Shown piece after piece: positions 1-64,000 of a stretch of DNA of 64,000 nt. The notes beneath the pieces are model-generated. The model was given only the letters and a program-made list of their open reading frames with translations. It was not told where the DNA came from and ran no database searches. The number at the start of each line of letters is the position of its first letter. Positions within the stretch are counted from its first letter, which is position 1. A program made the translations under genes and the position numbers. This DNA is from an uncultured Clostridia bacterium (GTDB lineage: Bacteria > Bacillota > Clostridia > TANB77 > CAG-508): contig CALXAV010000009.1 of the NCBI GenBank assembly GCA_944386385.1, positions 3,615 to 67,614 of the forward strand, read 5' to 3'.

Positions 1-1177
1 CTACCGCTTCTTTCGTGTCTTCCTTACTAGAAAATGCAGTTAATCTAAAAAATCCTTCTCCACATTCTCCAAAACCTACACCTGGTGTTCCAACAACCGC
101 TGCTTCGTTTAATAACTTATCAAAAAATTCCCAAGATTTCATTCCATTTGGTGTTTTAAGCCAAATATATGGTGAACTTTCTCCTCCATATACAGTAAAT
201 CCTACTTTTTCTAACTCATCTTTTATGTATCTTGCATTTTCTTTATAATATCTAATATTTTCTCTAATTTGTTTTTGACCAACTTCAGTATATACCGCTT
301 CTGCTGCTCTTTGAGTAATATATGAAGCTGCTCCAAATTTAGTGCTTTGTCTTCTTCTCCATAAAGCATTTAATCCTATTTCTTCTCCATCTTTTTTATA
401 TGCTTTTAACTCTTTTGGAACTACAGCAAAAGAACATCTAACACCAGTAAAACCTGCAAGCTTTGAATAACTCCTAAATTCTACCGCTACTTCCTTTGCA
501 CCTTCTATTTCATAAATACTATGTGGAGTTTCTTCATCTTCAATAAATATTTCATAAACAGAATCATAGAATATTATAGCTTTATTTTCTTTAGCATATT
601 TCACCCATTCTTCCAATTGTTTTCTGGTCAATACAGTTCCTGTTGGATTATTTGGAGAACAAAGATAAATTATATCAACATGTTCCTTTGGAATTTCAGG
701 TGTAAAATTATTTTCTTCTGCCCCCTTTAAATAAACTATATTATTTCTTCCAAGCATTATATTTGTATCTCTATATGCTGGATATACAGGGTCCATTAAA
801 GCAACTCTATTTTCTTCTGATAATAGTTCTGCTATACCTGCTAAATCTCCTTTACTCCCTGCTGCAATAAACACCTCATCTTTATCTAAAGAAACTCCTC
901 TTTTCTTATACTCAACATCTAAAATCCTTTCAATTAAAAAGTCATATCCTTGAACAATTCCATAACCTCTAAAAGTTTCCTTTTTAGACATTTCATCTAC
1001 AGCTTTATGCATTGCTTCTATTACTACTGGAGCAAGAGGTAAAGATACATCTCCTATTCCTAAACTTATAACTTTCTTACCTGGATTATTTTTTTCATAT
1101 TCATTTCTTTTCTCTGTTATAGTAGAAAATAAATAATCATTTTTTAGATTTAAAAAATTTTCATTTACATTTGCCAT
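1..1177 (-). CDS. dapL: LL-diaminopimelate aminotransferase (DapL type); C-terminus runs off the window
   Basis: Own minus-strand translation from ATG at 1177 (RBS AAAGGAAGAG): MANVNENFLNLKNDYLFSTI..ISLGIGDVSLPL..SPNNPTG..SYSKLAGFTG. Open to base 1, so absent from the ORF track. Confidence 0.8.
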   Translation of the reverse strand, partial: MANVNENFLNLKNDYLFSTITEKRNEYEKNNPGKKVISLGIGDVSLPLAPVVIEAMHKAVDEMSKKETFRGYGIVQGYDFLIERILDVEYKKRGVSLDKDEVFIAAGSKGDLAGIAELLSEENRVALMDPVYPAYRDTNIMLGRNNIVYLKGAEENNFTPEIPKEHVDIIYLCSPNNPTGTVLTRKQLEEWVKYAKENKAIIFYDSVYEIFIEDEETPHSIYEIEGAKEVAVEFRSYSKLAGFTGVRCSFAVVPKELKAYKKDGEEIGLNALWRRRQSTKFGAASYITQRAAEAVYTEVGQKQIRENIRYYKENARYIKDELEKVGFTVYGGESSPYIWLKTPNGMKSWEFFDKLLNEAAVVGTPGVGFGECGEGFFRLTAFSSKEDTKEAV

Positions 1178-1229
1178 TATTTTCTCTTCCTTTCAAAATA
1201 TCGCATAAGAAGCCTTATGCGATACAATA

Positions 1230-2021
1230 TTATGGTCTTAACAAATCTTCTAAGACTACTTTACTTCCATATTTTATAATCATTGGAACTGATTTTGATA
1301 AAGTTACTCCTTCTATATTAGATTTAACATCTCTAGTTCCTGGTATTACAACCGCATCTTTTGGAATTACTATTTGACCATTTTCATTTGGAGTAATTAT
1401 ATTTCCATTTACATTATCATAAACTGGTGTACTTCCTGTAATTGTCACTCCTGCTCCAATTACTGCTCCTTCTTTTACTATTGTTCCTTCTGTTATTTGT
1501 GAACCTGCTCCAACAAATACATTATCTTCTATAATTACAGGATATGCACCTACTGGTTCTAATACTCCACCTATTATTACTCCTGCACCTAAATGCACAT
1601 TTTTTCCTATTTGTGCACAAGAACCAACTAATGCTAAAGAGTCTACCATTGAACCTTCATCAATATAAGCTCCTATATTTGTGTAACAAGGAGGCATAAA
1701 AGTAACACCTTTTCCTATAAATACACCATCTCTTATTGACACTGTAGGAGATACCACTCTTGCTTTCTCTTCTAAAGTTACTTTTCTTTCTCCCATAGTA
1801 TCTTTATCTATAGTTCCATCTTCAAATTTTATTACTTCTCCATATTTAAATCCTAGTAATATAAATTGTTTTACCCATTTATTTACTACCCATTCTCCAT
1901 TTTCTTTTGATGCTACTCTTACATTTCCTTTATTTAAATCCTCTTTAAATTCTTTCCATACTGTCATAAATTCTTCACGAGTCAACTCTTCTTTTTTTAA
2001 CATTTCAAGATATCTTTCCAT
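1230..2021 (-). CDS. dapD: Tetrahydrodipicolinate N-acyltransferase, E. coli DapD type (hexapeptide repeat)
   Basis: MPPCYTNIGAYIDEGSMVD..VGSCAQIGKNVHLGAGVIIGGVLEP closely matches the DapD core; hexapeptide repeats. Confidence 0.75.
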   Translation of the reverse strand: MERYLEMLKKEELTREEFMTVWKEFKEDLNKGNVRVASKENGEWVVNKWVKQFILLGFKYGEVIKFEDGTIDKDTMGERKVTLEEKARVVSPTVSIRDGVFIGKGVTFMPPCYTNIGAYIDEGSMVDSLALVGSCAQIGKNVHLGAGVIIGGVLEPVGAYPVIIEDNVFVGAGSQITEGTIVKEGAVIGAGVTITGSTPVYDNVNGNIITPNENGQIVIPKDAVVIPGTRDVKSNIEGVTLSKSVPMIIKYGSKVVLEDLLRP

Positions 2022-2079
2022 AATATCATCTCCTAAAATCTATTTTACTTCTGCTTGCATTATAGCATTTAAGATACCC

Positions 2080-2451
2080 TTAGTCAAATGACGATTTCTT
2101 ACTTTTATCAACAATTGCTTTTGTAATTGCTTGTCTTATTGGCCATGTTATTCTCTTATCTGCTATTCTTATTTTTCCATCATCTCTAAGTTTCTTTAAT
2201 ATAGAATTAATCACTTTAGTTAAATCTATATATAAGAAACCCGCCTGAGTATACTTTTTTGCCATACTACTTACCGTTCTTATAATTAATTCTTCATGTT
2301 CTAAATTTATACTATTATCATTATTCTTCTTAGCTATAATAATCCCATCTTCATTTACTAATAAATCATATTTTTCTTCTTTATAGCTTTTCTCATATAT
2401 TTTTTGCATCTCACTACTTAAATTAATTAGTAATTTATATTTATTATCCAT
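2080..2451 (-). CDS. Hypothetical protein (123 aa), last gene of the 6433-2080 operon
   Basis: ORF with host-like composition, 24 nt after the upstream gene. No recognisable motif. Confidence 0.55.
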   Translation of the reverse strand: MDNKYKLLINLSSEMQKIYEKSYKEEKYDLLVNEDGIIIAKKNNDNSINLEHEELIIRTVSSMAKKYTQAGFLYIDLTKVINSILKKLRDDGKIRIADKRITWPIRQAITKAIVDKSKKSSFD

Positions 2452-2475
2452 TCGAATCTCCTATCAATTTATTAT

Positions 2476-3570
2476 TTATTCATTATCCTCTAATTCATCA
2501 TCTTCATCATAAAAGAAATCTATATCATCAAAAATAGCTTCATCTTCATCTAATGCATTTTTCTCTCTTTCTTCTCTTTTTTTATCCTCATATTCCTTTT
2601 TATTTTCTTCTATATTTTTATAATCTTTTTCTAAATAACTATAAAGTTTTTCCATATCATCTATTAATTCTATATATGTTGTCCAACTCATCCCCATTGA
2701 TGAATACAGAAAACGTAATCTTTCTTCGTACCATGGATATTCTTCACAAACTCTTGGTCTTAGTCCTTCAAATGTTTCACTATCATATCTAACATTTATA
2801 TAATCTAACATTTCTTTAAATAATTTTGCTAATTTTTCTTGTTCTTCATTATATACATCTTGATAAGTTTGCCCTTCTTTTAATTCTATATCTATAAAAT
2901 CATATGCATGTTCTTTATAATCAGATTTTAGAAAATAAAAAATTTGGTCATAATAAAATATTTCTTCTACTTCGTCAACATCTATTACCTCTTCACCATC
3001 CATATAACGGTCTACATGTCCATAACAATAAATATCATAAAGATCTACTATTTCACTATGAAAATAATTATACTTTTCATTAATGACATCTAACCAATCA
3101 TTAAAATCCCAGTTAACATCATACTTTTTATTTTTGTATTGCATCATTTCTTTAAATAATGCTATAATTTTGTCTACTTTTTCCTTCTTTAAGTTTTCAT
3201 ATTTATTTTCATTAATTTTCTGTTTAATTGTTTCATATTCTCCTAATCTTACTAAGCTTTCATTATATAACCTTATACTCGTTTTTATTTTTTGTTCCTT
3301 TGACTCGTTTAAATAATCATCTTCCCATCTGCTAAAATTCCACATTAAAGTTTCGATTGATCCGAAATATATACTATTTGACTTAAATATTTCATCTATT
3401 TCGTCAAATATACTTTCATCATCTAAATCTATTTTTGGTAGCTTTATTTTTTTAACTTTTGCAATTTCCCTTACTAGTTCAATAGATTTTTCTACTATAA
3501 CTTTATAAATACTGTCATAATCTTTACTTTCCATTTCTTCTTTAAAATCTTCTTCTTTTAATTTTTCCAT
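2476..3570 (-). CDS. Hypothetical acidic protein (364 aa) with an internal duplication and an acidic/aromatic tail
   Basis: Repeated LFKEM(M/L)(Q/D)Y segments; C-terminal DDIDFFYDEDDELEDNE. No known family recognised. Confidence 0.55.
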   Translation of the reverse strand: MEKLKEEDFKEEMESKDYDSIYKVIVEKSIELVREIAKVKKIKLPKIDLDDESIFDEIDEIFKSNSIYFGSIETLMWNFSRWEDDYLNESKEQKIKTSIRLYNESLVRLGEYETIKQKINENKYENLKKEKVDKIIALFKEMMQYKNKKYDVNWDFNDWLDVINEKYNYFHSEIVDLYDIYCYGHVDRYMDGEEVIDVDEVEEIFYYDQIFYFLKSDYKEHAYDFIDIELKEGQTYQDVYNEEQEKLAKLFKEMLDYINVRYDSETFEGLRPRVCEEYPWYEERLRFLYSSMGMSWTTYIELIDDMEKLYSYLEKDYKNIEENKKEYEDKKREEREKNALDEDEAIFDDIDFFYDEDDELEDNE

Positions 3571-3583
3571 CTTTTCTCCCCTT

Positions 3584-4462
3584 TTAATTACGTTCTTGTT
3601 CTTCTTTATTTTTAGTCATTAATTTCTTTTTTTCATAAGCTTTTATAATAATATGTCTTAAATCTTCAGGTATTAATTCTAAAGCTTTATTTCTTAACTT
3701 TCTTGGTATTCCATAATATGCTTCTGAAATTCCACCTACCATACAAGCAATTGTATCTGTATCTCCTCCAATTGATATAGCTTTTCTTATTGAATCTTCA
3801 AAATCATTAGATTGTAAAAATATAAATATTGCTTGTGGTACAGTAACTTTACTTGTTCCATTAAAAATATTATTTTCTTGTAATTCTTCCAAATTATAAT
3901 CTAAATCATATCCATATTTTTCAGTAACATATTTTTCTATTTTGTCTTTGCTTTCTTTCTTCCTTGCTAAAAATATTGTTTCTGCAAGGCATTTCGCTCC
4001 TTTTATAGCTTGTTCACTATTATGAGAAGGTATAGTTGCTTTTTTAGCCTCTTTTTCAACCGTTTCTAAATCACCAAATAAAAATGCTACAGGTGAAATT
4101 CTCATAGCTGCTCCATTTCCTTGACTTGTACCATTTTCATTAGTTTCAGAGTTTGCCCATTTTATAAATGATGGAGAAAATGCATTTTTAAAAAACCCTT
4201 CTCTTTCTACAGGTTTACTTCCATACTTTTTTCCATATTTTTTCAAAGCTTCTTTATAGTCTCTATTATAAATTATAGCTTCTGCAATTGCTATTGTTAA
4301 AAGTGAATCATCACTAATAAAGCTTTCGTCTGTTAATAATTTAGTAGATGAATTAAGTATGCTTCTTCTTCTATTTACATTTATAACACCATTTCTTGAA
4401 TCTAAGAATTCTTGATATTCATACCTCGTTCCTGCTAAATCTCCTATTATTCCTCCTAGCAC
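3584..4462 (-). CDS. ADP-ribosylglycohydrolase family protein (DraG/ARH-like)
   Basis: N-terminal GGIIGDLAG..YE and C-terminal GGDTDTIACMVGGISEAYYG motifs typical of PF03747. Confidence 0.8.
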   Translation of the reverse strand: MLGGIIGDLAGTRYEYQEFLDSRNGVINVNRRRSILNSSTKLLTDESFISDDSLLTIAIAEAIIYNRDYKEALKKYGKKYGSKPVEREGFFKNAFSPSFIKWANSETNENGTSQGNGAAMRISPVAFLFGDLETVEKEAKKATIPSHNSEQAIKGAKCLAETIFLARKKESKDKIEKYVTEKYGYDLDYNLEELQENNIFNGTSKVTVPQAIFIFLQSNDFEDSIRKAISIGGDTDTIACMVGGISEAYYGIPRKLRNKALELIPEDLRHIIIKAYEKKKLMTKNKEEQERN

Positions 4463-4464
4463 TT

Positions 4465-4992
4465 TTACTCCTCATCACTAAATTTATTATATAATTTATT
4501 TGTTAATTCAATTAAATCATCTAAATTATCTTCATATTTATTTTGAATTTCTCTCATTGTTCTATATGCCATATCAAAATCATCTTTTGTAATATCTTTT
4601 TCATTAAGAGCATCTTCTAATTCATCCTCATCAAGAATTATTTGGTTACCATTTCTTCTTATAACCAAATCTAAATATAAATCATCAATATATGGTATTC
4701 CATTTTCTACGCCATTTAATTTTGCCATGTCAAAATACCATTCAATCAAATTCTTTTTATCATCATACATTACTGTAATTGCATATTTTTCATTATCAGG
4801 ATATATTTCCAACCATTCATAATTATCGTCTAAGATACATCCACTATAATCTTCATCATTAATAATCCAAGGATGTTTTACATTTTTTATTTTAACCAAA
4901 CAAATATATCCTTTAAAATAATCTTCATTTATTTGTTTTATAGAATATTCATTTTCTCCTTCTTTTACTCCATTTGCAAATCTTTTTTTCAC
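4465..4992 (-). CDS. DUF402 family protein (Ntdp/FomD-like nucleoside di/triphosphatase fold)
   Basis: YIDDLYLDLVIRRNGNQIILDEDELEDAL matches the DUF402 D-L-x-L-D ... LDEDEL signature; 175 aa is typical. Confidence 0.65.
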   Translation of the reverse strand: MKKRFANGVKEGENEYSIKQINEDYFKGYICLVKIKNVKHPWIINDEDYSGCILDDNYEWLEIYPDNEKYAITVMYDDKKNLIEWYFDMAKLNGVENGIPYIDDLYLDLVIRRNGNQIILDEDELEDALNEKDITKDDFDMAYRTMREIQNKYEDNLDDLIELTNKLYNKFSDEE

Positions 4993-5009
4993 AATAATTC
5001 ACCTCATTA

Positions 5010-5708
5010 TTAAAAATCATTTAAGTCTAGATATGTAATTTTTTCTTCCCTTTCGTTTTCTTGTAATTCTATTATACTTCCTCCAAGAAACGCTTCTAAA
5101 TCAATTTGTTTTCCATTTAAATATAATTTTCCCTTCATAAATGGCTTATATTTTTGATATTCTTCTACTTCATTACACATTCTTTCCTTTTCTACGGTTG
5201 GAATCCTCCCTGCATTTCGTATTCTTTGTTTTCTTTTTAAGAAATATGTTAAAGCCGCTTCATATATTGTAGAACTTCTATACTCTATATATGAATTAAT
5301 TTTTTTCTCAGGTATATTTAAACATTTACAATGCCAATACACTGGTCTATCTATATATCTATCATTAAAATATTTGTAAAATGCTTGTGAAAACAATGAA
5401 ACAATTTCTTGTGCTTTATATTTTCCCTTAGGTACTAATTTTTTTAATTTTTCACTATTTTCAAAAACAAAGCTCACTTCATCCGCACCTGAAATTGCTA
5501 TACAATTAAATTTATCTGAAAGAAACTTTATTGTCTGTTCAAAAATATCATTAAATCCTTCCTTACTTTCATCCAACAAATCATGTTTGATACTTTTTGT
5601 AATATCCTTTCCATCAAGTAATATCGCTATAGGTCTATTTTCGCTCATTTTTAAATCATATTTATTTTGTATATTTATAAAATAATTGTTCCATTCTTTA
5701 TTATTCAT
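5010..5708 (-). CDS. Thg1-like protein (tRNA-His guanylyltransferase / 3'-5' nucleotidyltransferase fold), intact paralog
   Basis: ILLDGKD (compare RLDGRxF), ISGADEVSFVF (compare SDEIS), KAQEIVSLFSQAFYKYF, NSYIEYRSS (compare YxxWRQ); ~230 aa. Start taken at MNNKEW (5708), 13 nt after the upstream stop; the track start is 5738. Confidence 0.55.
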   Translation of the reverse strand: MNNKEWNNYFINIQNKYDLKMSENRPIAILLDGKDITKSIKHDLLDESKEGFNDIFEQTIKFLSDKFNCIAISGADEVSFVFENSEKLKKLVPKGKYKAQEIVSLFSQAFYKYFNDRYIDRPVYWHCKCLNIPEKKINSYIEYRSSTIYEAALTYFLKRKQRIRNAGRIPTVEKERMCNEVEEYQKYKPFMKGKLYLNGKQIDLEAFLGGSIIELQENEREEKITYLDLNDF

Positions 5709-5721
5709 AATATCATCCAAT

Positions 5722-6433
5722 CTATATCGAATTATCAAACTCTATCAAATCAAAAAAATCATTTTCATCATTCCTGTTTTCTATACTTACAATATTTCCA
5801 TTTAAAAACTCATTTAAATCTATTCTATCTCCATTATGATATAAAACACCTTCTTTATCATCTGATATAAAAGAAAATTCTTCATAAGATTTACATATCT
5901 CTAACTTTTCTCCTAATTTTATACTATGACTGTTTATTCCATTTTGCTTTAAGAAGATATTTGTTATATTATCTAATATCTCTTTACTTCTAAATCTAAT
6001 ATATGATTGTACTTTTTCTTTTGGAATATTAAAACATCTACAATTCCAAAAAACTATATCTCCGATTATATAAATTATTGAAATACTCAAAAAAATATTG
6101 TGAAAATACTGATGTAATATCATGTACCCTATACTTTTTATCATTATGTATGGAACCTGCAAAATTTTCTACATCTTCTATAATAAAACTAATTTTATCA
6201 CTCCCACATATTGCTATACACTTATATTTATTAGTAAAAAATTTCTCAGTCTTTTTCATTGAATCAAAAAAATTATTTTCTTTATTTATTAATAAATTTT
6301 TTTCATTTTCTGACAAAAACTTTGCAGCCAAAGATACGATTAATGGGTTATTTATACTTACTCTCACATCATATTTGTTTCTAATATTTCCATAATAATT
6401 AAACCATTTTCTTTCTATCTTATTTTCTTCCAT
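5722..6433 (-). pseudogene. Thg1-like paralog split by a frameshift into two overlapping ORFs (6038-6433 and 5722-6162)
   Basis: ORF1 ends ..FFEYFNNLYNRRYSFLEL*. ORF2 continues in another frame with ..DIVFWNCRCFNIPKEKVQSYIRFRS, colinear with the intact paralog FNDRYIDRPVYWHCKCLNIPEKKINSYIEYRS. The shift lies near 6048-6065. Confidence 0.7.
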
Positions 6434-6636
6434 TTTCTTCCTCTTTATTATAAAATAATTGAGTAAGCAAGCTAAAAGCCTACTTACTCTTGCAATATAC
6501 TAATAACCAATGTACTAGTTCTACAAATGCATTCGTGGATTACGTTCCAACACTTAAATATTGCATATTTATTATATAATAATATTTTTCTTTAAACAAG
6601 TTTTAGATATTATTTTTTATAAATGCTTCATTTTTA

Positions 6637-7570
6637 TTATTTATTTTCTATTTTTTTAGCCTCTAATAATAATTTATCAAAATCTGATACTATTTTTTGT
6701 GTTTTATTAAATTGTTCATATTCCTTTTCTGCTTTTTCTTCCGCTTGTTTTCTCGATATTTTTCCATTATCCTTAAGTATATCATATTTACGAAATTCTA
6801 AAAATTCATTTACACTTTTTGCGAATTCCTCCATCGTAAAAGTATTTTCTCTTTCTACTAAATCTTCTATATAATCAAAGTAACCTGTAACTGCTCTTTC
6901 TAGCCTTTTTATTTGTTTTTCATTTAAATAATTTTTAGCAATCATAGCATCAGATTTTAATATTCTTCCATCAGGTGAATTTTTCCAAGTTTTTAATCCC
7001 ATATTTTCTTTTTTGTGATCTGCATTTTGATAAATTATTTCTTCTGCTGTATTGCCTGTAATTGCATAATGAAATTTATTTTGTACCATTGCATAAAACT
7101 TACGAGTTATCTCTGAATCTTTATCATAATCAATACTGCATTCCGCAAATATATCTGTTATTTGCTGCCATATTCTACGTTCACTTGCTCTTATCGAACG
7201 AATACGTTCTAATAATTCTTTAAAATAATCTTTTCCAAATTTAGGTCCATTTTTTAAAAACTCATCATTTAAAACAAAACCTTTTTTTATATATTCTTTT
7301 AAAGTATTTGTAGCCCATATTCTAAAATCTGTTGCCTCTTTTGAATTTACTCTATATCCTACTGCTATAATAGCATCTAAACTATAAAAGTTCGTATTAT
7401 ACTTTTTACCATCATTTGCAGTTATTCGAATTTTTCGAATAACTGATTCTTCTTTTAATTAGTTTGATTTAAAAATTTCTTTTAAATGATAATTAATAGT
7501 ATTTACTTCAACATTAAATAATTTGGCCATTGATTTTTGAGTTAACCAAAAATCTTCTTCATCATATAAA
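6637..7570 (-). pseudogene. RhuM-family (virulence protein RhuM-like) gene with an in-frame stop and apparently no N-terminal start
   Basis: 6637-7089 is the RhuM C-terminal half. Reading the same frame upstream gives ..FWLTQKSMAKLFNVEVNTINYHLKEIFKSN*LKEESVIRKIRITANDGKKYNTNFYSLDAIIAVGYRVNSKEATDFRIWAT.., with TAA at 7459-7461. Confidence 0.7.
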
Positions 7571-7574
7571 ACTT

Positions 7575-8147
7575 CTACTGATATGTTTTCATTATTTTGG
7601 CTTTGTCTTTTTCAATTTTCTTTTTGTATCTATCCTCTTCTGAAAAAATACAACCACAATATTTTTGCATGTAAAGTCCTATTTCTCTTGCTTTTGCTTG
7701 TCCCTCTCTAAAACCTACTCTAAAGTCTCTATATAAAAATTCCACACCATATTTTTTAGCTATTACTTCTCCTAGTTCTTTTATTATATCATGCTTTTGA
7801 TATGGACTAACTAAAAGTGTTGTTGATATAGTATCAAATCCATGTTCTTTTGCATATTTTGCAGTTTGTTCTAAACGAACTGGATAACAATAATCTTGAC
7901 ATCTAGTTTCTAATTTATTAGATACATTCTTACAAAAATCATCTAAGCCATAATTTTCTTCAAATATAGCTTCTACATTTATGCTTTTAGTATATTCTTT
8001 TAAGCAATCTCTTCTTGCTTTATATTCCATATATGGATGTATATTAGGATTAAACCAATATACTACTGGTTCTATGTTTTCACTTCTTAATTCATCAATA
8101 CAATATACACTACATGGTGCACAACAAGTATGTAATAATAATGTCAT
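7575..8147 (-). CDS. queH: Epoxyqueuosine reductase QueH (DUF208)
   Basis: LLLHTCCAPCS N-terminus and C-terminal CGC motif typical of QueH. Confidence 0.8.
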   Translation of the reverse strand: MTLLLHTCCAPCSVYCIDELRSENIEPVVYWFNPNIHPYMEYKARRDCLKEYTKSINVEAIFEENYGLDDFCKNVSNKLETRCQDYCYPVRLEQTAKYAKEHGFDTISTTLLVSPYQKHDIIKELGEVIAKKYGVEFLYRDFRVGFREGQAKAREIGLYMQKYCGCIFSEEDRYKKKIEKDKAKIMKTYQ

Positions 8148-8151
8148 TATA

Positions 8152-8751
8152 CTAATTCTCCTTTTTAATATTTTGTTCTTCTTTTAACTCTTTCCAATTT
8201 TCTATCCATTTATTTTTCTCTTTAGAAAAATTGTCTATTTTCTTATCCATAAAAAATGTTATGATAACCAATAGTACTGGAGCAACTAAAAATAGAATAT
8301 CCAATTCTATTGAAAAATCAATCTTGTTGTTATATTCAACAATATAAATAATATATGAAATCAGTCCAAGCCAGAATCCAATATAATTTCTCATTGATAT
8401 CAATATTTTAGAAGGTTTTGCATCTACCGGTTTTACTAATACATTCCTAGTCTCATATTTTATATTCATATCTTTTTCTAGAAATACGATTACATATGAA
8501 CTTATACGTGCAACATTTTTCTTATAGTGTACAAGTCTTGCAGTAAATGGAATTATAATACAAAATGATATTAAAAATAAAAACGGAACTTGCAAATTTG
8601 CTGTTACAGCAAAAGTCAAAATAGTAGCAACTGCTGTCACCATAAATGTTGCCAATGTATTATCTCTTTCTATACAATTTTGCATCTCATCTCTTAACAT
8701 TTTATATTCTTCCAATCTCTCTGCTTCTTCTGTTGTCATATCTTCACTCAT
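8152..8751 (-). CDS. Hypothetical membrane protein (199 aa, about 4 TM segments after a charged N-terminal helix)
   Basis: Hydrophobic segments in the translation. No family recognised. Confidence 0.5.
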   Translation of the reverse strand: MSEDMTTEEAERLEEYKMLRDEMQNCIERDNTLATFMVTAVATILTFAVTANLQVPFLFLISFCIIIPFTARLVHYKKNVARISSYVIVFLEKDMNIKYETRNVLVKPVDAKPSKILISMRNYIGFWLGLISYIIYIVEYNNKIDFSIELDILFLVAPVLLVIITFFMDKKIDNFSKEKNKWIENWKELKEEQNIKKEN

Positions 8752-8875
8752 ATTATTTTTCTCCTACTTCACTTTTTAATTTTTAATTACACATATTAAT
8801 ATAGTATATTTTTAAGATTTTTTCCACTATTTTATAAGAAGGAAGCAGTTTTTAATCTGCTACTTCATATAATTT

Positions 8876-8905
8876 GTGAACTATCCACCACCTAAAGGTA
8901 GTGGG
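8876..8905 (-). repeat. Solo hairpin related to the IS200/IS605-type right end at 24108
   Basis: Minus strand CCCACTACCTTTAGGTGGTGGATAGTTCAC versus the IS right end CCCATTGGCTTTAGACAATGGGTAGTTCAC. Same frame and TAGTTCAC terminus, with stem changes that keep the pairing. Confidence 0.5.
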
Positions 8906-8907
8906 TT

Positions 8908-10608
8908 TTACGCTCCTAATTTATAAATATATATATTATTAAAAGTTTTCACTCTTTCATAAGTTACATCAACATTATAGTGTTCTTTAATAAATAAAAC
9001 TATGTGTTTTATATAATTTTGATAATAGTTACCAGACCACGAAACATCTCCATCTATTAAATATACATTTTCTTTTAATAAATCTAAGAATGTACCATTT
9101 AAATCATATCTATCTTTAAAGTCATAATAATTTTGGGTATACATATCCCAACCGCCCATAACTCTTAAGTTTGAGAAAGCTCCTTCTGGTGGCATCTCAT
9201 ATACGGAATATGTTAAATATCTATATTGAAGTGCTGGTACAGTATATAAGTACACATTTTCTTTATGCGAATTTGTATATTCTATTACATCTTTATAATT
9301 ACTATAGTCTTCTAACTGATAATCAAATTTATATAATCCTCCTGCAAATATTACACTTACAACTATTACAAAGATTGACATTGCTTTTAGTGTATTTAGT
9401 TTTTCACTATCTACTTTTTCATTATATTTTGTCAAATATAGAAACATTGCTATTCCCAGAATATACTCTGGTATTACAACTCTATGCATACTCCTATTTA
9501 CTATAATAAAAATGCTATTTACTGCAATCGCTACTAAAAATATAGCTAATATATAACCTCTTTTTTCTTTATTTGTATAAAATGCAACTAAAAAACTTGC
9601 GAAAAATAATACAATAATGTAGTGATAATTGTCTCTTAATTGGTCAATTAAATCATTTACAATGTCCTTTAATTTAAAATCATAATCATAAAGTCCTCCA
9701 TTGTTCATTTTATACTCTACTATTTTCTGTAAATTTTCTTTATTAAAGACATTTTCATCTCCAAAATTAAATGTATAGAACAAATAATGATCATTTTGAG
9801 ACCAGCCTATTTCGTCAAAAAGCTCCTTATTTTCTTCATATGAAACGTAAATATTATCTTGTAAAATAGTTCTTAGTCCATTAAACTCATTATAATTTTT
9901 ATAAATTTCATTGTTATAAAACATATAATTTGAAATGTATATCAAAACAGTTATTATTCCAAACACTAAATAGTTTTTTATTATTTTTACTATTTTTTCT
10001 TTTTCTATTTTTTTTCTTATTAGTAAAATTAGTTCATACACAAAATATAATGCAAAAAACGGAGCTACTATTAACAATGATTGTATTCTTGTCATTATTC
10101 CTATTACATATAATGACAAAAAACAAACTATATATTTTTTTCCATGTTTTTTTTCTTCTATATAGTCCATCATTACAAAAAAAGCCGTTAATATTAAAAG
10201 TACTGCAACAGATGTGTATTGTATCAATTGTAATAATGATGTATAACATACACTTGCAAATATAATATATACAATATAAGAAAATTTATTTTTACTTTTA
10301 TTTACTATTAAAGTTCCCATTATAGTAAAGCATATAAATTGCATTCCAAGCAAAAATATTGTATGCCAATTTATCATAGGCAAAATTCTAAAAAACAAGC
10401 TTAATATAAAACATAAAACTGGATAGATATATACTCCATGAATATTATAAGTTCCATCTAATCCTGAATATAGATTATATATAATAAAATCATCAACTTG
10501 TTCATATTTTATATCAAATATAAGATTTACAATAGCAAATATTAAAACATTAATACCTGCAATACAAATTAACGTTTTATAGTTATTTCTTATCTTTTCT
10601 AAAAACAT
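8908..10608 (-). CDS. Large polytopic membrane protein (566 aa), possibly a glycosyltransferase-C-like enzyme
   Basis: Many TM segments followed by a soluble C-terminal domain. The family assignment is uncertain. Confidence 0.5.
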   Translation of the reverse strand: MFLEKIRNNYKTLICIAGINVLIFAIVNLIFDIKYEQVDDFIIYNLYSGLDGTYNIHGVYIYPVLCFILSLFFRILPMINWHTIFLLGMQFICFTIMGTLIVNKSKNKFSYIVYIIFASVCYTSLLQLIQYTSVAVLLILTAFFVMMDYIEEKKHGKKYIVCFLSLYVIGIMTRIQSLLIVAPFFALYFVYELILLIRKKIEKEKIVKIIKNYLVFGIITVLIYISNYMFYNNEIYKNYNEFNGLRTILQDNIYVSYEENKELFDEIGWSQNDHYLFYTFNFGDENVFNKENLQKIVEYKMNNGGLYDYDFKLKDIVNDLIDQLRDNYHYIIVLFFASFLVAFYTNKEKRGYILAIFLVAIAVNSIFIIVNRSMHRVVIPEYILGIAMFLYLTKYNEKVDSEKLNTLKAMSIFVIVVSVIFAGGLYKFDYQLEDYSNYKDVIEYTNSHKENVYLYTVPALQYRYLTYSVYEMPPEGAFSNLRVMGGWDMYTQNYYDFKDRYDLNGTFLDLLKENVYLIDGDVSWSGNYYQNYIKHIVLFIKEHYNVDVTYERVKTFNNIYIYKLGA

Positions 10609-10624
10609 TGATTTCCCTCTAATC

Positions 10625-11125
10625 CTAAATTATTGCTGATGATATATGAAATACATCACACTTATCCTTTAGCATTTTTACCGCTTCATGTATTACTTTG
10701 TGGTCATCATCTAAAAATATTGCATGGTCATACTCTTTTAGCTTTTCTTGTATTCTTTCTGCTTTTACTCTATTTCTATTTTCATTATTATAATCGCCAG
10801 CTTCTCTATTTATAATTATATAATTATCTTCATTTATAAAATCAGCATGTTTTTTTAACCATTCTTTCTTTTCTTCTACAATTATATAACTTCTTGACAT
10901 AGATAAAATATATAAATCTATATTTTCTATTTTACTTATTTTTCTTAATTCATCAATAATTACTTTTACTGGTTTATTATTTACAAATAATCCTTTTGCT
11001 TCGGTTGTCATTGTTCCCTCTGGATAAATTTTGTATTCCACTATTGTTCCATCCATATCAATAAACATTGCAACCTTTTTATACTTACTACAAATTTCCT
11101 TTACTCTATTATAAAAACTACTCAT
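10625..11125 (-). CDS. HAD-superfamily hydrolase (5'(3')-deoxyribonucleotidase-like)
   Basis: FIDMDGTIVE (DxDGT motif I) and FLDDD motif. Start moved to MSSFYN (RBS GAGAGGAG). Confidence 0.6.
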   Translation of the reverse strand: MSSFYNRVKEICSKYKKVAMFIDMDGTIVEYKIYPEGTMTTEAKGLFVNNKPVKVIIDELRKISKIENIDLYILSMSRSYIIVEEKKEWLKKHADFINEDNYIIINREAGDYNNENRNRVKAERIQEKLKEYDHAIFLDDDHKVIHEAVKMLKDKCDVFHISSAII

Positions 11126-11139
11126 CTTTTTTACTCCTC

Positions 11140-12153
11140 TCACATTCCTAAATATTCATATCCTAAATGCTTATATGCAGGTGGCAATACTTTTCTTCCT
11201 CTTAATGTTCTAGCGATAAAACCTATTTGTATTAAATAAGGCTCATAAACATCTTCTATTGTATCTATTTCTTCACCTACTGTTGCTGCTAATGCTTCTA
11301 TTCCAACTGCTCTACCACCATATTGTACAATCATTGTTTCTAATAATTTTCTGTCTATATCATCTAAACCTAATTCATCTATTTCTAATTTATTTAATGC
11401 ATGTTTTGCAATCTTTAAAGTAATATGTCCATCTCCTAAAACAATTGCATAATCTCTTACTCTTTTTAATAGTCTATTTGCAATTCTAGGTGTTCCTCTT
11501 GACCTCCTTGCAATTTCTACAGCTGCCTCCTCATCAATATTCACATTCAATATTTTACTTGACCTTTTTACTATTGTTGCTAAATCTTCTGGTGAATATA
11601 ATTCTAATCTATGTATAATTCCAAATCTATCACGAAGTGGAGTAGTAAGTGACCCTGCTTTTGTTGTTGCTCCTATAAGTGTAAATTTGGGCAAATCCAA
11701 TCTAATAGATTTACTACTTGGTCCTTTTCCAATTACTATATCTAATGTAAAATCCTCTAATGCTGGATATAATATTTCTTCTACACTTTTACTCAATCTA
11801 TGAATCTCATCTATAAATAAAACATCAAACTCAGATAAATTTGTAAGTAATGCTGCTAAATCTCCAGGTTTTTCAATAGCTGGACCTGATGTAACTTTTA
11901 AATTTGACCCCATTTCATTTGCAATAATATTAGCTAAAGTTGTTTTACCAAGACCAGGAGGTCCATATAATAAGCAATGGTCTAATGGTTCATTTCTTTT
12001 TTTAGCTGATTCAATATATATCTTCATATTTTCTTTTACTTTATCTTGTCCAATATATTCATCTAATGTCTTAGGTCTTAATGAGTTCTCAAGTCTTTCC
12101 TCTGTACTATTTTCCAGCATAGGACTAATTATTCTTTCTTCTTCCATCGCCAT
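11140..12153 (-). CDS. ruvB: Holliday junction branch migration helicase RuvB
   Basis: [43 protein letters not shown]. Confidence 0.95.
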
Positions 12154-12205
12154 TTCCTTTCTATATTCTCAATGCTGTTTTTTGACCCCGTCCTAAAAAA
12201 CAGCT

Positions 12206-14131
12206 TTATTTTAATAAATTATTTATACTGATTGAAGTTGATATAGCTAATTCTTCTTTCATATCATTATAATATTCATCTAACAATTCTTTTTCATCTT
12301 CTGGAATTTCTTCTAAGTTCACTTCTGTTCCATCAATTCTTCTAAACCATTTTTCATCATAATAATATCTACTAGTTACAATTCTTTCGTTATTTAAAGA
12401 AATAAAATCTTTTCTAGCAAACATATTTGTTCCAAGACTTACTCCTGCTTTGCCATTTATTAAATACTCAAATGTAGGTTTTATATCTAATTTATTCACT
12501 GGTTTTTCAATAGTTAAATTTTCCATACCCGGTATTTTCATGCTACCTACTACTCTTATATAATTCAATTTAATATCTACATCAGTCATATTAGGATTTA
12601 TCTGTTCTAAAAAATCTAACATTTCTTCATTATACATATCAATTCCATTATGGTCACCATATATTAAAATAATTGTATCATCATATAAATCAGCTTCTTT
12701 TAGTTCTTCTATAAATGTTCCAAAAGCATAGTCTGCATAATTAACAGATTCTAAATAATTTCCAAAGAAAGTATCTTTATATTTTCCAACATCAATACTC
12801 ACTTTACTTATATCTTCTAATCCATCTAATGTAAATCCTGTATGTGATGATGCTGATACTATAAATGAGAAAAATGGCATATTATATGTTTTCATTTTTT
12901 CTACTGCTTGTTTATATAATAATTCATCAGATAAATATCCCATTACATTTTCTGATATATCTTCAAAAGAATCTTTTAATTCTAAATAATCTACTCCAAA
13001 AGCTCTATACACATTACCTCTATTCCAAAAGTATCCATAATTTCCATGCATATATGAAGTATCATAACCTTCGTTTTTAAACATAGTAAATATGTCATCA
13101 TATTTATTTGAATAATATCTACTATATGACATACCATTTTCCATAGGATATAAAGATGTTACTGCTGAAAATTCTGAATCTGCCGTTGTTGAATAACTTT
13201 GCATAAACATATTGGAAAATTCTATGTTTTCTTCTAAAAATCTATTTAGATTTGGAGTTATTTCTTTTCCATTTATTGTTTTGTTTATTACAAATTCTTG
13301 AATTGATTCTAATTGTAAAATTATAACGTTCTTACCTTTTGCAATTCCTTCTAAATTATAATTACTTTCTCCATATCTTTCTTCATATTTATCTTTTAAT
13401 TCTTCATAATCAGAAAGTAATTCTTCTTTATTATCATATTTTGCACTTTTCTTTATATTAATTAAACTTTCAATATCTGATATATGATATCCATAAATTG
13501 TTCCCTTTTTTACTTGTGTATCTTTGTTATATGGGTCCTCCCCTGCCTTTTCCACATATTTAGCATCTACTGTAAAAAATAGAATAACAGCAGCTACTCC
13601 AGATAATACTCTTAATGTATTTATCTTCCAGTTTGCTTTATTTTTCTTTTTTATTTTCAATATTTTTGTTAATAACAATATTACAATTAAAATTATATCA
13701 ATAAAATACACTATTTGGTTGAATTCTAAAAGCATAGGAATAGTTCCCATTATTTCTTCTCCATATTGGAGATTTGTCATTTGAGCAATTGATAGTACTG
13801 AACTTGAATATATATAATACAAATTATCTGCAAAAAGCAAAATACTAAGTAATACTCCTACTATAATTGTGGCCACAGTTCTAGCTCTATTGGGTAATAC
13901 AAATAATATACATATTAACGTTATTAAAAATGCAGATGTTCCTATAATAAGATTTTTATCTATGGCTTCTCTTATTGTTATAGTATTTTCATAAAAGAAT
14001 ACTGTTTTTAGTAATAATATAATTCCAATAACTATCGGAAACCATATGGAATTAAAAAATTTATTTAATATCTCTATAATTCTTTCTTTATTTACTTTTT
14101 CTTCTTTATTTACTATTTCTTTATTTTCCAA
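12206..14131 (-). CDS. LTA synthase family protein (sulfatase-domain phosphoglycerol transferase)
   Basis: Five N-terminal TM segments plus an extracellular sulfatase domain (LQLESIQEF, GDHNG). Confidence 0.75.
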   Translation of the reverse strand: MENKEIVNKEEKVNKERIIEILNKFFNSIWFPIVIGIILLLKTVFFYENTITIREAIDKNLIIGTSAFLITLICILFVLPNRARTVATIIVGVLLSILLFADNLYYIYSSSVLSIAQMTNLQYGEEIMGTIPMLLEFNQIVYFIDIILIVILLLTKILKIKKKNKANWKINTLRVLSGVAAVILFFTVDAKYVEKAGEDPYNKDTQVKKGTIYGYHISDIESLINIKKSAKYDNKEELLSDYEELKDKYEERYGESNYNLEGIAKGKNVIILQLESIQEFVINKTINGKEITPNLNRFLEENIEFSNMFMQSYSTTADSEFSAVTSLYPMENGMSYSRYYSNKYDDIFTMFKNEGYDTSYMHGNYGYFWNRGNVYRAFGVDYLELKDSFEDISENVMGYLSDELLYKQAVEKMKTYNMPFFSFIVSASSHTGFTLDGLEDISKVSIDVGKYKDTFFGNYLESVNYADYAFGTFIEELKEADLYDDTIILIYGDHNGIDMYNEEMLDFLEQINPNMTDVDIKLNYIRVVGSMKIPGMENLTIEKPVNKLDIKPTFEYLINGKAGVSLGTNMFARKDFISLNNERIVTSRYYYDEKWFRRIDGTEVNLEEIPEDEKELLDEYYNDMKEELAISTSISINNLLK

Positions 14132-14149
14132 TTTGTTTCTTCCTTATCT

Positions 14150-14632
14150 CTATTTTATGTTATCAATAAAGTTCTCTATTATTGATAACATTTTTTTATT
14201 ATTCCCCTCATATTTCTTAGGTTCAAATTCTTTAAGCTTACAAATTGCTTCTTCCAATTCTGTCACGTCATTAATTCCTATTATATAACCTTCTTTATCA
14301 AAAGACTCTACTATTTGTTTTTGATGGTCATTTACATGTTCGCCATATTCATGAAGTCTTGGTACTGCAATTACTTTTTTTCCTTTTTTCAAAGAACCAA
14401 TTATTGAACCTACTCCTCCGTGAGTTATTATTAAATCTGCTTCATCTTGATACTTTTCTAGCTTTTCTTGTGGCATTAATCCAAATATTTCCATATTAGT
14501 TGAAGAATATTTAGTATATCCTGCCTGTACTACTACTTTTTCATTTATTACTTTCTTTTCTACTAATTTATCTATTTCTTCTAATAATCTATGGAAACTA
14601 TTATTTTGAGTTCCTAACATTACTAATATCAT
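14150..14632 (-). CDS. PssE/Cps14G-type glycosyltransferase subunit (Alg13-like, GT28 C-terminal domain)
   Basis: ITHGGVGSIIGSLKKGKKVIAVPR motif; 160 aa. Confidence 0.7.
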   Translation of the reverse strand: MILVMLGTQNNSFHRLLEEIDKLVEKKVINEKVVVQAGYTKYSSTNMEIFGLMPQEKLEKYQDEADLIITHGGVGSIIGSLKKGKKVIAVPRLHEYGEHVNDHQKQIVESFDKEGYIIGINDVTELEEAICKLKEFEPKKYEGNNKKMLSIIENFIDNIK

Positions 14633-15105
14633 TTATAAATTGAACCTCCATATACAGCCTTCGGATAAACTTTAAGCATTTCCTCCCATTGTACTATAAA
14701 TAAATCTGCTATTGGATATATTAATCTTCCTGTTGCTGTTTTCTTGTTTCTATTTGCAAATGTTTCTATATATATTACTTTACTTCCAAATATCTTTCCT
14801 AAAATGCACATTGGACCTGCTGTATGTGTCCCTGTTGTTATAATAACTTTTGGTCTTAATTTAAAATAATAATATACTGTTTTTAGACATAAATAAAAAT
14901 ATTTAAAAATATAACTAAATAATTTACTTCTCGTACCATATGGTAAAAAATCTATTTTATCTCCATATTTTTCTTTTAAAGTTTCATTTGCTTCATCTTT
15001 TTCTGTTATTATATGATAATCATATTTTTCAAATAAAGGAGATAATTGTAACATTTCACTTAAATGTCCTCCTGTACTTGATATGAATAATACTTTTTTC
15101 TTCAT
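14629..15105 (-). CDS. PssD/Cps14F-type glycosyltransferase subunit (Alg14-like)
   Basis: SSTGGHLSEM motif; overlaps the partner gene by 4 nt. Start at the ATG after AAGGTG (the track start is a GTG inside the RBS). Confidence 0.7.
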   Translation of the reverse strand: MKKKVLFISSTGGHLSEMLQLSPLFEKYDYHIITEKDEANETLKEKYGDKIDFLPYGTRSKLFSYIFKYFYLCLKTVYYYFKLRPKVIITTGTHTAGPMCILGKIFGSKVIYIETFANRNKKTATGRLIYPIADLFIVQWEEMLKVYPKAVYGGSIYK

Positions 15106-15287
15106 AGCATACACCTTACTTTTTAATATCCTTATTATATCTTTTTTTTACATTTATGTCTAGTAAAGATTTAAAATATCTTTTTCATATGTAAATAATA
15201 ATACTAAATGTGAAATCATTTTATCACCCATGTTTTAAATTATAAAAATCAAACAAGTTTTAAATCAAAAAATATTTTTACACATAG

Positions 15288-15324
15288 ATAAGCCAGCAAG
15301 CATGAAAAATACTTGCTGGCTTAT
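15288..15324 (-). terminator. Stem-loop downstream of GC-rich orphan 1
   Basis: ATAAGCCAGCAAG / CTTGCTGGCTTAT: perfect 13-bp stem, 11-nt loop, about 30 nt after the stop. Confidence 0.6.
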
Positions 15325-15356
15325 CCTAAAAAGGCTTAGTTTGAGAAGAAGCACCT

Positions 15357-15770
15357 CTACCAATCAGCCATAATATGGTTCGGCTTTTCCTTCTGTGTCC
15401 TGCGTTGCTCCTCGGCCACTTGTACTATTTCCGAGTCGCTCCAGCAAGAAACTGCACCATCGAAGAGGAAAGCATACACTGCGAAGTGATGATTCCACAA
15501 GTTATCTACTTCGTAGATGCCTTCGATTTGCACCTTCATCTCTGGGCTACCGCAAGGCCAAGCGACCTTGATTGGGCCATGCCGATAGTCGACTTCGAGC
15601 TGTAGCTCATTGCCGTCATGCCTGGACGTCTCCTTGATGCGGAATCGATTGCCCGCAAAGTGGAGGCATACAGGAATGACTCCGTCCATGGTCTTGTGGT
15701 TTGATAGAAAGATCCTCACTCCCTTCTTCTCTCGAATCGCCTTTTCAATTACTTGCATTGCCGTGGACAT
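15357..15770 (-). CDS. Orphan protein 1 (137 aa) of foreign, GC-rich composition
   Basis: ORF with SD AAGGAAGGAGG. Hand count of 15361-15420 gives 31/60 GC. No recognisable family. Confidence 0.65.
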   Translation of the reverse strand: MSTAMQVIEKAIREKKGVRIFLSNHKTMDGVIPVCLHFAGNRFRIKETSRHDGNELQLEVDYRHGPIKVAWPCGSPEMKVQIEGIYEVDNLWNHHFAVYAFLFDGAVSCWSDSEIVQVAEEQRRTQKEKPNHIMADW

Positions 15771-15787
15771 TTGTCCTCCTTCCTTGC

Positions 15788-15817
15788 AGTATAAACTGCA
15801 AACGACAAAACTGACAA
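15788..15817 (-). promoter_or_regulatory. Putative sigma-A promoter for orphan 1
   Basis: Minus strand TTGTCA, 18 nt, TATACT, about 20 nt upstream of the SD. Confidence 0.45.
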
Positions 15818-15866
15818 TGTAATTTAATTATAACATTATTTTCCATAAATTTCAATTAAATGTATA

Positions 15867-15890
15867 AAGACCACCTAATTTGGTGGTCTT
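15867..15890 (-). terminator. xerD terminator
   Basis: AAGACCACC / GGTGGTCTT stem followed by a T-rich run on the minus strand. Confidence 0.7.
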
Positions 15891-15894
15891 AATC

Positions 15895-16776
15895 CTAAGC
15901 TCTTGGATGAGCTTTTTTATAAATATCTTTTAATCCTCCATCTTGGAATTGCATATATACTTGTGTTGAAGATATATCTGAATGTCCAAGCATTGTTTGT
16001 ATTGCTTTTAAATCTGCTCCATTTTGTAAAAGATGTGTTGCAAATGAATGTCTTAGAACATGTGGTGTTATATCTTTTGTTATATGAGCTTGTTCTTTAT
16101 AATATTTGATAATTTTCCAAAATCCTTGTCTTGTTAATCTTCCTCCATTAACATTAACAAATAATGCTTTTTGATTTTCATCTTTTATTAATATATCTCT
16201 TGCATCTTCTATATATTCTTTTAACGCATTTAAAGCCATTGTTCCAAGTGGTATTGTTCTTTGTTTATTTCCATTAGTACAAGTTACATAACCTTCCTCT
16301 AAGTTTACATCATCAATATCTAACGAAATGATTTCTGTAACTCTCATACCTGTTGCATAAGCAAATTCTAACATTGCTTTATCACGAGTTCCTTTTAAAT
16401 CAACATCTTTTGGTTGGTCTAATAATAATTCAACTTCCTTTGATGTCAATACACTTGGTACTCTTTTCTCTATTTTAGGTGATTTTACATTTGCTGTTGG
16501 GTCTCTCTTTACTTTTTTTCTTTTTAGTGCAAATTGATAAAATGATCTTATTGATGCAATTGCTCTAGATATACTAGATGCTTTTTTACCATTTTCTTGT
16601 AATTCTTTTATATATAAATTAATATCATCTTCACTTACTTTATTATAATGAAGACTATATGACTCCAAAAATCTTCTAAATTGTTTTAAGTCTCTCTTAT
16701 ATGATTGCAATGTATTGTCTGATAATTTCTTTTCATTTTCTAAAAATTCGAAAAAAAGTTTTAATTGTCTCTCCAT
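15895..16776 (-). CDS. xerD: Tyrosine recombinase XerD
   Basis: LSDNTLQSYKRDL, ATGMRVTE, HVLRHSFATHLL, LGHSDISSTQVY. Lies next to spoIIM, as in Bacillus. Confidence 0.8.
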   Translation of the reverse strand: MERQLKLFFEFLENEKKLSDNTLQSYKRDLKQFRRFLESYSLHYNKVSEDDINLYIKELQENGKKASSISRAIASIRSFYQFALKRKKVKRDPTANVKSPKIEKRVPSVLTSKEVELLLDQPKDVDLKGTRDKAMLEFAYATGMRVTEIISLDIDDVNLEEGYVTCTNGNKQRTIPLGTMALNALKEYIEDARDILIKDENQKALFVNVNGGRLTRQGFWKIIKYYKEQAHITKDITPHVLRHSFATHLLQNGADLKAIQTMLGHSDISSTQVYMQFQDGGLKDIYKKAHPRA

Positions 16777-16882
16777 TCTCTATCTACCCCTAATCTTTAT
16801 TAATCTATTTACATAAACTATATATGTTATATCAAACAATTAAAAAAATGTAAATACATTTTTCTATATTTTTACATATTTT

Positions 16883-17518
16883 TTAGAAATATTTAATAAC
16901 AAGTTTCAAAATATTCGTAGAAATAAATACTTCTATTAACGAAGCCACTATCATAACTATTAGCATAATTAATGAAAAAATTGTATGTCTTACTATTTCT
17001 AATTTTATGTTTTCTTTTGCACTATTCTTTACAATTGATTTATATAATTTAAATCCACTTACTGCAATAGCTAAGATTGCTGGTATTAACAATAAACTTG
17101 GTAATAATAAATTAATTAATACAAATATTAACCCTTTAGACATCCCCATAATTGTAACACAAACTGATATAGTATATCCAAAACAAAAACCTCTATAAAT
17201 CATTATTCCAAAAACAACAGGTATTCCTATAACAGTAGTTCCAAAAAACCATATTATAAATGCAAGAATTACATTCTGCATTACACTTGTTTTTAATAAG
17301 CTAATATTATCTAAACTTTCAGTCTGTTTCATTTTTTCTATAAAGTTGTTCAAATATTCTTGTACTTCTGTTTTTTGACTATCGCCTAAATTATTTACAA
17401 AAAAGACTCCTAAAAATATTCCAATTATAAATAACAATGTTACAATTATATATTCTTTTTTATTATTTAGTATATGTTGTTTTATTGTTTTCTTAATTCT
17501 TAGACCTTTTTCCTTCAT
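16883..17518 (-). CDS. spoIIM: Stage II sporulation protein M
   Basis: 211-aa polytopic protein with SpoIIM-like topology, adjacent to xerD. Confidence 0.65.
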   Translation of the reverse strand: MKEKGLRIKKTIKQHILNNKKEYIIVTLLFIIGIFLGVFFVNNLGDSQKTEVQEYLNNFIEKMKQTESLDNISLLKTSVMQNVILAFIIWFFGTTVIGIPVVFGIMIYRGFCFGYTISVCVTIMGMSKGLIFVLINLLLPSLLLIPAILAIAVSGFKLYKSIVKNSAKENIKLEIVRHTIFSLIMLIVMIVASLIEVFISTNILKLVIKYF

Positions 17519-17579
17519 AAAAAATCTCCTTATCGTTTATACATAATGTGTATTCGATAAAGAGATTTTTAGAACTTTT

Positions 17580-18779
17580 TTATTTATTTTTTACAGAAAC
17601 TTTTCCGTAGTTTCCTCCTCCACCTGAGTGTACTTCGCAATTTCCATTTCTTGCATTTTCTATATTATTCGCAATCTTACTTCCTACAACTGCTTCTATA
17701 TCATCTTTTGATAATTTGTGTAATATATTCATCTCTGTTTCAAAAGCATCTAATAATTTTTGAACAGTTTTCCCGCCAACTCCCGGAATAAATCCTAGTG
17801 GTATTTGATAAATATAAGGTGGTCTGTTTTCTGGACTTTTTGTTTCTTTTTTATCTTTTATTAATTCTATTCTATCAAAAACTCCAAAAGTAACATTTTT
17901 CCCACCACAATAAGGACATTTATCTACAGGTTCTTTTGTTTCTATTGATTTATTACAATCATCACAATATGTCCTATGATATTTTCCAAGTTTTGGGTCT
18001 AATCCGTAGTTTGCTAAAATTTTTCTACCGTCTTCATTTTTCAAAGCTTTTACTATTTCTTTAAAAGATATATCTTCTACTTGCATTTTATTATATTCTC
18101 TTGCAATCTTTGGAAGAGAATGTGCATCTGAATTTGTTAAAAATGTTCTTGTCTCTAATTCTGATATTTCATCTGCTAAAAATGTATCTGAACTTAATCC
18201 TAATTCTACTGCAAATATTTTTTCAAATTTTTCTTTAAATACATATTCTAATCTATCTGTACAATTTCCATAATAGCTCTTATATGGTGTAAATATATGT
18301 GCTGGAACTAATATTCCATTATATCTTTCTACTATATCTATTAAATCATATCCTGATAAATCTGTCCTTTGTGTGCTTAATGTTATATTTTTTAGATGTG
18401 TACTTAATTCTTTTGAAAATCCTTTTATATCACTTAAATGCGGAAAATAACATAAATTATGTGCTGCGCCTGACTTTCCACTTCTTCCTTTTTCAGAAGT
18501 TTCTACTTCACTTCCAAGAATTATACATACTTTATCTTTATATATAATTCCGCCATCTTCTAGTTCATAAGCCTCACCCGTCTTCAAAAAATTCTCTATA
18601 TCTTCTATTACATATGGTGATGCACAATCTATAATTCCTACAACATTTATCCCTTTTCTTTCTGCACATTCTTTTGCAATGTTTGCAAAATTAAGTGACC
18701 TTGCTGCTGTTATTTTTATTGGTTTTCCACTTTCGCTTCTTCCTATGTGTACATGTAAATCTGCAAATATTTCGTACAT
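17580..18779 (-). CDS. Endonuclease Q-like PHP-domain protein (TIGR00375 family)
   Basis: ADLHVHIGRS N-terminus plus the CDDC..CPYCGG zinc motif and a C-terminal helix-hairpin-helix-like region. Confidence 0.55.
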   Translation of the reverse strand: MYEIFADLHVHIGRSESGKPIKITAARSLNFANIAKECAERKGINVVGIIDCASPYVIEDIENFLKTGEAYELEDGGIIYKDKVCIILGSEVETSEKGRSGKSGAAHNLCYFPHLSDIKGFSKELSTHLKNITLSTQRTDLSGYDLIDIVERYNGILVPAHIFTPYKSYYGNCTDRLEYVFKEKFEKIFAVELGLSSDTFLADEISELETRTFLTNSDAHSLPKIAREYNKMQVEDISFKEIVKALKNEDGRKILANYGLDPKLGKYHRTYCDDCNKSIETKEPVDKCPYCGGKNVTFGVFDRIELIKDKKETKSPENRPPYIYQIPLGFIPGVGGKTVQKLLDAFETEMNILHKLSKDDIEAVVGSKIANNIENARNGNCEVHSGGGGNYGKVSVKNK

Positions 18780-18782
18780 TTT

Positions 18783-19580
18783 CTACTCCTCTACTTTTTC
18801 TCCTACTCCTTCTCCTAAATGATTCATTATTTTCTTTGCTGTTTCTTCACTAAATAACGGTCTATTAGGATTTTCTAGATTATTAAACATCTCTTTAGAT
18901 ATTTTTTCTTTTTGTTTTTCTACTAATTTATCAATTTTTGGTTCATAACTATATACTACTTCTTTTATAAAACTAATTACATCATCTGTTTCATTATGTA
19001 TTTTTACTAATCTTTTTATAGCTGTCATATTTACTAATTCACTTACATTTATCTGTTCCATAAATTTTACAAAATCAATAAATGTTTCCATATAGCGATT
19101 ATATTTATCTTTTAAATTTCTATATTCTAAAAGTACTAATGCTTCATCTGGTTTGAATCCAATTCTTTCTGGTCTATCTAAAAGCATTCCACCAAATTGA
19201 TCAACTAATTCTAATATATCGCTTTCTCTTTCTCTTGGATTGCTATTACTATATCTATTTACTTCTTCACATATTTTGCAAAATCTTTTATTAAATCCTA
19301 TTGTAGATAAATACTCTGCGCCTCTTTTCGCATAGTTATGAATGCTTTCAATGTCTTGGGCATTGTCAATCTTTTTTACATTGCAAAGTAAGCTTGCTGT
19401 TAATACTAAGTTTGAATCAACTTCGATTTTTGAATAGTTTAAAAACAATCTCACTAATTCTGTTTTAAAAATAACAGATTTATCAAAAAATATTTTATTT
19501 CTTTTTGCTAAGTAATATACAATTTCCATTTTAGAAGCTAAATCTTTTTCTTCTAATATGTATTCTGCAAAAGTATCCAT
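18783..19580 (-). CDS. Hypothetical protein (265 aa)
   Basis: ORF. Start moved to MDTFAEY after RBS AAGGGGGA. Confidence 0.5.
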   Translation of the reverse strand: MDTFAEYILEEKDLASKMEIVYYLAKRNKIFFDKSVIFKTELVRLFLNYSKIEVDSNLVLTASLLCNVKKIDNAQDIESIHNYAKRGAEYLSTIGFNKRFCKICEEVNRYSNSNPRERESDILELVDQFGGMLLDRPERIGFKPDEALVLLEYRNLKDKYNRYMETFIDFVKFMEQINVSELVNMTAIKRLVKIHNETDDVISFIKEVVYSYEPKIDKLVEKQKEKISKEMFNNLENPNRPLFSEETAKKIMNHLGEGVGEKVEE

Positions 19581-19698
19581 ATAAATCCCCCTTAGGAAAA
19601 ATTCTCTTTCGTCCAATATCATACACTTTTATTATACTTAAATAGACAAAATATTTCAATCTTTTTTCTTAATGTAATAAAAATGTAATATTAAACAT

Positions 19699-19739
19699 AG
19701 CGAAAGCCACACAAATCCAATAATTGTGCGGCCTTCGCT
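19699..19739 (-). terminator. Stem-loop downstream of GC-rich orphan 2
   Basis: 16-bp stem. The two mismatches on the plus strand become G-U pairs in the minus-strand RNA, which supports minus-strand function. Confidence 0.55.
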
Positions 19740-19766
19740 TTCCTACTTATGATCGTTATTTCGATT

Positions 19767-20120
19767 TTAATGACAAACAGTCCTTGCCACGTACCTATCG
19801 AAATTCTTGCCTGCATATTCGATGTAACGATCATATGGTTCAGAATCTTTAAATTCTAACCCCACATGCCCATCCTTGATGCAGAACTCGTATTGCCCTT
19901 TCGGATAATAGTCCGAAATAGGTCTTGTGCTTGTAAGGAAAAACTTCTTTGCATTGACAACCTTTCCCTGATCAATCCGTACAAAAACGTGATTGAATCT
20001 TACAACAGGACATATCGCTGCAAATGGGATTCTCCCTTTTGCTCCCTTCTCAACTACCATTGTTAGATACACCGAAGAAATCGGCATATTCTGATAGTCT
20101 TCTAAAGTAGGTTTCTTCAT
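19767..20120 (-). CDS. Orphan protein 2 (118 aa) of elevated GC composition
   Basis: Start at MKKPTLEDYQ with SD AGGAGAAAA. Hand counts of 42-47% GC for 19861-19980. No recognisable family. Confidence 0.6.
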   Translation of the reverse strand: MKKPTLEDYQNMPISSVYLTMVVEKGAKGRIPFAAICPVVRFNHVFVRIDQGKVVNAKKFFLTSTRPISDYYPKGQYEFCIKDGHVGLEFKDSEPYDRYIEYAGKNFDRYVARTVCH

Positions 20121-20212
20121 TTTTCTCCTAAAACACTCGTTTCCAATAAAGCCTATATTAACCTGCAAAAACAGGAGAACAGAATTATATGCTATTTTTT
20201 TAGCATAACTAT

Positions 20213-20241
20213 ATTATATCACACTTTTTATAGAATTCCAA
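20213..20241 (-). promoter_or_regulatory. Putative sigma-A promoter for orphan 2
   Basis: TTGGAA, 17 nt, TATAAT, with an upstream TG (TGATATAAT). Confidence 0.55.
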
Positions 20242-20251
20242 GTTATGTAGA

Positions 20252-20695
20252 TTATAATTCTTTTATTGCATTTCTTGCCAGCTCATCACATCTATTATTT
20301 AATTCGTTATCACTATGTCCTTTTACTTTTATAAAGTTAACTTTATGTATTTTTGTTAGATTATATAGCTCTTCCCATATTTCTTTATTTTTTACAGGTT
20401 CTTTTGATGCTGTTTTCCAATTATTTTTTACCCAATTATATATCCACCCTTGTGTAAAACAATTCACTATATATGCACTATCACTATGTAAATCAACTTC
20501 ACAAGGATACTTTAGTATCTTTAAAGCCTCTACAACTGCTATTAACTCCATTACATTATTTGTTGTATCTCTTTTCCCTCCTGATATTTCTTTTCTATTC
20601 TTATTATAAATTAATACTGCTGCCCAACCTCCTGGTCCTGGATTCCCAGAGCAAGCTCCGTCTGTATATATTGTCACTTTTTCCATATTATTCAT
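20252..20695 (-). CDS. rnhA: Ribonuclease HI
   Basis: [39 protein letters not shown]. Confidence 0.9.
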
Positions 20696-20773
20696 ACCTT
20701 TCCATTGTTTTTTTCTCCATTTTATGGTAATATTATAACAGTAATTATAAAAATATACAAGGAAGGAATTAGC

Positions 20774-22006
20774 ATGGGAAAAGTTTTAGGTATCGTATGT
20801 GAATATAACCCATTTCATAATGGCCATTTGTATCATTTAGAGCAATCTAAAAAAGCAACTGGCTCTAATTATGTTGTGGCAATTATGAGTGGGAATTTTA
20901 CCCAGCGTGGTAGTACTGCTATTATTGATAAATGGTCAAGAACAGAGGCTGCTCTTAAATGTGGTGTTGATTTAGTAATAGAACTTCCTGTTCTATATGC
21001 TACATCTAGTGCTGAAAATTTTGCATATGGCGCTATTCATATTTTAGACTCACTTAAAATTGTAGATTATCTTGGATTTGGTAGTGAAACTTCTGACATT
21101 GAAGCATTAAGTAATATCGCAGATATATTACATAAAGAGCCTAAAGTTTATAAAAATATTTTAGCAGATGAATTAAAAAAGGGCGATTCTTTTCCTAAAG
21201 CAAGAGAGAATGCTTTATTAACATATTTAGGTAATGATAAAAGATATGCCAATGTTCTTTCTTCTCCTAACAATATTTTAGGAATTGAATATATAAAGGC
21301 TTTAAAAAAATATAAAAGTAATATCACTCCTATTTCTATTACAAGGTTTGAAGCAGGTTATAATGATTTAAATTATTCTGGAAATATTGCAAGTGCTACT
21401 GCTATTAGAAATATTATTAAAAATGGTAACTTTGATATTGCTAGAAGATTACTTCCACCACCTAGCTATGGTATTTTAATGGATAATATTAAACAAGGTC
21501 ATATAATTCCTGATTTGTCTGTTTTTGAAAGACAAATTATTTATAATTTAAGAAAAATGTCAACAGAAGAAATTGCTGAACTTCCAGATGTAACAGAAGG
21601 ATTAGAATTTTCTATAAAAAAAGTAGCAAATTCATGTAATACTATTCATGAGTTTTTAACACTTATAAAATCTAAGAGGTACACTTCTACTAGATTACAA
21701 AGGATTTTATTATATTCTTTACTTGGTATTACAAAAAAAGATATAGCTTTATCTAAAAAAGTTAATCCTTATGTTAGAGTTTTAGGTTTAAATAACAGAG
21801 GAAAATTTATAATATCAGAAATTGCAAAGGCAAATCCAAGACTTGAAATAATTACTTCTGTTAAGCGTTTTACTGACAAATCTACTAATAAGAATTTAAA
21901 ACTTATGCTTGATAAAGATATCTTCGCAACTAATGTATATACTATTGGTTATGATTTCAATTCTTGTAATAACTTAGACTTTACTAAAAAAATTGTTACA
22001 ATATAA
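20774..22006 (+). CDS. tmcAL: tRNA(Met) cytidine acetate ligase TmcAL (YlbM/UPF0348)
   Basis: [23 protein letters not shown]-terminus. Start at 20774 after RBS AAGGAAGG. Confidence 0.8.
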
Positions 22007-22046
22007 AAAAGATTACTAAAAATATAATTTAGTAATCTTTTATTTT
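22007..22046 (+). terminator. tmcAL terminator
   Basis: AAAAGATTACTAAA / TTTAGTAATCTTTT stem followed by a T-run. Confidence 0.7.
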
Positions 22047-22084
22047 AACATTTAAACAAAAAAAGATACTTTTAAGTATCTTTT

Positions 22085-22395
22085 TGGTGGGCAGGGAAGG
22101 ATTCGAACCTTCGTACTCAAATGAGAACAGATTTCTTACTACTATAGTTTTCACTACCAATTTCTTGTTTGTAGTCTGGACTTTCTCTTTATCTTAAAAT
22201 TAAGATACTAGGTATAAAGTCTCTACACTCGGAAATTTCTTTCCTAGCTCGGGATTGCCATCAGCCTTACCTGTTAAGGATTCCCCGAATTAGCCTAGTT
22301 ATCATCATACAATCACTTGTATGAGCTGCAAATTTAGGTTTTGGAATAAACCAAAGACTACAGTCTGCCGCCTTTAGCCACTCGGCCACCTACCC
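22085..22395 (-). tRNA. tRNA-Tyr(GUA), class II, interrupted by an intron in the anticodon loop
   Basis: 5' exon GGGTAGGTGGCCGAGTGGCTAAAGGCGGCAGACTGT (22395-22360) plus 3' exon AAATCTGTTCTCATTTGAGTACGAAGGTTCGAATCCTTCCCTGCCCACCA (22134-22085) fold into an 86-nt cloverleaf with loop CTGTAAA, a long variable arm and an encoded CCA. Confidence 0.85.
22135..22359 (-). ncRNA. Group I intron (IC3-like) within tRNA-Tyr
   Basis: Core blocks AAACCTAAATTTGCAG, GATGGCAATCCCGAGCTAGG, GTGTAGAGACTTTATACC and AAAGAGAAAGTCCAGACTAC parallel the Anabaena tRNA-Leu and Azoarcus tRNA-Ile introns. U precedes the 5' splice site and the intron ends in G. Confidence 0.75.
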
Positions 22396-22407
22396 TTATA
22401 TAAAAAA

Positions 22408-22484
22408 TGGTGCTCCCTCAAGGATTCGAACCTTGGACCCACTGGTTATGAGCCAGTTGCTCTGACCAACTGAGCTAAGGGAGC
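22408..22484 (-). tRNA. tRNA with anticodon CAU (elongator Met or lysidine-modified Ile2; not an initiator)
   Basis: GCTCCCTTAGCTCAGTTGGTCAGAGCAACTGGCTCATAACCAGTGGGTCCAAGGTTCGAATCCTTGAGGGAGCACCA. Full cloverleaf, G1-C72 pair, encoded CCA. Confidence 0.9.
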
Positions 22485-22511
22485 ATGTGCTGTTTACTTA
22501 GCACAGATTAA

Positions 22512-22540
22512 AGTATAAACCATTTTTATATAATTGTCAA
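22512..22540 (-). promoter_or_regulatory. Promoter of the tRNA(CAU)-tRNA(Tyr) operon
   Basis: Minus strand TTGACA, 17 nt, TATACT, about 25 nt upstream of the first tRNA. Confidence 0.65.
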
Positions 22541-22588
22541 TAGTTTTTCTTAATTTTTTTATAGTAATTTTAATTGCGTTGAATCCAA

Positions 22589-22639
22589 GTGAACTACCCA
22601 TTGTCTAAAGCCAATGGGATTGCAGTTGCCGTATTTCAA
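22589..22639 (-). mobile_element. 51-bp miniature derivative (left-end/right-end fusion) of the IS200/IS605-type element at 24108-25492
   Basis: Minus strand TTGAAATACGGCAACTGCAATCCCATTGGCTTTAGAC matches the IS left end, and AATGGGTAGTTCAC matches the IS right end. They are joined at the CCCATTGGCTTTAGAC motif shared by both ends. Confidence 0.7.
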
Positions 22640-22724
22640 AATGCACATTTGTAAAAATTTTTTCTGTATATACGATTAAATATGCTCGTTTGCTTACTTT
22701 TTTGAACAGAAACGAATCTTTTAC

Positions 22725-24023
22725 TTATTTGTCAGCGTATTTCACGTCTTCTTCACTATATTCTTCTGCTCTTAGCCCTAACCTTGTTTTCATATAAATT
22801 TGTAATAATATAGAAGATATAAAAAATATAATTCCCATAATTATAAACCCATAATCTATTGTAGCAATTGTTAATACAAATGACCCTATTGAATTTATAA
22901 TAACTCTTTCAAAATTACAATATACATTATTCATGGAATATATTGTTGGAAGTACTTTTGAATTTGTAAAATTATTTATATACCTCTTATATAAAATGGT
23001 ATATATACCATCTAATATATACATTAAGATTGATATACCAACAATTATTAATAATTTAAACTCTATCCTTATTTTTATTAAACTCATAATTCCAATCAAT
23101 ATAAATACTATGGCAATAAGAATTGACATATATGTCAAGGATTTATTTTTATACCCATCATTATATTTATTTGCAAATTTTCCACTATAACCTTTAATAA
23201 TAGTTTGTATCATCGAAATTATTCCTATAATACTTGCTGAAACTCCTATATTTTTAAACAACGTCATTTGATATGTTGAAAATAATGTGGTCACTCCCCA
23301 AATGAAACCTACAGATAACAATAATGCCCTTATTCTTCCTGACTTAATTGTAAATAAAAATCCATCTTTTAACTCTTTAACATAATTTGTTATCTTTTTT
23401 ATCTCTTGTTCTTTTGTAACCTTCTCTTCTATCTCTTTAAATTTTATAGATATAAACTCTGATATTATTGCACATAACAAACACAAGTACATTGGAATAT
23501 ACGGATTTATATCATACAGAAATCCTGCTGCAATAGTAGCAATTGCTGAGAATATACAAAATCCAAAATATGCTTTTCCATCTATTCTCGAAAATATATC
23601 TGACTTTTTATTTGAATTTGGAATTGATTCATTGAGTATAGGTGCAAATGAAATATTTTTCATAGAAAAAGCTGCTGCACTTAAAATTTGCGCGAGCATA
23701 ATTTGCGTAATTCCATTTCCCAGTATAAAAACCATAATAGAGATTATATTAATACCATCTCCTATTATTAGTGTTTTTTTATTTCCCACTTTACTATTTA
23801 TAAGTGTCGATAATACTAAAAATATTATTGATGTAAGTGCAAATACTGTTGAAAGTAAAACTATGCTTGCATCTGAAATATTTTTTACTTGTGAAAAATA
23901 CAAGACTTTTATTCCATAATAAAATAACATATCATATCCAAAGATTATATAATATGGATATAGTCTCATATTACTCTTTCTCTTTTTTGCTTCTATCAAA
24001 ATTTCTTCTTTTACTTTCGTCAT
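22725..24023 (-). CDS. MFS-type transporter (432 aa, about 12 TM segments)
   Basis: Polytopic ORF with two 6-TM halves separated by a charged loop. Confidence 0.6.
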   Translation of the reverse strand: MTKVKEEILIEAKKRKSNMRLYPYYIIFGYDMLFYYGIKVLYFSQVKNISDASIVLLSTVFALTSIIFLVLSTLINSKVGNKKTLIIGDGINIISIMVFILGNGITQIMLAQILSAAAFSMKNISFAPILNESIPNSNKKSDIFSRIDGKAYFGFCIFSAIATIAAGFLYDINPYIPMYLCLLCAIISEFISIKFKEIEEKVTKEQEIKKITNYVKELKDGFLFTIKSGRIRALLLSVGFIWGVTTLFSTYQMTLFKNIGVSASIIGIISMIQTIIKGYSGKFANKYNDGYKNKSLTYMSILIAIVFILIGIMSLIKIRIEFKLLIIVGISILMYILDGIYTILYKRYINNFTNSKVLPTIYSMNNVYCNFERVIINSIGSFVLTIATIDYGFIIMGIIFFISSILLQIYMKTRLGLRAEEYSEEDVKYADK

Positions 24024-24037
24024 CTCCTCATCCTCTG

Positions 24038-24106
24038 TTAATATCGGTCATTAGCATATCTTAAATCTTCTTTATTATACTCTTCTGGCCTTAACCCCAC
24101 TCTTGT
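24038..24106 (-). pseudogene. 3' tail of a second, degraded MFS paralog, cut off by the IS insertion
   Basis: Translates to TRVGLRPEEYNKEDLRYANDRY*, parallel to the C-terminus KTRLGLRAEEYSEEDVKYADK* of the intact neighbour. Confidence 0.65.
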
Positions 24107-24107
24107 T

Positions 24108-24300
24108 GTGAACTACCCATTGTCTAAAGCCAATGGGCTTCCTGCTTCATAGACCTCGTAACCTACTATCTCCACAGGCGTTAATTTGGGCAGTCCCAGC
24201 CCTATATTTTTCTCTATGCTATTTTTCTTAATCCTTCCATTAGGATATTTGTCGCAGCATTTATATCCCTGTCATGCTTTGCTTTGCACTTAGGACATGT
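24108..24300 (-). ncRNA. Predicted TnpB guide RNA (omega/reRNA) scaffold region; 5' boundary approximate
   Basis: By analogy with characterised TnpB elements, the RNA spans the tnpB 3' end to the right-end boundary. The structured 106-nt non-coding tail ends in a hairpin plus TAGTTCAC. Confidence 0.35.
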
Positions 24301-25317
24301 CCATTTTCTGACTGCCAAATCTTTTGTATCTACATTCTGATATCCACAAACAGAACACAACTGACTACTGGCATAAAAAGTATCTATTTTTATATATTTT
24401 CTTCCATTCCATATAGCCTTATATTCTAATTGTCTTGTAAGCTCATTCCATGATGCATCTATTATTGATTTTGCTAGATGATGATTTTTTACCATGTTCT
24501 TTATCTGTAAATTTTCTGTAACTATCACTTGGTTTTCGCTGATAATCTTATTAGAAACTTTATGCAGATAATCTTTTCTAATGTTATTTATTTTCTCGTG
24601 ACATAATGCTATTTCTTTTTTCTTCTTTTGGTAATTTTTACTTCCTTTTTTCTTATGTGCTAACTCTCTTTGTTTCCTTGAAAGTTTTCTCTCGTATTTC
24701 TTTATTGTCTTTGGATTTTCATATTTCTCTCCTTCTGATGTAATACATAAATCCTTAATTCCCAAATCTAATCCTATATTTTGTTTTGCATGTGGTAATT
24801 CTTCATGCTCTGTTTCTACTAGTATTGACACATAGTATTTCCCACTTGGAACTTGCGATACTGTTACTGATTTTATCTGCCCATTAAATTTTCTGTGTAA
24901 TTTTGATTTTACTTTCTTTAATTTTGGTAGTTTTATTTTTCCATTCTCATAATCTACAGTTATATTTCCATTAGTATAATTCGTAGTATATGATTTATGG
25001 TTATCATGCTTACTTTTAAACTTTGGATACCCTGCATTTTCTTTGAAAAATTTCTGATAGGCAGTATCCATATTATATATTGCATTAGTTAAAGCAAACT
25101 TATCCACATCCTTTAGCCATTCGTATTCTTTCTTTAACTTTCTGTTACAATAATTGTTGCAGTCTATTTTACTAACAGTTTTCTTCTCTTTCTCATAACA
25201 TTCTTTTCGATATGCTAATGTTTGATTATAAACAAAACGGCAACAGCCAAATGTTTTTACTATCTGTTCTTTCTGCTCTTTATTGGGATATATTCTATAT
25301 TTATATGTTTTTAACAT
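24214..25317 (-). CDS. tnpB: RNA-guided endonuclease TnpB (IS605 OrfB family)
   Basis: MLKTYKYRIYPNKEQ N-terminus, GLDLGI (RuvC-I), VTENL, CSVCGYQ..CPKCKAKHDRDINAA zinc finger and RuvC-III. Start at 25317 after RBS AAAGGAGGTGA. Confidence 0.85.
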   Translation of the reverse strand: MLKTYKYRIYPNKEQKEQIVKTFGCCRFVYNQTLAYRKECYEKEKKTVSKIDCNNYCNRKLKKEYEWLKDVDKFALTNAIYNMDTAYQKFFKENAGYPKFKSKHDNHKSYTTNYTNGNITVDYENGKIKLPKLKKVKSKLHRKFNGQIKSVTVSQVPSGKYYVSILVETEHEELPHAKQNIGLDLGIKDLCITSEGEKYENPKTIKKYERKLSRKQRELAHKKKGSKNYQKKKKEIALCHEKINNIRKDYLHKVSNKIISENQVIVTENLQIKNMVKNHHLAKSIIDASWNELTRQLEYKAIWNGRKYIKIDTFYASSQLCSVCGYQNVDTKDLAVRKWTCPKCKAKHDRDINAATNILMEGLRKIA

Positions 25318-25488
25318 TTTAACTGTCACCTCCTTTTTTCTATACTTACATAAAAAAATAATATGACATTGTAGTAAATATTTTTTTCTGTTTTTTGATT
25401 TATCAATACCGATAGTATAACACAGAAAATATACTTTTGGCAACCTCGACCAATCGTCTAAAGCCAATGGGATTGCGGTTGCCTTATT

Positions 25489-25683
25489 TCAATTAGTATA
25501 GTAATTACAATAAATATAACTCCCATTATAACCATATTTTACATCAACTAAAGTCAATACAAAAGAACCTATCGCTGTAATTATAACTCTTGCTATATTC
25601 CAATATATATTTGTCATTGTATATATTGAAGGATATAACTTCATATTAAGTTTTCTCAAATGAGCTTCCTCAATTTTTTTCAT
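25489..25683 (-). pseudogene. Internal fragment of the degraded MFS paralog (also frameshifted)
   Basis: LYPSIYTMTNIYWNIARVIITAIGSFVLTL parallels LPTIYSMNNVYCNFERVIINSIGSFVLTI of the 22725-24023 gene. There is no 5' part, because dprA ends at 25741. Confidence 0.65.
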
Positions 25684-25740
25684 ATGCTACACTCCTTGTT
25701 TTCTTTTGTTACTACTAATTTTAATATAACATTTTTCATA

Positions 25741-26646
25741 TTATATTTCAACATCATTATATGTAGTTATTAATTTTGCTCCTTGTTTTATTAAATCATT
25801 TGTTCCTACTGAGTTTATTGAATTTATATTTCCTGGCACAACATATATATCTTTTCCTTGTTCTAATGCAAAATCTACTGTTATTAATGTCCCACTTTTT
25901 TCTTTAGCTTCTATTACAACCACTCCATTACTTAGCCCACTAATAATTCTATTTCTAGCAGGAAAATGCATTTTTTGTGGTTTTGTTCCTATTGGATACT
26001 CAGAAATAACACAGCCACCTAATTCTATTATTTTCTGTTCTAACATTTGATTTTCTTTTGGATATACTATATCTAATCCATTTCCTACAACTGCAATAGG
26101 TTTTCCACAGCTCACATCATTATCCACATGTGGATAACTTTTCTCTAAAAGTGCATAACCATTTCCAATATGTGAATAACTATCTACGCCTTTTGCTAAT
26201 CCACTTATTATATTGATTCCTTTTTTTGATAAGTTGTAACCAAAATATTTTGCAGCTTTTTTACCATATTCACTTGCATCTCTGCAACCTATTATTGCTA
26301 TTGCCTTATTATTTAAAATTTCTTTATTTCCTTTTACATATAAACTAATTGGTGAATCATATATTTGTTTTAATTTTTGAGGATAATTTTTATCTATAAT
26401 CGAAATAATATTTATATTATTTCTTTCCATGTATGAAACGTGTTTATCTACCGCTTCTTTTACTTTTCTATCTGAAATATTATCCACAGTCTGTGTTCCT
26501 ATTCCTCTTATTTTTAATAATTCACTTTTTCTTAAATAATATATTCGTTTAGGATTTCTATATATTTCTAATAATTTTTTCTTCCTTTTATTTCCTAATC
26601 CTTTTATTAAACTAAACCATATCCAATATTTTTTATCTTCTACCAT
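25741..26646 (-). CDS. dprA: DNA processing protein DprA
   Basis: IAIIGCRDASEYG, SGLAKGVDS, FPARNRIISGLS, VVIEAKEKSGTLIT. Confidence 0.9.
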   Translation of the reverse strand: MVEDKKYWIWFSLIKGLGNKRKKKLLEIYRNPKRIYYLRKSELLKIRGIGTQTVDNISDRKVKEAVDKHVSYMERNNINIISIIDKNYPQKLKQIYDSPISLYVKGNKEILNNKAIAIIGCRDASEYGKKAAKYFGYNLSKKGINIISGLAKGVDSYSHIGNGYALLEKSYPHVDNDVSCGKPIAVVGNGLDIVYPKENQMLEQKIIELGGCVISEYPIGTKPQKMHFPARNRIISGLSNGVVVIEAKEKSGTLITVDFALEQGKDIYVVPGNINSINSVGTNDLIKQGAKLITTYNDVEI

Positions 26647-26673
26647 ATACTTCCTCCTTTAAACATAAAAAGA

Positions 26674-26693
26674 GCATTATTAAAAAATAATGC
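26674..26693 (-). terminator. folD terminator
   Basis: GCATTATT / AATAATGC stem followed by TCTTTTT on the minus strand. Confidence 0.55.
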
Positions 26694-26710
26694 CCCATAT
26701 CTTTATTTAA

Positions 26711-27574
26711 TTAAAATGTTGAATTTTCATTATATTGTTCTTTTGTTGCTTTTATTACATTGTTCATTAGCATTGCTATCGTCATTGGTCCAACCCCTCC
26801 AGGAACTGGAGTTATATAACTTGCTTTCTTTTCTACATTTTTAAAATCCACGTCTCCTACTAATTTTCCGTTTTCGTCTCTATTTATTCCTACATCTATT
26901 ATAACTACTCCATCTTTTACCATGTCTGCAGTTACAAATTTTGGTTGTCCTATTGCTGAAATAATCACATCTGCTCTTTTAGTGTGTTCCTCTAAACTTT
27001 TTGTTCTTGAATGGCAAACTGTTACAGTTGCATTTTTTTGTAAACAGCATTGTATAAGTGGTCTTCCTACAATATTACTTCTTCCTAATATTACCACATC
27101 TTTACCATTTAAGTCAATATTGTATTCTTCAAACATCTTGATAACACCTAAAGGAGTACATGATACAAATGTATCTTCACCTATACAAAGTTTTCCTACA
27201 CTAGAAGGAGTAAATCCATCTACATCTTTTAAATATGTTATTGCTTTAAAAGCTTGATTTATATTTAAATGCTCTGGTACTGGACTTTGTAACAAAATTC
27301 CATTTACTGTTTCATCTTGATTTAATTTTTTTATCAAATTTAGTAAATCTTCTTGTCTTGTATTTTCATCTAAAAGATATTCTTGATATTCTATTCCAAC
27401 TTCATTGCATGCCCTACTTTTATTTCTTACATATACTTTAGATGCTGGGTTATCTCCTACCATTATAACCGCAAGTTTTGGAGTTATCCCTTTTTTTTTC
27501 AACTCATCACATTCTACTTTCAAATTACTTCTTATCTTTTTTGCTAACGCTTTTCCATCTATTATTACAGCCAT
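26711..27574 (-). CDS. folD: Bifunctional methylenetetrahydrofolate dehydrogenase/cyclohydrolase FolD
   Basis: AVIIDGKALA, MVGDNPASKVYVRNK, GRSNIVGRP, TPVPGGVGPMT. Confidence 0.95.
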   Translation of the reverse strand: MAVIIDGKALAKKIRSNLKVECDELKKKGITPKLAVIMVGDNPASKVYVRNKSRACNEVGIEYQEYLLDENTRQEDLLNLIKKLNQDETVNGILLQSPVPEHLNINQAFKAITYLKDVDGFTPSSVGKLCIGEDTFVSCTPLGVIKMFEEYNIDLNGKDVVILGRSNIVGRPLIQCCLQKNATVTVCHSRTKSLEEHTKRADVIISAIGQPKFVTADMVKDGVVIIDVGINRDENGKLVGDVDFKNVEKKASYITPVPGGVGPMTIAMLMNNVIKATKEQYNENSTF

Positions 27575-27589
27575 TTTTTCAATCTCCTT

Positions 27590-27922
27590 TTATATAACAT
27601 AGTTCTTATTACATTTATGACATTGATAATGGAAGTCTTCCAAAATCTTACAATTTTTATTTTTATATTGTTCTAATATCTCACTTAAGTCTTCTATACA
27701 TTTATCATGATAAATATAATAGCATTTTTCTTTTGTGTTATATACTACTCTTCCCCTTGGAAAATAGTCAAAATCCACATGGTATTTATTATAATAATTT
27801 TTTTCCCATACCTCCATATGACTTTTTGGATAATTCAAAAAATCACCATATATCAAAGCTTTTTCGTTTTCACATTCGCTTACCAAAAACTTTCCTTTTA
27901 CGTAAAAAAATATATTTACCAT
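27590..27922 (-). CDS. Hypothetical Cys-containing protein (110 aa)
   Basis: ORF with host-like composition. No family recognised. Confidence 0.45.
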   Translation of the reverse strand: MVNIFFYVKGKFLVSECENEKALIYGDFLNYPKSHMEVWEKNYYNKYHVDFDYFPRGRVVYNTKEKCYYIYHDKCIEDLSEILEQYKNKNCKILEDFHYQCHKCNKNYVI

Positions 27923-27933
27923 CTATTTCACCT

Positions 27934-28173
27934 TTAAAAATCATCTCTTTTATATTCAATATCTTCCATATGTGGGAACATTTCTTTCACTCTTTTTAAT
28001 GTTAGCATAAGCATACGTGGTTGTGGATTTTTCTTATGTTCTGATATTAATTTTTGTGTATAACAATTATCTGCTGTTTTGAATAATAAATATCTATTTC
28101 CTACATAAGTATAATATATTTGATAACCATCTCTTAAATCTACCCACATTTTTTCAAAAGTATAATCTTCCAT
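27934..28173 (-). CDS. Hypothetical protein (79 aa)
   Basis: ORF with SD AAGGAGGACAT. Confidence 0.45.
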   Translation of the reverse strand: MEDYTFEKMWVDLRDGYQIYYTYVGNRYLLFKTADNCYTQKLISEHKKNPQPRMLMLTLKRVKEMFPHMEDIEYKRDDF

Positions 28174-28227
28174 ATGTCCTCCTTATATTTCTATGATGTG
28201 TCCCAAACGCGAAAAAAAGGTGTAAAT

Positions 28228-28274
28228 AGGGACGTTTCCTTTGGGCACATTTTTTTCGCTAAGGAAACGTCCCT
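28228..28274 (-). terminator. Long stem-loop downstream of ligA
   Basis: AGGGACGTTTCCTT / AAGGAAACGTCCCT: perfect 14-bp stem, 19-nt loop. Confidence 0.55.
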
Positions 28275-28283
28275 AATGCGAAA

Positions 28284-30356
<2,073 letters not shown>

Positions 30357-30390
30357 TTATAAATTCCTTTACTTTATATATGTATTTATT

Positions 30391-31059
30391 TTATTCAACT
30401 CTTGCTAGGATAATTAATCTTGCACTACTATCATCTGTACATGTTGATAATGTTACTTCTGGTTTTCCTGCTGTATCTCTTTGATAGAATGATGTATCTG
30501 AATCTGATGTTTCAAATTTATCATATATTGTGTATGTCATCTCTGTTCCCGCATTATCTGTTATATATATTTTATCTCCTATTTGTAACTTTTTGTTATT
30601 TGAGAAGAATAAACCATTTCTATAATTATGTCCTATTATTACAGTATTTCCTACTTGATTTACTCCAGCTCCCCACTGAAATGCTACTGCTGTCTCTATT
30701 GATTTTTTAGTTACTTTTTCAAGTATTGGATATTTAAAGTTTGTTGCTGGAATTTCCATTGTTCCTAATACTCCAAATCCCTTATATGTTCTAGTTGTTG
30801 ATCCTGAACCATTACCTGTACTTTCAAGTCCTTCAAAAGGATTTGTATTATCAGTATTTGTTGTATTTGCATCCGCTATAGTTGTATTTTCATCTGAATT
30901 TGTTTCACCTTTAAAATCTTCAACAAAGTCTGATGCATCATTTGTTACTAAATAATTTTGGATAAAATCAAATGCTAAAAATCCAAGCAACCCTACTATT
31001 GCTACTATTACTATTACTAATATTGCTGTTAATACTTTACTATATTTACTCTCAAACAT
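30391..31059 (-). CDS. Sortase family transpeptidase
   Basis: N-terminal TM segment, GHN motif, catalytic TLSTC. Confidence 0.8.
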   Translation of the reverse strand: MFESKYSKVLTAILVIVIVAIVGLLGFLAFDFIQNYLVTNDASDFVEDFKGETNSDENTTIADANTTNTDNTNPFEGLESTGNGSGSTTRTYKGFGVLGTMEIPATNFKYPILEKVTKKSIETAVAFQWGAGVNQVGNTVIIGHNYRNGLFFSNNKKLQIGDKIYITDNAGTEMTYTIYDKFETSDSDTSFYQRDTAGKPEVTLSTCTDDSSARLIILARVE

Positions 31060-31195
31060 ATTTTTTACCTCCGTACATTATTCTACTTCTTATATTATAA
31101 CATATTTATAAAAAAAAATAAAGATATAAGTATTTTTTTATTTAAATTTTATCAATAAAAATTTAATATTATAAAATTACTCTTATATTTAAAAG

Positions 31196-31226
31196 GAACG
31201 CTGGCGGAAATTTTCCGCCAGCATTC
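31196..31226 (-). terminator. Stem-loop downstream of GC-rich orphan 3
   Basis: GCTGGCGG(AAA) / (TTT)CCGCCAGC stem, followed on the minus strand by CCTTTTAAAT. Confidence 0.65.
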
Positions 31227-31239
31227 CGAGGGAAGGGTA

Positions 31240-31560
31240 TCACATTCCCATCTGGAGTCTTCTAAGCTCTCCTCGAACACTCTCCTCCTTATTTTGCAGT
31301 TCACGCCTCATGGGGTTGATCATCTCGGCAACGAAGAGCTCATCGCCGTTGGAAAGAGCTTGTCGCTCCATCTCGCCCAAGACCCTCTTGTTGTAGTCAG
31401 AAAAATCCTTAAGAGCGTTCAAACACTCTACAATCTCCCGACTAATGTCGCGCCTTGAACGAGCCTTGCTCTGAGCCATGTGTAGAGCTAAGTCTACTTT
31501 CTTCTCTAGCTCCATTCCAGTTGCAACAATACTGGAAAACTCATTGGTTGTCATTGACAT
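31240..31560 (-). CDS. Orphan protein 3 (106 aa, predicted all-helical) of foreign, GC-rich composition
   Basis: SD GGAGGGAAG. Hand counts of 48% and 57% GC for 31261-31380. No recognisable family. Confidence 0.65.
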   Translation of the reverse strand: MSMTTNEFSSIVATGMELEKKVDLALHMAQSKARSRRDISREIVECLNALKDFSDYNKRVLGEMERQALSNGDELFVAEMINPMRRELQNKEESVRGELRRLQMGM

Positions 31561-31597
31561 CTTCCCTCCAAAAATTGTGTTTTAACACTACACTTAT

Positions 31598-31626
31598 ATT
31601 ATACCACATTTACAAATTTATGTAAA
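31598..31626 (-). promoter_or_regulatory. Putative sigma-A promoter for orphan 3
   Basis: TTTACA, 17 nt, TATAAT, with an extended -10 (TGGTATAAT). Confidence 0.55.
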
Positions 31627-31684
31627 TTGTTTGTTTTATGCAAAAATAGAACTTAAGAAATCCCTTAAGTCCTATCCTATTATT

Positions 31685-32035
31685 TTATACTAATTTTTCT
31701 CCCATTTCTACTCCTGCAAGTAAGTGAAAATGTAAATGAAGTACTGTTTGCCCTGCATCTTTTCCACAGTTATTTATAACTCTATAACCTTTTTCATCTA
31801 CATCTAACTCTTTAGCTATTTTCTTTATAGCCATATGAATCTTACCAATTAGTAATTCATCATCTTCTGTCATTTCATTTAAACATGAAATATGTTTTTT
31901 AGGTACTACTAATACATGAACTGGTGCTGCTGGTTCTATATCTTTAAATGCATATACATAGTCATCTTCATATACTTTAGTTGATGGCACTTCTCCTTTT
32001 ATTATTTTACAAAATAGACAATCTTCCATAAACAA
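31685..32035 (-). CDS. hinT: HIT family protein (HinT-like)
   Basis: CLFCKII and HLHFHLL histidine triad. Confidence 0.85.
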   Translation of the reverse strand: MFMEDCLFCKIIKGEVPSTKVYEDDYVYAFKDIEPAAPVHVLVVPKKHISCLNEMTEDDELLIGKIHMAIKKIAKELDVDEKGYRVINNCGKDAGQTVLHLHFHLLAGVEMGEKLV

Positions 32036-32066
32036 AACCTCCCTAACTATTTATAAAGAACATATC

Positions 32067-33818
32067 TTATTCATCTATTAATACTGCTTTTATTCTTCTT
32101 ACACCTGATGAACTAGATTCTTCTTTCTTTATTTTAAATCTTCCAAGTTCACTTGTGTTTTTAACATGAGGTCCTCCACATAGTTCTTTTGATACATCTC
32201 CTATTGTATATACTGTTACTATATCTGGATATTTTTCAATAAACATACATTCTGCACCAGATTTTATTGCATCTTCTTTTTTCATTTCTTCTTTTGTTAC
32301 AGGTAATCCTTCTTTAATCCATTTATTTACTAAATCTTCTATTTCTTGTTTTTCTTCAGGTGTTAATTTATGGTCACAGTTAAAATCAAATCTCATTCTA
32401 TCTACTGTTATATTTGAACCTCTTTGATGTGCATCTTTTCCAATAACTTGTTTTATTGCTGCATTTAATAAATGTGTTGCTGTATGATATGCAATTGTTT
32501 CTTTTGTCGTTTCTGCAAGTCCTCCCTTAAATTTTTGCTCAGAACCTGCTCTTGATTTTTCTTGGTGTTTTTTGAATAATTCATTAAAGCTATCCATATC
32601 AATTTCATAACCATTTTCAGAAGCTAATTCTTTTGTTACTTCTGGTGGAAATCCATAAGTATCATATAATCTAAACACTACTTCTCCTGGTATTAATTTT
32701 GTTCCTTCTAATCTTCCTATTGCCTTTTCAAATTCTCTTTCACCTTTGCTAAGAGTTTTTACAAATTTATCTTTTTCTTCTACTATTACTTGTTCTATTG
32801 TTTCTTTATTTTTAACAAGTTCTGGATACATTTCACCTAAGTTTTCTACATAAATATCTATTAATTCTTTTAATGAGTCTAAATCTATTTGTAGTTTATT
32901 CATATGTCTTATCATTCTTCTTATTAATCTTCTTAATACATATCCTCTATCTAGATTACTTGGTCTTCCTCCATCTGCTATTATCATCATGCTTGAACGT
33001 AAATGTTCTGCTATTATTCTTCTACTTTCTATAATATCTACTTTTTGTAACTCTTTTAGTTTATCCATAACTGGACTAAATAATTCAGTGTCAAACGGAG
33101 TTTCTTTTCCTTGTAATAGCATTGTCATTCTTTCTAATCCAAGTCCAGTATCTACATTTTTTTGTTCTAATTTTCTATATCCTTTTTCATCTTTGAAATA
33201 TTCCATAAATACATTATTCCATATTTCTACATACTTACCACAATCACAACAAGGCTCACAATCTGGTCCACATGCTGGTTTTCCTGTATCATAGAACATT
33301 TCTGTATCTGGTCCACAAGGTCCTTCTTCACCTGCTATCCACCAGTTATCATCTTTTCCATAATAATATATATGGTCTTCTGGTATTCCTGCTTTCTTCC
33401 ACGCATTTGCTGCTACTTCATCTCTTGGACAATCTTCATCTCCTGCAAAACATGTTACTGATAATTTTTCTACTGGAATTCCTAATTCTTTTGTTAAGAA
33501 TTCAAAACTCATTGCTATTGATTCATCTTTAAAGTAATCTCCTAAAGACCAATTTCCAAGCATTTCAAAATATGTTAAATGACGATTGTCTCCTACTTCA
33601 TCAATATCATTTGTTCTTACACATTTTTGATAATCTGTAAGTCTTTTTCCTTCTGGGTGTTTTTCTCCCAATAAATATGGCACTAATGGTTGCATTCCTG
33701 CTGTTGTAAATAATACTGAAGGGTCATTTTCTGGTATTAATGGTGCAGATGGAATTACGCTATGACCATGTCTTTTAAAATAATCTAAATATTTTCTTCT
33801 TATTTCTATTGCTTTCAT
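32067..33818 (-). CDS. alaS: Alanine--tRNA ligase, short form (583 aa) ending right after the editing domain
   Basis: FTTAGMQP, FEMLGNWSLGDYF, editing-domain HTATHLL and CGGPHV. Start at MKAIEIRR (RBS AAGGAG). No C-Ala/DHHA1 region. Confidence 0.8.
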   Translation of the reverse strand: MKAIEIRRKYLDYFKRHGHSVIPSAPLIPENDPSVLFTTAGMQPLVPYLLGEKHPEGKRLTDYQKCVRTNDIDEVGDNRHLTYFEMLGNWSLGDYFKDESIAMSFEFLTKELGIPVEKLSVTCFAGDEDCPRDEVAANAWKKAGIPEDHIYYYGKDDNWWIAGEEGPCGPDTEMFYDTGKPACGPDCEPCCDCGKYVEIWNNVFMEYFKDEKGYRKLEQKNVDTGLGLERMTMLLQGKETPFDTELFSPVMDKLKELQKVDIIESRRIIAEHLRSSMMIIADGGRPSNLDRGYVLRRLIRRMIRHMNKLQIDLDSLKELIDIYVENLGEMYPELVKNKETIEQVIVEEKDKFVKTLSKGEREFEKAIGRLEGTKLIPGEVVFRLYDTYGFPPEVTKELASENGYEIDMDSFNELFKKHQEKSRAGSEQKFKGGLAETTKETIAYHTATHLLNAAIKQVIGKDAHQRGSNITVDRMRFDFNCDHKLTPEEKQEIEDLVNKWIKEGLPVTKEEMKKEDAIKSGAECMFIEKYPDIVTVYTIGDVSKELCGGPHVKNTSELGRFKIKKEESSSSGVRRIKAVLIDE

Positions 33819-33852
33819 TTCAATCTCCTTAAAACTAAACTCTAACATTAAG

Positions 33853-33881
33853 ATTATACTCTAAAACAAGCAAAAAATCAA
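33853..33881 (-). promoter_or_regulatory. alaS promoter
   Basis: TTGATT, 17 nt, TATAAT, about 30 nt upstream of the start codon. Confidence 0.6.
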
Positions 33882-34303
33882 GGAAAATTTAAGATTTTAT
33901 TCCTTGACCTTTTTAATTTATATATTTTACTTTTCCATGCACTTTTATCTTAAAGATGTACATTCTCATATTTCTATTAATTTTCTATTTCCATTTCTTT
34001 TCTTAATTTTTCTCTTTCCTTTGTACTTTTTTTGTCACCTCCTCTTTTTTCTTTTTGTTTCTTTTTTAAGTGAAACCGTGTGAGATTCAAAACCAACTTT
34101 TCACACAATTAATTCGAATTAAAATTCTTTTATATTGAAACACGAAAGCAAAAAAAGTCAAGAGTAAAAATAAACTTTTCATCGCAAAATTTGACAAAAT
34201 CCAACAAAGACTAGTGTGAATGTTTCCTTTTGCTTATTACAATTAAATAATGTATAACAAACACTTGGGGACACATCTATTATAGATATGTCCCTTTACA
34301 ATA

Positions 34304-35782
34304 TCATTCTATTCCATATTTCTTGGCTTCTTCATAATTTTCTTGTACTTCACTTTCACTTAAAGCTACTCCATATATTGCAAAATTATATATTTTTCCT
34401 GTAAACTTTAAATTTCTTCCTACTCTTAAATCTCCTATAGTCACATAATTATATGTGAACATTTCATCTCCTGACTCAAATGCTATAAGTAACTCACCAT
34501 TTATATATACTTTCGTCTGTTCATTTCTTTCAGCTACTACTTGTAAATTTATTGTTTGATTTTCATATTCTGATATATCAATATTTGCAAAACCTTTTTC
34601 TGTCATTTCATAACTATGGTTTTTTGGATTTCCTCTGTATGAATATACATGTAGTAAATTTCCATTCATTCCTATCCAACAAATATATTTATTTGCCTCA
34701 TCAGATAAAGCCAATATTGTTGATGAATAAGAATTAGAATTATTCTCATTATCACTTTTTAATGTAACATTTATAGAATAACTATTATTTATTTGATATT
34801 TATTATCTACTTCTAAAACAGGTATAGCATTATCTTCATCTAATATTAATGCTCCATTCTCATCATATTGTAATTCTCCATTATTATCATTATATTTAGC
34901 ATTAAACCCTTGATTTGTTTCTCCTTCATATAACGATGTAGAGTATAAATTACCGTAGTAATCTCCTGTTTTTACTGATGTATCTCCTACATATGTTATT
35001 GCGTTTGTTAATTTAAAATTATCATCTTGGAATGTGTGGATAGGTATTTCTGCTTGGTACATTATCATTCCATCTACGCTAAATATACTACCTGTTTCAT
35101 AATTAACTATATAAGGTTGATGTGTTGTATCTTTTATCCCTAATTTTTCAAATTGTGCTCCGTATGTATTATTAGATTTCTCTTCTTCTGTATAATTTCC
35201 TATTATATACCATCCATTACTATATGTATTATTCCCTATTGTTACAGTTTCTGGAAAATCTGCTGTTGCTAGTTCTCTTCCTATCTTCTTCTCTTTGTTT
35301 TCTATTACTTTATCTTCCAAAATACCAAGCTCTATATAATATTTAAATTCTTCTTCTGTCATATTTATTACTCTATAACCATAGTTTTGAGCTATTTTTG
35401 CTACTTCATCTTCTTCATTTCCTAAATATATTGGTTCTTCTCTATATAATCCTATTTTTCCTTTATATTCTTCTGGAATATCTTTTAATTTTTCATTTGC
35501 CTCTTCTACTGTCATATATCTTAGGCTTTCATTTTTTGTTTCTCCTTGTATTTGTTCCAACTCAATTCCTTCTTTTATACCAGTTAATTCAGTTGCTATT
35601 TTCGCAGTACTTGCTTTGGTTATTATTCCATTATCGCTTGTTAACATTGATATTGAAACACCTGCTAATATTAGAAGAACAACTATTGTGATGACAAGTG
35701 CAATAAGAGTTATACCTCTAATTTTTTTTATTTGGTCTTTTCTTTTTGTTATTCTTATTGTTTGTGTCTTCTTTTCTTTCAT
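34304..35782 (-). CDS. Prepilin-like N-terminus (G/ITLIALVITIVVLLILAG) protein with a C-terminal LamG/concanavalin-like domain (492 aa)
   Basis: The N-terminal KKIRGITLIALVITIVVLLILAGVSISML resembles a class III signal. The C-terminal KFTGKIYNFAIYGVALSESEV resembles the end of a LamG domain. Confidence 0.6.
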   Translation of the reverse strand: MKEKKTQTIRITKRKDQIKKIRGITLIALVITIVVLLILAGVSISMLTSDNGIITKASTAKIATELTGIKEGIELEQIQGETKNESLRYMTVEEANEKLKDIPEEYKGKIGLYREEPIYLGNEEDEVAKIAQNYGYRVINMTEEEFKYYIELGILEDKVIENKEKKIGRELATADFPETVTIGNNTYSNGWYIIGNYTEEEKSNNTYGAQFEKLGIKDTTHQPYIVNYETGSIFSVDGMIMYQAEIPIHTFQDDNFKLTNAITYVGDTSVKTGDYYGNLYSTSLYEGETNQGFNAKYNDNNGELQYDENGALILDEDNAIPVLEVDNKYQINNSYSINVTLKSDNENNSNSYSSTILALSDEANKYICWIGMNGNLLHVYSYRGNPKNHSYEMTEKGFANIDISEYENQTINLQVVAERNEQTKVYINGELLIAFESGDEMFTYNYVTIGDLRVGRNLKFTGKIYNFAIYGVALSESEVQENYEEAKKYGIE

Positions 35783-36038
35783 TTCTTCTTTTCCTTTTCT
35801 TTAGCTGGGGGAAGTGGTTTTTACACTCCCCCCTCTTATAAAATATGTATTGTTTTTTTATTATACATTATTATTATATATAATTTTAGTATACATATAA
35901 ATAATGTATTTGTAAATATTCATCTTCTAATTGTAATAAATTTGTAATATTTACATAATTTATTATGTAGATACTATTATTTTCCAGTTTTTTTGTTAAA
36001 ATTATATTAAATTTTATAAGGTTTACAAGGAGGTTACA

Positions 36039-36266
36039 GTGAAATTTAAAAGATTAAAAGATTTAAGAGAAGACCATGATTTGTTTCAAAAGCAAGTAGC
36101 ACAAGTACTTGGAATATCTCAGCAATACTATTCTGAATATGAAAAAGGTAATAGAACTATACCTATATCACACTTAATCACATTGGCAAAATATTATGGA
36201 ACCTCCATTGATTATATGGTAGGTCTAACAGATGATAAAAATATAAATAAGAAAAAAACAAGCTGA
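36039..36266 (+). CDS. XRE-family HTH transcriptional regulator (GTG start)
   Basis: LRE..LFQKQVAQVLGISQQYYSEYEKG HTH_3 pattern; RBS AAGGAGG. Confidence 0.8.
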   Translation: MKFKRLKDLREDHDLFQKQVAQVLGISQQYYSEYEKGNRTIPISHLITLAKYYGTSIDYMVGLTDDKNINKKKTS

Positions 36267-36306
36267 TAATTTTACTTATTATAAAATTATGAACTTGTTT
36301 TATTTT

Positions 36307-36861
36307 TTATATATCCATTTGTGTTCCTAAAAATGTAGCAGCTGACTGTGCCACTTTTTGTTCAACTTCATTCATTTTTTTATTAGCTTCTTTAGACATA
36401 AGAATAACAGTTCCAATTGAATCACCATTAGATATTATAGGATAAACAACCTGTGCATTGTTTTTTCTTTCTGGGTTTTCATTTTTAGTAATAGGCATTG
36501 CAATATCACTATTGTCTTTACTCATATATACTTCTTTATCTTCCATTAGTTGTTCTAACTCTGGACTTACGTCTTGCTCTAAAAATTCCTTTTTAGAACC
36601 GCCAGATACTGCTATAATTGTATCTTTATCAGTAATACAAGCAATATGTCCAGTAGTCTTTGATAAAGTCTCAGCATAACCTGCTGCAAATTCTGATAAC
36701 TCTCCTATAGGAGAATATTTTTTAAGTATTATTTGACCTTCTCTATCTGTAAAAATTTCTAAAGGTTCACCTTCTTTAATTCTCAATGTTTTTCTTATTT
36801 CTTTTGGAATAACAACTCTTCCTAAATCATCTATTCTTCTTACAACTCCAGTTGCTTTCAT
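36307..36861 (-). CDS. spoVT: Stage V sporulation protein T (AbrB-family regulator)
   Basis: MKATGVVRRIDDLGRVVIPKEIRKTLRI SpoVT-AbrB N-terminus plus a GAF-like C-terminal region. Start at 36861 after GAGGAGGAAG. Confidence 0.85.
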   Translation of the reverse strand: MKATGVVRRIDDLGRVVIPKEIRKTLRIKEGEPLEIFTDREGQIILKKYSPIGELSEFAAGYAETLSKTTGHIACITDKDTIIAVSGGSKKEFLEQDVSPELEQLMEDKEVYMSKDNSDIAMPITKNENPERKNNAQVVYPIISNGDSIGTVILMSKEANKKMNEVEQKVAQSAATFLGTQMDI

Positions 36862-37074
36862 AATCTTCCTCCTCTTATTTAAAGCTTTTTTATTTATAAT
36901 CTTATTATTACAAAAAAGGAAGAAAATATTCATTATATTTAAAAATTAGAATATTAATCAAAAATTTGTAGAAAATAATAATAGAATTTAGTAATTCTTT
37001 ATTTTTGTAATGGTTGGTCGAAAGCATTGTAAAAAATTAGAGAAAAACATATAATAATAACGAGGGTGATGCAT

Positions 37075-37260
37075 ATGAATACTAATGAAAATAATAATTT
37101 AGACTACTTAGATACTAGAGTATTAAAAAAAGATTCTAAAAAGGAATTTGATGAAATAGATGACGATTGGTTATTTTACGATGATGAAGAGGATTTTTAT
37201 GATGAAGATGATTGGTTATATGACGATGGTGAAGACTTTTTAGACGACGATGATTTTTAA
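37075..37260 (+). CDS. Very acidic small protein (61 aa) with Asp/Glu plus aromatic repeats
   Basis: Own promoter (TTGTAA, 17 nt, TATAAT), SD GAGGGTG and terminator AGGCATC/GATGCCT. Sequence DDDWLFYDDEEDFYDEDDWLYDDGEDFLDDDDF. Confidence 0.55.
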   Translation: MNTNENNNLDYLDTRVLKKDSKKEFDEIDDDWLFYDDEEDFYDEDDWLYDDGEDFLDDDDF

Positions 37261-37290
37261 AACATAATAAAAGGCATCGATTTAGATGCC

Positions 37291-39264
37291 TTATTTTATT
37301 TGTTTTAATTCTCCTGATTCATAGTAAGCTAGCAATTGTTCTAAGTCACTTATCTCTTCTTTTAATGTTCTACCAATATCAGTATCACCTACACGTTTTC
37401 TAACAACTCCTGTTTTCTTTACTATTATTTCTGACATAATATCCTTTTCTTCTTCAATAGCTTGTTCAACTGATTCAAAAGGTTTGTTTTGGCTAAGTAA
37501 TAGTCCATAAGAATTATATGTAAGTATATAACCGGCATTACCTGTTTTTGCCTGATAACTTTTTGCAAAACCTCCATCTATTACTAAAAGTTTACCATTT
37601 CCTCTAATTGGACTTTCACCGTCTTTTGCTTTTACTGGCATATGTCCATTTACTATATGAGAATCTTTTAAATCCAAATTAAATTCATTTAAAATCTTAT
37701 CACATATTTTCTCATCATAAGTTAATGTATAATATGGATTTTTTCTTTCTTTACTCATCTCTTTATCTTTAACAAAATAACTTTCAAATGTTGCCATTTT
37801 ATCTTTACCAAAGAATGGCGAATCTGGAGATATCCATAAATACCACATTATATCTCTTAAATTTTTGTCTACAGTATCTTTATTAATCCATATTTTATTT
37901 ACTGTATCATTTACTTCATCTAGATATTGTTTTCCTTTCATTCTTTTCCCTAAGAATTCTACTTCTTTAAACTCTCCACTTTCTGTCATCGGAATACAAG
38001 CATGGAATAATAAATTTGAATTAAATATTGTATATAATTCTCCCTTTTTATATAGGAAATTTATATGGTCATTTAATTTTGGACTATTTTTAAATGACTC
38101 ACAAAGTCTTTCCATTACTTCTTTTTCTTCTTCTGTTAATTCATATATGTTATCTTTTATTAATGTTGGGAAATTTGTATCATTTATTTCATATTTTTTA
38201 CCATCTATCTCAACATATCCTTTTTCTAAATTCATCTTATCTAACAACAATCTATTATCTAGATGATATTCTGGATGCCTTTTTATCATCTGTCCTTCTA
38301 GCTTAAATTGTATTATTGTTATTGCTTTATGAATTTTTGAAATGTTCATTTTGTCACTTTCATCATATTTTGTTTCATCAAACACTTTTGGAAAAAAGTT
38401 TTCACAACTATCATCTTTATAAGTCTCCATAGCAAATGTTGATAACGGACGTATATTTATTCCATAGCTGTCTTCTAATATTCCTATATTATTATATCTA
38501 GCACAAATTCTTACAACTGTTGCAATACATGCTTCATTTCCTGCTGCTGCCCCCATCCATAATATATCATGGTTGCCCCATTGTATATCCAAGCTGTGGA
38601 ATTTTTCTAATTTTTCTATTACTAAATCTGGTCTAAGTCCTCTATCAAATATATCACCAATTATATGAAGATGGTCTATTGCCATTCTTTTTATCAAGTT
38701 TGATATTGCTATTATAAATGCTTCTGCTTGATTCAATCTTATTATTGTATTTATTATTGCCTTATAATATCTTTCTTTATCTTTTTCATTTCCTGCTTGT
38801 GAATTCAATAACTCATCTATTACATATTCAAATCCGCTAGTTATCGCTTTTCTAACCTTTGACCTTGTATATTTTGAACTCACATTTTTTGCAACCTCTA
38901 CTAAACGGTGTAATGTAATACTATACCATTCGTTTATATCTTTTTCTTCTTCTTTTATTAATTTTAATTTTTCTTCTGGATAATAAATAAGTGTTGCAAG
39001 TGTTGTTCTTTCTTTCTTGCTTATTGTATTTCCAAAAATGTCATTTATTTTACTTTTAATTATTCCTCCACCGTTATTTAGAATATGCTCAAATGGAGCA
39101 TATTCTCCGTGGATATCACTTAAGAACATTTCTGTTCCCTTTGGTAGATTTAAAATTGCTTGTAAGTTTATAATTTCTTCTGCAACTTCATATACATTTT
39201 TATACTCTTTACTAAGTAATTTTAAATATTTCTTTTTATTATAATTGTTTTTTTCGTCTTCCAT
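37291..39264 (-). CDS. fbp: Fructose-1,6-bisphosphatase class 3
   Basis: About 650 aa; metallophosphoesterase motifs SDIHGE, GDIFDRG, GNHD and characteristic YLKLLSKEY N-terminus. Confidence 0.9.
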   Translation of the reverse strand: MEDEKNNYNKKKYLKLLSKEYKNVYEVAEEIINLQAILNLPKGTEMFLSDIHGEYAPFEHILNNGGGIIKSKINDIFGNTISKKERTTLATLIYYPEEKLKLIKEEEKDINEWYSITLHRLVEVAKNVSSKYTRSKVRKAITSGFEYVIDELLNSQAGNEKDKERYYKAIINTIIRLNQAEAFIIAISNLIKRMAIDHLHIIGDIFDRGLRPDLVIEKLEKFHSLDIQWGNHDILWMGAAAGNEACIATVVRICARYNNIGILEDSYGINIRPLSTFAMETYKDDSCENFFPKVFDETKYDESDKMNISKIHKAITIIQFKLEGQMIKRHPEYHLDNRLLLDKMNLEKGYVEIDGKKYEINDTNFPTLIKDNIYELTEEEKEVMERLCESFKNSPKLNDHINFLYKKGELYTIFNSNLLFHACIPMTESGEFKEVEFLGKRMKGKQYLDEVNDTVNKIWINKDTVDKNLRDIMWYLWISPDSPFFGKDKMATFESYFVKDKEMSKERKNPYYTLTYDEKICDKILNEFNLDLKDSHIVNGHMPVKAKDGESPIRGNGKLLVIDGGFAKSYQAKTGNAGYILTYNSYGLLLSQNKPFESVEQAIEEEKDIMSEIIVKKTGVVRKRVGDTDIGRTLKEEISDLEQLLAYYESGELKQIK

Positions 39265-39283
39265 AATTTTAACTTTCCTTTTT

Positions 39284-41278
39284 TTAATTTTCCGCTTCTT
39301 CTGCGATTTCCTTATCTACCCTTTTGGGTAAGAAACTTGGTTTATATTTTCCTAAGATATAACCTAAACTATCTGAAAATTCTTTAAGCATAACAATTTT
39401 TATTGATGGATCTTTTCCTTTTAAGTAATCATCTATTATTTGTTTTAACTGTTTCATATTCTTCATTTCAGGTTCTATCTTCTTAGGATTTTTTTCTACT
39501 CTATCTATTAACTTTTCTTTTATTAATACAATATCTTCGTTACTTGCACAAGATATTCTTTGGAATAATTGGAATGGATCATAATATTTAAATATTGGCA
39601 CATCCATACATTCTTTATCAAATTTCTCATAAAATTGTTCCATTTTCATAGGAATACATTTCATTACTTCTTCTGCTTTTTCTTTAAACATCTTATCATG
39701 TAATTGGTCATTTAACATGTTAAAGTGCTTTAAAATATCCTCCATATCTTCCGCAACTTCTTCGATTGCAATCTTTCCTAACTCTTCATTCACATTATCA
39801 CAGTATTTAGAATTAAGTGACGCTATATTCATTCCATTAAAGAAAACACTTTTTAATGTTTTTAAATCATAATCAATTAAACCTTTTCTTGAGAAGTAAC
39901 TAAAATAAGCAAATATCTTTACTGTATCTATTAATGTCAATTTACCTTCTTTTACATCTTCCATAACTTCACTTATGACATTACCAAATTGATCATCTGA
40001 TATTTTCCAATATTCCTCTGTAAGTAGTCTTTTATATCCTGGTAAGTTCTCTGTATCTACAGTATTACGTATTGTTTCCATATTTTCTTTAAATAACTTC
40101 ATATCAAAAATACGTGTTCTTACATAATATTCTATAAATTTAAAGAAACGATACTCTGATTTAAAGTTATAATAATAATTATTATCAAATTCTTTAATAT
40201 AGAACTGTCTGTTATCCATAAGTATTCTTGATGATACAAGTATTGACTTATATTCCTCATTATCCTTAATATTTACAAACTTATCTTTTGTGATTTTTCC
40301 TGCTTTTATTTCAAAAGATATAGCTATTGTAAATATAAGCATTGTTTGCATAACTCTATGATTTGTATTTGGATATGATTTATTTACCATCTCATATATT
40401 TTCTTAAAATCATTTAAAGCATGTTTTAAAATTCTTAAGTTTCTCGTTCCTGATTTATTAAACGTTGAAATTATCAATCCTGTATTTTCTCTTAAGAATC
40501 TTATTAAGTCTGGATTGTTTTCATAGCGCATTAATATTCCATTAATTATATAATCAAATTTTGGAGCGTATTCGAATGTTTCTCCTATTAACTTTTCCTT
40601 TATTCTTTCATAATCATTTGCCTTATCAAATACATGCTCTATTTTATCTCTAATTTTTTCTACTAATGGTTTATCTATATTATTTAATTCATCTTGTTTG
40701 TCTAATAGATATGTTGCAATAAATGTTTTCATCTCTAAGTTAGAACTTTTTAGTTTTGTTGATAACTCTTTTTCATTACATATAATTATTGTTTTTATAT
40801 GGTCATGTTCAACAAAGTTATTAATATATCCTAAAATATCAATAACATCTACATTTGCTCTTTCTAGGTCATCAAAGCAAAGAACTTTATCATCTGTTGA
40901 GAAAAATTCTGCATAATCCACTTTATCTCCATTTTGTGTTACGCCAAAAAAGTTTGCCATGTCTATTCCAGTTTTAGCATATTCTGGTATTGTATCTTGA
41001 CCATTTGCATCCATAAATCTTCTTAAATTTTTATCCATTAACTGTGTTGTCTCTATGAAAATCTTTTTACTTATTTCTTCCAGATTTGATATACCATATA
41101 AAGACATATAAATAGTTGTATATCTTTTTCCATTTAATTGCATTGATTCAATCTTTTTTCTTATCTTATTGTTCCAAAAATGAGTTTTTCCTGAACCCCA
41201 TTCTCCATTTATCATAACTGCATAATCAGTGTAATCAGACCTTATATAATCTAAGATACTTTCAACTAAATCTTCCAT
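39284..41278 (-). CDS. KAP-family P-loop NTPase (664 aa)
   Basis: Walker A INGEWGSGKTHFW, Walker B VLCFDDLERA, long helical C-terminal region. No obvious TM insert. Confidence 0.7.
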   Translation of the reverse strand: MEDLVESILDYIRSDYTDYAVMINGEWGSGKTHFWNNKIRKKIESMQLNGKRYTTIYMSLYGISNLEEISKKIFIETTQLMDKNLRRFMDANGQDTIPEYAKTGIDMANFFGVTQNGDKVDYAEFFSTDDKVLCFDDLERANVDVIDILGYINNFVEHDHIKTIIICNEKELSTKLKSSNLEMKTFIATYLLDKQDELNNIDKPLVEKIRDKIEHVFDKANDYERIKEKLIGETFEYAPKFDYIINGILMRYENNPDLIRFLRENTGLIISTFNKSGTRNLRILKHALNDFKKIYEMVNKSYPNTNHRVMQTMLIFTIAISFEIKAGKITKDKFVNIKDNEEYKSILVSSRILMDNRQFYIKEFDNNYYYNFKSEYRFFKFIEYYVRTRIFDMKLFKENMETIRNTVDTENLPGYKRLLTEEYWKISDDQFGNVISEVMEDVKEGKLTLIDTVKIFAYFSYFSRKGLIDYDLKTLKSVFFNGMNIASLNSKYCDNVNEELGKIAIEEVAEDMEDILKHFNMLNDQLHDKMFKEKAEEVMKCIPMKMEQFYEKFDKECMDVPIFKYYDPFQLFQRISCASNEDIVLIKEKLIDRVEKNPKKIEPEMKNMKQLKQIIDDYLKGKDPSIKIVMLKEFSDSLGYILGKYKPSFLPKRVDKEIAEEAEN

Positions 41279-41353
41279 TAATTATTGCTCCTCCTTTGTA
41301 ATATTAAAATTTTAAAATATTACTTTATGTATTTATTATACATTTTACATTTG

Positions 41354-42085
41354 TTAATCTTTTGCTAGAGTGAATACACCTATCTCTTTAGGTTGTGCTT
41401 TTCTTAATACTCTAGCACATTCATTTACTGTACTTCCTGTTGTAAATATATCATCTAATAACAATATTTTCTTTTTATATAATTTTTCTTTATTTACTAA
41501 CTTATATACTCCCTGTATATTTTTTAGTCTTTCTTCTTTATTTAATTTACTTTGTTCTACAATATTTTTAATTTTATAAAGGCATTCTGTTTCTAATATT
41601 AAATTAGAATTATATGCTATCTCTTTTGCTACTAATTCACTTTGGTTATATCCACGTGTTTTTTGCCTTTTTTTACTAATCGGAACTGGCACTATTGTAT
41701 CATATTTTTCTATTTTTTCAAAGAAGTTTTCATTTTTTAACAAAAAATTCACAAATGTTTTGTATAAATATGATTCTTCTTGAAACTTATATTTTAAAAT
41801 TATTCTTCTTATTATTCCCTGATATAAAAAAATATATAAATGCTCATTAAAATATTTTTTATCATTAAAATTATTTTTTATATTTTCTTTTCTTTCTTTT
41901 TTTCTTTTAATATTTTTATACTTATCAAGACCGAAAACCACTTCACTCTCTAAGATTTTCTCACACCTTTTACATAAAAAATTTTCATTTAGTTTTCCAC
42001 AAATACCGCACGTTGGTGGATAAATAAGGTTGAGAATTTTGGGGACGGGGAATTTTTGTCTCACCTTATTAAATTTTTCTATCAT
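41354..42085 (-). CDS. comFC: ComF family protein (ComFC-like phosphoribosyltransferase)
   Basis: N-terminal CxxC..CxxC zinc motif and PRT motif LLLDDIFTTGST. Confidence 0.8.
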   Translation of the reverse strand: MIEKFNKVRQKFPVPKILNLIYPPTCGICGKLNENFLCKRCEKILESEVVFGLDKYKNIKRKKERKENIKNNFNDKKYFNEHLYIFLYQGIIRRIILKYKFQEESYLYKTFVNFLLKNENFFEKIEKYDTIVPVPISKKRQKTRGYNQSELVAKEIAYNSNLILETECLYKIKNIVEQSKLNKEERLKNIQGVYKLVNKEKLYKKKILLLDDIFTTGSTVNECARVLRKAQPKEIGVFTLAKD

Positions 42086-42842
42086 TAATTCTCACCTTCT
42101 TTATTTTTCTATATAATGTTGCTCTACTAATTCCAAATATATCCGCTAATTCTTGTTTTGAATACTTATAGTTTTTGTAATCTAAATAAGATATAAACTT
42201 GTCCAATATTTTTCCTTCCATTCTTTTTTGATTTAAACCAATGTTTTCATGATTTAGAAATTTTTGTAGCATAATCTCTAAATTCACTTTATTATCATAA
42301 ATATTTTTATATGGTATTGATTTAAACTTTTCGATATAATTTTGTGATTTAAAAAATAAGAAATCTAAAATTCTTTGATTTAAAAAACCTGATTTATTTA
42401 AATAATCATTATAAGATGAATATTTATATTCGCTTTCATTCTCTACAATTTTTGCTTTAACTGGATTCATATGAATATATTTTATACAAAAATATAGCTG
42501 TTCCCTTGTTAAAATTAAAATAGATTTAAATCTATCTCTAAAAACATATCCTACTCTATTATACTTTTTATTGTAATACCTTGCATATATTGAGTTTACA
42601 CGTCCCATAAAATCACTTATATTATTTATATTGTCTGAATAAGAAATTAAATGTGTATGATTATCCATAATACAATAGCTTATAATATCTATTTCGTAAT
42701 CTCTATAGTACTTTCTTAATAAACTTAAATATTTTTCCTTATCATCATTTTCTTTAAATATATATTCTTTATTTATCCCTTGAACAATATTATGACATAT
42801 TTTATCATTTAATAGTTTTCTACTTTTTCTTGGCAATTGCAT
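42069..42842 (-). CDS. IS200-like Y1 (HUH) transposase-domain protein with a C-terminal HTH; probably domesticated
   Basis: MDNHTHLI (HUH), YVFRDRFKS, YIHMNPVKA (catalytic Tyr region), C-terminal LADIFGISRATLYRKIKK. Overlaps comFC by 17 nt. Confidence 0.65.
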   Translation of the reverse strand: MQLPRKSRKLLNDKICHNIVQGINKEYIFKENDDKEKYLSLLRKYYRDYEIDIISYCIMDNHTHLISYSDNINNISDFMGRVNSIYARYYNKKYNRVGYVFRDRFKSILILTREQLYFCIKYIHMNPVKAKIVENESEYKYSSYNDYLNKSGFLNQRILDFLFFKSQNYIEKFKSIPYKNIYDNKVNLEIMLQKFLNHENIGLNQKRMEGKILDKFISYLDYKNYKYSKQELADIFGISRATLYRKIKKVRINDRKI

Positions 42843-42963
42843 TCCTCCTTCTTTTATTTATACATACTTATGATTTTACTTGAAATAATAAAAACAACCT
42901 TAACAATTTATAAATACTAAGATATAAATTTTTAGATTCTAATATTAAAAAATAAATAAAATT

Positions 42964-43119
42964 TTATATTCCAAATCTTTCCCTATAAAAAGCATCCATT
43001 TCTTCTTGTGTATATACTCTACCATTTTCAATATCATCTTCTGCTCTTCTTATAGCTTTCCAAAATTCGTCTATTTGCTCTTCTGTTTTAAATATTTCAT
43101 GTAATCTATTTATTTCCAT
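42964..43119 (-). CDS. Small hypothetical protein (51 aa), antitoxin-like tail
   Basis: Start at MEINRL after GAGGTGAG. DDIENGRVYTQEEMDAFY resembles the C-terminal ends of small antitoxin or RHH-associated proteins. No partner gene is seen. Confidence 0.4.
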   Translation of the reverse strand: MEINRLHEIFKTEEQIDEFWKAIRRAEDDIENGRVYTQEEMDAFYRERFGI

Positions 43120-43232
43120 GCTTTTCTCACCTCGTTTGTATTTGATATTATAATTCATTTTTATTTTTAAGTCAAATTAAATTTGGAATATTTTATAAGG
43201 ATTTCAAAATGAGACAAAAAAGGCCCGTCCCT

Positions 43233-45470
43233 TTATTGTCTCATCTTAAACTCCAATCCCGTATTTCTCTTCTTGCTATCTACATTTTGTATCATATAAT
43301 CTATTACCTTTTCACTTCCAATCACTATTAAAAGTTTCTTTGCTCTTGTTATTCCTGTATATAATAAGTTTCTTGTAAGTAGCATTGGAGATGATGGTGG
43401 TACTACCATTATTACTACATCAAACTCGCTTCCCTGTGCTTTATGTATTGTTATAGCATAACTATGTTCTATTTGGTCAAGTTCTGAGAATTCATACCAA
43501 GCTACTTTATCATCATCAAATTTTATCTCTACTTGCTTCTCTCTTTCATCTACATCTGTTATTGTTCCTATTTCACCATTAAATACTCCGCTTCCTACTT
43601 CTTTATTTTCTAATCCCCCCAGCTTTCCTGTTCCTTCTCTTTCCCAGTAAATATCATAATTGTTTTTTATTTGCATAACTCTGTCACCAGGTCTAAATAC
43701 TGCTCCCATACTTGCTTTTTCTGATAAGTTATCTAAATTAGGATTTAGATGTTCTTGTAGCACTTTATTTAATTCTTTAGTTCCAAGCATTCCTTTTTTA
43801 GTAGGTGATAATACTTGTATGTTTTGGAAAAAGTCATAATTTCCGTATTTTTCTAATCTACCTGTACATAGAGACACAACTTGAGCCAGCATTCTCTCTT
43901 GACTAGTTTCTTTTATAAAGAAGAAATCTTCATTCATATCCTCTTCCTCTTCCGATTTACTTAAAAACTTTTCTCCTTCATTTACTCTATGTGCATTTAC
44001 TATTATTTTACTTCTTGCTGCTTGTCTAAATATTTTATCTAACTTAATAGTTGGTATTTCTTCTGAATTTATTAAATCTTTTAATACACTTCCTGGTCCT
44101 ACTGATGGAAGTTGGTCTATATCACCAACTAATACTAACTTAGTTCCTTGATATATACATTTCAATAAATAATTCATTAAGAACATGTCCATCATTGAAA
44201 CTTCATCTACGATTATTACGTCTGCATCTATCGGTGCACCCTCGTATTTACTTGTGTTTTTATACAAACTGTCATCATCTATTTTACCTATTTCCAATAA
44301 TCTATGTAATGTTGATGCTTCTTTTCCTGTTGTTTCTGTCATTCTTTTTGCTGCTCTTCCTGTTGGTGCAGCCAAAATTACTTTTTTCCCTTTATCTTCA
44401 TATATATCTATTATATTTTTTATAATTGTTGTTTTTCCAGTACCAGGTCCACCTGTTATTATAGTTACATTGTTTTCATTTACTAATTTTAATGCTTCTT
44501 TTTGTTTTTCTGATAATTCTATACTAGATAGTTTTTCTGCTTTTTTTAACACCTTATCTAAACCTGTTATTCTTTTCATATTCTTAGAATTTTGTAATCT
44601 TTTTATCCTAAATGCTATTTCTTCCTCTGCATTATAAAAAGCTGATGAGTATACATATTCTAATCCATCATCTCTTTTTTCTATAACGATTTCATCTTTT
44701 GCTCTTAGAGCTATTAATCCATCTTCTACATTTTCTGATGATACATCTAATAAATTTACTACAAACTCTACTAAATTATCTTTTAGCACACAAGAATGAC
44801 CATTATTTGTACTTCTTATTAATCCGTACTTAATTCCACTCGTTACTCTTTTTTCATTATCATAGCTTATTCCTAAGTCTAATGCCATCTTATCTATTTG
44901 TTTAAAGTCTACTCCTCTTGCTATATCTATTAATATATATGGATCTTGTTCCATCTCTTCTATAGCATTTGTACCATATAAATCAAATACTTTTTGAGCA
45001 TGTTCTGCTCCTATCCCAAACTTTTCTAAGAAACCTACTATTTGCCATACTTCCCAATTCTCTATAAAACTTTCTGACATTTCTTTGGCTTTTTCTTTAG
45101 ATATTCCCTTTACTTCTGCCAATCTTTCTGGATAAGATTGAAAAACTTTTATTGTTTCTTCTCCAAATTTCTTTATTATTCTTTTTGCTAATGCTTCTCC
45201 TATTCCTTTTATTTTTCCATTTGCTAAATACTTCTCTAGTGCAGCTAAATTTTGTGGCATCATCTTTTCAAAAGTGTCTACTTTAAACTGTCTACCGTAA
45301 TCTTTATGTTCAACAAATTTACCTATTAATTTTAATGTGTCTCCCACATTTATAAAAGGTAAATAACCTACAATCGTAGTTATTTCCTCGTCAGTCTCAA
45401 ATTCTGCTACTGTATAGCTATTTACTTCGTTTTTATAAATAATAGTTAGTATTTCTCCGGTTATTTCCAT
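43233..45470 (-). CDS. recD2: ATP-dependent RecD2-type SF1B DNA helicase
   Basis: TGGPGTGKTT, VIIVDEVSMMD, GDIDQLPSVGPG, TIHKAQGSEF, YTGITRAK. Confidence 0.9.
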   Translation of the reverse strand: MEITGEILTIIYKNEVNSYTVAEFETDEEITTIVGYLPFINVGDTLKLIGKFVEHKDYGRQFKVDTFEKMMPQNLAALEKYLANGKIKGIGEALAKRIIKKFGEETIKVFQSYPERLAEVKGISKEKAKEMSESFIENWEVWQIVGFLEKFGIGAEHAQKVFDLYGTNAIEEMEQDPYILIDIARGVDFKQIDKMALDLGISYDNEKRVTSGIKYGLIRSTNNGHSCVLKDNLVEFVVNLLDVSSENVEDGLIALRAKDEIVIEKRDDGLEYVYSSAFYNAEEEIAFRIKRLQNSKNMKRITGLDKVLKKAEKLSSIELSEKQKEALKLVNENNVTIITGGPGTGKTTIIKNIIDIYEDKGKKVILAAPTGRAAKRMTETTGKEASTLHRLLEIGKIDDDSLYKNTSKYEGAPIDADVIIVDEVSMMDMFLMNYLLKCIYQGTKLVLVGDIDQLPSVGPGSVLKDLINSEEIPTIKLDKIFRQAARSKIIVNAHRVNEGEKFLSKSEEEEDMNEDFFFIKETSQERMLAQVVSLCTGRLEKYGNYDFFQNIQVLSPTKKGMLGTKELNKVLQEHLNPNLDNLSEKASMGAVFRPGDRVMQIKNNYDIYWEREGTGKLGGLENKEVGSGVFNGEIGTITDVDEREKQVEIKFDDDKVAWYEFSELDQIEHSYAITIHKAQGSEFDVVIMVVPPSSPMLLTRNLLYTGITRAKKLLIVIGSEKVIDYMIQNVDSKKRNTGLEFKMRQ

Positions 45471-45540
45471 ATATTTCTCCTACTTTGTTTTCTGATTAAC
45501 ATTTTTAGTCTATCACAAACAAAGATTTTTTTCAAGCAAA

Positions 45541-45900
45541 CTAACTATCATCAACACTATCCATTATTTCTTTACATTCTTTCCAGTTTACAACCTCTAA
45601 ACATTCGTATTCTTGTGATAATTTCTTTAATATTTCCTTTGTAGAATCTTTTGATTTTAAATCTGTTACTATTATATTTTTTACATAATCATCTCTTCCA
45701 TATAATAGCTTAAATAATGCTGAACGTAAAAATCCTTCTATTTTATTTTCTTGATTTTTCACTGCTATTATTACATAGATTCCATCTGATTTAAAATTTG
45801 TATATGTACTCAAATATATTATGTTTTTTATTATCTCAAACAAACCATAAAGGGCTAACGTCCAAAATATTACATTCATTATAAACTCCATTTTTACCAC
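45541..45900 (-). CDS. Hypothetical membrane-anchored protein (119 aa)
   Basis: ORF with one N-terminal TM segment. Confidence 0.45.
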   Translation of the reverse strand: MVKMEFIMNVIFWTLALYGLFEIIKNIIYLSTYTNFKSDGIYVIIAVKNQENKIEGFLRSALFKLLYGRDDYVKNIIVTDLKSKDSTKEILKKLSQEYECLEVVNWKECKEIMDSVDDS

Positions 45901-45973
45901 CTATGGTTATTATATTCACTCTCTACTTTTTTGACACAACAAAGACTAGATAATATATCTAGCCTTAAAAAAT

Positions 45974-47206
45974 CTAATTATTATTTAATAACTCTCTATA
46001 TGCAACAGTTTTCTCATAATTGTCAGCAGCTTCCTCTTCGCTTAATGCTTTATTATATACTCTTATAGCATAAGATTTTATTTTCATAAAATAAGGTATA
46101 TTTGCACTCGTTGTTTTCCCAATTAATATTGGATATTCCTTATTACTTAAATATTCTTTATAATGTTCCACATATTCTGGATTAAACTTATCTTCTGCAA
46201 CTTTTTTTCCATTTAATAATACAAAGAAACTTCCATCATCTTTTAATGAAAATGTGACATAAGTATCTCCCAAACAAGCTTCTTCCATTATCGGAATATG
46301 AAAATCATTTCCATATGTCGGACATTGATATTTAGTTCCAGTTTCTATTCCTTGATAAAACGTTCCATTTATTTGAAAAATAATTTTATTATAATGATTA
46401 GCTATATTTCCAACTACATATTTAAATGCAAATTTCGAACCTTCGCTCGGGCCTTTATAAACATTTCCTAGTCTACTACTTTCTGTTTGTAAATTTCCAT
46501 ATGTTTCTATTGTTATTCCATCTTCAGAGAAATCACTATCACTATATATTTCTATATAATCATCTTCTCCATCAAAATTAAAATCTTCTCCAGAGAATCC
46601 ACTTATTACATTTCCTTCTTCATCTTTTTCTACTCCATTAAATCCGTATAAAATAGCATCTCCCCAACTATTTGAATCTTCCATATTTAATGGGTCTAAA
46701 TTGAATACTAATCCATCTTTTACTGCTAGATTTGCCCCATATGCTAATTCTATGAAACTATCTTCTTCTAATTGTATCGTCTCTCCTGTTTCTTCGTTAT
46801 ATAGCCAATTATATTGTGCTTCTCCATAATCTAATAAATTTGTTCCCTTTGGTATATATCTCCAATCATTTCCATAAGTTTCTTTTGTATCTTTTATCAT
46901 TATGATACTCCACTTATTTCCATTAGTTATATTTCTATCATACAGTTTTGTTCCTATATCATATTTTTCATTATCTTCATCTAAATAATGCATTTGCATT
47001 ATTAATTGTACTCCTTCTTTTTCACTTGATACCTCTGTTAGCTTTTTAGCCAATTGTGCTTGGGTTAATATTCCATTTTCTCCTGTTAACATTGATATTG
47101 ATACTCCTGCTAATATTACTAAAACTACTATTGTTATTACTAATGCTATTAATGTTATCCCAGATATTCTTTTTTTCCCTTTCTCCTTTTTTGTTACTTC
47201 CATCAT
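45974..47206 (-). CDS. Second prepilin-like N-terminus / LamG-like protein (410 aa), paralog of 34304-35782
   Basis: KRISGITLIALVITIVVLVILAGVSISMLTGENGIL is nearly identical to the N-terminus of the other copy. C-terminal IRVYNKALSEEEAADNY. Confidence 0.6.
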   Translation of the reverse strand: MMEVTKKEKGKKRISGITLIALVITIVVLVILAGVSISMLTGENGILTQAQLAKKLTEVSSEKEGVQLIMQMHYLDEDNEKYDIGTKLYDRNITNGNKWSIIMIKDTKETYGNDWRYIPKGTNLLDYGEAQYNWLYNEETGETIQLEEDSFIELAYGANLAVKDGLVFNLDPLNMEDSNSWGDAILYGFNGVEKDEEGNVISGFSGEDFNFDGEDDYIEIYSDSDFSEDGITIETYGNLQTESSRLGNVYKGPSEGSKFAFKYVVGNIANHYNKIIFQINGTFYQGIETGTKYQCPTYGNDFHIPIMEEACLGDTYVTFSLKDDGSFFVLLNGKKVAEDKFNPEYVEHYKEYLSNKEYPILIGKTTSANIPYFMKIKSYAIRVYNKALSEEEAADNYEKTVAYRELLNNN

Positions 47207-47304
47207 TATCTCTCCTTTGTTCTATTATAGAACAATTTTAACATTTCTTTGTAATAAAATCAATAAAAATGTTCAAAAATAGAACAAAAGATAAGGAGTT
47301 TTGT

Positions 47305-47544
47305 ATGAAAAAGTCTAAAATCACTAATAACATATATAATGTTTGTGGAAAAAACATAAAAAAAATAAGAAAAGAACAAAAAGTAACCCAAGATGAGCTA
47401 TGTGCTAGAATGCAAGTAATGGGATATCAAATAAGCCGTTCTGATATTTCTAAACTCGAAAATGGTAAAAAATTCATTACAGATTTTGAAATCGTTGGCT
47501 TTTCTAAAGCCTTAAAAGTATCTATTTTAGACTTATTTGAGTAA
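47305..47544 (+). CDS. XRE-family HTH transcriptional regulator
   Basis: IKKIRKEQKVTQDELCARM..ISRSDISKLENG. Start at 47305 after AAGGAG. Confidence 0.75.
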   Translation: MKKSKITNNIYNVCGKNIKKIRKEQKVTQDELCARMQVMGYQISRSDISKLENGKKFITDFEIVGFSKALKVSILDLFE

Positions 47545-47549
47545 AAATA

Positions 47550-47578
47550 TTGTTTATTATCAAAAATCATTGTATAAT
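47550..47578 (+). promoter_or_regulatory. Putative sigma-A promoter for orphan 4
   Basis: TTGTTT, 17 nt, TATAAT (preceded by TG). Confidence 0.5.
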
Positions 47579-47624
47579 CTATTTAGACAGTTGTATTAGG
47601 CATTTTACCTAGAAAGGATTTTTC

Positions 47625-47792
47625 ATGACTGTGAATTACAACAAAGGCGTCATTCATCTGACTTTTATAAGGATTTCTGGTAATGGTGTTTACGAATACC
47701 AAAATCCTGAGATTAAACCACCCAAGCAAAAGAAGCCCAAAAATGATGATGCCAAGAATCTATTCAACTCGTTTTGGAAGGAGACACATTAA
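47625..47792 (+). CDS. Orphan micro-protein 4 (55 aa) of elevated GC; below the ORF-track cutoff
   Basis: Own translation MTVNYNKGVIHLTFIRISGNGVYEYQNPEIKPPKQKKPKNDDAKNLFNSFWKETH*. SD AGAAAGGA. Hand counts of 37-38% GC against a much lower background. Confidence 0.5.
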   Translation: MTVNYNKGVIHLTFIRISGNGVYEYQNPEIKPPKQKKPKNDDAKNLFNSFWKETH

Positions 47793-47810
47793 CATTTTAG
47801 TTATGATGCC

Positions 47811-47844
47811 AAACGAGAAGCTAAGAACGTTTAGCTTCTCGTTT
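47811..47844. terminator. Perfect 14-bp stem-loop, probably a bidirectional terminator (orphan 4 and the 49358-47857 operon)
   Basis: AAACGAGAAGCTAA gaacgt TTAGCTTCTCGTTT followed by TATTTAT. Confidence 0.7.
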
Positions 47845-47856
47845 TATTTATGAATA

Positions 47857-48306
47857 TTATTTAAATTTAAAGATATTCTTTATCTTATTAATAATTCTTC
47901 TAAAAACATTTTCTTTATATTCTACAATTGCTGTATTATTTACTGCATCTACATTTATATAATTATTATTCTTATTTTTAAATAAATCTTCAGGATTATA
48001 TTTTATTCTTAAGCCTTCTTCATGTATTTCCTCATTATTTTTTAATATATTTTGTATCTCCATTTTTTCATTTTCATCATTACACCAATAGTTATAATGT
48101 ATTAATGCTAAAATATTTAAACTTTCTTTATTAATATCTTGCTTATTCAAAGTTGTTTCCATGTTATATTGAGGATTATAAGTAATATCTCTTTTTTCTT
48201 CTAACATATTATACAAACTTTTTGGTAATCTATTAATATACTCGCTTCCCAAAACCTTTAACACTTGATATACTTCCGAATATATTCTCTTAGTATTTTC
48301 ATTCAT
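47857..48306 (-). CDS. Hypothetical protein (149 aa)
   Basis: ORF overlapping the upstream gene by 4 nt (ATGA). Confidence 0.5.
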   Translation of the reverse strand: MNENTKRIYSEVYQVLKVLGSEYINRLPKSLYNMLEEKRDITYNPQYNMETTLNKQDINKESLNILALIHYNYWCNDENEKMEIQNILKNNEEIHEEGLRIKYNPEDLFKNKNNNYINVDAVNNTAIVEYKENVFRRIINKIKNIFKFK

Positions 48307-49358
48307 TTTTCTTCTCCTTCGTGACTTTTTTGTTTCTCATTCTCAAGGCCTTCTCCTAATCTTTCTTTTGCCTTCCTTACTCCTGATAAATTAACCTCTT
48401 CACTTGCTCTATAAGAATCTAATAAAATTTTAAGTACATGCCCTCTTCTATCTGTTGATTTATCACTCTCTCTTTCAGTTTCTTTTTGTCTTTCCATTTC
48501 TAAATAATCTAAGGCTTGTGTTGCCGAATCATCTTGACTTAAATGTACTGATGTTTTTGCCAAATTTTGAGCTAATTGTTTATTTCCAATTCCTCTTTCT
48601 AGAATATTTTTTCTTTCTAACTCTCCCTGTTTCGTTTCTATTGTTTCTTGCTCTTCTTGACTCATTTGTTTTAATAATCTAACGTTTCCAGATAAGACTG
48701 CATCGCTTATTGCTCTAGCTTTTCCTGTTACTTTACTATCCATCTCTGAAAAGAAACTATCTTTTTCTTCTTCAGGTAAAAATTCATAATAATCTGGATT
48801 CCTAACAAAATTTATTTCTCCATCACTTTGTGTATAATGACCTAAAATGAATTCTTTTGGAACCCTTCCTTTTCCATTTTCCTCTTTACATACTGTATCT
48901 AATACACAAGTTGTTCTATGGTTATTTCCAGCACATTCTACATCCATTGATGGAAATCCTAAATAGAGTTCTTTTCCTTCACTGTTTGAAATAATATATG
49001 GTGCTAGGACTATAACATTTAATTTCTGTTCATCATCTCCCCAAGAATAATCAACTATATTTTGCCTAGTACCTTTACCTTCTACGCTTGTTCCAAAAGA
49101 ACTTACAGTTGATAATATTCCTTCATTTTCCTTTAGTTCTATACCATTTTCGAGAATACTATTTAATTTTCCTTCTCTATCACCTTTAGTAATTGAATGG
49201 ACACCAATTCCGTAAGTTCCACCATTCATAATCTTTTCTATATAATCGAACATTTTATCTGAATTACTTTTTTGATGATTTTCAGTTTTTATCTCACTAT
49301 CAACATCTATTCCTTTAATTGCTTTTCTTTCGTTTTCGTCCAAAATTATTTTTCTCAT
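48303..49358 (-). CDS. Hypothetical protein (351 aa): globular N-terminal domain plus a charged coiled-coil tail
   Basis: ORF. No recognisable family. Confidence 0.5.
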   Translation of the reverse strand: MRKIILDENERKAIKGIDVDSEIKTENHQKSNSDKMFDYIEKIMNGGTYGIGVHSITKGDREGKLNSILENGIELKENEGILSTVSSFGTSVEGKGTRQNIVDYSWGDDEQKLNVIVLAPYIISNSEGKELYLGFPSMDVECAGNNHRTTCVLDTVCKEENGKGRVPKEFILGHYTQSDGEINFVRNPDYYEFLPEEEKDSFFSEMDSKVTGKARAISDAVLSGNVRLLKQMSQEEQETIETKQGELERKNILERGIGNKQLAQNLAKTSVHLSQDDSATQALDYLEMERQKETERESDKSTDRRGHVLKILLDSYRASEEVNLSGVRKAKERLGEGLENEKQKSHEGEEK

Positions 49359-49494
49359 GTATTTTTATATCCTTTCTTTATATCATATACAAATCTATTA
49401 TAGCATATAATTTAATTTTTTATATAAAAATTTAAATATTTTTATAAATAAAAAAAGACATGGAATCTAATTTCCAGCCTTTTTATTATAAATA

Positions 49495-50031
49495 TTATAT
49501 TAATTGTAATATTGCAACTTCTGCTCCGTCTCCTCTTCTTGGACCAGCTTTAACGATACGTGTATATCCACCTACGTTTTTACCAGCATATTTTGGAGCT
49601 ATTTCGTTGAATAATTTTGATGGTAAATCTATATTATTACCTTTTTCATCTTTAACTTTGTTTAAAGTTTTCATCATTTTTCTTCTAGCATTTAATCTAG
49701 ATGGCATATCTTTTTGTCTCTTTTCAGTTGTTGTTTCTTTTACAACTTTAAGATATTCTTTACCATTTTTGCTTTTTACTAGTTCTGTTTCTTTATTTCC
49801 TTTAGAATCTAGTTTAGCTTTTACAACTTTAACATCTACCATTTCGAAATTATCTTTTTCTTTTATTGCTAAAGATATAATACTATCAGCCATTGCTTTA
49901 ACTTCTTTAGCTCTAGGTAATGTTGTTTCAACTTTACCATGTAAAATAAGGTCAGTTGTTAATGTTCTAAGCATTGCCATTCTTATGTCTGTTGTTCTTC
50001 CTAACTTTCTATTAGTTGCCAATTTTTTCAC
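49495..50031 (-). CDS. rplQ: 50S ribosomal protein L17, extended form (178 aa)
   Basis: KLGRTTDIRMAMLRTLTTDLI N-terminus and GGYTRIVKAGPRRGDGAEVAILQLI C-terminus, with about 55 extra residues between them. Confidence 0.9.
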   Translation of the reverse strand: MKKLATNRKLGRTTDIRMAMLRTLTTDLILHGKVETTLPRAKEVKAMADSIISLAIKEKDNFEMVDVKVVKAKLDSKGNKETELVKSKNGKEYLKVVKETTTEKRQKDMPSRLNARRKMMKTLNKVKDEKGNNIDLPSKLFNEIAPKYAGKNVGGYTRIVKAGPRRGDGAEVAILQLI

Positions 50032-50046
50032 CTTCCTTTATTCCTA

Positions 50047-50994
50047 TTATTCGTCTTCTTTAGCAAAATCTAGTCCCAATGAATGTAATTTTGCTGTTAC
50101 TTCTTCTAATGATTTCTTTCCAAGGTTTCTTACCTTCATCATTTCATTTTCAGTTTTATTTGTTAAATCTTCAACTGTTCCAATTCCTGCTCTCTTCAAA
50201 CAGTTAAATGATCTTACAGATAATTCTAGTTCTTCTATTGTCATTTCTAGAACTTTTTCTTTCTTAGATTCTTCTTTTTCTATCATAACTTGTGTATTCT
50301 TTGTAGCTTCTGATAGATCTATAAATAATTCTAAGTGTCCTGTCATAACTTTAGCTGCTAAACTTAAAGCTTCATGAGCTTTTAAGCTTCCGTCTGTCCA
50401 AACTTCAATTACTAATTTATCATAATCTACCATTTGTCCAACTCTAGTATTTTCTACTTGATAATTTACCTTTTTAACAGGTGTATAAATTGAATCAATT
50501 GGAAGTACAGATATATCTTGATTTGGTTTTTTATTCTTTTCTGAAGAATTATAACCTCTTCCTCTATCAGCTGTCATTTCCATTTTTAAACTTCCACCTT
50601 CAGAAACTGTTGCTATATGTAATTCTGGATTTAATATTTCAACAGTACCATCAGTAATGATATCTGCTGCTAATACTTCTCCTTCACCTTTCTTATCTAT
50701 TCTTAATATTTTTTCTTCATTATCATCAAATTTTAATCTTACATTCTTTAAATTAAGAATAATATCTGGTACATCTTCTACTACATTATCAATGTCTGAA
50801 AATTCATGTAAAACTCCATCAATTTTCACACTTGTTATAGCACATCCTGGAAGAGATGAAAGTAAAATTCTTCTTAGTGAATTTCCTATTGTTACTCCAT
50901 AACCTCTTTCTAATGGTTCGCATACAAATTTTGCATAATTATTTGTATCATCTACCTCTAGACATTCAATATTTGGCTTTTCAAATTCTATCAT
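50047..50994 (-). CDS. rpoA: DNA-directed RNA polymerase subunit alpha
   Basis: [14 protein letters not shown] and [16 protein letters not shown]. Confidence 0.95.
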
Positions 50995-51104
50995 TTTTAC
51001 CTCCTAATATTCGAGAATATATCTCAAACTTTTTAAAACTAAATAGTTTCTTCTCAAGTAAAATTTAAAAGTTCTTATTAAATCTTTTTTATTACTTCTA
51101 ACTA

Positions 51105-51731
51105 TTATTTTGAGTAAAGCTCTACTATTAAATGTTCTTCTATTGGAATATCAATATCTTCTCTAGACGCTAATCTGATTACTTTACCACTTAAGTTTTC
51201 AGTATCTTTTTCAAGCCATGCTGGAACTGGTCTTTTTGCTGATTCTTGGGCATTTACTTTTATTGTTCCGTTATCTTTTTTATTTTCTCTTACTGTAATT
51301 ACGTCACCTGCTTTTACTAAGTATGATGGAATATTAACTTTCTTTCCATTTACTTCAAATTGTGCATGTGTTACAAGTTGTCTTGCTTGAGCTCTTGATG
51401 CTCCAAATCCTAATCTATAAACAACATTATCTAATCTACTTTCTAATATTTGTAATAGTTCTTCACCTGTTACACCTTTTTTATTAGAAGCCATTTCAAA
51501 ATATTTTCTAAATTGTTTTTCTCCAACTCCGTAATATGCTTTTGTTTTTTGTTTTTCTCTTAACTGTGTTCCGTATTCAGAAAGTTTTGCTCTTTTTTGT
51601 CCATGTTCTCCTGGTGCATAATTTCTTCTTGAAATACTACATTTGTCAGAATAACATCTATCACCTTTTAAGAACAATTTTTGTCCTTCTCTACGGCATA
51701 TACGACATTGTTCATCTTTATATCTTGCCAT
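51105..51731 (-). CDS. rpsD: 30S ribosomal protein S4
   Basis: [16 protein letters not shown].., [14 protein letters not shown]. Confidence 0.95.
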
Positions 51732-51814
51732 TTTTATACTCCTTTCTTTTTTATGACAAGGGATTTCTTCTCTTCTATTCCCTTTATATATTTTTCTCTA
51801 ATTTTTATTCTTCT

Positions 51815-51906
51815 AAGGTATACAAAAATCACTTGTGATTTTTGTATTAATCATCTGTAGCACTCAAAAATTTGCAATACAAATTTTTTCATTAACATCT
51901 GATTAA
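51815..51906 (-). repeat. Two-hairpin spacer module, copy A (between rpsK and rpsD)
   Basis: mRNA sense: TTAATCA...TGATTAA outer stem beginning at the rpsK stop, then ATACAAAAATCAC/GTGATTTTTGTAT hairpin followed by ACCTTAG. Confidence 0.6.
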
Positions 51907-52298
51907 ACTCTTCTTCTTTTTGGTGGTCTACAACCATTATGTGGTATTGGTGTTACATCTTTGATTGCACTTATCTCTAAACCAGCTGTTTGAAGTGAAC
52001 GAATTGCTGCTTCTCTTCCTGAACCTGGTCCTTTAACAAATACTTCAACAGATTTCAAACCATGTTCCATTGCAATTTTAGCTGCTGTTTCAGCAACTTG
52101 ACCTGCTGCAAATGGTGTGCTTTTTCTAGAACCTTTATATCCTAATTCTCCAGCACTTCCCCATGAGATAGTATTTCCTTGAGTATCTGTTATTGTAACT
52201 ATTGTATTGTTAAAACTAGAATGAATGTGAGCTGCACCTTTTTCGATGTTTTTTCTATTTCTTCTAGCTACTTTTTTTGTTGTTACATTTTTAGCCAT
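51903..52298 (-). CDS. rpsK: 30S ribosomal protein S11
   Basis: [26 protein letters not shown]. Confidence 0.95.
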
Positions 52299-52359
52299 TT
52301 CGCTTTTTCCTCCTTGTTCAAAATTATTTTATATTTTGAAATTCTATTTTTATTGTTAA

Positions 52360-52728
52360 TTATTTTTTACTTTTGCTTACTAGTTTTCTAGGACCTTTTC
52401 TTGTTCTAGCATTTGTTTTAGTTCTTTGTCCTCTAACTGGTAAACCTCTTCTGTGTCTTAATCCTCTATAGCAACCAATTTCTGTTAATCTCTTGATGTT
52501 TAATGCTACTTCTCTTCTTAAGTCACCTTCAACAACATAAGATTCGTCAATTACTTTTCTTATATCATTTACTTGGTCATCAGTTAAATCTTTAACTCTA
52601 ATGTCTGGATTTACCCCAGCTTTTTCAAGAATTTTTCTAGAACTTGATACTCCTATACCATAAATATATGTAAGTCCTATTTCTACTCTTTTTTCCTTAG
52701 GTAAGTCTATTCCTGCTATACGAGCCAT
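52360..52728 (-). CDS. rpsM: 30S ribosomal protein S13
   Basis: [15 protein letters not shown] start (RBS GGAGGTG). The track ORF is over-extended upstream. Confidence 0.95.
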
Positions 52729-52930
52729 ATTTTTTTGCACCTCCAAAAATTTTTTGTTTTGTTTGTCCAAAATCAACTTAAAAAGTGAAATGATACCGGT
52801 GTTTACCCCAGTCAGTTTAAGTTCTTTTAGACATATATATAAACACAAATTAGATAATGTAATCTAAAGAATTTTAATTTTCTTTAAATCCACAGCCGCT
52901 ACCTCATTTGTGTTATTAACTATTTAGGAA

Positions 52931-53044
52931 TTAACCTTGTCTTTGTTTGTGTTTAGGGTTTTCACAAATTACTCTAATAACCCCTTTTCTTTTTATAACT
53001 TTGCATTTATCGCAAATTGGTTTTACTGATGGTCTTACTTTCAT
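52931..53044 (-). CDS. rpmJ: 50S ribosomal protein L36 (Zn-binding form)
   Basis: Own translation [37 protein letters not shown]. Below the ORF-track cutoff. Confidence 0.95.
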
Positions 53045-53104
53045 TACTATAGCACCTCCTTGGCTTTGCTTTATATATATCTTCTTTTGGGTTAATCTAA
53101 TTTA

Positions 53105-53323
53105 TTATTTTGCTCTCCAAGTAATTCTTCCCCTTGTTAAATCATAAGGTGAAAGCTCTACTTTTACTTTATCACCTGGTAATATTTTTATATAATTCAT
53201 TCTTAACTTACCAGATATATGAGCAAGTATTTGATGTCCATTTTGTAGTTCTACTTTAAATACAGTATTTGGTAGTGCTTCTACTACCTTTCCTTCTACT
53301 TCAATTACATCTTCTTTTGCCAA
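53105..53323 (-). CDS. infA: Translation initiation factor IF-1
   Basis: [30 protein letters not shown]. Confidence 0.95.
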
Positions 53324-53411
53324 TTTCTTTCCCTCCTATTTTTAAGAGTTTTCATATTTTTATGCAAAATTTGGCTATTGTGCATAATAACTACTATATT
53401 ATACATCATGA

Positions 53412-54182
53412 TTATAGAATTGTCAAGATTTCTGGCTCTTTTTCTGTAATTAAAATTGTATTTTCATAATGTGCTGCCAAACTTCCATCTTCTGTTATAA
53501 TTGTCCAACCATCATCAAGCTCTAAAATGTTTGGTTTTCCTTGAATTACCATAGGTTCTATGGCTAAAGTCATTCCTGGTTCTAGTCTTATTCCTCTTCC
53601 TGCTTTTCCGTAGTTTGGTATTCCTGGATCTTCATGCATTTCTCTTCCTATTCCATGACCTTGGAATTCTCTTACAACAGAATATCCTTGAGAACGTACA
53701 TATTCTCCTATCGCATGACATACATCACCTATTCTATATCCTGGTTTTGCATATTTAATACCTTCAAAAAATGCTTGTTTTGTAACTTCTACTAATCTTT
53801 TTGCATCTTTAGACACATTTCCTATCATAAATGTTCTTGCAGCATCTCCATTAAAACCATTTTTAAGTGCTACTGTATCTACACTTACAATATCTCCTTC
53901 TCTTATAACTCTATGTTTTGAAGGAATACCATGAATAACTTCATCATTAACAGATATGCAAATAGATGCTGGAAATGGTGGTACACCCCTTATTCCTGAA
54001 GGATATCCCTTTTCTGCTGGAAGTGCACCTTCTCTTCTTATTATTTTTTCTGCTAGAACATCTACATCATAAGTTGTCATGCCTGGCTTTATTTTCTTTT
54101 CTAACTCTTCATACATAACAGCAACAACTCTGCATGCTTCTCTCATGTATTCTATTTCTTTTTTTGATTTAATTGTTACCAA
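53412..54182 (-). CDS. map: Type I methionine aminopeptidase
   Basis: VHGIP, DIVSVD, GHGIGREMHE, EPM, EN metal ligand pattern. Confidence 0.95.
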   Translation of the reverse strand: MVTIKSKKEIEYMREACRVVAVMYEELEKKIKPGMTTYDVDVLAEKIIRREGALPAEKGYPSGIRGVPPFPASICISVNDEVIHGIPSKHRVIREGDIVSVDTVALKNGFNGDAARTFMIGNVSKDAKRLVEVTKQAFFEGIKYAKPGYRIGDVCHAIGEYVRSQGYSVVREFQGHGIGREMHEDPGIPNYGKAGRGIRLEPGMTLAIEPMVIQGKPNILELDDGWTIITEDGSLAAHYENTILITEKEPEILTIL

Positions 54183-54194
54183 TTTTATCGTCTC

Positions 54195-54863
54195 CTATTT
54201 TTCTTCTTTAATAAATTTTAAAACATCTTCAGCAACATCTTTTCCAAGTTTATTTATTGATTTGCTTACTACTGCTGAATATAAATTACCTTTTTTCTCA
54301 TAATATTCAACTAATGGACTTGTTTGTTCAATATAACTATTAAATCTTGCTTTTACAGTTTCTTCATTGTCATCTTTTCTTTGAATTAATTCAGCTCCAC
54401 ATTTATCACAAATTCCTTCTTGTTTTGGTGGATTTAACACTAAATTATATACTGTCTTACAATCTGGATTTGAACAGATTCTTCTGTTTACTATTCTTTC
54501 TATTATTTCTTCTTCTGGTGTTGTCAAATTTATTACTAAATCAACTTTTTCACCTTTTTTCTCTAATAACTTATCTAATTCTTCTGCTTGTTTTACTGTT
54601 CTTGGGAATCCATCTAGTATAATTCCAGCTTGAACATCGTCATCTTCTAATCTATTTTCTACTAATCCTATTGTAACGTTATCTGGTACTAATTCTCCTT
54701 TTGATATATAACTTTCAGCTAACTTTCCTAATTCTGTCTTTTCTTGTATATGTTTTCTAAAAATATCTCCTGTTGATACTTGTGGTATACCTAAACTTTC
54801 TTTCAATATACCTGCTATAGTTCCTTTTCCTGTACCAGGTGCTCCTAACATAATAATTACCAT
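54195..54863 (-). CDS. adk: Adenylate kinase (Zn-lid form)
   Basis: GAPGTGKGT, LDGFPRT, lid CSNPDC..CDKCG. Confidence 0.95.
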   Translation of the reverse strand: MVIIMLGAPGTGKGTIAGILKESLGIPQVSTGDIFRKHIQEKTELGKLAESYISKGELVPDNVTIGLVENRLEDDDVQAGIILDGFPRTVKQAEELDKLLEKKGEKVDLVINLTTPEEEIIERIVNRRICSNPDCKTVYNLVLNPPKQEGICDKCGAELIQRKDDNEETVKARFNSYIEQTSPLVEYYEKKGNLYSAVVSKSINKLGKDVAEDVLKFIKEEK

Positions 54864-55011
54864 TATTTAAACACTTCCTCTACTTTTGTTTTAAGATTAT
54901 TTCTTAATAATCTTTAGCATATTCATTATTAAATTTTATAACAAACATGATAAAAATTATTAAAACAAGATTTTGGGACGTCTTTTGTCGACAAAATCCG
55001 TCCCATATATT

Positions 55012-56331
55012 TTACTCTAAAAATCCTTTGTAATGTCTCATTGCTAATTGAGATTCTAATTGTTGAACAGTCTCTAATGCAACACCTACAACGATTAATA
55101 TTGATGTACCACCAAATGCGATATTTAAGTTTGTGAATCTTAGAAGCATTGGAATAATTGCTATCAATGCTAAGAAGAATCCTCCAAACCATGTTAATTT
55201 TGATATTATTGATGATAAATAATCTGTTGTTGGTTTTCCTGCTCTTATTCCTGGAATAAATCCACCATTTTTCTTAATATTGTTTGATACTTCTGCTGGA
55301 TTGAATGTAGCATAAGTATAGAAAAATGTAAATCCCAAAATTAGTAATAAATATACAAGTGCATTTGCTATAGAATATCCAATTGGTACATTTGAAGTTG
55401 ATGTGGCAATTGAGAAATTATATAGTCCTGCTAAAAATCCTGTTTGATTTGCTATATCTGGTACAAATATTTGAATTATCATAGCTGGGAATGTCATAAA
55501 GCTACTTGCAAAAATAACTGGCATAACACCCGCCATAGCAAGTTTTAATGGAATATGTGTGCTTTGTGCCCCCATCATTTTTCTTCCAACTACTTTTTTA
55601 GAATATTGTACAGGTACTCTTCTCTCTGCTTGTTGTACAAATACAACACCTGCAACTAAAATAATTGCTCCAATAACAATTCCTATTGCTAATAATAATC
55701 CTGTTGTACTAAATCCTGCATCTGTCATGATTAAATTCCACAATGTTGTTATTCCACTTGGTAATCCTGAAATGATACCTATGAAAATTAATAATGAAAT
55801 TCCGTTTCCGATTCCTTTAGCTGTAATTTGTTCTCCAAGCCACATAAGTATTGATGTACCAGCAACTAATCCAGTTACTACCAACACTCCTGTTAAGAAA
55901 CTATTATCTACGAATATTCCAGATGATTGGTAAGATAAATAAATACCAATTCCTTCAACTAAAGCAAGTATTATTGTTAAAATTTTAGTATATCTATTTA
56001 TCTTTCTTCTTCCTTCTTCTCCACCTTCTTTAGTCAATTTCTCCAATGATGGAATAATCATTGCAAGTAATTGAATTACGATAGAAGCTGTGATGTATGG
56101 ACTAATTGACATTGCAAAAACAGAAAATCTTGAGAAAGCACCTCCTGAAATCATATCAATTAATCCAGCTATTCCATTAGTATTACTCATTGCATCATTT
56201 AGAGCTATACTGTCAACTCCTGGTACTGTTATATAACATCCAAATCTAAATACAACGACTAATAATAATGTATATAATAATCTTTTTCTAACATCAGGTG
56301 TTTTTAATGCATTTTTTATTGTTTTAAACAA
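55012..56331 (-). CDS. secY: Preprotein translocase subunit SecY
   Basis: 10-TM ORF in the canonical position; GISPYITASI-like MSISPYITASIVIQLL. Confidence 0.95.
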   Translation of the reverse strand: MFKTIKNALKTPDVRKRLLYTLLLVVVFRFGCYITVPGVDSIALNDAMSNTNGIAGLIDMISGGAFSRFSVFAMSISPYITASIVIQLLAMIIPSLEKLTKEGGEEGRRKINRYTKILTIILALVEGIGIYLSYQSSGIFVDNSFLTGVLVVTGLVAGTSILMWLGEQITAKGIGNGISLLIFIGIISGLPSGITTLWNLIMTDAGFSTTGLLLAIGIVIGAIILVAGVVFVQQAERRVPVQYSKKVVGRKMMGAQSTHIPLKLAMAGVMPVIFASSFMTFPAMIIQIFVPDIANQTGFLAGLYNFSIATSTSNVPIGYSIANALVYLLLILGFTFFYTYATFNPAEVSNNIKKNGGFIPGIRAGKPTTDYLSSIISKLTWFGGFFLALIAIIPMLLRFTNLNIAFGGTSILIVVGVALETVQQLESQLAMRHYKGFLE

Positions 56332-56766
56332 CTAAATCACCTCAGCCTTTCCGCCTAAAGCTTCGATTTCTTCTTTTGCTTTTGCTGTAAATCTTTTGGC
56401 TTTAACATTTACTTTTTTATCTAATTTTCCTGTTGCTAAAATAACAATACCATCATTGATTTTTCCAATAATTCCTTCTTCTAATAAACTTTCAGCAGTA
56501 ACATCTGTATTTTTTGCTTTGCTAAGCATTTTTAATGTTACTTCTGTATAAGTTTTAGCATGGATATTATTAAATCCTCTTTTTGGTAATCTTCTAAATA
56601 ATGGAGTTTGACCACCTTCGAAACCACGTCTTACTCCTCCGCCGCTTCTAGATTTTTGTCCTTTTTGTCCTCTTGCTGATGTTTTTCCATTTCCTGAACC
56701 TATACCACGACCTACTCTATTTCTTTTTACTTTCTTTACAGCTGGTTTTAATTCGTCTATTTTCAT
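56332..56766 (-). CDS. rplO: 50S ribosomal protein L15
   Basis: [26 protein letters not shown]. Confidence 0.95.
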
Positions 56767-56819
56767 TTTAAGCCTTGCACCTCCTTCTTTAAATTAGCAA
56801 GGAATTACCATTCCTTAAA

Positions 56820-57305
56820 TTACAAAATTTCTTCTACTTTTTTACCTCTTTTTTTAGCCACTTGTTCAACTGTCATCATTGATTTTAATCCTTCTAGTGT
56901 AGCATAAACAACGTTTCTTGGATTATTTGTTCCAATAACTTTTGTTCTTATATTTCTATATCCTGCTAATTCTAGAACTGGTCTTACACTTCCTCCAGCT
57001 ATAAGTCCAGTACCTAATTCAGCTGGTTTTAATAAAACTTTTGCACTTCCAAAAGTTCCTATATATTCATGTGGTACTGTTGTTTCAACAATAGGTACTT
57101 CAACTAAGTTCTTTTTAGCTTCTTGAATAGCCTTTCTAATAGCATCTGGAACTTCTGCTGCTTTACCGTTACCCACACCTACATGACCGTTTTCGTCGCC
57201 AACAACTACAACAGCACTAAATCTAAAAGTTCTACCACCTTTTACAACTTTAGCAACTCTGTTTATTGCAACAACTTTTTCTTTTAATTCATTTTTTTCT
57301 TCCAT
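56820..57305 (-). CDS. rpsE: 30S ribosomal protein S5
   Basis: [24 protein letters not shown]. Confidence 0.95.
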
Positions 57306-57443
57306 AGGTTTTAGTTTACCCTCCTTTTTGATAATCTCATTATATCTTTTTATCTAAATAATTACAATCCTTTTTTATTAATTATTTTTAATTTAAGAAT
57401 TAAAGCTTCTTTATTATTAATTATATAATTCATAAACAAGTTC

Positions 57444-57510
57444 AAGGTATACAAATGCATAAACATTTGTATCTAGTGTTTGTAATTCGCTTTGCTCATA
57501 ACAAAACACT
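57444..57510 (-). repeat. Two-hairpin spacer module, copy C (between rplR and rpsE)
   Basis: mRNA sense: AGTGTTTTGT..ACAAACACT stem, then ATACAAATG/CATTTGTAT hairpin followed by ACCTTGA. Confidence 0.55.
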
Positions 57511-57516
57511 TAGAAC

Positions 57517-57876
57517 TTAGAATTTTAATCCACCTTCTCTTGCAGCTTCAGCTAATTCTTTTACTACTCCATGATAGATGTATCCACCACGATCAAAAAC
57601 AACTGTTTCGATTTTTTTATCAGCTGCTTTTTTAGCAATTAATGCTCCTAATTCTTTAGCTGCTTCTTTGTTTGCATGTTTATTTTTTACATTTTTATCT
57701 AATGTAGAAGCAGATACTAAAGTATTTCCAGCAACATCATCAATTATTTGTACATATAAATTCGTATTACTTCTATATACACATAATCTTGGTCTTTCAG
57801 CTGTTCCAGATATTTTTCTTCTTACTCTTAAATGTCTTCTTGCTCTTTCCATTTTTCTATCTGTCTTTTTAACCAT
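57517..57876 (-). CDS. rplR: 50S ribosomal protein L18
   Basis: [29 protein letters not shown]. Confidence 0.95.
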
Positions 57877-57925
57877 CTCTATTACTCCTTTCTTCTCGTA
57901 ATATTTATTTAGAATCTATTAAATT

Positions 57926-58462
57926 CTATTTACCTGTCTTTCCTTCTTTACGTCTAATAACTTCATCAGCATATTTGATACCTTTTCCTCTATATACTTC
58001 TGGTGGTCTCTTAGTTCTGATTTCAGCAGCTGTTTGACCAACTAATTCTTTATCAATTCCTTTTACTATTATTGTATTAGGATTTGGAACATCAAAAGTA
58101 ATTCCTGCAGGTGCTTCAAATATTACTGGATGTGAATATCCTAGAGACATATTTAAGTTATTTCCTTGTTTTTGAACTCTATATCCAACTCCATTTATTT
58201 GTAGTTCTTTACTATATTCATTAACTACACCTGTTATCATGTTACTAATTAAAGTTCTTGTTAAACCATGTAAACCTCTGTTAAATGGTTCGTCATTTAC
58301 TCTTGTAACTTTAATTGTATTTCCTTCCATTTCTAAAGAAATATTGTTATGTATTTCTCTTTCTAATGTACCTTTTGGTCCTTTTACAGTAATGTGTTTT
58401 CCATCTATTTTAACTTCAACACCATCTGGTACTGTAATAGGTTTATTTCCTATTCTTGACAT
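57926..58462 (-). CDS. rplF: 50S ribosomal protein L6
   Basis: MSRIGNKPITVPDGVEV. Confidence 0.95.
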   Translation of the reverse strand: MSRIGNKPITVPDGVEVKIDGKHITVKGPKGTLEREIHNNISLEMEGNTIKVTRVNDEPFNRGLHGLTRTLISNMITGVVNEYSKELQINGVGYRVQKQGNNLNMSLGYSHPVIFEAPAGITFDVPNPNTIIVKGIDKELVGQTAAEIRTKRPPEVYRGKGIKYADEVIRRKEGKTGK

Positions 58463-58511
58463 GTTAGGTTTTCCCTCCTTTTTCTTTATATATGATTACA
58501 ACACTTTATTT

Positions 58512-58910
58512 CTACCAAACGTAAGCTAATACTTCTCCACCAATTCCTAATTCTCTAGCTTCTTTATCTGTCTTTAATCCTTTTGATGTAGAAATTATAG
58601 CAATTCCTAATCCATTAAGTACTCTTGGTAGTTCGTCTCTTGTTGCATATACTCTTAATCCTGGTTTACTAATTCTTCTTAAACCATCAATTACTCTTCT
58701 TCCTTTTTCGTCATATTTAAGAGTAATTCTTATGATACCTTGTGTATCATCTTTTATTTCTTCATAAGATTTTATATATCCTTCTTTAAACAATATTTCA
58801 GCTATTCCTAATTTCATATTTGAAGCAGGAATATCAACTGTTTTATGTTTTGCACTATTTGCATTTCTTATTCTTGTTAACATATCTGCTATTGGATCTG
58901 TAATGTTCAT
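58512..58910 (-). CDS. rpsH: 30S ribosomal protein S8
   Basis: [13 protein letters not shown]. Confidence 0.95.
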
Positions 58911-58943
58911 TAATTACTTACCTCCTTTTCTTACATTATTTTA

Positions 58944-59129
58944 TTACCAGCTTGATTTCTTAACTCCTGGTATTTCTCCTTTATGAGCTAATTCTCTAAA
59001 ACAAATACGGCATATTCCATATTTTCTAATATATCCATGTGGTCTGCCACATAATTTACATCTATTATATTCTCTAGTTGTATATTTTTGTGGTCTGGCT
59101 TGTTTTATTTTCATTGATTTTTTAGCCAT
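58944..59129 (-). CDS. rpsN: 30S ribosomal protein S14 type Z (Zn-binding, 61 aa)
   Basis: [23 protein letters not shown]. Confidence 0.95.
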
Positions 59130-59176
59130 AGTTTTACTCCTTTCCTTTGACTAATTTTAAATACAATTATGAATTA

Positions 59177-59728
59177 TTATTTTGATTTTTTTGTTTTAAA
59201 AGGCATTCCAAGAAGTGTTAATAATTCTTTTGCTTCTTCGTCTGTCTCAGCTGTTGTTACAAATATAATATCCATACCTCTTATTTTATCAACTTTATCA
59301 TATTCGATTTCTGGGAATATTAATTGTTCTTTAATACCCATTGAGTAATTTCCTCTTCCGTCAAATGAATGTTCTGAAACTCCTCTAAAGTCTCTAACTC
59401 TTGGAAGTGCTACATTGAATAGTTTGTAAGCAAAGTCATACATTTTATCTCTTCTTAATGTTACTTTACATCCAATGTTAACTCCTTCTCTTAATTTGAA
59501 AGCTGCAATTGATTTTTTAGCTTTTGTTATTACTGGTCTTTGACCTGTAATTTGAGTTAAATCTTTCATTGCATTTTCTAAGGCTTTTGGATTTTCTTTT
59601 AAATCTCCTAATCCAATATTGATTACTATTTTATCTAGTTTTGGAACTTGCATAACTGATTTATATTCGAACTTTTTCATTAATGCTGGGATTACTTCTT
59701 TTTCATATTGTTCTCTTAATTTTTCCAT
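59177..59728 (-). CDS. rplE: 50S ribosomal protein L5
   Basis: [30 protein letters not shown]. Confidence 0.95.
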
Positions 59729-59747
59729 TACGCAAAAATCCTCCTTT

Positions 59748-60056
59748 CTATTTTAATTTTGCTCCACATTTCTTACAAACACGAACTTTTTGATCTTTTT
59801 CAACGCTATATCCAACTTTAGTAACTTTTCCACATTTTGGGCATACTACGTTAACTTTTGAACTTGGAATAGCACATTCTATAGCTATTATTCCGCTTTC
59901 GTCTCCTTGACGTCTTGCTTTAACATGTTTCTTTCTTACATTTACGCCTTTAACAACGATTTTATCTTCTTTTGGTAGTACTTCTAGTACTTCTCCTTTT
60001 TTACCTTTATCATTTCCTGATAAAACTTGAACGTTGTCTCCTTTTTTTATTCTCAT
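59748..60056 (-). CDS. rplX: 50S ribosomal protein L24 (variant with CxxC...CxxC)
   Basis: [28 protein letters not shown]-terminus. C-terminal CPKCGK..18 aa..CKKCGA. Confidence 0.9.
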
Positions 60057-60145
60057 TTAGAGTTTGCCTCCTTTTCTTAGAATTTTTCTTTTACCTTTAT
60101 TTTTAATATTATATAAATATCAATATTTGCTTAATTCTTATTATT

Positions 60146-60229
60146 AAGGTATACAAAATTGCTTTGCAATTTTGTATCTTTAATCTGTAACGTTCGAAAT
60201 ATCAAAGATATTTCTCACTAACAGATTAA
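60146..60229 (-). repeat. Two-hairpin spacer module, copy B (between rplN and rplX)
   Basis: mRNA sense: TTAATCTGT...ACAGATTAA outer stem beginning at the rplN stop, then ATACAAAATTGC/GCAATTTTGTAT hairpin followed by ACCTTAA. Confidence 0.6.
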
Positions 60230-60594
60230 AGAACTTCTGGAGCTAATGAAAGAATTTTCATATAGTCCTTTTCTCTTAATTCTCTTGCAACAGGTCCGAA
60301 TATACGTGTTCCTCTTGGTGTTCCGTCTTCTTTGATTATTACTGCTGCATTTTCATCAAATTTTATATATGAACCATCTGCTCTTCTTAAACCGCTTTTA
60401 GATCTTACTATAACAGCTTTTACAACATCACCTTTTTTTACAACTCCACCTGGTGTTGCTGATTTAACAGAAGCAACTATTACATCACCTATGTTAGATG
60501 TTTTTCTGTATGAACCACCTAAACATCTAATACACATGATTTCTTTTGCACCTGTGTTATCTGCTACTTTTAATCTTGTTTGTTGTTGAATCAT
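60226..60594 (-). CDS. rplN: 50S ribosomal protein L14
   Basis: [18 protein letters not shown]. Confidence 0.95.
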
Positions 60595-60611
60595 TTATGG
60601 TTCCTCCTTTC

Positions 60612-60875
60612 TTATTTTACAATTGCTTTTTCTACAACTTCAACTACTCTCCATCTTTTATCTTTAGAAAGTGGTCTTGTTTCCATTACTTTTACTTTAT
60701 CACCTATTTGGCAAGCATTTTCTTCATCATGTGCTTTTAATTTATAAGTTCTTTTAACTGTTTTACCATATTTTTTATGACTTACACTTGTTTCAACAGC
60801 TACTACAACTGTTTTATCCATCTTATTTGATAATACAGTTCCTATCATAACTTTACGAAGATTTCTTTCTTCCAT
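60612..60875 (-). CDS. rpsQ: 30S ribosomal protein S17
   Basis: [24 protein letters not shown]. Confidence 0.95.
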
Positions 60876-60920
60876 TTAGATTTCTCCTTTCATTAATATC
60901 AAGGAATTTTATTTCCTTAC

Positions 60921-61130
60921 TTATGCTTTTTTACTTTCTGCTATTTTTCTTTCTGTTAATACAGTATTTATTTTAGCTATATCTCTTTTAACTTCTTTTA
61001 TTTTCATTGGATTATCTAATCCATTTGTAGCTAAACTAAATTTTAATTTGAATAATTCTGTTTTTAGTTCACCTAATTCTTTTTCTAAATCTGGTGAAGA
61101 CATTTCTCTAATTTTATTTATCTTCATCAT
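60921..61130 (-). CDS. rpmC: 50S ribosomal protein L29
   Basis: [25 protein letters not shown]. The ATG at 61130 is preferred over the track GTG. Confidence 0.9.
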
Positions 61131-61560
61131 TTTCACCTACCTCTTCTACAGTTTCCCTTGTTACAAATTTTGTTCTATTAGGTAGTTTGTTCATTGCTAA
61201 ACGTAAGGCTTCTCTTGCTGTTTCTTCTGGTACTCCAGCAATTTCAAACATTACTCTTCCTGGTTTTACTACAGCTACCCAACGTTCTGGAGCTCCTTTA
61301 CCTTTACCCATACGAGTACCAATAGGTTTTGCTGTTAATGGTTTGTCTGGGAATATTTTAATCCAAACTTTTCCACCTCTTTTTATATAACGAGTCATTG
61401 CAACTCTGGCTGCTTCTATTTGGTTACCTGTAACTAAAGCTCCTGTTACAGCTTGAATTCCATATTCTCCATCTGTAACTCTATTTCCTCTTGTTGCTTT
61501 TCCTCTCATTCTACCTTTTTGCATTTTTCTATGTTTTGTTCTTTTTGGCATTAATGGCAT
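61114..61560 (-). CDS. rplP: 50S ribosomal protein L16
   Basis: MPKRTKHRK.., [18 protein letters not shown]. Confidence 0.95.
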
Positions 61561-62216
61561 TATTTGTCTCCTCCTTCCACTTTCTTCTCTGGAAGAATTT
61601 CTCCTTTATATATCCAAACTTTTACACCGATTTTTCCATAAGTTGTATCAGCTTCTGCAAATCCATAATCTATATCAGCTCTTAAAGTTTGTAGTGGTAT
61701 ATTTCCTTCTTTATAGAATTCTGTTCTAGCCATGTCTGCACCACCTAATCTTCCAGATACTGCAGTTTTAATTCCTAAAGCTCCTGCTTTTACAGACTTT
61801 TGCATACATTGTTTCATGGCACGTCTGAATGAAATTCTTCTTTCTAGTTGACCAGCAATATTTTCTGCAACTAATTGTGCATCTGTATCAACATTTTCTA
61901 CACCTACTATATTTAGATTAACATCTTTTCCTATTAATTTTTTAAGTTCTTCTTTAACGCTTTCTACACCAGCTCCACCTTTTCCTATAACGATACCTGG
62001 TTTTGCAACATGTAGATTTATTTTTATTGCTTTAGCTGTTCTTTCTATTTCAATTTTAGAAATTCCAGCAAGATATAATTTTTTCTTTAAAAATTTACGG
62101 ATTTTTTGATCTTCTACTAAATAATCTGCGAAACTTCTAGAATCTGCATACCATTTAGAACTCCAATCTCTAATAACTCCTATTCTAAATCCTGTTGGAT
62201 CTACTTTTTGTCCCAT
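61560..62216 (-). CDS. rpsC: 30S ribosomal protein S3
   Basis: [23 protein letters not shown] (KH domain). Confidence 0.95.
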
Positions 62217-62223
62217 AGTCCTC

Positions 62224-62589
62224 TTAAGCCTCCTTTTCTTTTAATACTATTGTTATATGACTTGTTCTTTTTCTAATTCTAACTGCTGAACCTTTTGCGG
62301 CTGGTCTTATTCTTTTTAAAGTTGGACCTTGGTTAGCATAAATTTCAGCAACATATAAATTTTCATGTCTCATATCATGATTATTTTCAGCATTTGCTAT
62401 AGCTGATTTTAATAATTTTTCGATGATTTCTGATGATGCTTTTGGTGTAAATTTAACAATTGCTAAAGCTTCATCTACATCTTTACCTCTAATTAAGTCT
62501 GCTACAATTTTAACTTTTCTACTTGAAATTCTAGCATATTTTAGAGTTGCTCTTGCTTCATTTTTTACAACTGTTTCTTGCTCTTGCAC
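62224..62589 (-). CDS. rplV: 50S ribosomal protein L22
   Basis: [18 protein letters not shown]. Confidence 0.95.
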
Positions 62590-62653
62590 TTTTATTTCCC
62601 TCCTTAACTAATAATAAGTGTAAGTAATCTCACTTCGTTCTTACAGCTAACTT

Positions 62654-62935
62654 TTATTTACCTACTTTAGTTGTTTTGTCTCCTGCATGACCTTTGAATG
62701 TTCTTGTAGGAGCAAATTCACCTAATTTATGTCCTATCATTTCTTCAGCTATATATACTGGAACATGTTTTCTTCCATCATGTACAGCTATTGTATGACC
62801 TACCATTTGTGGATAAATTGTTGAAGCTCTTGACCAAGTTTTTAATACTTCTTTTTCACCAGTTTGATTCATAGCTTCTATTTTCTTTAATAATCTTTCT
62901 TCTACAAATGGTTTTTTCTTGCTTGATCTTGACAT
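62654..62935 (-). CDS. rpsS: 30S ribosomal protein S19
   Basis: [11 protein letters not shown].., [22 protein letters not shown]. Confidence 0.95.
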
Positions 62936-63036
62936 CTAAAATGTCCTCCTTTCCAGAGTTTTATTTTCTTCCTTTTTCAAGGAAGTCAAAAAACAATTTT
63001 ATCTTGTTTTTTGACTAAGCTACTTTATGAATAGCT

Positions 63037-63870
63037 TTATTTACCGTTTCTTCTCTTAACAATAAATTTATTTGATAATTTATTTTTATTTCTTGTTCTA
63101 TATCCAAGTGCTGGTTTACTCCATGGAGTAAGTGGTCCAGGATGTCCAACTGGAGCTTTTCCATTTCCACCACCATGTGGGTGGTCTACTGGGTTCATTA
63201 CAGAACCTCTAACTGTTGGTCTGATACCCATATGTCTTTTTCTTCCAGCTTTACCAATTTTAATATTTTCATGTTCGCTATTACCAACTACACCAATAGT
63301 TGCTCTACATCTAGCAAGAATTAATCTCATTTCTCCTGATGGTAATCTAACATGAGCATATTTTCCTTCTTTAGCCATTAATTGAGCACTTTGTCCTGCT
63401 GCTTTAACTAATTTTCCACCTTGTCCTGGATTTAATTCTATATTGTGGATTAATGTACCAACTGGGATACTATTAATTGGCATACAGTTACCTGGTTTAA
63501 TATCAACACTTTCTCCAGATACAACTTTATCTCCATCTGTTAAACCTTGTGGAGCTATTATGTATGCTTTTTCTCCATCTTCATATTGAATTAATGCAAT
63601 GTTAGCACTTCTATTTGGATCATATTCGATACCAATTATAGTTGCTTCCATGTTATCTTTTTGTCTTTTAAAATCTATAATTCTATATTTTTGTCTATTT
63701 CCACCACCATGATGTCTTACTGTAATTTTTCCATATGAATTTCTACCTGCAGTTTTTTTCTTTTTAGCAAGTAATGATTTTTCAGGTGTTTTTTTAGTTA
63801 CTTCTGAAAAATCTGAAGATGTCATGTTTCTTCTTGATGGTGTATATGGTTTATAATGTTTTACTGCCAT
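63037..63870 (-). CDS. rplB: 50S ribosomal protein L2
   Basis: [26 protein letters not shown]. Confidence 0.95.
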
Positions 63871-63930
63871 TTTCTTTTCTCTCCTTTTTATTATTTATTT
63901 TCCTGGTTTTTTCCAGATAATCTTTGAAGC

Positions 63931-64000
63931 CTACGCTCCCATAAATTCATCAATTGAATCTTTATATTTCTTTGTTACTTTAACAGATTTTCCACCTTTT
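63931..64000 (-). CDS. rplW: 50S ribosomal protein L23, C-terminal end only (N-terminus beyond the window)
   Basis: Own translation ..KGGKSVKVTKKYKDSIDEFMGA*, in the position expected upstream of rplB. Weak sequence support on its own. Confidence 0.55.
   Translation of the reverse strand, partial: KGGKSVKVTKKYKDSIDEFMGA

Follow-up and report, generated by a model that had tools for sequence, protein, structure and literature searches.

The variable queH-dapD interval of an uncultured Clostridia lineage is best explained, with a probability of roughly 0.65, as a string of units that share one orientation and are inherited separately, with an RNA-led Thg1-like unit at its head. In the first unit, one or two divergent Thg1-like genes would be preceded by a sigma-A promoter, a 73-nt RNA and, in most cases, an intrinsic terminator; this would be the sole unit whose parts always travel together. 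The remaining units would be a DUF402 nucleotide phosphohydrolase, an ARH-type ADP-ribosylglycohydrolase, and a pair made up of an acidic helical protein and a protein with sigma region 2 only, their adjacency being specific to the lineage. In the window (the whole 64,000-nt stretch of DNA analysed), the string consists of six tightly packed minus-strand genes, with gaps in order of 24, 13, 2, 17 and 13 nt, and ends 58 nt from dapD (Table 1). The layout given in the initial annotation holds, with gaps of 2-24 nt, and its domain assignments (Thg1-like, DUF402 and ARH) are all correct according to Pfam, fold and catalytic motif. The leader RNA, which alone of all elements accompanies the Thg1-like genes throughout, had been overlooked.

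Table 1. Coordinates of features in and around the gene string (window positions)
Feature	Position	Strand	Remarks
Promoter-like site, extended -10	2059..2087	minus	Consensus match
123-aa protein ORF	2080-2451	minus	
364-aa protein ORF	2476-3570	minus	
ARH ORF	3584-4462	minus	292 aa
DUF402 ORF	4465-4992	minus	175 aa
TLPB ORF	5010-5708	minus	232 aa, counted from the ATG common to homologs
TLPA, split ORFs	5722..6433 (5722-6162 + 6038-6433)	minus	
Intrinsic terminator	6452..6489	minus	Terminator scan
TLP leader, 73-nt three-way-junction RNA	6492..6564	minus	Covariance models R1, R2
Sigma-A-type promoter of TLP leader	6571..6599	minus	Read from sequence
RhuM remnant	6637..7574	minus	N-terminal deletion; in-frame TAA at 7461-7459

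Structure and distribution of the leader RNA

The TLP leader is predicted to be an undescribed small structured RNA and is strongly conserved. Its promoter combines a -35 element (TTGTTT, 6599-6594), a 17-nt spacer and a -10 element (TATAAT, 6576-6571); both elements are conserved in L001, L009, L010, L026 and L027, and distant copies have promoters of the same kind. Helix P1 starts 6 nt past the -10 element in the window copy and 6-8 nt past it in most copies, and promoter consensus usually places the predicted 5' end at the first base pair of P1. R1 scores the RNA at 135.7 bits and R2 at 95.5 bits. P1 (GCAAUAU/AUAUUGC) is followed by J1/2 (UUWWKUAU), P2 (UGGA/UCCA, with a variable loop), J2/3 (CGAA-N6-URUAGA) and a 7-bp P3, which also has a variable loop and is stacked directly on P1 with no J3/1 strand. 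In the alignment, which was fitted to the covariance model, 99.6% of cells are paired and compensatory changes occur in 8 of 18 pairs, a result reached by none of 500 shuffles. Covariation supports two of the three helices, P1 and P3; P2 is invariant, partly since the search pattern fixed it, and is without such support. No Rfam 15 family matched the leader, and ARAGORN detected no tRNA in it. The terminator that follows has a 13-bp stem (6489-6461), the top of which shows compensatory changes, and a U-rich tail, and lies 28 nt ahead of the first Thg1-like start codon. Terminators are found 3' of the RNA in most homologous loci and are missing in L004, L042 and L043.

The distribution of the RNA follows that of a single gene family. 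It lies directly upstream of the Thg1-like family in all nine distinct lineages selected by protein, including L053 and L054, which were chosen independently of the RNA pattern. A metagenome scan with the RNA pattern recovered 13 loci, 12 of which have a covariance-model match; a Thg1-like gene lies directly downstream in 11 of these 12, and the other is at a contig end. Over ~500 kb, R2 gave 20 matches (E<=3e-8), all upstream of Thg1-like genes only, and no RNA in loci that contain DUF402 and ARH without a Thg1-like gene (e.g. L029). Leader DNA is nearly invariant even among loci whose Thg1-like proteins share only 55-63% identity. The RNA is thus very probably a real structured element tied to Thg1-like genes.

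The Thg1-like pair

Thg1-like proteins are known to act on acceptor-stem 5' ends (PMC3061083, PMC4820378). TLPB falls below the Pfam cut-off for this superfamily (PF04446, E=1e-4, 22.7 bits against 29.2 bits). Its placement there, proposed in the initial annotation, is nonetheless upheld, because its family profile matches the Bacillus thuringiensis Thg1-like protein 4kgk (E=5e-5), its AF2 model (pLDDT 86.8) finds only Thg1 or Thg1-like proteins among the top 32 Foldseek matches in the PDB (E down to 2e-9, TM ~0.6), and residues D32, G74, D76, E77 and S79 are invariant across 30 homologs. The prediction of an intact, divergent Thg1-like 3'-5' nucleotidyltransferase holds on the basis of fold and catalytic motif, with the proposed carboxylates present at D32 and D76-E77. 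TLPB shares these carboxylates and a size of ~230 aa with bacterial Thg1-like proteins, and its predicted palm-domain fold with those of B. thuringiensis (PDB 4kgk/4kgm) and Myxococcus xanthus, but differs in an identity of only 14-17% and in the dedicated structured RNA that precedes the genes of its clade at all loci examined. This clade is a small one (210 representatives at E<=1e-3 among 1.84 billion proteins), and its members are frequently found as two paralogs in tandem.

TLPA, by contrast with its intact 238-aa orthologs in L001, L009 and L010, carries a +1-nt insertion near 6064, and its carboxylate positions have degenerated to LAAKF and GSDKIS. The paralog in the window is frameshifted, as first described, and, to judge from these motifs, catalytically dead. 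The split is not a sequencing error, because it recurs in L006, L026 and L027.

Mosaic gene content and the companion proteins

Relatives of the locus were surveyed by tblastn and ORF maps in 14 species-level genomes reached via ARH; the sister species compared carry dapD genes that are 87-98% identical. The full gene order, whose conservation elsewhere had been set as a test of the initial annotation, was found again in close relatives only, namely L006, L008 and L026, where queH and dapD likewise flank it. L027 keeps this order without the 364-aa gene, and L028 and L030 lack both DUF402 and the Thg1-like genes; ARH is accompanied by DUF402 alone in L029 and is the sole gene of the set in L031. 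More distant Thg1-like orthologs (38-63% identity) occur without the other components, either paired, with unrelated genes after them (L001, L010-12), or as a single gene amid housekeeping genes (L004, L005, L054). DUF402 orthologs (50-70% identity) likewise stand alone elsewhere, and the 364/123 pair (40% identity) is alone in L013-15. Since each gene is independently present or absent in sister species and distant orthologs stand apart, the string is probably not one obligate system. The same mosaic would also arise if a larger ancestral cluster had lost different genes in different lineages.

DUF402 is an acidic protein of the Ntdp/FomD type (PF04167, E=4e-14, above the cut-off), resembling Ntdp/SA1684 and FomD by family, but with a weak sequence match to the solved SA1684 structure (7d8g, E=0.03). 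The ARH protein is assigned by family alongside ARH3 and DraG (PF03747, E=1e-31, above the cut-off); it retains the N-terminal GD and C-terminal GGDTDT metal-site motifs, has ARH3 and Lmo0067 as its closest solved structures (E ~1e-15), and is the gene most stably kept beside dapD. The 364-aa protein is acidic, as already described, with a pI of 4.4 and 100 D+E residues; it has 29 homologs and is modelled as an all-helical fold (AF2 pLDDT 89.1) with a disordered acidic tail at residues 342-364; Foldseek found no match for it in PDB or BFVD (best E 1.9 and 0.38). The basic 123-aa protein, previously listed as unknown, is instead a sigma-70 domain covering regions 1.2-2.4 only, without regions 3 or 4. 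It includes RITWPIRQAITKAI and matches RpoD in NCBIfam (E=7e-8) and the PDB (E=4e-5), and its family profile matches SigA (E=1e-7), with 52 of 52 matches being primary sigma factors. Split or partial sigma factors are known from Bacillus subtilis SigO-RsoA and phage T4 gp55, which likewise combine a region 2-type protein with an adjacent partner gene. The present pair differs from these in that profile and structure searches found no region-4-like domain in the 364-aa protein, the region 2.2 core-binding helix of the 123-aa protein is diverged, and the two are separable: they are paired in L013 (42% identity for the 123-aa homolog), with the sigma-like gene alone in L027, L037 and L038 and the 364-aa homolog alone in L016.

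The initial annotation had tentatively combined the Thg1-like, DUF402 and ARH activities into one co-functional, co-transcribed cassette that reverses RNA or tRNA damage as a counter-toxin or anti-phage system, the other two genes being accessory. Consistent with this are the short gaps, the kept gene order in the close relatives, a nearby RhuM, the OLD/UvrD genes and integrases in relatives, and the published occurrence of bacterial Thg1 genes beside ADP-ribose-handling Macro domains, polynucleotide kinase and RNA ligase (PMC2904730). However, these published neighbours are absent from all loci examined, each component is dispensable among sister species and found elsewhere without the others, the leader RNA follows the Thg1-like genes only, none of the six genes is covered by a PADLOC model, and a literature search found no paper uniting the three families. 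The single cassette is consequently regarded as very improbable. Because the genes are tightly spaced and no terminator is predicted inside the string, the leader promoter may drive one transcript of all six in this lineage, and lineage-specific functional coupling is therefore possible. A further promoter-like site, with 11 of 12 consensus positions and a TG extension (a consensus match only), overlaps the 3' end of the 123-aa gene upstream of dapD.

Alternatively, the interval may be a mobile or defence hotspot in which ARH, the 364-aa protein and the sigma-like protein are accessory genes of mobile origin that serve defence, anti-defence or transcription takeover and have no connection with the Thg1-like genes. 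The RhuM gene within it (PADLOC PDC-S05), confirmed as a pseudogene in the window and full-length in L027 and L031, points this way, as do an OLD-family ATPase with RhuM in L016, OLD with UvrD, HEPN and ArdA in L010, an integrase in L011, a DNA-methylase/R.HinP1I fragment adjoining the L013 pair, the match of ARH to phage family PHROG 6572 (E=1e-44), and a GC content of ~24% against ~30% in the dap genes. Yet the surroundings of 2080-4462 showed no integrase, repeats or other boundary of a mobile element, dN/dS values of 0.1-0.3 are at the level of ordinary chromosomal genes, the presence of ARH beside dapD in many species resembles stable synteny, and PADLOC is again silent on the string, which makes this reading unlikely.

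A possible partner for the leader RNA

The main rival for the function of the leader is a riboswitch, sensing a nucleotide or damage-related metabolite and controlling read-through without the Thg1-like protein. In favour of this are a three-way junction of typical aptamer size, highly conserved junction strands beside covarying helices, a 5'-UTR position with a terminator usually downstream, and expression platforms that differ among copies. With three-way-junction riboswitch aptamers such as the purine class the leader shares a length of ~70 nt, three helices, conserved junctions and an intrinsic terminator downstream. It departs from them in having no sequence or Rfam match, no J3/1 strand, a single associated gene family, and no conserved loop-loop interaction, because the P2 and P3 loops are variable. 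Metabolite riboswitches seldom serve one gene family only, whereas protein-binding leaders typically do. In addition, minimum-free-energy folds predicted no conserved antiterminator, the predicted transcription start coincides with the start of P1 in most copies, and the gene context points to no candidate ligand; a riboswitch is accordingly regarded as somewhat unlikely.

An autoregulatory or partner RNA is favoured. Autoregulatory leaders that mimic substrates include those of ribosomal proteins and the thrS operator, which mimics tRNA-Thr. The TLP leader resembles these in lying upstream of an RNA-binding-protein gene only and in its conserved single-stranded and junction nucleotides, and differs in its extreme 5' position with a helix-embedded 5' terminus and in a following terminator that lacks evident alternative pairing; protein binding is here an inference. 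By promoter consensus, transcription would start at or beside the first base pair of P1. The 5'-triphosphate of the RNA would therefore lie recessed within a 7-10-bp helix that carries a 3' extension, the same arrangement by which tRNA acceptor stems are recognised by Thg1-like proteins. Transcription would end at the terminator in most cases, with read-through expressing the Thg1-like genes. The Thg1-like protein is tentatively proposed, at slightly under even odds, as the binding partner of the leader, which would be either an operator for autoregulation or a dedicated partner or substrate; through this binding, synthesis of the Thg1-like protein would depend on how far its RNA substrates are available. 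The leader RNA thus offers a route to what these bacterial Thg1-like enzymes do.

The gene string between the RhuM remnant and dapD

The minus-strand ORFs between a RhuM pseudogene and dapD are as tightly spaced as the initial annotation described, with intergenic gaps of 24, 13, 2, 17 and 13 nt within the string and 58 nt to dapD. GC content is approximately 24% over the gene string versus approximately 30% in the dap genes, and the intact genes of the string are all under purifying selection (dN/dS 0.08-0.32). At the opposite end to dapD, the stop codon of queH abuts RhuM-internal sequence; the same site in two homologous loci from other genomes (L027 and L031) carries a full-length RhuM gene. 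dapD probably has its own promoter, as judged from a near-consensus site that overlaps the 3' end of the upstream gene, 38 nt before the dapD start codon.

Features of the region, in window coordinates (TLPA and TLPB, the upstream and downstream Thg1-like proteins; ARH, ADP-ribosylglycohydrolase)
Feature	Coordinates	Strand	Basis or remarks
dapD	1230-2021		Flank of the string
Promoter-like site	2059-2087	minus	TTGACT-17 nt-TATAAT with TG extension
Sigma-like gene (123 aa)	2080-2451	minus	ORF map
Acidic protein gene (364 aa)	2476-3570	minus	ORF map
ARH gene (292 aa)	3584-4462	minus	ORF map
DUF402 gene (175 aa)	4465-4992	minus	ORF map
TLPB gene (232 aa, counted from the ATG of homologs)	5010-5708	minus	ORF map
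TLPA, two overlapping frames	5722-6162 and 6038-6433	minus	ORF map
Terminator	6489-6461	minus	Terminator scan; 13-bp hairpin and U-rich tail
Leader RNA	6492-6564	minus	
Leader promoter	6599-6571	minus	Sequence; TTGTTT-17 nt-TATAAT
RhuM remnant	6637-7574	minus	N-terminus lacks ~25 codons; in-frame TAA at 7461-7459
queH	7575-8147		Epoxyqueuosine reductase, a tRNA-modification gene

The DUF402 and ARH assignments proposed earlier both hold at Pfam cut-offs. The 175-aa protein is a member of DUF402 (PF04167, Ntdp/FomD; E=4e-14, 53.1 bits against a cut-off of 23.9) and the 292-aa protein of the ADP_ribosyl_GH family (PF03747; E=1e-31, 110.9 bits against a cut-off of 26.2). The latter retains the GD (GDLAG) and GGDTDT motifs of the binuclear site when aligned to ARH3, which together with Lmo0067 is its closest solved structure. 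A His_Phos_1 phosphatase gene is present near the Thg1-like pair at one homologous locus (L001:6026-6595) and directly upstream of a DUF402 ortholog at another (L021:6463-6984), which may represent a weak recurring association.

The 123-aa protein, previously listed as unknown, instead contains a sigma-70 domain. It is basic and corresponds to primary sigma factors over regions 1.2-2.4 (NCBIfam RpoD, E=7e-8; PDB, E=4e-5), with RITWPIRQAIT matched to TWWIRQAIT in region 2; no Pfam region-2 model was reported at E<=0.1. A profile built from seven homologs matches residues 109-203 of SigA (E=1e-7), and all 52 of its matches are primary sigma factors. The protein terminates just past RITWPIRQAITKAI and therefore lacks regions 3 and 4. 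Given that all seven homologs likewise end 5-10 residues after region 2.4, its sequence identifies it as something other than a complete sigma factor. The neighbouring 364-aa protein proved to be acidic (pI 4.4) and of no recognized family, as first described, with nothing significant in Pfam, NCBIfam or PHROGs. Its AF2 model is confident (pLDDT 89.1) and consists entirely of helices apart from an acidic tail that is disordered; Foldseek found no structural match to it in PDB or BFVD. The two genes recur together in an unrelated context (L013:8001-9488; 40% identity for the 364-aa protein and 42% for the sigma-like protein). They also occur apart: the sigma-like gene lacks its partner in L027, L037 and L038, a homolog of the partner lacks the sigma-like gene in L016, and a 602-aa homolog (P0126), examined as a possible fusion of the two, is not one and has no sigma-like partner. 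The pair may constitute an RNA-polymerase-binding or split-sigma-like module; a protein limited to sigma region 2 with a fold-novel acidic partner is an uncharacterized combination that may act on RNA polymerase, and is of secondary interest here.

The initial annotation also suggested that the Thg1-like, DUF402 and ARH genes form a single RNA or tRNA damage-reversal or anti-phage cassette. This proposal is only partly supported: the domain identities behind it stand, but one conserved system is not borne out, as became apparent when each component was traced through other genomes by ortholog identity and gene context. Two loci with Thg1-like proteins at 90% and 67% identity (L006 and L008) contain the full string with the same dapD-aminotransferase-M20 flank. 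At 63% identity (L010-L012) only the TLPA/TLPB pair is left, followed by integrase or by OLD, UvrD, HEPN and ArdA genes, and at 61% (L001) it is flanked on one side by queH-side genes and on the other by a PHP gene. At 38-44% (L004, L005 and L054) a single Thg1-like gene is found amid housekeeping genes, for example era/recO and dnaJ/rsmE. Orthologs of DUF402 (70% and 50% identity) are found without the other genes.

A search for ARH with one genome per GTDB species yielded 14 loci, all from metagenome-assembled genomes of uncultured Clostridia, and the content between queH and dapD was read by tblastn and ORF maps in species with dapD 87-98% identical. Even at this distance the interval is mosaic. 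It contains the full set in L026; all but the 364-aa gene in L027; ARH, the 364-aa gene and the sigma-like gene, without the Thg1-like genes or DUF402, in L028 and L030; only DUF402 and ARH in L029; only RhuM and ARH in L031; and a decayed ARH gene with the sigma-like gene in L037 and L038. The gene order thus recurs in other genomes, but only with queH/dapD flanks; co-occurrence of the Thg1-like, DUF402, ARH and two other genes under different flanks was not found. PADLOC-DB 2.0, run over all ORFs, matched none of the six ORFs of the string and only the RhuM remnant (PDC-S05), and no paper combining Thg1-like proteins with ADP-ribosylglycohydrolases was found. Bacterial Thg1 genes have been described next to polynucleotide kinase, Macro and RNA ligase genes (PMC2904730), but the Pfam matches listed for neighbouring genes at the loci examined (L001-L012 and L054) include none of the three. 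Because of this mosaic content, the lack of a PADLOC match or literature precedent, and the missing published neighbours, comparative sequence evidence indicates that the tight spacing is a lineage-specific juxtaposition of possibly co-transcribed genes and not a conserved multi-enzyme system. The comparison is a caution that, in compact genomes of low GC content, closely packed genes should not be over-read as a system.

In relatives, the sequence that follows queH or the Thg1-like pair (L010:7500-16987; L011:7642-12606; L016:2745-7249) encodes an OLD-family ATPase and a UvrD helicase in a Gabija-like arrangement, as well as HEPN, ArdA, integrase and phage replication genes, which suggests an integration or defence hotspot. 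In L001, L009, L047 and the window, the leader RNA and Thg1-like pair follow queH at a distance of 0.2-1.6 kb, an arrangement absent from distant lineages; this proximity probably reflects synteny, not functional linkage.

A divergent clade of Thg1-like proteins

TLPB scores 22.7 bits against Pfam PF04446, under the gathering cut-off of 29.2, though precomputed PF04446 matches are present on some of its homologs. A single-sequence PDB search with TLPB found nothing relevant, and its placement depended on a family profile and on a fold search. The family comprises proteins of approximately 230 aa in 114 clusters, and D32, G74, D76, E77 and S79 are invariant across 30 homologs. In human Thg1, the metal-binding carboxylates are D29, D76 and E77. 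All three have counterparts in TLPB (D32, D76 and E77), which align to the RiDG and SDEiS motifs of the Thg1-like protein of B. thuringiensis (4kgk) in a family-profile match at E=5e-5. With the AF2 model of TLPB (pLDDT 86.8), every one of the top 32 Foldseek matches in PDB is to a Thg1 or Thg1-like protein (E 2e-9 to 2e-6, TM ~0.6). Invariant motifs, profile match and predicted fold together make membership of the Thg1 superfamily secure, in agreement with the original assignment and despite the low Pfam score, and TLPB is a predicted 3'-5' nucleotidyltransferase. Its clade is both small, with 210 representatives in a set of 1.84 billion proteins (E<=1e-3), and divergent (14-17% identity).

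TLPA shares 38-41% identity with TLPB, and its intact 238-aa orthologs retain the carboxylates. The copy in the window is frameshifted, as had been noted, by a +1-nt insertion near 6064, and its catalytic positions read LAAKF and GSDKIS. The frameshift is common to relatives (L026, L027 and L006), in which the catalytic-position substitutions differ (SLDAKF, SLSAKF and GSNKIS). Programmed frameshifting was considered, but position 6064 has no slippery site and each relative shows its own pattern of decay at the catalytic residues, so pseudogenization is favoured. Some constraint persists: 39 of 58 changes in the two frames are non-synonymous, fewer than the 83% expected under neutrality (p=0.003), and dN/dS is 0.25-0.5. 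This could reflect either recent pseudogenization or a retained non-catalytic role of the fragments.

Gene fusions and overlaps are also seen among the homologs. One Thg1-like protein (P0080, 392 aa) has an N-terminal GNAT acetyltransferase fused to it, L001:4971-6011 encodes a QueH-GNAT acetyltransferase fusion, and a Thg1-like gene of a distant lineage (L054:5689-6693) shares 8 nt with the beginning of a gene for a tyrosine recombinase (Phage_integrase family).

A structured leader RNA upstream of the Thg1-like genes

Within the 200-nt spacer before TLPA lie a promoter, a structured segment and a terminator, followed 28 nt on by the ribosome-binding site and start codon. The DNA of this leader is almost invariant in L001, L009, L010, L026 and L027, where the adjacent proteins are only 55-63% identical. 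Its 73-nt core forms a three-way junction: P1 (7-10 bp), J1/2 (UUWWKUAU), P2 (UGGA/UCCA with a variable 4-8-nt loop), J2/3 (CGAA-N6-URUAGA) and P3 (5-7 bp), the last continuous with the 3' strand of P1. Because MAFFT placed the 3' ends wrongly in three divergent copies, the alignment was fitted by covariance model instead. In this alignment 99.6% of cells are paired and eight of 18 pairs show compensatory changes (four each in P1 and P3), a level reached in none of 500 shuffles, with slid controls near zero. P2 is invariant, in part since the pattern scan fixed its sequence. Covariation in P1 and P3 thus supports a conserved secondary structure. An additional RNAalifold helix at columns 29-42 was dropped as unsupported.

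The RNA is linked to Thg1-like genes throughout. Covariance models built from the near-invariant copies also detect it in L005 (57 bits) and L004, each time before a solitary Thg1-like gene. Scanning metagenomes for a pattern based on the invariant junctions gave 13 loci, 12 with a covariance-model match and one a chance match; 11 of the 12 have a same-strand Thg1-like gene directly downstream and the other is at a contig end. Two loci selected by protein only, L053 from a viral collection (49.9 bits) and L054 (52.4 bits, with a terminator), also carry the RNA, which brings the tally to nine of nine distinct protein-selected lineages. Over approximately 500 kb, an aptamer-only model (R2) found no match elsewhere than in Thg1-like leaders, including at DUF402 and ARH loci without a Thg1-like gene.

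No Rfam 15 family was found for this RNA, either in 10 kb or in the 216-nt leader; the best matches overlapping the leader (E 2.8 and 5.7) cover only the terminator and ribosome-binding site. ARAGORN found no tRNA gene at 6300-6800. A tRNA-like reading, considered for the 73-nt core and the 7-bp P1 continuous with P3, was set aside on account of the P3 loop, which, in contrast to a T-loop, varies. A literature search on Thg1 and riboswitches found nothing relevant. What is new in the region is chiefly a divergent clade of Thg1-like proteins that has a structured RNA of its own, not filed before.

Possible functions of the leader RNA

Beyond its observed structure, gene linkage and terminator, the function of the leader RNA is a matter of inference. 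The terminator follows the RNA in most copies and is absent in some. Minimum-free-energy folds show no conserved antiterminator, and when eight leaders were folded with the 5' strand of P1 blocked none was seen and the terminator persisted in all eight; in these predictions it looks constitutive. Expression of the Thg1-like genes would occur by read-through. The window leaves no space for a separate promoter. The leader is linked to only one family of (RNA-binding) enzymes, and such single-family linkage is typical of protein-binding leaders rather than of metabolite riboswitches. P1 starts 6-8 nt after the -10 hexamer in most copies, so the predicted 5'-triphosphate nucleotide would form its first base pair, with the 3' strand running on beyond. 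Thg1-like proteins act on exactly such geometry on tRNA acceptor stems (PMC3061083, PMC4820378). On these grounds, the favoured inference is that the leader is bound by the Thg1-like protein encoded behind it and serves as its operator, or else as a partner or substrate RNA dedicated to it (probability approximately 0.4-0.5). The main rival, that the structured segment before the terminator is a small-molecule riboswitch, is somewhat unlikely in view of the same linkage and folds.

A further, highly improbable reading makes the leader the physiological substrate of the Thg1-like enzymes and not merely an operator. The enzyme would in that case bind the P1-embedded 5'-triphosphate end and extend it 3'-to-5', with the strand downstream of P1 as template; extension would alter P1 stability, hence read-through into the enzyme's own genes. 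If true, this would be the first gene control that works through reverse polymerization at the 5' end of an mRNA, and the leader would be the first non-tRNA substrate dedicated to a bacterial Thg1-like protein.

Bacterial Thg1-like proteins repair 5'-truncated tRNAs in vitro, though their natural substrate and inducing condition are not established (PMC3061083, PMC6471195). A dedicated, strongly conserved RNA before one Thg1-like clade makes the question of their in vivo role experimentally tractable: the factor that binds or switches the leader should show under what conditions the cell needs a 3'-5' polymerase, and the RNA itself may be the target.

What the first reader, a model, noticed from the sequence alone, without database searches (positions are those of the whole stretch)
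15288..47848. Four compositionally foreign single-gene cassettes scattered between core genes
Four short ORFs stand out by eye from the surrounding DNA: 15357-15770, 19767-20120 and 31240-31560 on the minus strand, and 47625-47792 on the plus strand. My hand counts of 60-nt lines give 48-57% GC for cassettes 1 and 3, 42-47% for the core of cassette 2, and 37-38% for cassette 4. A flanking AT-rich line counted 15% GC, and the window as a whole looks about 25-30% GC by eye. Each ORF sits alone in a gap between unrelated housekeeping genes. Each has its own near-consensus -35/-10 promoter (17-18 nt spacing) in host-like AT-rich DNA, a good SD, and a strong stem-loop right after the stop. I see no integrase, transposase, tRNA attachment site or flanking direct repeats. 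The four products resemble no family I know and do not resemble each other. Four independently expressed foreign micro-genes at separate loci within 32 kb does not look like an ordinary horizontal-transfer island. I cannot explain this pattern. Possibilities are dispersed parts of one system, cargo of an unrecognised micro-mobile element, or small anti-defence, toxin or immunity-type proteins.
Basis: partly seen in the sequence, partly recalled or inferred. Interest (0 to 1): 0.8.

Follow-up and report, generated by a model that had tools for sequence, protein, structure and literature searches.

The report
Moron-like GC-rich single-gene cassettes
Four tiny genes of foreign, GC-rich composition, three with a near-consensus promoter of their own and all four ending in a terminator hairpin, are real accessory insertions between core genes of an AT-rich uncultured Clostridia chromosome; they look like phage 'morons' outside any phage, arrived at different times, are not one system, and their source and function are unknown.

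Summary
The core observation holds. The four ORFs have GC3 of 0.60, 0.39, 0.54 and 0.43, against 0.13±0.04 (max 0.24) for 62 other ORFs. They are protein-coding, not RNA genes. All four recur at the same loci in many independent metagenome assemblies. They are four unrelated single-gene units, and cassettes 1-3 have strong sigma-A promoters with an extended -10.

- Cassette 1 belongs to an uncharacterised small-protein family. Its whole unit (promoter, structured leader enclosing the SD and AUG, ORF, terminator) recurs at several loci in three AT-rich hosts, sometimes in tandem.
- The XerD-Alg14 slot holds different paralogue types in sister species.
- Cassette 2's slot is empty in one close relative.
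- Cassette 3's slot is empty in 44 outgroup loci.
- A calibrated decay model fits cassette 2 as an old, vertically inherited acquisition. The window's cassette 1 arrived after the species split.

The cassettes share no leader or end motifs and do not co-occur, so they are not one system. No convincing mobile-element signatures or phage or plasmid homologues were found. The closest concept is the phage moron, here in the core chromosome. Function and donor are unknown. No GC-rich donor lineage was seen, which remains a puzzle.

The parts
15827..15855 (-). Cassette 1 promoter: TTGAAA, 17 nt spacer, TATAAT with an extended -10 TG
   Evidence: 11 of 12 matches plus TG. The -35 and -10 elements are conserved in family members.
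15752..15814 (-). Cassette 1 leader RNA. An outer helix (GYCGN paired with codons 3-4, NCGGC) encloses a stem-loop, the SD AAGGAGG and the AUG.
   Evidence: RNAalifold prediction. 95.8% of cells are paired, 5 of 10 pairs have compensatory changes and 0 of 500 shuffles reach the covariation score. The covariance model scores 76.5 bits at this site, and it is the only hit in the window.
15357..15770 (-). Cassette 1 ORF, 137 aa, GC3 0.60. Type A member of an uncharacterised small-protein family.
   Evidence: Composition. Present on 22 contigs. About 14 family clusters at 27-50% identity. AF2 core pLDDT about 88 with a disordered C-terminal tail. No fold match in PDB or BFVD.
15287..15325 (-). Cassette 1 terminator hairpin, preceded by the conserved TAAGCCTTTTT motif
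   Evidence: 17-nt arms, 94% complementary. Conserved across family members.
20213..20241 (-). Cassette 2 promoter: TTGGAA, 17 nt spacer, TATAAT with TG
   Evidence: The promoter and leader are 83-85% identical to the sister species, more than the ORF.
19767..20120 (-). Cassette 2 ORF, 117 aa, GC3 0.39
   Evidence: Composition. Orthologues at 58-66% identity sit in the same slot. The slot is empty in L042. AF2 pLDDT 89: six strands plus a C-terminal helix. Only weak PH/EVH1-like fold hits.
19700..19743 (-). Cassette 2 terminator hairpin. It aligns with the RNase H terminator of the empty site in L042.
   Evidence: Sequence and alignment.
31598..31626 (-). Cassette 3 promoter: TTTACA, 17 nt spacer, TATAAT with TG
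   Evidence: 11 of 12 matches plus TG.
31240..31560 (-). Cassette 3 ORF, 106 aa (or 104 aa from the second ATG), GC3 0.54, probably helical (my reading of the sequence; it was not modelled)
   Evidence: Two alleles with omega 0.35. The HIT-sortase gap is 625 nt here and 65-256 nt in 44 outgroup loci.
31195..31227 (-). Cassette 3 intrinsic terminator (15 bp stem, 9 G-C pairs, T-run)
31089..31112 (.). Distal copy of the 24-nt direct repeat that brackets cassette 3. It is the -10 region of the sortase promoter. The other copy, at 31593-31616, is the cassette's own -10 region.
   Evidence: 21 of 24 identical, 504 nt apart. Only 5 such pairs exist in the 64 kb, about 0.05 expected per region.
47625..47792 (+). 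Cassette 4 ORF, 55 aa, GC3 0.43. It lies 80 nt downstream of a 79-aa XRE-type HTH gene.
   Evidence: Composition. The same 313-nt gap is present in all 8 same-species contigs, but gene callers did not call the ORF. Two alleles differ by 6 synonymous and 2 non-synonymous changes.
47811..47844 (+). Cassette 4 terminator (14-15 bp stem)

Best explanation
The four ORFs are unrelated, horizontally acquired, self-contained single-gene transcription units. They are 'moron-like' accessory genes lodged in intergenic spacers of the core chromosome of a clade of uncultured, roughly 28% GC, spore-forming Clostridia.

Expression (inferred from anatomy). Cassettes 1-3 are transcribed from their own sigma-A-type promoters with an extended -10. 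Each mRNA starts with a small stem-loop, has a strong SD and ends at a hairpin terminator. In the cassette-1 family the leader folds so that an upstream GYCGN pairs with codons 3-4. This encloses the SD and AUG, which suggests mRNA stabilisation and/or control of translation initiation.

History (shown by comparison). The cassettes arrived separately and at different times.
- Cassette 2 was present before the split from the sister species. It has since descended vertically while decaying towards host composition.
- The window's cassette 1 is a different paralogue type from the one in the sister species' slot and arrived after the split.
- Cassette 3 is an insertion of about 500 nt found only in this species.
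- Slot contents turn over by replacement, tandem duplication and loss.

Mechanism of turnover (inferred). Turnover is most likely by recombination, not by a dedicated transposase.

Products. All are small soluble proteins under purifying selection. Their function is not known. My best guess, which is weak, is niche- or conflict-related accessory proteins.
For: Composition.

Coding, not RNA:
- GC1 > GC2 < GC3.
- dN/dS is 0.17-0.42.
- 6 synonymous against 2 non-synonymous changes in cassette 4.
- Omega 0.35 in cassette 3.
- No Rfam family.
- ORF-only RNA folding z-scores are ordinary.
- Confident AF2 folds.

Real, not artefact: 22-30 independent contigs with the same synteny.

Unit conservation and multiple loci:
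- The cassette-1 unit is at XerD-Alg14 in the window clade, at AspS-GatC in L038/L043, and at three places in L139. It is tandem in L037, L044, L138 and L139.

Different paralogue types in one slot: the window's gene is 50% and 42% identical to P0016 and P0017, but only 28-35% identical to the positional counterparts.

Empty sites: slot 2 and slot 3.

Arrival clock:
- Per-lineage retention of excess GC3 is 0.57 (95% CI 0.52-0.62).
- For cassette 2 the predicted strong/weak mismatch is 0.31 and the observed value is 0.35.
- Cassette 1 would need an ancestral GC3 of 0.95 if it predated the split.

Promoters and terminators. Leader structure. Moron definition: PMC3594210.
Against: - No donor has been found. 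Every context of the cassette-1 family I could examine is an AT-rich host. Nothing turned up in phage, plasmid or IMG/VR collections. Import from a GC-richer pool is therefore inferred, not observed.
- Cassette 4 lacks a scan-passing promoter and has no known relatives.
- Promoter-like matches are not enriched over chance in this DNA.
- Nothing has been shown about expression.
- The polarised-substitution test for ongoing GC-to-AT decay was inconclusive.
- The decay model is a two-state approximation, calibrated on eight flanking genes of one species pair.
- Slots 1 and 4 were never seen empty.
Confidence: 0.6

Rival explanations
1. Native, long-resident genes whose GC-rich coding sequence is actively maintained. 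Possible reasons are escape from AU-targeting RNases, mRNA longevity, or rare-codon control of translation. On this view the composition is not a trace of foreign origin.
For: - All family members seen are in AT-rich hosts and all are GC-rich (GC3 0.31-0.76). No GC-rich donor lineage was found among 1.84 billion representative proteins.
- Three cassette-2 orthologues have nearly the same GC3, 0.36-0.39.
- Polarised changes in cassette 2 are roughly balanced, 11 GC-to-AT against 14 AT-to-GC.
- The leader is more conserved than the ORF.
Against: - Passive decay from GC3 of about 0.57 reproduces cassette 2 quantitatively, so selection is not needed.
- GC3 varies widely within the family, as an age series would.
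- Slots 2 and 3 are empty in relatives.
- ORF-level RNA structure is not unusual.
- The polarisation test is biased, because the flanking genes give an implausible AT-to-GC excess.
Confidence: 0.2
2. Cargo of an unrecognised micro-mobile element that inserts into intergenic spacers. One route would be Campbell-type integration of a small circle through short homology, which would leave long direct repeats.
For: - The cassette-1 unit, with conserved ends (leader and TAAGCCTTTT-hairpin), is found at three or more unrelated loci and in tandem.
- Cassette 3 is bracketed by a 21/24 direct repeat, with 0.05 expected per region.
- An unrelated insertion of about 200 nt in strain L022 is likewise flanked by a 27-nt duplication.
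- A TnpB element is present in the window.
Against: - There are no shared end motifs among the four cassettes.
- The repeats around cassettes 2 and 4 are at chance level.
- No terminal inverted repeats were found.
- No recombinase tracks the cassettes. XerD is the housekeeping copy beside SpoIIM, and TnpB is 4-7 kb from any cassette.
- With four cassettes tested, the cassette-3 repeat is only marginal (about 0.2 expected).
Confidence: 0.12
3. Dispersed components of one functional system.
For: Similar architecture and proximity (32 kb). All four are fixed in this species.
Against: - L042 has cassette-1-type but no cassette 2.
- Cassette 3 was found only in this species.
- Different arrival times.
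- No shared leader.
- Cassettes 1 and 2 show no protein relationship.
Confidence: 0.03
4. GC-rich structured RNA genes with fortuitous ORFs, or assembly or contamination artefacts.
For: In AT-rich genomes, GC-rich islands are usually RNA genes. Two other islands in the window are of this kind: a tRNA with a group I intron, and the TnpB 3' end.
Against: - No Rfam hit.
- Codon-position GC pattern.
- dN/dS below 1, and ORFs preserved down to 27% identity.
- Excess of synonymous changes.
- ORF folding z-scores are ordinary.
- Dozens of independent assemblies agree.
Confidence: 0.02

Closest known systems
Phage 'morons' (Juhala/Hendrix; reviewed in PMC3594210)
   Same: A single gene with its own promoter and terminator. 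Its GC content differs from the neighbouring genes. It is recognisable as extra DNA between genes that are adjacent in related genomes, and it is spread by horizontal transfer with no known insertion machinery.
   Different: These cassettes lie between housekeeping genes of the bacterial core chromosome (XerD/Alg14, RNase H, HIT/sortase), not in a phage or prophage. No phage homologue was found. They are GC-richer than the host, whereas foreign DNA is usually AT-richer (my own knowledge: Daubin et al. 2003; Rocha and Danchin 2002). One family recurs with a conserved structured leader.
Integron gene cassettes
   Same: Small single-ORF units of foreign composition that end in a hairpin-forming sequence. 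Slot content is variable and tandem arrays occur. Cassette 1 sits next to a tyrosine-recombinase gene.
   Different: Cassettes 1-3 carry their own promoters and the cassettes are dispersed, not arrayed at an attI site. The 3' hairpins are intrinsic-terminator-like. No conserved attC-type core motif was noticed by eye, though attC was not formally searched. The recombinase is the housekeeping XerD beside SpoIIM, 94-98% conserved and co-oriented with the cassette.
Ordinary horizontally acquired ORFans undergoing amelioration (Lawrence and Ochman model; my own knowledge)
   Same: Atypical composition decaying towards the host's. Narrow distribution, relaxed purifying selection and unknown function. 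The calibrated decay fits cassette 2.
   Different: The cassettes are single genes of 0.3-0.6 kb, not islands, and they have no mobility genes. The same expression unit is re-used at several loci and in several hosts. No donor lineage is visible.
5' stem-loop mRNA stabilisers and SD-occluding leaders of Firmicutes (e.g. the ermC and aprE leaders, STAB-SD; my own knowledge)
   Same: A stem-loop lies immediately 5' of a very strong SD. Pairing that encloses the SD and AUG is supported by covariation.
   Different: There is no sequence relationship and no Rfam family. No ligand, protein or function has been shown.

Membership tests
Phage moron | Own promoter | tested here: met
   Met for cassettes 1-3: 11/12+TG, 10/12+TG and 11/12+TG. 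Cassette 4 has no promoter that passes the scan. These are consensus matches only; expression was not measured.
Phage moron | Own factor-independent terminator | tested here: met
   Canonical for cassettes 3 and 4. Cassettes 1 and 2 have long hairpins directly after the stop but no qualifying T-run.
Phage moron | Base composition differs from the surrounding genes | tested here: met
   GC3 z-scores of 6.9-12.6 against 62 ORFs in the window.
Phage moron | Extra DNA between genes that are adjacent in related genomes | tested here: met
   Slot 2 is empty in L042. Slot 3 is empty in 44 outgroup loci. Slot 1 was always occupied, but by different paralogue types. Slot 4 could not be tested in relatives.
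Phage moron | Resides in a phage or prophage genome | tested here: not met
   The flanking genes are XerD, SpoIIM, RNase H, TmcAL, HIT, sortase, LigA and ribosomal-protein genes. No phage or IMG/VR homologues were found. The cassettes therefore resemble morons but are not members in the strict sense.
Integron gene cassette | Promoterless ORF with an attC site, arrayed at attI next to an intI gene | tested here: not met
   Cassettes 1-3 have their own promoters. The cassettes are dispersed over 32 kb. They share no 3' motif. The adjacent recombinase is the conserved housekeeping XerD. attC structure was not formally modelled.
IS / MITE / IS200-IS605-type transposable element | Terminal inverted repeats or subterminal hairpins at both ends, target-site duplication, and a cognate transposase | tested here: not met
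   No terminal inverted repeats were found. The repeats around cassettes 2 and 4 are at chance level, and only cassette 3 has an unusual 24-nt direct repeat. TnpB at 24214-25467 does not adjoin any cassette.
Known structured RNA families (Rfam 15) | Covariance-model match at or near the gathering score | tested here: not met
   Only tRNA-Met reaches the gathering score. There are no meaningful sub-threshold hits on any cassette.
Known defence, anti-defence or toxin-antitoxin families | Profile match in PADLOC, NCBIfam, Pfam or PHROGs, or a two-gene TA arrangement | tested here: not met
   There are no hits apart from weak ones to the probably coiled-coil cassette 3 (Csa3 E=2.5e-4, Med28 E=3e-3), both far below any cut-off. 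All cassettes are single genes. Cassette 4 follows an XRE HTH gene, but no TA model matches it.

The most novel reading that the evidence does not exclude
A lineage-restricted class of autonomous GC-rich micro-gene units exists only in very AT-rich Clostridia. The cassette-1 family has a conserved leader that encloses the SD and AUG. Cassettes 2-4 are analogues. The units keep, or are repeatedly re-supplied with, non-host composition with no GC-rich donor anywhere in public data. That would mean either active maintenance of GC-rich coding sequence for a regulatory or RNA-stability reason, or an unrecognised vehicle or mechanism that shuttles promoter-to-terminator units between fixed intergenic slots.
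Probability: 0.2. Interest if true: 0.8.

Novelty: new variant of a known kind. Interest (0 to 1): 0.55.

Why it matters
- Foreign DNA in bacteria is normally AT-richer than its host and usually arrives as islands with mobility genes. Here single 0.3-0.6 kb expression units that are much GC-richer than the host sit between essential genes. They turn over between sister species and leave no machinery behind.
- This provides a tractable case for how 'moron'-type units enter genomes outside phages. It includes mapped empty and filled sites and a composition-based arrival clock.
- It defines at least two new small-protein families with confident but unmatched folds.
- It yields a candidate new cis-regulatory leader RNA supported by covariation.
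- The missing donor is a concrete open question. If the composition turns out to be actively maintained, that would be a new kind of constraint on gene sequence in AT-rich genomes.

Tried and rejected
1. Structured RNA genes. This was my first hypothesis, because GC islands in AT-rich genomes are usually RNAs. I rejected it on Rfam, coding signatures and ordinary ORF folding z-scores.
2. Simple in-place hyper-evolution of cassette 1. Rejected because the window's gene groups with members from other loci and hosts, not with its positional counterparts. Within the species it is unremarkable except for the C-terminal tail.
3. My own first amelioration estimate. I had argued that passive decay was impossible and that GC must therefore be selected. 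The empirically calibrated model replaced that argument: cassette 2 fits passive decay.
4. Parsimony polarisation of GC-to-AT against AT-to-GC changes. This was uninformative, because the flanking genes give an implausible AT-to-GC excess.
5. RCC1-repeat homology of cassette 1. The many large hits come from one short strand-turn motif (YAFLFDGAVSCW) that is seen only in type A. I treat it as at most a single-blade resemblance.
6. A relationship between cassettes 1 and 2 based on a shared G-x-IP motif. Rejected: hhalign probability 0.6%.
7. Fold matches. None is significant in PDB or BFVD.
8. Phage, plasmid or virome origin. No hits were found. One IMG/VR hit is a 12-residue low-complexity stretch.
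9. Back-translated protein scan of named genomes. The family is too divergent for it, so I used the invariant RBS and start-codon DNA motif instead.
10. Organism identity as segmented filamentous bacteria. The idea came from the GC content and a literature hit, but the paper does not use these assemblies, so I make no such claim.
11. Direct repeats around cassettes 2 and 4. These are at chance level.

Full report
OBSERVATION

The window is 28.0% GC. Their GC3 values are 0.601, 0.390, 0.542 and 0.429. The other 62 ORFs average 0.132 (sd 0.037, max 0.237), so the z-scores are 6.9-12.6.

A formal scan finds near-consensus sigma-70-type promoters with an extended -10 TG for cassettes 1, 2 and 3. 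Cassettes 1 and 3 are the only two sites in 17.5 kb that score 11/12 and also carry TG. No promoter passes the scan for cassette 4. Promoter-like sites as a class are not enriched in this DNA.

Cassettes 3 and 4 have canonical terminators. Cassettes 1 and 2 have long hairpins after the stop codon.

There is a TnpB gene at 24214-25467. There are two tRNA genes at 22085-22484. Cassette 1 abuts xerD.

ARE THEY GENES, AND ARE THEY REAL?

I first expected structured RNAs, but Rfam finds nothing on any cassette. The evidence points to protein-coding genes:
- The codon-position pattern is GC1 > GC2 < GC3.
- The ORFs are preserved down to 27% identity.
- dN/dS is 0.17-0.42.
- Cassette 4's two alleles differ by 6 synonymous and 2 non-synonymous changes.
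- Omega is 0.35 for cassette 3.
- ORF-only folding z-scores are ordinary: -0.9 to -3.1, against a background of -1.4±1.5.
- AlphaFold models are confident: pLDDT 89 for cassette 2, and about 88 for the cassette 1 core.

Proteins 1-3 occur on 22-30 independent contigs from several metagenome projects, always in the same synteny. Cassette 4's 313-nt gap is present in all eight same-species contigs examined, although gene callers missed the ORF. So these are not artefacts.

WHAT THE COMPARISONS SHOW

Cassette 1. An exhaustive search finds about 14 clusters of small proteins at 27-50% identity. The many RCC1-repeat hits are due to one short motif.

The whole unit is conserved at the DNA level, not only the protein. 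It comprises the -35 and extended -10 elements, a leader with a stem-loop, a nearly invariant AG(A/G)AAGGAGGACAAATGTCCA(C/A)GGC, the ORF, TAAGCCTTTT and a terminator hairpin.

The unit occurs at the following places:
- XerD-Alg14 in the window's clade. This clade comprises five GTDB species, all 'uncultured Clostridia bacterium' MAGs.
- AspS-GatC in a 32% GC organism.
- Three places within 10 kb in a 29% GC organism.
- Tandem pairs in L037, L044, L138 and L139.

In every host the family is far GC-richer than its neighbours: GC3 of 0.31-0.76 against 0.08-0.19.

The XerD-Alg14 slot holds different paralogue types in different species. The window has type A. Four sister lineages have type B. L044 has types C and B together. 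The window's protein is closer to members from other loci (50% and 42% identity) than to its positional counterparts (28-35%).

Cassette 2. Orthologues at 58-66% identity sit in the same slot in sister lineages whose flanking proteins are 85-98% identical. In L042 the slot is empty. There the RNase H stop codon is followed after about 35 nt by a terminator that aligns with cassette 2's terminator.

Cassette 3. It was found only in this species. The HIT-sortase gap is 625 nt here, against 65-256 nt (median 85) in 44 outgroup loci that keep the AlaX-HIT-sortase-LigA order.

TIMING

Cassette dS (1.3-2.8) exceeds flank dS (0.35-0.75). I first read this, together with the persistent GC3, as evidence for active maintenance of GC. 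A calibrated model changed that view.

At 1,863 synonymous third positions in eight flanking genes, the window and L031 differ in strong/weak class at 14.9% of sites. That implies each lineage has retained 57% (95% CI 52-62%) of any compositional excess since the split.

On that clock:
- Cassette 2 fits vertical descent from an ancestor with GC3 of about 0.57. The predicted mismatch is 0.31 and the observed value is 25/71 = 0.35. GC-rich sites also decay faster, which accounts for the inflated dS.
- The window's cassette 1 would need an ancestral GC3 of 0.95, so it must have arrived after the split. This agrees with the paralogue switch.

GC3 thus behaves as an arrival clock. Within the species, cassette 1 is unremarkable apart from its C-terminal tail, and cassette 3's dS is no higher than its neighbours'.

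ONE SYSTEM?

No. The evidence against is:
- L042 has a cassette-1-type gene without cassette 2.
- Cassette 3 was found only in this species.
- The arrival times differ.
- Cassettes 1 and 2 are unrelated.
- The four cassettes share no end motifs.
- A covariance model of the cassette-1 leader finds one copy per family gene and only one in the window.

THE LEADER

RNAalifold and explicit pair counts support a stem-loop: 100% of cells are paired and 4 of 5 pairs show compensatory changes. They also support an outer helix, in which an upstream GYCGN pairs with codons 3-4 (NCGGC) and so encloses the SD and AUG. This helix is 92% paired, with one UA-to-AU swap.

Overall, 95.8% of cells are paired, 5 of 10 pairs are compensatory, 0 of 500 shuffles reach the covariation score, and slid registers collapse. 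This is a candidate new cis-regulatory or stabilising element. Its function is inferred, not shown.

MOBILITY

No terminal inverted repeats, no shared ends and no tracking recombinase were found. The short repeats around cassettes 2 and 4 are at chance level.

Cassette 3 is bracketed by a 21/24 direct repeat formed by its own -10 region and that of the sortase promoter. About 0.05 such matches are expected per region, or about 0.2 over four cassettes. This hints that the insertion duplicated a host promoter, but it is not decisive.

No homologue exists in GenBank phages, PLSDB plasmids or IMG/VR.

COMPARISON WITH KNOWN THINGS

The anatomy matches the definition of phage morons: own promoter and terminator, deviant GC content, and extra DNA relative to related genomes (PMC3594210). 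The defining location in a phage genome is not met.

The cassettes are not integron cassettes, because cassettes 1-3 have their own promoters, the cassettes are dispersed and there is no IntI. They are not IS or MITE elements, known RNAs, or members of any curated defence or toxin-antitoxin family.

I therefore file them as moron-like chromosomal accessory units, a new variant of a known kind.

WHAT REMAINS UNEXPLAINED

- The function of all four proteins. Neither the cassette 1 model nor the cassette 2 model has a significant structural neighbour, and cassettes 3 and 4 were not modelled.
- The donor. The cassette-1 family has so far been seen only in AT-rich hosts, yet it reaches a GC3 of 0.76. 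The source pool is either unsampled or the composition is in part actively maintained. The data do not exclude the latter.

Noticed in passing
window 22085-22395 (-): A tRNA-Tyr(GTA) gene is interrupted at position 37 by a 225-nt intron. The intron matches Rfam Intron_gpI over the full model (40.8 bits, below the gathering score of 50; E=3e-9 in a 361-nt search). Default ARAGORN and the window-wide Rfam scans missed it. It explains the GC-rich island at 22201-22400 and lies directly downstream of tRNA-Met (22408-22484).
   Followed up: yes
window 24095-25467 (-), and 22590-22625: An IS200/IS605-family TnpB gene (417 aa, TTG start; NF038281, 507 bits) has a GC-rich 3' end that is probably its guide (omega) RNA or right end. 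The terminal ~35 nt (cccattggctttagacaatgggtagttcac) recur about 1.5 kb away beside the tRNA genes, which suggests a second solo end.
   Followed up: partly
L022 4206-4405 compared with L021 (same species; the spacer between sortase and ligA, about window 30285-30390): One strain carries an AT-rich insertion of about 200 nt immediately after the sortase terminator. It is flanked by a 27-nt duplication of that terminator hairpin (aaaggaatttataaaaattcctttatt). This is a MITE-like or Campbell-type insertion that is absent from the window.
   Followed up: partly
window 47305-47544 (+): A 79-aa XRE-type HTH gene lies immediately upstream of cassette 4 on the same strand and is divergent from the 410-aa gene at 45974-47206. 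It has weak matches to R-M control proteins and TA antitoxins (E about 1e-5 to 1e-7). Its GC3 (0.23) is among the highest in the background set.
   Followed up: no
window 9000-28300, compared with strain BRZ_NR (L047, L141): The two strains of the species form a recombination mosaic. Stretches of 0 mismatches (22160-18760, 28200-27000, 26300-25800) alternate abruptly with stretches at about 5% divergence.
   Followed up: partly
window 15357-15480 (residues ~97-112 of the cassette 1 protein): The motif HHFAVYAFLFDGAVSCWSD resembles a single RCC1-repeat blade closely enough to pull in 47 multi-repeat RCC1 proteins (E down to 9e-17, summed over repeats). Only type A family members have it.
   Followed up: partly
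window 15161-15360, compared with L047: An indel of about 97 nt lies just downstream of the cassette 1 terminator, in a region with a 25-nt tandem repeat (15223-15272). The window has the extra DNA and strain BRZ_NR lacks it.
   Followed up: no

Follow-up and report, generated by a model that had tools for sequence, protein, structure and literature searches.

The 64-kb window (i.e., the whole stretch of 64,000 nucleotides that was analyzed) carries on its reverse strand a tRNA-Tyr(GUA) gene with a 225-nt group I intron inserted between U35 and A36; the intron lacks an ORF and is of the bacterial tRNA (IC3) type. We assign this reading, in which the splicing chemistry is predicted, a probability of roughly 0.9. 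The intron starts with AGUCUUUGG and ends with GUAGUAAG; it is flanked by an exon 1 with the sequence GGGUAGGUGGCCGAGUGGCUAAAGGCGGCAGACUGU and an exon 2 with the sequence AAAUCUGUUCUCAUUUGAGUACGAAGGUUCGAAUCCUUCCCUGCCCACCA. ARAGORN with intron detection reports the gene as tRNA-Tyr(gta) i(37,225) at the same coordinates as those in Table 1. The spliced 86-mer, assembled in silico, adopts a clean class II tRNA-Tyr fold with a G1-C72 pair and A73, and uninterrupted tRNA-Tyr genes that equal it base for base occur at 22 loci of other species among the matches listed. The ARAGORN -i result and these uninterrupted genes bear out the original prediction that removal of positions 22135-22359 yields a class II tRNA-Tyr of 86 nt with an encoded CCA. 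In the intron-less locus L010, the closest relative among the matches listed (its neighbor protein is ~87% identical to that of the window), the nucleotide alignment to the window stops exactly at 22134. The intron is preceded by a U and has a G as its last base. A junction ambiguity of 1 nt in the window was resolved to U35|A36, with U at -1 and G as omega, because the first intron base is a G in most members of the Tyr-intron family and not an A as in the window. The predicted ligated-exon junction reads ...GGCAGACUGU|AAAUCUGUUC...

Table 1. Coordinates of the split tRNA-Tyr gene, the helices of its intron and the neighboring features in the window.
Feature	Position	Strand	Remarks
Complete split tRNA-Tyr(GUA) gene	22085..22395	-	311 nt; mature tRNA 86 nt, CCA encoded; ARAGORN -i
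Exon 1	22360..22395	-	36 nt; acceptor 5′ strand, D arm, anticodon stem 5′ strand, C32-U33-G34-U35
Intron	22135..22359	-	225 nt, ORF-less; RF00028 match and covariation
Exon 2	22085..22134	-	50 nt; A36-A37-A38, anticodon stem 3′ strand, long variable arm, T arm, acceptor 3′ strand, CCA
Omega-G (terminal G)	22135..22135	-	3′ splice site directly after; invariant in 38/38 (G261 of alignment A1)
P1 5′ strand	22358..22363	-	Exon CUGU and intron AG; 5′ splice site after U at 22360; pairs with UUGCAG in 38/38
Internal guide sequence UUGCAG (P1 3′ strand)	22326..22331	-	Invariant (T65-C71 of A1)
P10 guide bases AUUU	22330..22333	-	Overlap guide 5′ end; could pair with exon 2 AAAU
P1 loop extension hairpin (GGUU.../...AACC)	22332..22357	-	GGUU/AACC 94.7% paired; contains TTTGG/CCAAA and AAACCTAAAT
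P2 hairpin UCAUACAA-GUGA-UUGUAUGA	22305..22324	-	GNRA loop; 6/8 pairs compensatory, 99% of cells paired; also de novo
P3 5′ strand CUAGG	22294..22298	-	Partner 22208-22212; 3/5 pairs compensatory, 99.5% of cells paired
P3 3′ strand CCUAG	22208..22212	-	Closes P3/P7 pseudoknot
P4-P5-P5a domain	22249..22288	-	UCGGGG.../...UCCCGA; P5 CC/GG; receptor-like CCUUAAC...GAUGG; also de novo
P6/P6a hairpin	22227..22248	-	GAAA loop; 5/8 pairs compensatory, 99.7% of cells paired
P7 5′ strand G-(A bulge)-GACUU	22217..22223	-	Within GUGUAGAGACU block; invariant in family; predicted guanosine-binding helix
P7 3′ strand AAGUCC	22178..22183	-	Invariant in family; cross-class covariation
P8 hairpin AUCUUA-AUUU-UAAGAU	22191..22206	-	3/6 pairs compensatory
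P9 three-way junction	22138..22175	-	P9 ACUAC/GUAGU, P9a CAA-GAAA-UUG, P9b UAGU-GAAA-ACUA; alignment and de novo
tRNA-Met(CAU)	22408..22484	-	12 nt upstream of tRNA-Tyr; default ARAGORN and Rfam
Putative sigma-70-like promoter TTGACA-17-TATACT	22512..22540	-	Upstream of tRNA-Met; 11/12, consensus match only
Putative terminator	22052..22084	-	AT-rich hairpin and U-run right after CCA; read from sequence
HIGH_NTase1 (TmcAL-like) gene	20774-22006	+	Neighboring gene

The fold of the intron was assessed with a hand-built P1-P9 model on an alignment of 38 distinct Tyr-hosted pre-tRNAs (alignment A1). Across the 66 intron pairs of this model, 97.8% of the cells are paired, compared to 35-45% after the 3′ partners were shifted by 1-3 columns, and double-sided changes occur in 23 pairs versus 3-7 in the shifted controls. 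None of 500 column shuffles matched the observed value on any of five measures. Compensatory changes are found in P2, P3, P4, P5, P6a, P8, P9a and P9b (for the numbers per helix in P2, P3, P6a and P8, see Table 1). P4 is 100% paired, with one swap from G-C to A-U, and one P5 pair is U-A in 26 and C-G in 12 of the homologues. The U at -1 with which exon 1 ends (T36 of alignment A1), the guide UUGCAG and the terminal G do not differ between any of the 38. All six P1 pairs are 100% paired, including a U·G wobble at the 5′ splice site in 38/38. P1, P7 and P9 show no variation inside the family apart from wobble switches (P1 position +1 toggles between A-U and G·U, and one P9 pair between U-A and U·G), and hence they provide no within-family covariation signal. 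P10 comprises three invariant pairs and one pair that is formed in just 10 of the 38 homologues, which weakly suggests that this helix forms. A simple P9 in the style of Rfam was considered as well and rejected: it shows no covariation and is broken by sequences with compensated P9b changes, which the P9/P9a/P9b junction fits better.

With the alignment as sole input, RNAalifold recovers P2, P4, P5, P5a, P6/P6a, P7, P8, P9, P9a and P9b together with the acceptor, variable and T arms of the tRNA; P1 and P3 were not recovered in this de novo prediction. Most of the RNAalifold helices also appear in the minimum free energy structure of the single sequence. In an L-INS-i alignment with ten seeds from the supplement of Williams 2020 (including Leu.3Ug, Arg.5Ug, fMet.2Ug and Ile2.5Ug of the Azoarcus type), the window blocks are in register, and the window and the seeds have AAUUCGGGGAA, AUGGCAAUCCCGAGC, GUGUAGAGACU, AAGAGAAAGUCCAGAC and GGUAGUGAAAACUAUAGUAG-UAAG in common. 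This comparison adds variation for helices that are constant within the family, as the last pair of P7 covaries across classes (ACUU/AAGU, ACUA/UAGU, ACUG/CAGU) and so does P9 (ACUAC/GUAGU versus ACCAC/GUGGU). A P3-P8 core with a P3/P7 pseudoknot is backed by covariation, for P3, P4, P5, P6 and P8 within the family and for P7 across classes. The RF00028 alignment, the covariation in 38 homologues, the seed alignment and the empty-site genes together uphold the proposal that a group I (IC3-type) intron follows U35 and ends in G, and the P8 hairpin that was drawn from the sequence stands as well. Other structural details had to be revised. Three of the four blocks that were likened to Azoarcus and Anabaena are right, but AAACCTAAAT sits in the P1 extension and is no homolog of the J4/5-P5 block of Azoarcus; the seed alignment shows that the window equivalent of that block (GAAACCUAAGC) is GGGGAAUCCUUAAC. 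Likewise, the TTTGG/CCAAA hairpin is not P2: it is located in the P1 loop extension, is 81.6% paired, is not conserved as drawn and displays no covariation.

The covariance model of Rfam gives a less clear picture. In a scan of 701 nt, Intron_gpI (RF00028) matches positions 22352-22154 on the reverse strand with 40.8 bits (E = 6.4e-9), and model positions 1-253 are all covered. The gathering score of RF00028 is 50, so the match lies below it; this threshold is an annotation cut-off and not a biological defining feature. The match is missing from the whole-window Rfam scans, both at the gathering score and at E ≤ 0.01. The original prediction had proposed this model as a check and the lack of a significant hit, together with the lack of ligated exons, as grounds for abandoning the intron; a match was obtained in the 701-nt scan, but with a score below gathering and no match in the whole-window scans the outcome came close to such a lack. 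None of the 17 related-intron loci reaches the gathering score either (0/17). According to Williams (2020, bioRxiv 10.1101/2020.01.27.920355), none of the 12 Rfam Intron_gpI seed sequences was bacterial. The miss in the whole-window scans is read as a filter and threshold effect because the full model aligns and the covariation is strong. The missed or sub-threshold match reflects a shortcoming of the model and its filters rather than of the intron; taken by itself, the Rfam result is suggestive of group I identity but not decisive.

Bulge-helix-bulge tRNA introns, as found in archaea and eukaryotes, are short, are usually located at 37/38 and are cut by a splicing endonuclease. The window intron is of a different kind, with an insertion at 35/36 and not at 37/38, a length of 225 nt, a ribozyme core and a bacterial host. 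Inside the intron, no ORF for a homing endonuclease or a transposase was found, just spurious ORFs of 37-43 aa that run into the exons.

The number of bacterial tRNA group I intron classes was expanded from four (Leu.3Ug, Arg.5Ug, fMet.2Ug and Ile2.5Ug) to 21 by Williams (2020), and the 17 new classes listed in that preprint include Tyr.4Ug. By this nomenclature, the window gene is a Tyr.4Ug: a tRNA-Tyr that is interrupted after the fourth anticodon-loop nucleotide (CUGU/a...g/AAA), with U at -1 and G as omega. The earlier view that a Tyr host in an AT-rich Firmicute is unusual is overstated, given this class and the common occurrence of the lineage in gut metagenomes. The seed alignment of the preprint includes Mba143.Tyr.4Ug, Wba81.Asp.4Ug and Pam37.Asn.4Ug. 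Like the window, the Mba143.Tyr.4Ug seed is a tRNA-Tyr(GUA) with the insertion CUGU/AAA, U at -1, G as omega and the P1 guide UUGCAG. Unlike the window, it has GGGAUAACGGUGAAAGCU at J3/4-P4 and a simple P9 hairpin and measures 209 nt, whereas the window lineage is characterized by a long P1 extension, a CUAAUUCGGGGAA core and the P9/P9a/P9b junction. Judged by the seeds, the window intron is a distinct lineage within the already listed Tyr.4Ug class. A lineage like that of Mba143.Tyr.4Ug was also met in a Peregrinibacteria MAG (L085). [quoted passage not shown] Tyr introns are not reported in a paper on cyanobacterial tRNAs.

As classical comparison set, the introns of cyanobacterial/plastid tRNA-Leu(UAA), Azoarcus tRNA-Ile(CAU), Agrobacterium tRNA-Arg(CCU) and cyanobacterial tRNA-fMet were used. 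The window intron resembles these IC3 tRNA introns in its size (~200-250 nt), the lack of an ORF, the location in the anticodon loop, a GNRA-capped P2, the lack of a P5abc extension, the conserved J4/5, J6/7 and J8/7 blocks and the common sequence blocks AAUUCGGGGAA, AUGGCAAUCCCGAGC, GUGUAGAGACU and AAGAGAAAGUCCAGAC. Like the Leu, Arg and fMet seeds, it has a P9 three-way junction with a GAAA-capped P9b that ends in ..GUAG-UAAG, whereas the Azoarcus tRNA-Ile(CAU) seed has a simple P9. It differs from the classical introns in J3/4 (CUAA instead of CAAA), in the outer stem of P6 (GCU/AGU instead of GCC/GGU) and in a P1 loop extension of ~26 nt. The insertion site is 35/36, compared to 34/35 in Leu and other loop positions in Arg, Ile and fMet under the nomenclature of Williams, and the host is an AT-rich gut Clostridia instead of a cyanobacterium or proteobacterium. 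The architecture matches the IC3 type, a label that stems from a database cited for the four classical classes by Williams and that was transferred here by seed alignment rather than by a subgroup classifier. Similarities also exist with the Asn.4Ug and Asp.4Ug introns and with tRNA-Asn(GUU) copies from the gut, which are cut after U35 in a CUGU loop and have a GCAG guide core and the core motif GTGTAGAGACTTTAYACC...AGTCCAGACTAC. The window has CUAGGCUAAUUCGGGGAA and UAUACCUAG in common with the Wba81.Asp seed, whereas the Asn-hosted copies form a separate clade that is ~63-64% identical to the window and has GGCUAAAUCGGUGAAAC at P4-P6. Pairwise identity to the Williams seeds does not single out one closest class.

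Based on these features, a splicing route can be proposed. The gene would be transcribed together with the upstream tRNA-Met from the sigma-70-type promoter suggested by the consensus match, and the recurrence of the Met-then-Tyr arrangement in many relatives accompanies the view that both tRNAs are probably co-transcribed. The hairpin directly after CCA is a probable terminator by its appearance; a terminator scan demanding at least three G-C pairs did not call it. In the transcript, C32-U35 and the first two intron bases would align on the guide UUGCAG, a pairing preserved in the 38 homologues, with the U·G wobble of U35 marking the 5′ splice site. The intron would fold into the covarying P3-P8 core with its P3/P7 pseudoknot, flanked by a periphery of the GNRA-capped P2 and the P9/P9a/P9b junction. 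As known for the family, a free guanosine bound at P7 would attack after U35. The terminal G would next occupy the guanosine site, while AAAU of exon 2 may dock on the guide as a short P10. Finally, the 3′-OH of U35 would be joined to A36, restoring the loop CUGUAAA; the expected ligated product has the tRNA-Tyr sequence that related species encode intron-free at 22 loci.

For splicing, certain organellar group I introns rely on CYT-18 or on maturases. A comparable dependence, in which the group I fold is present but efficient splicing in vivo needs a host protein cofactor or chaperone, is improbable for the window intron, even if its composition leaves some room for it: the intron is AT-rich (35.6% GC, in a window of 28% GC), several of its helices are short A-U stems and the stability of the intron alone is modestly unusual (z = -1.97). 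Yet, the literature describes self-splicing for classical bacterial tRNA introns that share this architecture, the peripheral stabilizers (GNRA L2, GAAA L9b and a receptor-like P5) are conserved and the intron holds no maturase-like ORF.

The group I reading is also favored by the recurrence of the structure in independent assemblies. A 24-nt exon-2 pattern, run against a single genome of each GTDB species, matched at least 119 loci. An intron of 224-229 nt occupies the same tRNA-Tyr site in at least 10 uncultured Clostridia/Clostridium/Eubacteriales MAGs, and an eleventh carrier (L022), in which the intron is cut off by the contig end, brings the total to at least 11 MAG species. Around 25 intron-less MAGs with the same tRNA-Met to tRNA-Tyr arrangement are present among the matches listed. 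An intron-only pattern retrieves at least 120 metagenome contigs, mostly from the gut, and 6 viral contigs. The carriers are uncultured MAGs or metagenome contigs throughout, and identical copies of the neighbor protein occur solely on metagenome contigs, L001 among them. In the neighbor-gene tree, the window (with intron) pairs with L010 (without) and this pair is sister to the pair of L082 and L094 (both with intron), followed by several intron-less species, the distant intron-containing L104 and two more intron-less species. Such a sporadic distribution among close relatives requires precise loss and/or gain.

That the intron is a decayed, inactive element in a pseudogene, with another tRNA-Tyr elsewhere decoding tyrosine, is very improbable. 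With 64 kb of the genome visible there is room for a second tRNA-Tyr, and the sub-threshold Rfam score would fit a relic, but the 38 homologues testify to strong purifying selection with compensatory changes, and the U at -1, the guide, the P7 core and the omega-G do not vary. Both exons are intact, and the functional-looking genes at the 22 loci of other species have the same exon sequence. No second tRNA-Tyr was found in the 64-kb window, and none was seen in the intron-carrying MAGs among the matches listed of the 24-nt exon-2 pattern scan, which counts as weak evidence. Although several metagenome contigs break at or near the exon-intron junctions, a chance resemblance or a misassembly (an unrelated insertion or a chimeric contig) is hardly credible: an independently assembled metagenome contig (L001) matches the window at 100% identity along 5.6 kb that include the intron, the same split gene recurs in at least 11 species-level MAGs and, across different studies, in dozens of metagenome contigs, and covariation cannot come from an artefact. 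The contig breaks are explained by branching of the assembly graph where co-occurring relatives contribute intron-less genes whose exons are identical. At first the breaks looked like a sign of a second, intron-less copy in the same genome, but such relatives explain them equally well, which makes them no guide to copy number. Besides the HIGH_NTase1 gene, the split gene is surrounded by genes for an RNase H, an MFS transporter and a TnpB/IS605 OrfB.

Related introns are not confined to this tRNA. At least 92 distinct introns with the core pattern and an assignable host were collected, of which at least 59 reside in tRNA-Tyr, at least 26 in tRNA-Asn(GUU) (split CUGU|UAA), at least six in tRNA-Leu(UAA) (split CUU|AAAA) and at least one in another tRNA-Tyr type. 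The intron phylogeny mostly tracks the host tRNA, and the bacterial Tyr introns constitute one clade with at least 78% identity to the window. A mixed clade (L248, L249, L195 and L233) unites two phage-encoded tRNA-Tyr introns with another Tyr and an Asn intron; among the matches listed, it is the only clade in which switching from Tyr to Asn hosts is seen. The phage copies are genuine tRNA-Tyr genes of class II that lie in tRNA arrays and have the same split site and the same UUGCAG guide. A recent exchange of the intron between phages and Clostridia is unsupported, as the phage Tyr introns are ~63% identical to the window and belong to the separate mixed clade. In blastn searches, plasmids gave no match and phages gave short matches alone, which covered either exon 1 or the 3′ domain of the intron. 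A related intron elsewhere carries an HNH-like ORF (L210/L252).

Gain or loss of the intron, which has no homing endonuclease, may proceed by recombination of the exon flanks or by reverse splicing into CUGU anticodon loops. The CUGU loop is common to the phage-encoded tRNA-Tyr genes with related introns. In the intron-less relative L032, the anticodon loop of tRNA-Tyr is the crossover site of a tyrosine-integrase island. It is conceivable, although unlikely, that the split allele is immune to anticodon-loop integrases and that CUGU-loop tRNA genes of phages and hosts (Tyr and Asn, and Asp in the Williams seeds) form one pool for a reverse-splicing intron. An integrase of the L032 type adjoins three of the 46 intron-less genes and none of the 48 genes with an intron, a difference that is not significant, and distant integrases adjoin genes of both kinds.

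If this gene is the sole tRNA-Tyr, all tyrosine decoding in abundant uncultured gut bacteria would hinge on a ribozyme reaction, which would offer a natural test of how far an essential self-splicing step is tolerated. From an evolutionary point of view, the system provides a well-sampled presence/absence polymorphism among close relatives with identical exons, along with related introns in Tyr, Asn, Leu and phage tRNA arrays, and it therefore lends itself to studies of how introns are gained, precisely lost and moved between hosts. It also exposes an annotation gap. The gene escapes ARAGORN in its default mode, and across the whole window it escapes Rfam both at the gathering score and with an E-value cut-off; default ARAGORN and gathering-level Rfam list the upstream tRNA-Met alone. 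The authors of tRNAscan-SE 2.0 note that the tool is not designed to detect such introns. Since standard annotation misses the gene, these Clostridia MAGs would seem to be without a tRNA-Tyr, an apparent absence that affects checks of the tRNA complement of MAGs and inference of codon usage. A family-specific model or ARAGORN with intron detection would remedy this gap. Intron-split Asn genes present a related annotation issue, as many of them are mislabelled as Phe, Thr, Ser or Trp by ARAGORN.

Class II tRNA-Tyr(GUA) genes split by introns occur within dense tRNA arrays of two IMG/VR viral contigs (L248 and L249), and identical copies of these viral genes are found in two other fetched loci (L250 and L253). 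With lengths of 189 and 180 nt, the viral introns are shorter than the window intron, but they are related group I introns that occupy the same CUGU|AAA site and carry the UUGCAG internal guide sequence. No report of phage tRNAs split by introns was found in the literature searched. L249 additionally encodes a free-standing HNH endonuclease, and one of its ORFs is tail-fibre-like.

Coordinates of the features discussed in the window and in the fetched comparison loci
Feature	Location	Strand	Remarks
Phage split tRNA-Tyr(GUA)	L248 2444-2719	-	IMG/VR viral contig
Phage split tRNA-Tyr(GUA)	L249 9797-10063	-	IMG/VR viral contig
ORF-bearing intron	L210 ~8734	-	
ORF-bearing intron	L252 ~1004	-	
ROOL RNA	L252 10008-10599	-	RF03087, 263 bits
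Split tRNA-Tyr	L085 ~2278-2574	+	Peregrinibacteria (CPR) MAG
23S-intron junction	L161 ~95-480	+	
Contig ends	window 22134 and 22388		L005, L007, L006, L008
Island parts	L032 1125-1180	-	
Island parts	L032 6594-7811	+	
Island parts	L032 7887-8000	-	
Partial tRNA-Tyr copy	L107 3524-3553		T-arm to CCA
HIGH_NTase1 family gene	window 20774-22006	+	convergent to and adjoining tRNA-Met(CAU)/tRNA-Tyr operon
tRNA-Met(CAU)	window 22408-22484	-	
~190-nt insertion	L002 4269-4457; L007 2820-3008		between window 22041 and 22007
TnpB-type gene	window 24214-25317	-	OrfB_IS605, Cas12f1-like TNB and HTH_OrfB_IS605 domains

A related intron is present in L210 and L252, where the host exon 2 starts with AAAAUCC, as in tRNA-Leu(UAA). 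Inside this intron, immediately before the P7 block, is an ORF ending in ...YLCPNCHALTETYRGRN that resembles an HNH homing endonuclease; the intron family thus has ORF-bearing members that are possibly mobile. On L252, a ROOL RNA (Rfam) adjoins the tRNA array of the viral contig.

Split genes also extend to tRNA-Asn(GUU), which is interrupted at CUGU|UAA in seven metagenome loci (L137, L147, L153, L182, L140, L129 and L176) by introns that share a core motif with the window intron. In L137, a 5S rRNA gene precedes the split gene. In another locus (L161), a 23S rRNA-like 3' end directly joins the middle of an Asn-type intron, followed by Asn exon 2; the junction probably reflects either chimeric assembly or rearrangement. 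A tRNA-Tyr split at the window's site by a different intron lineage, resembling the published seed Mba143.Tyr.4Ug (Williams 2020, bioRxiv 10.1101/2020.01.27.920355), was observed in L085. ARAGORN wrongly calls this gene Ser(tga), and it mislabels many split tRNA-Asn genes as Phe(aaa), Thr(cgt), Ser(tga) or Trp(cca).

Metagenome contig ends coincide exactly with the exon 2/intron junction, and Logan unitigs end 30 nt before the first intron base, a distance of k-1 for k = 31. Breaks at both tabulated positions are what the co-occurrence of intron-less genes with identical exons in the same samples would produce. In L032, an intron-less tRNA-Tyr directly abuts a tyrosine-recombinase gene, and 6.7 kb from the intact gene there is a 56-nt partial copy of the tRNA that extends from A31 to CCA. 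The locus is an integrated island, and its crossover region spans the anticodon loop, the insertion site of the intron. A shorter partial copy was observed in L107.

The HIGH_NTase1 family includes TmcAL, a modifier of elongator tRNA-Met, and the synteny of the HIGH_NTase1 gene with tRNA-Met(CAU)/tRNA-Tyr recurs in 11 fetched loci. Downstream of this gene, some strains with an identical neighbour gene carry an insertion of ~190 nt with a copy of the 35-nt terminator hairpin (window 22007-22041) on each side. Finally, a TnpB-type gene lies ~1.8 kb from the tRNA operon, adjoining an MFS transporter gene.

Follow-up and report, generated by a model that had tools for sequence, protein, structure and literature searches.

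Three long spacers in the ribosomal protein operon

The window analysed here, a 64,000-nt stretch of a contig from an uncultured Clostridia bacterium (genome G000, 27.7% G+C), carries a ribosomal protein operon in which three junctions are occupied by long spacers: rpsK|rpsD (51732–51902, 171 nt), rplR|rpsE (57306–57516, 211 nt) and rplN|rplX (60057–60225, 169 nt). The positions given in the earlier note are exact, and in relatives without an insert the same three junctions measure about −19 to 30 nt. Each spacer contains, in the same order, a long interrupted stem, a hairpin of the form ATACAAA..TTTGTAT and the sequence ACCTTRA. This shared layout, also described previously, is well supported: the pattern ATACAAA-N(4-24)-TTTGTATACCTT has three matches in the window, where 100 shuffles give an expectation of 0.00, and the predicted two-hairpin folds have energies of −26.6, −30.0 and −23.1 kcal/mol in the copies designated A, B and C, corresponding to z-scores of −6.1, −8.2 and −3.7 relative to shuffled sequences.

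Copy A lies between rpsK and rpsD and, like the other two modules, is on the minus strand. Its first stem (51848–51905) opens with the rpsK stop codon TAA (51903–51905) and consists of the outer arms TTAATCAGATGT and ACAGATGATTAA, the internal elements UA..GA and GA..GCU, and the apical helix AAAAATTTG/CAAATTTTT. The second hairpin (51820–51847), ATACAAAAATCAC-AAGT-GATTTTTGTAT, is apparent from the sequence, the pattern match and the fold; its tip, CACAAGTG, appears reverse-complemented as CACTTGTG in the close relative G156. The 3' tail (51812–51819), ACCTTAGA, is composed of the element end ACC followed by TT(AG), the latter probably derived from the target, judging from the empty-site comparison at rpoB|rpoC described below. 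The whole copy, at 51810–51905, scores 72.4 bits with the covariance model R2. In copy B, between rplN and rplX, the last rplN codon and its stop (CTTTAA, 60226–60231) are paired with TTAAAG in the first stem (60178–60231, minus strand), whose core reads CTGT-TA-GT-GA-[GAAATATC..GATATTTC]-GA-AC-GTT-ACAG. This is followed by the second hairpin (60151–60177), ATACAAAATTGC-AAA-GCAATTTTGTAT, with a loop that is AAA here and TTT in G156, and by the tail ACCTTAA (60144–60150); copy B scores 92.7 bits. As reported earlier, the stem begins at the stop codon itself in A and B. Copy C, between rplR and rpsE, starts 6 nt past the rplR stop codon (57517–57519) with a short variant of the first stem (57473–57513, minus strand), CTAAGTGTTTTGT-TA-T-GA-[GC AAA GC]-GA-A-TT-ACAAACACTAG, and continues with the second hairpin (57449–57472), ATACAAATG-TTTATG-CATTTGTAT, and the tail ACCTTGA (57442–57448). 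Copy C is a weak match to the model (27.7 bits, E 0.1), with the same layout as A and B and an exact match to the hairpin-2 pattern.

The earlier statement that no described ribosomal protein leader has this motif is borne out by the Rfam 15 covariance models. At E ≤ 1, their sole match in 48000–64000 is a weak Alpha_RBS hit at 52696–52780, outside the modules, and nothing relevant was detected in the corresponding operons of three relatives.

Architecture of the repeat unit

Alignment with copies from related genomes defines a unit of about 75–95 nt made of two unlike parts, an irregular stem followed by a variable hairpin. The core of the stem reads ..CTGT-TA-NN-GA-[apical helix or GCGAAGC mini-hairpin]-GA-N'N'-NTT-ACAG-A..; in it the outer stem is followed by UA, two covarying pairs, a tandem G.A, the apical helix, a second tandem G.A, two pairs, NUU and the closing strand of the stem. 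This core, with its tandem G.A and UA/NUU elements, had been missed in the earlier note. The variable hairpin has the base (A/T)T(A/G)CAA..TTGT(A/G). The consensus of 72 copies opens with TTAAG(A/T)TAGCTGT; every left edge is TT|AAG-like, its TTAAG often coinciding with a stop codon (TAA or TAG), and the right edge is ..AC(C/A)|TT... The copies that were inspected are flanked by TT on both sides, often as TTAA or TTAG. The single usable empty-site comparison (rpoB|rpoC, G063 versus G000) fits either a TT duplication or none, and suggests that the TT(AA) at the tail was already present in the target before insertion. The ACCTT(A/G)A previously called invariant is present in all three spacers of the window, but is confined to the lineage of G000, the tails of the family being mostly ACATT, ACAAT or ATAAT. 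Pairing of ACCTT with the AAGG of Shine-Dalgarno sequences is rejected, since the family does not conserve the tail and the TT(AA) in it is probably the target's.

The fold is conserved well beyond chance. In 19 aligned copies, pairing is retained in 86% of cells versus 64% in shuffles, both sides have changed in 28 of 35 pairs, and wobble pairs are strongly asymmetric (19 G.U versus 2 A.C), indicating that the structure forms on one strand. The proposal of a functional RNA element is therefore upheld insofar as the structure is real, non-random and conserved; a regulatory RNA specific to the ribosomal protein operon is not supported, since a group of uncultured gut Clostridia has the repeats dispersed across its genomes, and they so do not constitute a dedicated ribosomal protein control RNA.

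Distribution in this genome and its relatives

The count of three copies was correct for the spacers of the operon, but the covariance model finds six in the G000 genome and none elsewhere in it at E ≤ 5. The three further copies are located at rpoB|rpoC (inverted against the genes), in the 16S-tRNA-Ile spacer and at ffh|rpsP, so that all six fall in operons for the machinery of translation and transcription (S10/spc/alpha, rpoBC, rrn and ffh-rpsP). At four different junctions the first stem starts on the stop codon or a few nt from it, and its arms are specific to the junction. Within the genus, 58 of 151 genomes contain between 1 and at least 22 copies by the covariance model, with a span of 0 to at least 22 among congeners. 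Sister genera also have copies; at the level of the order, copies were found in family f1 only (4 of 52 genomes), and in none of 98 genomes of four other families. The conserved core was recovered from 71 contig stretches, every one from metagenome-assembled genomes of uncultured Clostridia, and related copies among the relatives number in the hundreds. Only 2 of 78 cores are inside an ORF of at least 100 aa.

In relatives with many copies, the unit is found between ordinary genes (e.g., pflB/pflA, ispG/ispH, clpC/mcsB and alr/femAB), in both orientations, in head-to-tail arrays and nested in another repeat family, and some first-stem units are joined to other hairpins. The alternative raised in the earlier note, a generic dispersed REP-like repeat, is therefore the one that describes the genus. 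Overall, 80–95% of copies are sense to the genes, as are 17 of 18 copies in ribosomal protein operons, and 20 of the 54 copies listed for 18 relatives, like all six of G000, are in or beside the ribosomal protein cluster. Such a bias toward translation operons is not predicted for a purely selfish, randomly inserting element.

Occupancy of individual sites is variable. The rpoB|rpoC spacer lacks an insert in G063 and is occupied in G000 and G156; in G092 an array is found there. Spacers that contain copies in G092, G127 and G149 are short and empty in G000. The ispG|ispH junction is filled in two species in opposite orientations. Copies at rplN|rplX occur, with compensatory changes, in at least nine relatives, and are patchy on a 21-genome tree, which requires at least five gains or losses and rejects monophyly of the copy at this junction; deletion remnants were also seen. 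At rpsK|rpsD, several genomes of the genus retain a copy, and same-junction copies in general persist across many species and even genera, a persistence that could reflect use by the host.

Rapid divergence of the hairpins

Comparison of G000 with its close relative G156 gives identities of 100% in the coding ends and 95–98% in the flanking spacer, falling to 85–87% in the second hairpin and 68–78% in the first stem, with pairing retained throughout. Among close relatives the hairpins diverge 5–15 times faster than the adjacent spacer. All three of the hairpin-2 tips compared between G000 and G156 are reverse-complemented, and one three-base change is mirrored in both arms, including a change of the stop codon from TAA to TAG. 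Template-switch mutation has been described as a source of such multi-base compensatory changes and loop inversions (PMC8794818). That the hairpins outpace their neutral flanks while keeping their pairing and flipping their tips points to palindrome dynamics at the DNA level rather than to a conserved RNA, and apparent covariation in hairpins is by itself insufficient to call a regulatory RNA. In three species the rpoB|rpoC copy runs antisense to the mRNA, and it too keeps its fold through compensatory changes.

Comparison with known repeat families

The REP, BIME and REPIN sequences of Enterobacteria and Pseudomonas (PMC3116915, PMC3337134, PMC3733652) offer the closest likeness. Like them, the present family comprises many short, imperfect, extragenic palindromes, often situated within operons directly past stop codons and transcribed within mRNAs, which form mosaic arrays of different hairpin units, are held at the same sites across species and vary strongly in copy number among relatives. 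The differences are that the 72-copy consensus lacks the GTAG or CGTC tag expected at the end of a REP palindrome (PMC3733652), that the unit is made of two unlike hairpins in direct order instead of an inverted doublet of like REPs, that no RAYT (Y1) gene flanked by or co-occurring with the repeats was found, and that the host is a Firmicute lineage in which low-copy genomes concentrate their copies in translation operons. The ERIC/IRU, Correia/NEMIS and RUP/BOX/SPRITE elements reviewed by Delihas (PMC2229807) are similarly non-coding, folded, non-autonomous, about 100 nt long and co-transcribed with flanking genes, and their effects on mRNA processing and stability are known to depend on orientation. 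These possess terminal inverted repeats and defined target duplications (e.g., TA for Correia), whereas the ends of the present unit, AAGTTAGCTGT.. and ..TTGTAAACA, are not complementary; terminal inverted repeats of the kind found in DDE-derived MITEs are likewise lacking.

Asymmetric hairpin ends without terminal inverted repeats, a strand-specific structure and a constant short left-border sequence recall the non-autonomous, palindrome-associated derivatives of IS200/IS605, which are moved as single strands by Y1 transposases. The two hairpins here are unlike, however, and no Y1 transposase was detected in the highest-copy genome. Of the 151 genomes in the genus, 125 contain the Y1 domain PF01797, but that genome, G092 (at least 22 copies), has no Y1_Tnp gene at E ≤ 1e-5, and neither do G100, G051 and G013. 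None of 12 IS200-like genes is flanked by a copy, no IS200/IS605 parent with tnpA between matching hairpins was found (the best R2 match near the 12 IS200-like tnpA genes scored 21.5 bits, E 0.04, with filters off), and one of eight RAYT-like genes has a copy nearby. With neither co-occurrence nor flanking copies, RAYT and IS200 were rejected as the mobilising enzyme, and the searches yielded no partner transposase for the family. Template-switch, or quasipalindrome, mutagenesis (PMC8794818; PMC3820800 for highly transcribed DNA) predicts the multi-base compensatory changes and inverted loops observed, but it is a mutation process and not an element family, and it leaves the retained non-Watson-Crick G.A core unaccounted for. 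A blastn search of phage and plasmid collections with the consensus gave no match, and no description of the repeat was found in the literature. The family is uncatalogued in Rfam and in the literature searched, is structurally distinctive in its tandem G.A core and two unlike hairpins, and is best classed as a new family of mosaic repeats resembling REP/BIME. A covariance model of it can be used to mask the repeats in RNA-motif screens and to assist gene callers.

Origin and possible function of the modules

We consider it probable that the modules are copies of a lineage-specific family of small composite hairpin repeats, a REP/BIME-like form of non-autonomous mobile or recombining DNA. Under this explanation, pairing would be kept largely by processes acting on the DNA: template switching within the palindrome, by which loops would be flipped and an arm copied from its partner, and conversion or replacement of one copy by another. 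By itself, template switching would remove the conserved asymmetric G.A/bulge core, a point that runs against the mobility reading, and some selection on the fold is therefore needed. This selection presumably acts on the top strand of the element itself, given that antisense copies, too, retain the excess of G.U and the non-Watson-Crick G.A core. Sense copies would give the transcript a stable stem-loop starting from the stop codon, which could slow decay or termination in the manner of REP and ERIC elements. Sense copies may have a side effect at the RNA level, on processing, stability or pausing at the stop codon, which would be a by-product or secondary use and not the work of a dedicated ribosomal protein regulator.

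A rather unlikely alternative is that the repeats, mobile in origin, have been domesticated as intercistronic RNA in the translation and transcription operons, where the stop-sequestering stem and the second hairpin would punctuate the polycistronic transcript and set the stoichiometry of neighbouring cistrons, either as a processing or protection site for RNase III, Y or J or by pausing the ribosome at termination. The placement of all six G000 copies, the sense bias in ribosomal protein operons, the junction-specific stems at four stop codons, the persistence at rplN|rplX and rpsK|rpsD and the excess of G.U over A.C all favour it. ERIC elements alter mRNA stability in an orientation-dependent manner, and Liang, Rudd and Deutscher reportedly observed in 2015 that a REP within about 15 nt of a stop codon reduces upstream translation in E. 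coli. Against host use stand the antisense rpoB|rpoC copy, whose fold is kept by compensatory changes in three species, the evolution of the hairpins faster than their neutral flank, the loss of the rplN|rplX copy at least several times, and the occurrence of the unit between unrelated genes in relatives.

Tandem G.A and asymmetric-loop motifs often bind proteins, and their conservation with the flanking covarying pairs throughout the family would suit a protein-binding operator, proposed previously, which would here serve autoregulation by a ribosomal protein, or by a K-turn binder of the L7Ae type, that recognises the core as a mimic of an rRNA site. This is very improbable: the unit adjoins dozens of unrelated genes in both orientations, no single ribosomal protein gene is consistently adjacent, and no Rfam ribosomal leader family matches. 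The geometry also rejects a canonical K-turn, in which a three-nucleotide bulge directly abuts tandem sheared G.A pairs; here two covarying Watson-Crick pairs separate the G.A from the UA/NUU loop. An internal attenuator, likewise an earlier candidate, or an internal promoter might be read from the stability of the hairpins and from a promoter-like TTGTAA-17-TATAAT (10 of 12 positions) at 57339–57367 in the rplR|rpsE spacer. Neither hairpin is followed by a U-run on the mRNA strand, however, where the tails are ACCUUAGAAG, ACCUUAAUAA and ACCUUGAACU, a terminator scan finds none at the modules on that strand, and the promoter-like site is outside the conserved module. As neither terminator-like sites (4 versus 3.7 expected) nor promoter-like sites (55 versus 69 expected) are enriched, both roles were rejected, and there is scarcely any likelihood left to them. 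Short A/T-rich palindromes are common at the G+C content of this genome, but the chance that the modules reflect fortuitous similarity or neutral drift of AT-rich spacers is negligible, that reading being already refuted by the pattern count, the fold z-scores, the conserved pairing, model matches of up to 93 bits and the hundreds of copies in relatives.

More speculatively, the repeat might not be a random parasite at all, but might home to stop codons in the operons with the heaviest transcription, by way of transcription-coupled single-strand insertion by a candidate enzyme not yet recognised, or be kept by the cell as RNA punctuation tuning the output of the ribosomal protein, RNA polymerase and rRNA operons; we regard this as doubtful. 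If true, it would account for the near-restriction of copies to those operons in low-copy genomes. The six-of-six placement in G000 and the conserved antisense copy at rpoB|rpoC provide a compact test set for distinguishing insertion bias from host use.

A two-hairpin module in the ribosomal protein operon

The S10/spc/alpha cluster is encoded on the minus strand of the window, and three of its gene junctions hold the long spacers reported in an earlier note on this DNA: rpsK|rpsD (51732–51902, minus strand, module copy A), rplR|rpsE (57306–57516, minus strand, copy C) and rplN|rplX (60057–60225, minus strand, copy B). In 20 relatives, the same junctions without an insert range from overlapping genes to spacers of ~30 nt. 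Read in mRNA sense, all three spacers have a common layout, in which a long stem with interruptions comes first, then a perfect hairpin, then the tail ACCTT(A/G)A; the second hairpin has the base ATACAAA/TTTGTAT in copies A–C and an apex unlike in each. This shared layout, also described in the note, is borne out by three matches in the window to the pattern ATACAAA-N(4–24)-TTTGTATACCTT against 0.00 expected, and by folds far more stable than those of shuffled sequence (z −3.7 to −8.2).

A fourth exact match to the pattern in G000, the genome holding the window, falls in the rpoB|rpoC spacer, where the whole module (copy D) occupies the strand opposite to the genes. A covariance model, R1, was made from four rplN|rplX copies and rebuilt from 19 copies as R2. 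Exactly six matches were returned when the 1.98-Mb G000 genome was searched with R2 at E≤5: copy B (sense, 92.7 bits); copy A (sense, 72.4 bits); a copy in the rRNA spacer between the 16S 3’ end and tRNA-Ile(GAU), ~55 nt past 16S (C20:245–319 (−), locus L138; sense, 61.7 bits); copy D (C12:22883–22960 (+), locus L004 1464–1541; antisense to both genes, 51.7 bits); a copy at ffh|rpsP (C7:20496–20570 (−); sense, 43.1 bits); and copy C (sense, 27.7 bits). Every one of the six belongs to an operon of the translation or transcription machinery; by a rough estimate such operons account for about 2% of the genome.

Structure of the element

Alignment of copies from many genomes revealed a conserved core in the first stem. 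Within outer arms of 4–11 bp, a 5’ UA faces a 3’ NUU, followed inward by two covarying pairs (GC/GC, GU/AC, AU/AU or AC/GU), tandem G.A/A.G pairs and an apical helix; in its place the commonest variant has just GCGAAGC, a hyperstable DNA mini-hairpin. An A facing G or U beside ACAG is likewise conserved. Directly after the first stem comes the second hairpin, with the base (A/T)T(A/G)CAA..TTGT(A/G) and a freely variable apex. In the 19-copy alignment, 86% of pairing cells are paired (64% when shuffled, 31–46% with partners slid) and 28 of 35 pairs have changed on both sides, figures that lean towards structure because the alignment was fitted to the model. G.U pairs outnumber A.C pairs 19 to 2, and the fold therefore belongs to one strand. 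The structure of the module is thus real and strand-specific. No family in Rfam 15 matches the module in the operon of the window or in those of three relatives.

Distribution, insertion and loss

R2 located the element in 58 of the 151 genus genomes, with copy numbers from 1 to at least 22; with just 28 candidates scored per genome, these counts are lower bounds. At the level of the order it is confined to the family to which the window belongs, three sister genera among them, and was not found in 98 genomes from four other families. In the species collection, an exact 24-nt core is present in 71 stretches of contig, every one belonging to a MAG of uncultured Clostridia; their isolate names suggest gut samples of mouse, rabbit and water deer. 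Three genomes rich in copies, G092, G127 and G149, carry a stereotyped unit, TT|AAG(A/T)TAGCTGTT.GAGCGAAGCGA.TTACAGAT..CTTATGCA followed by the second hairpin and ACATTAAAA, between ordinary genes (ffh, miaA/mutL, pflB/pflA, ispH/ispG, clpC/mcsB, rsmD, murG, alr/femAB). Among 78 cores, 31 are sense and 5 antisense to both neighbours, and the one-sided cases comprise 26 sense and 7 antisense; 9 of 49 cores start exactly at the upstream stop codon. First-stem units are also seen combined with other hairpins, repeated head to tail in arrays, and embedded within another, long-palindrome repeat.

At rpoB|rpoC, relative G063 has an empty site (..GAATAAAATTAA|TTTAATAAATTC..), G000 and its very close relative G156 have one inverted copy, and G092 has an inverted array. 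In G000 the insert starts with GCTGAGG.. and ends in ..GTATACC; because TT flanks both sides, part of the ACCTT(A/G)A that the earlier note called invariant probably predates the insertion. Other junctions filled in relatives are short, empty spacers in G000, and two species carry the element at ispG|ispH in orientations opposite to each other. The rplN|rplX copy requires at least five gains or losses on a 21-genome tree built from 22 concatenated proteins, and two relatives keep only remnants of it (e.g., CTTTAATTTTAAAGATAC).

Since copies are dispersed among relatives in such contexts, the alternative that the note had itself entertained, a generic dispersed REP-like repeat, holds for this lineage. 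The module is probably a member of a mobile, mosaic repeat family resembling the REP/BIME elements. The suggestion of a functional RNA element rather than drift was right as to a real, strand-specific structure, but a regulator specific to the ribosomal protein operon is not the likely identity of the module.

Genes for Y1 transposases (PF01797) occur in 125 of the 151 genomes, counting RAYT-like and IS200 types together; none was detected in G092, which has the most copies of the element, or in G100, G051 and G013. No copy of the element flanks the 12 IS200-like genes inspected, and of eight RAYT-like genes only one lies near a copy. The element is without terminal inverted repeats, and its consensus has no match in phage or plasmid collections. 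At the three loci inspected, L185, L187 and L192, RAYT-like Y1_Tnp ORFs of 250–310 aa are adjoined by a conserved hairpin, AAAGTATAGCACAA-N9-TTGTGCTATACTTT.

Rapid divergence of the hairpins

At the three sites shared by G000 and G156, identity is 100% in the coding ends, 95–98% in the spacer adjoining the modules, 85–87% in the second hairpin and 68–78% in the first stem, with pairing retained in the hairpins despite this divergence. The tips of the second hairpins are reverse-complemented at all three sites (AAA/TTT, CACAAGTG/CACTTGTG and GTTTATC/GATAAAA, the last with one further base different). At rpsK|rpsD, three adjacent bases are altered in both arms at once, the stop codon TAA becoming TAG and its partner TTA becoming CTA, and the resulting arms match the dispersed consensus. 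Compensatory changes of several bases at a time, together with inverted loops, are the traces described for template-switch mutation in hairpins (PMC8794818). Template switching within the hairpins could accordingly have produced both the compensatory changes and the flipped loops seen here, and gene conversion between copies would be an alternative source of the same changes.

Hairpins that change faster than their surroundings present the reverse of the pattern of a conserved regulatory RNA, and because they do so and their loops flip, covariation is no proof of RNA function. Two compensatory pairs preserve the fold of the antisense copy at rpoB|rpoC between G000 and G156, and the G.T wobbles of this copy are on the element's strand, so the constraint follows the element and not the host mRNA. 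Template switching alone would erase non-Watson-Crick pairs, which argues that something still selects the G.A core; the selective agent could be a protein that acts on either single-stranded DNA or RNA.

Bias towards translation and transcription operons

The bias of the element towards operons of the translation machinery is strong. Across 18 relatives in which the position of rplX is known, 20 of the 54 copies listed lie in the ribosomal protein cluster, about 1% of a genome, a figure inflated by the training of R2 mostly on operon copies. Several genomes with one to three copies (G074, G048, G137, G021, G249 and G156) keep most or all of them in the cluster. Within ribosomal protein operons 17 of 18 copies are sense, and in four genes (rplN, rplR, rpsK and rpsJ) the final codons and the stop codon pair with arms of the first stem. 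This concentration may reflect an insertion bias towards heavily transcribed DNA, or may arise from protection against deletion inside essential operons. Use of the transcribed stem-loops by the host might account for it as well and has precedents, by analogy, in the REP and ERIC elements.

Other features of the operons

Several other sequences were observed. Just upstream of the rpsD Shine-Dalgarno sequence, AAAGGGAATAGAAGAGAAGAAATCCCTTGTCAT (51753–51785, minus strand) resembles an abbreviated version of a second, ~85-nt repeat family (GGGTAATCAC..AAGGGGAGGGGACATTCC..GTGTCCCCTGACATTAG), which stands immediately upstream of Shine-Dalgarno sequences at many junctions in the relatives' ribosomal operons and has no Rfam match. 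A third family of long palindromes of ~150 nt (AAATCGATTAAAATCAGCATCTTGCACATTTT...AAAATGCACAATATACTAATTTTGATTT) and a fourth (GTCATCCGAAATTTT..AAATTTTGGATGACGATGACC) occur in relatives' operons (e.g., loci L121, L123 and L129; rplF|rplR, rpsM|rpsK and rpsZ|rpsH), and across the genus nearly every ribosomal operon junction varies from 0 to ~500 nt. A near-consensus promoter-like site, TTGTAA-17-TATAAT (57339–57367, minus strand; 10/12), lies 5’ of rpsE where the rplR|rpsE spacer is AT-rich; such sites are not enriched in this region. The 101-nt rplB|rpsS spacer (62936–63036, minus strand) has three small hairpins in series (AGCTATTCATAAAGTAGCT, GTCAAAAAACAA..TTGTTTTTTGAC and TTCCTTGAAAAAGGAA), unrelated to the module, that may be another decayed insert. 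The 53-nt gap between rpsE and rplO (56767–56819, minus strand) is without an rpmD (L30) gene.

In the 202-nt rpmJ|rpsM spacer, the Rfam family Alpha_RBS is matched weakly at 52696–52780 (minus strand; 23.6 bits, E 0.067, under the gathering score); the length of this spacer is constant across the genus (177–279 nt), which is compatible with a real S4-type leader. On the 3’ side of the rpoB|rpoC insert, a block of ~135 nt (AATAAATTCTAAAAAGGAAAGAAGCGACATTAGATTTTGCAAGAGCAGAGGATAGTC..TTTTAGAATTACCC; L004 ~1325–1460, minus strand) is 95% identical between G000 and G156 and recognisable in G138, G063 and G092, making it a candidate leader RNA for rpoC. Elsewhere in G000, contigs C2, C34, C38, C41 and C57 share a start sequence of ~75 nt within their first ~80 nt, TGCTTCAAACTCAAGGCTTTCATTCCTATGTGTGCCTTTGAGCGAAGCGAGAAAGGAATGAAATTTATTATG, a repeat that breaks the assembly and has the GAGCGAAGCGAG motif in common with the first-stem apex. 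It provides a hairpin, a Shine-Dalgarno-like AAGGAA and an ATG, which opens a differing reading frame in four of the five contigs; the frame in C2 ends after nine codons.
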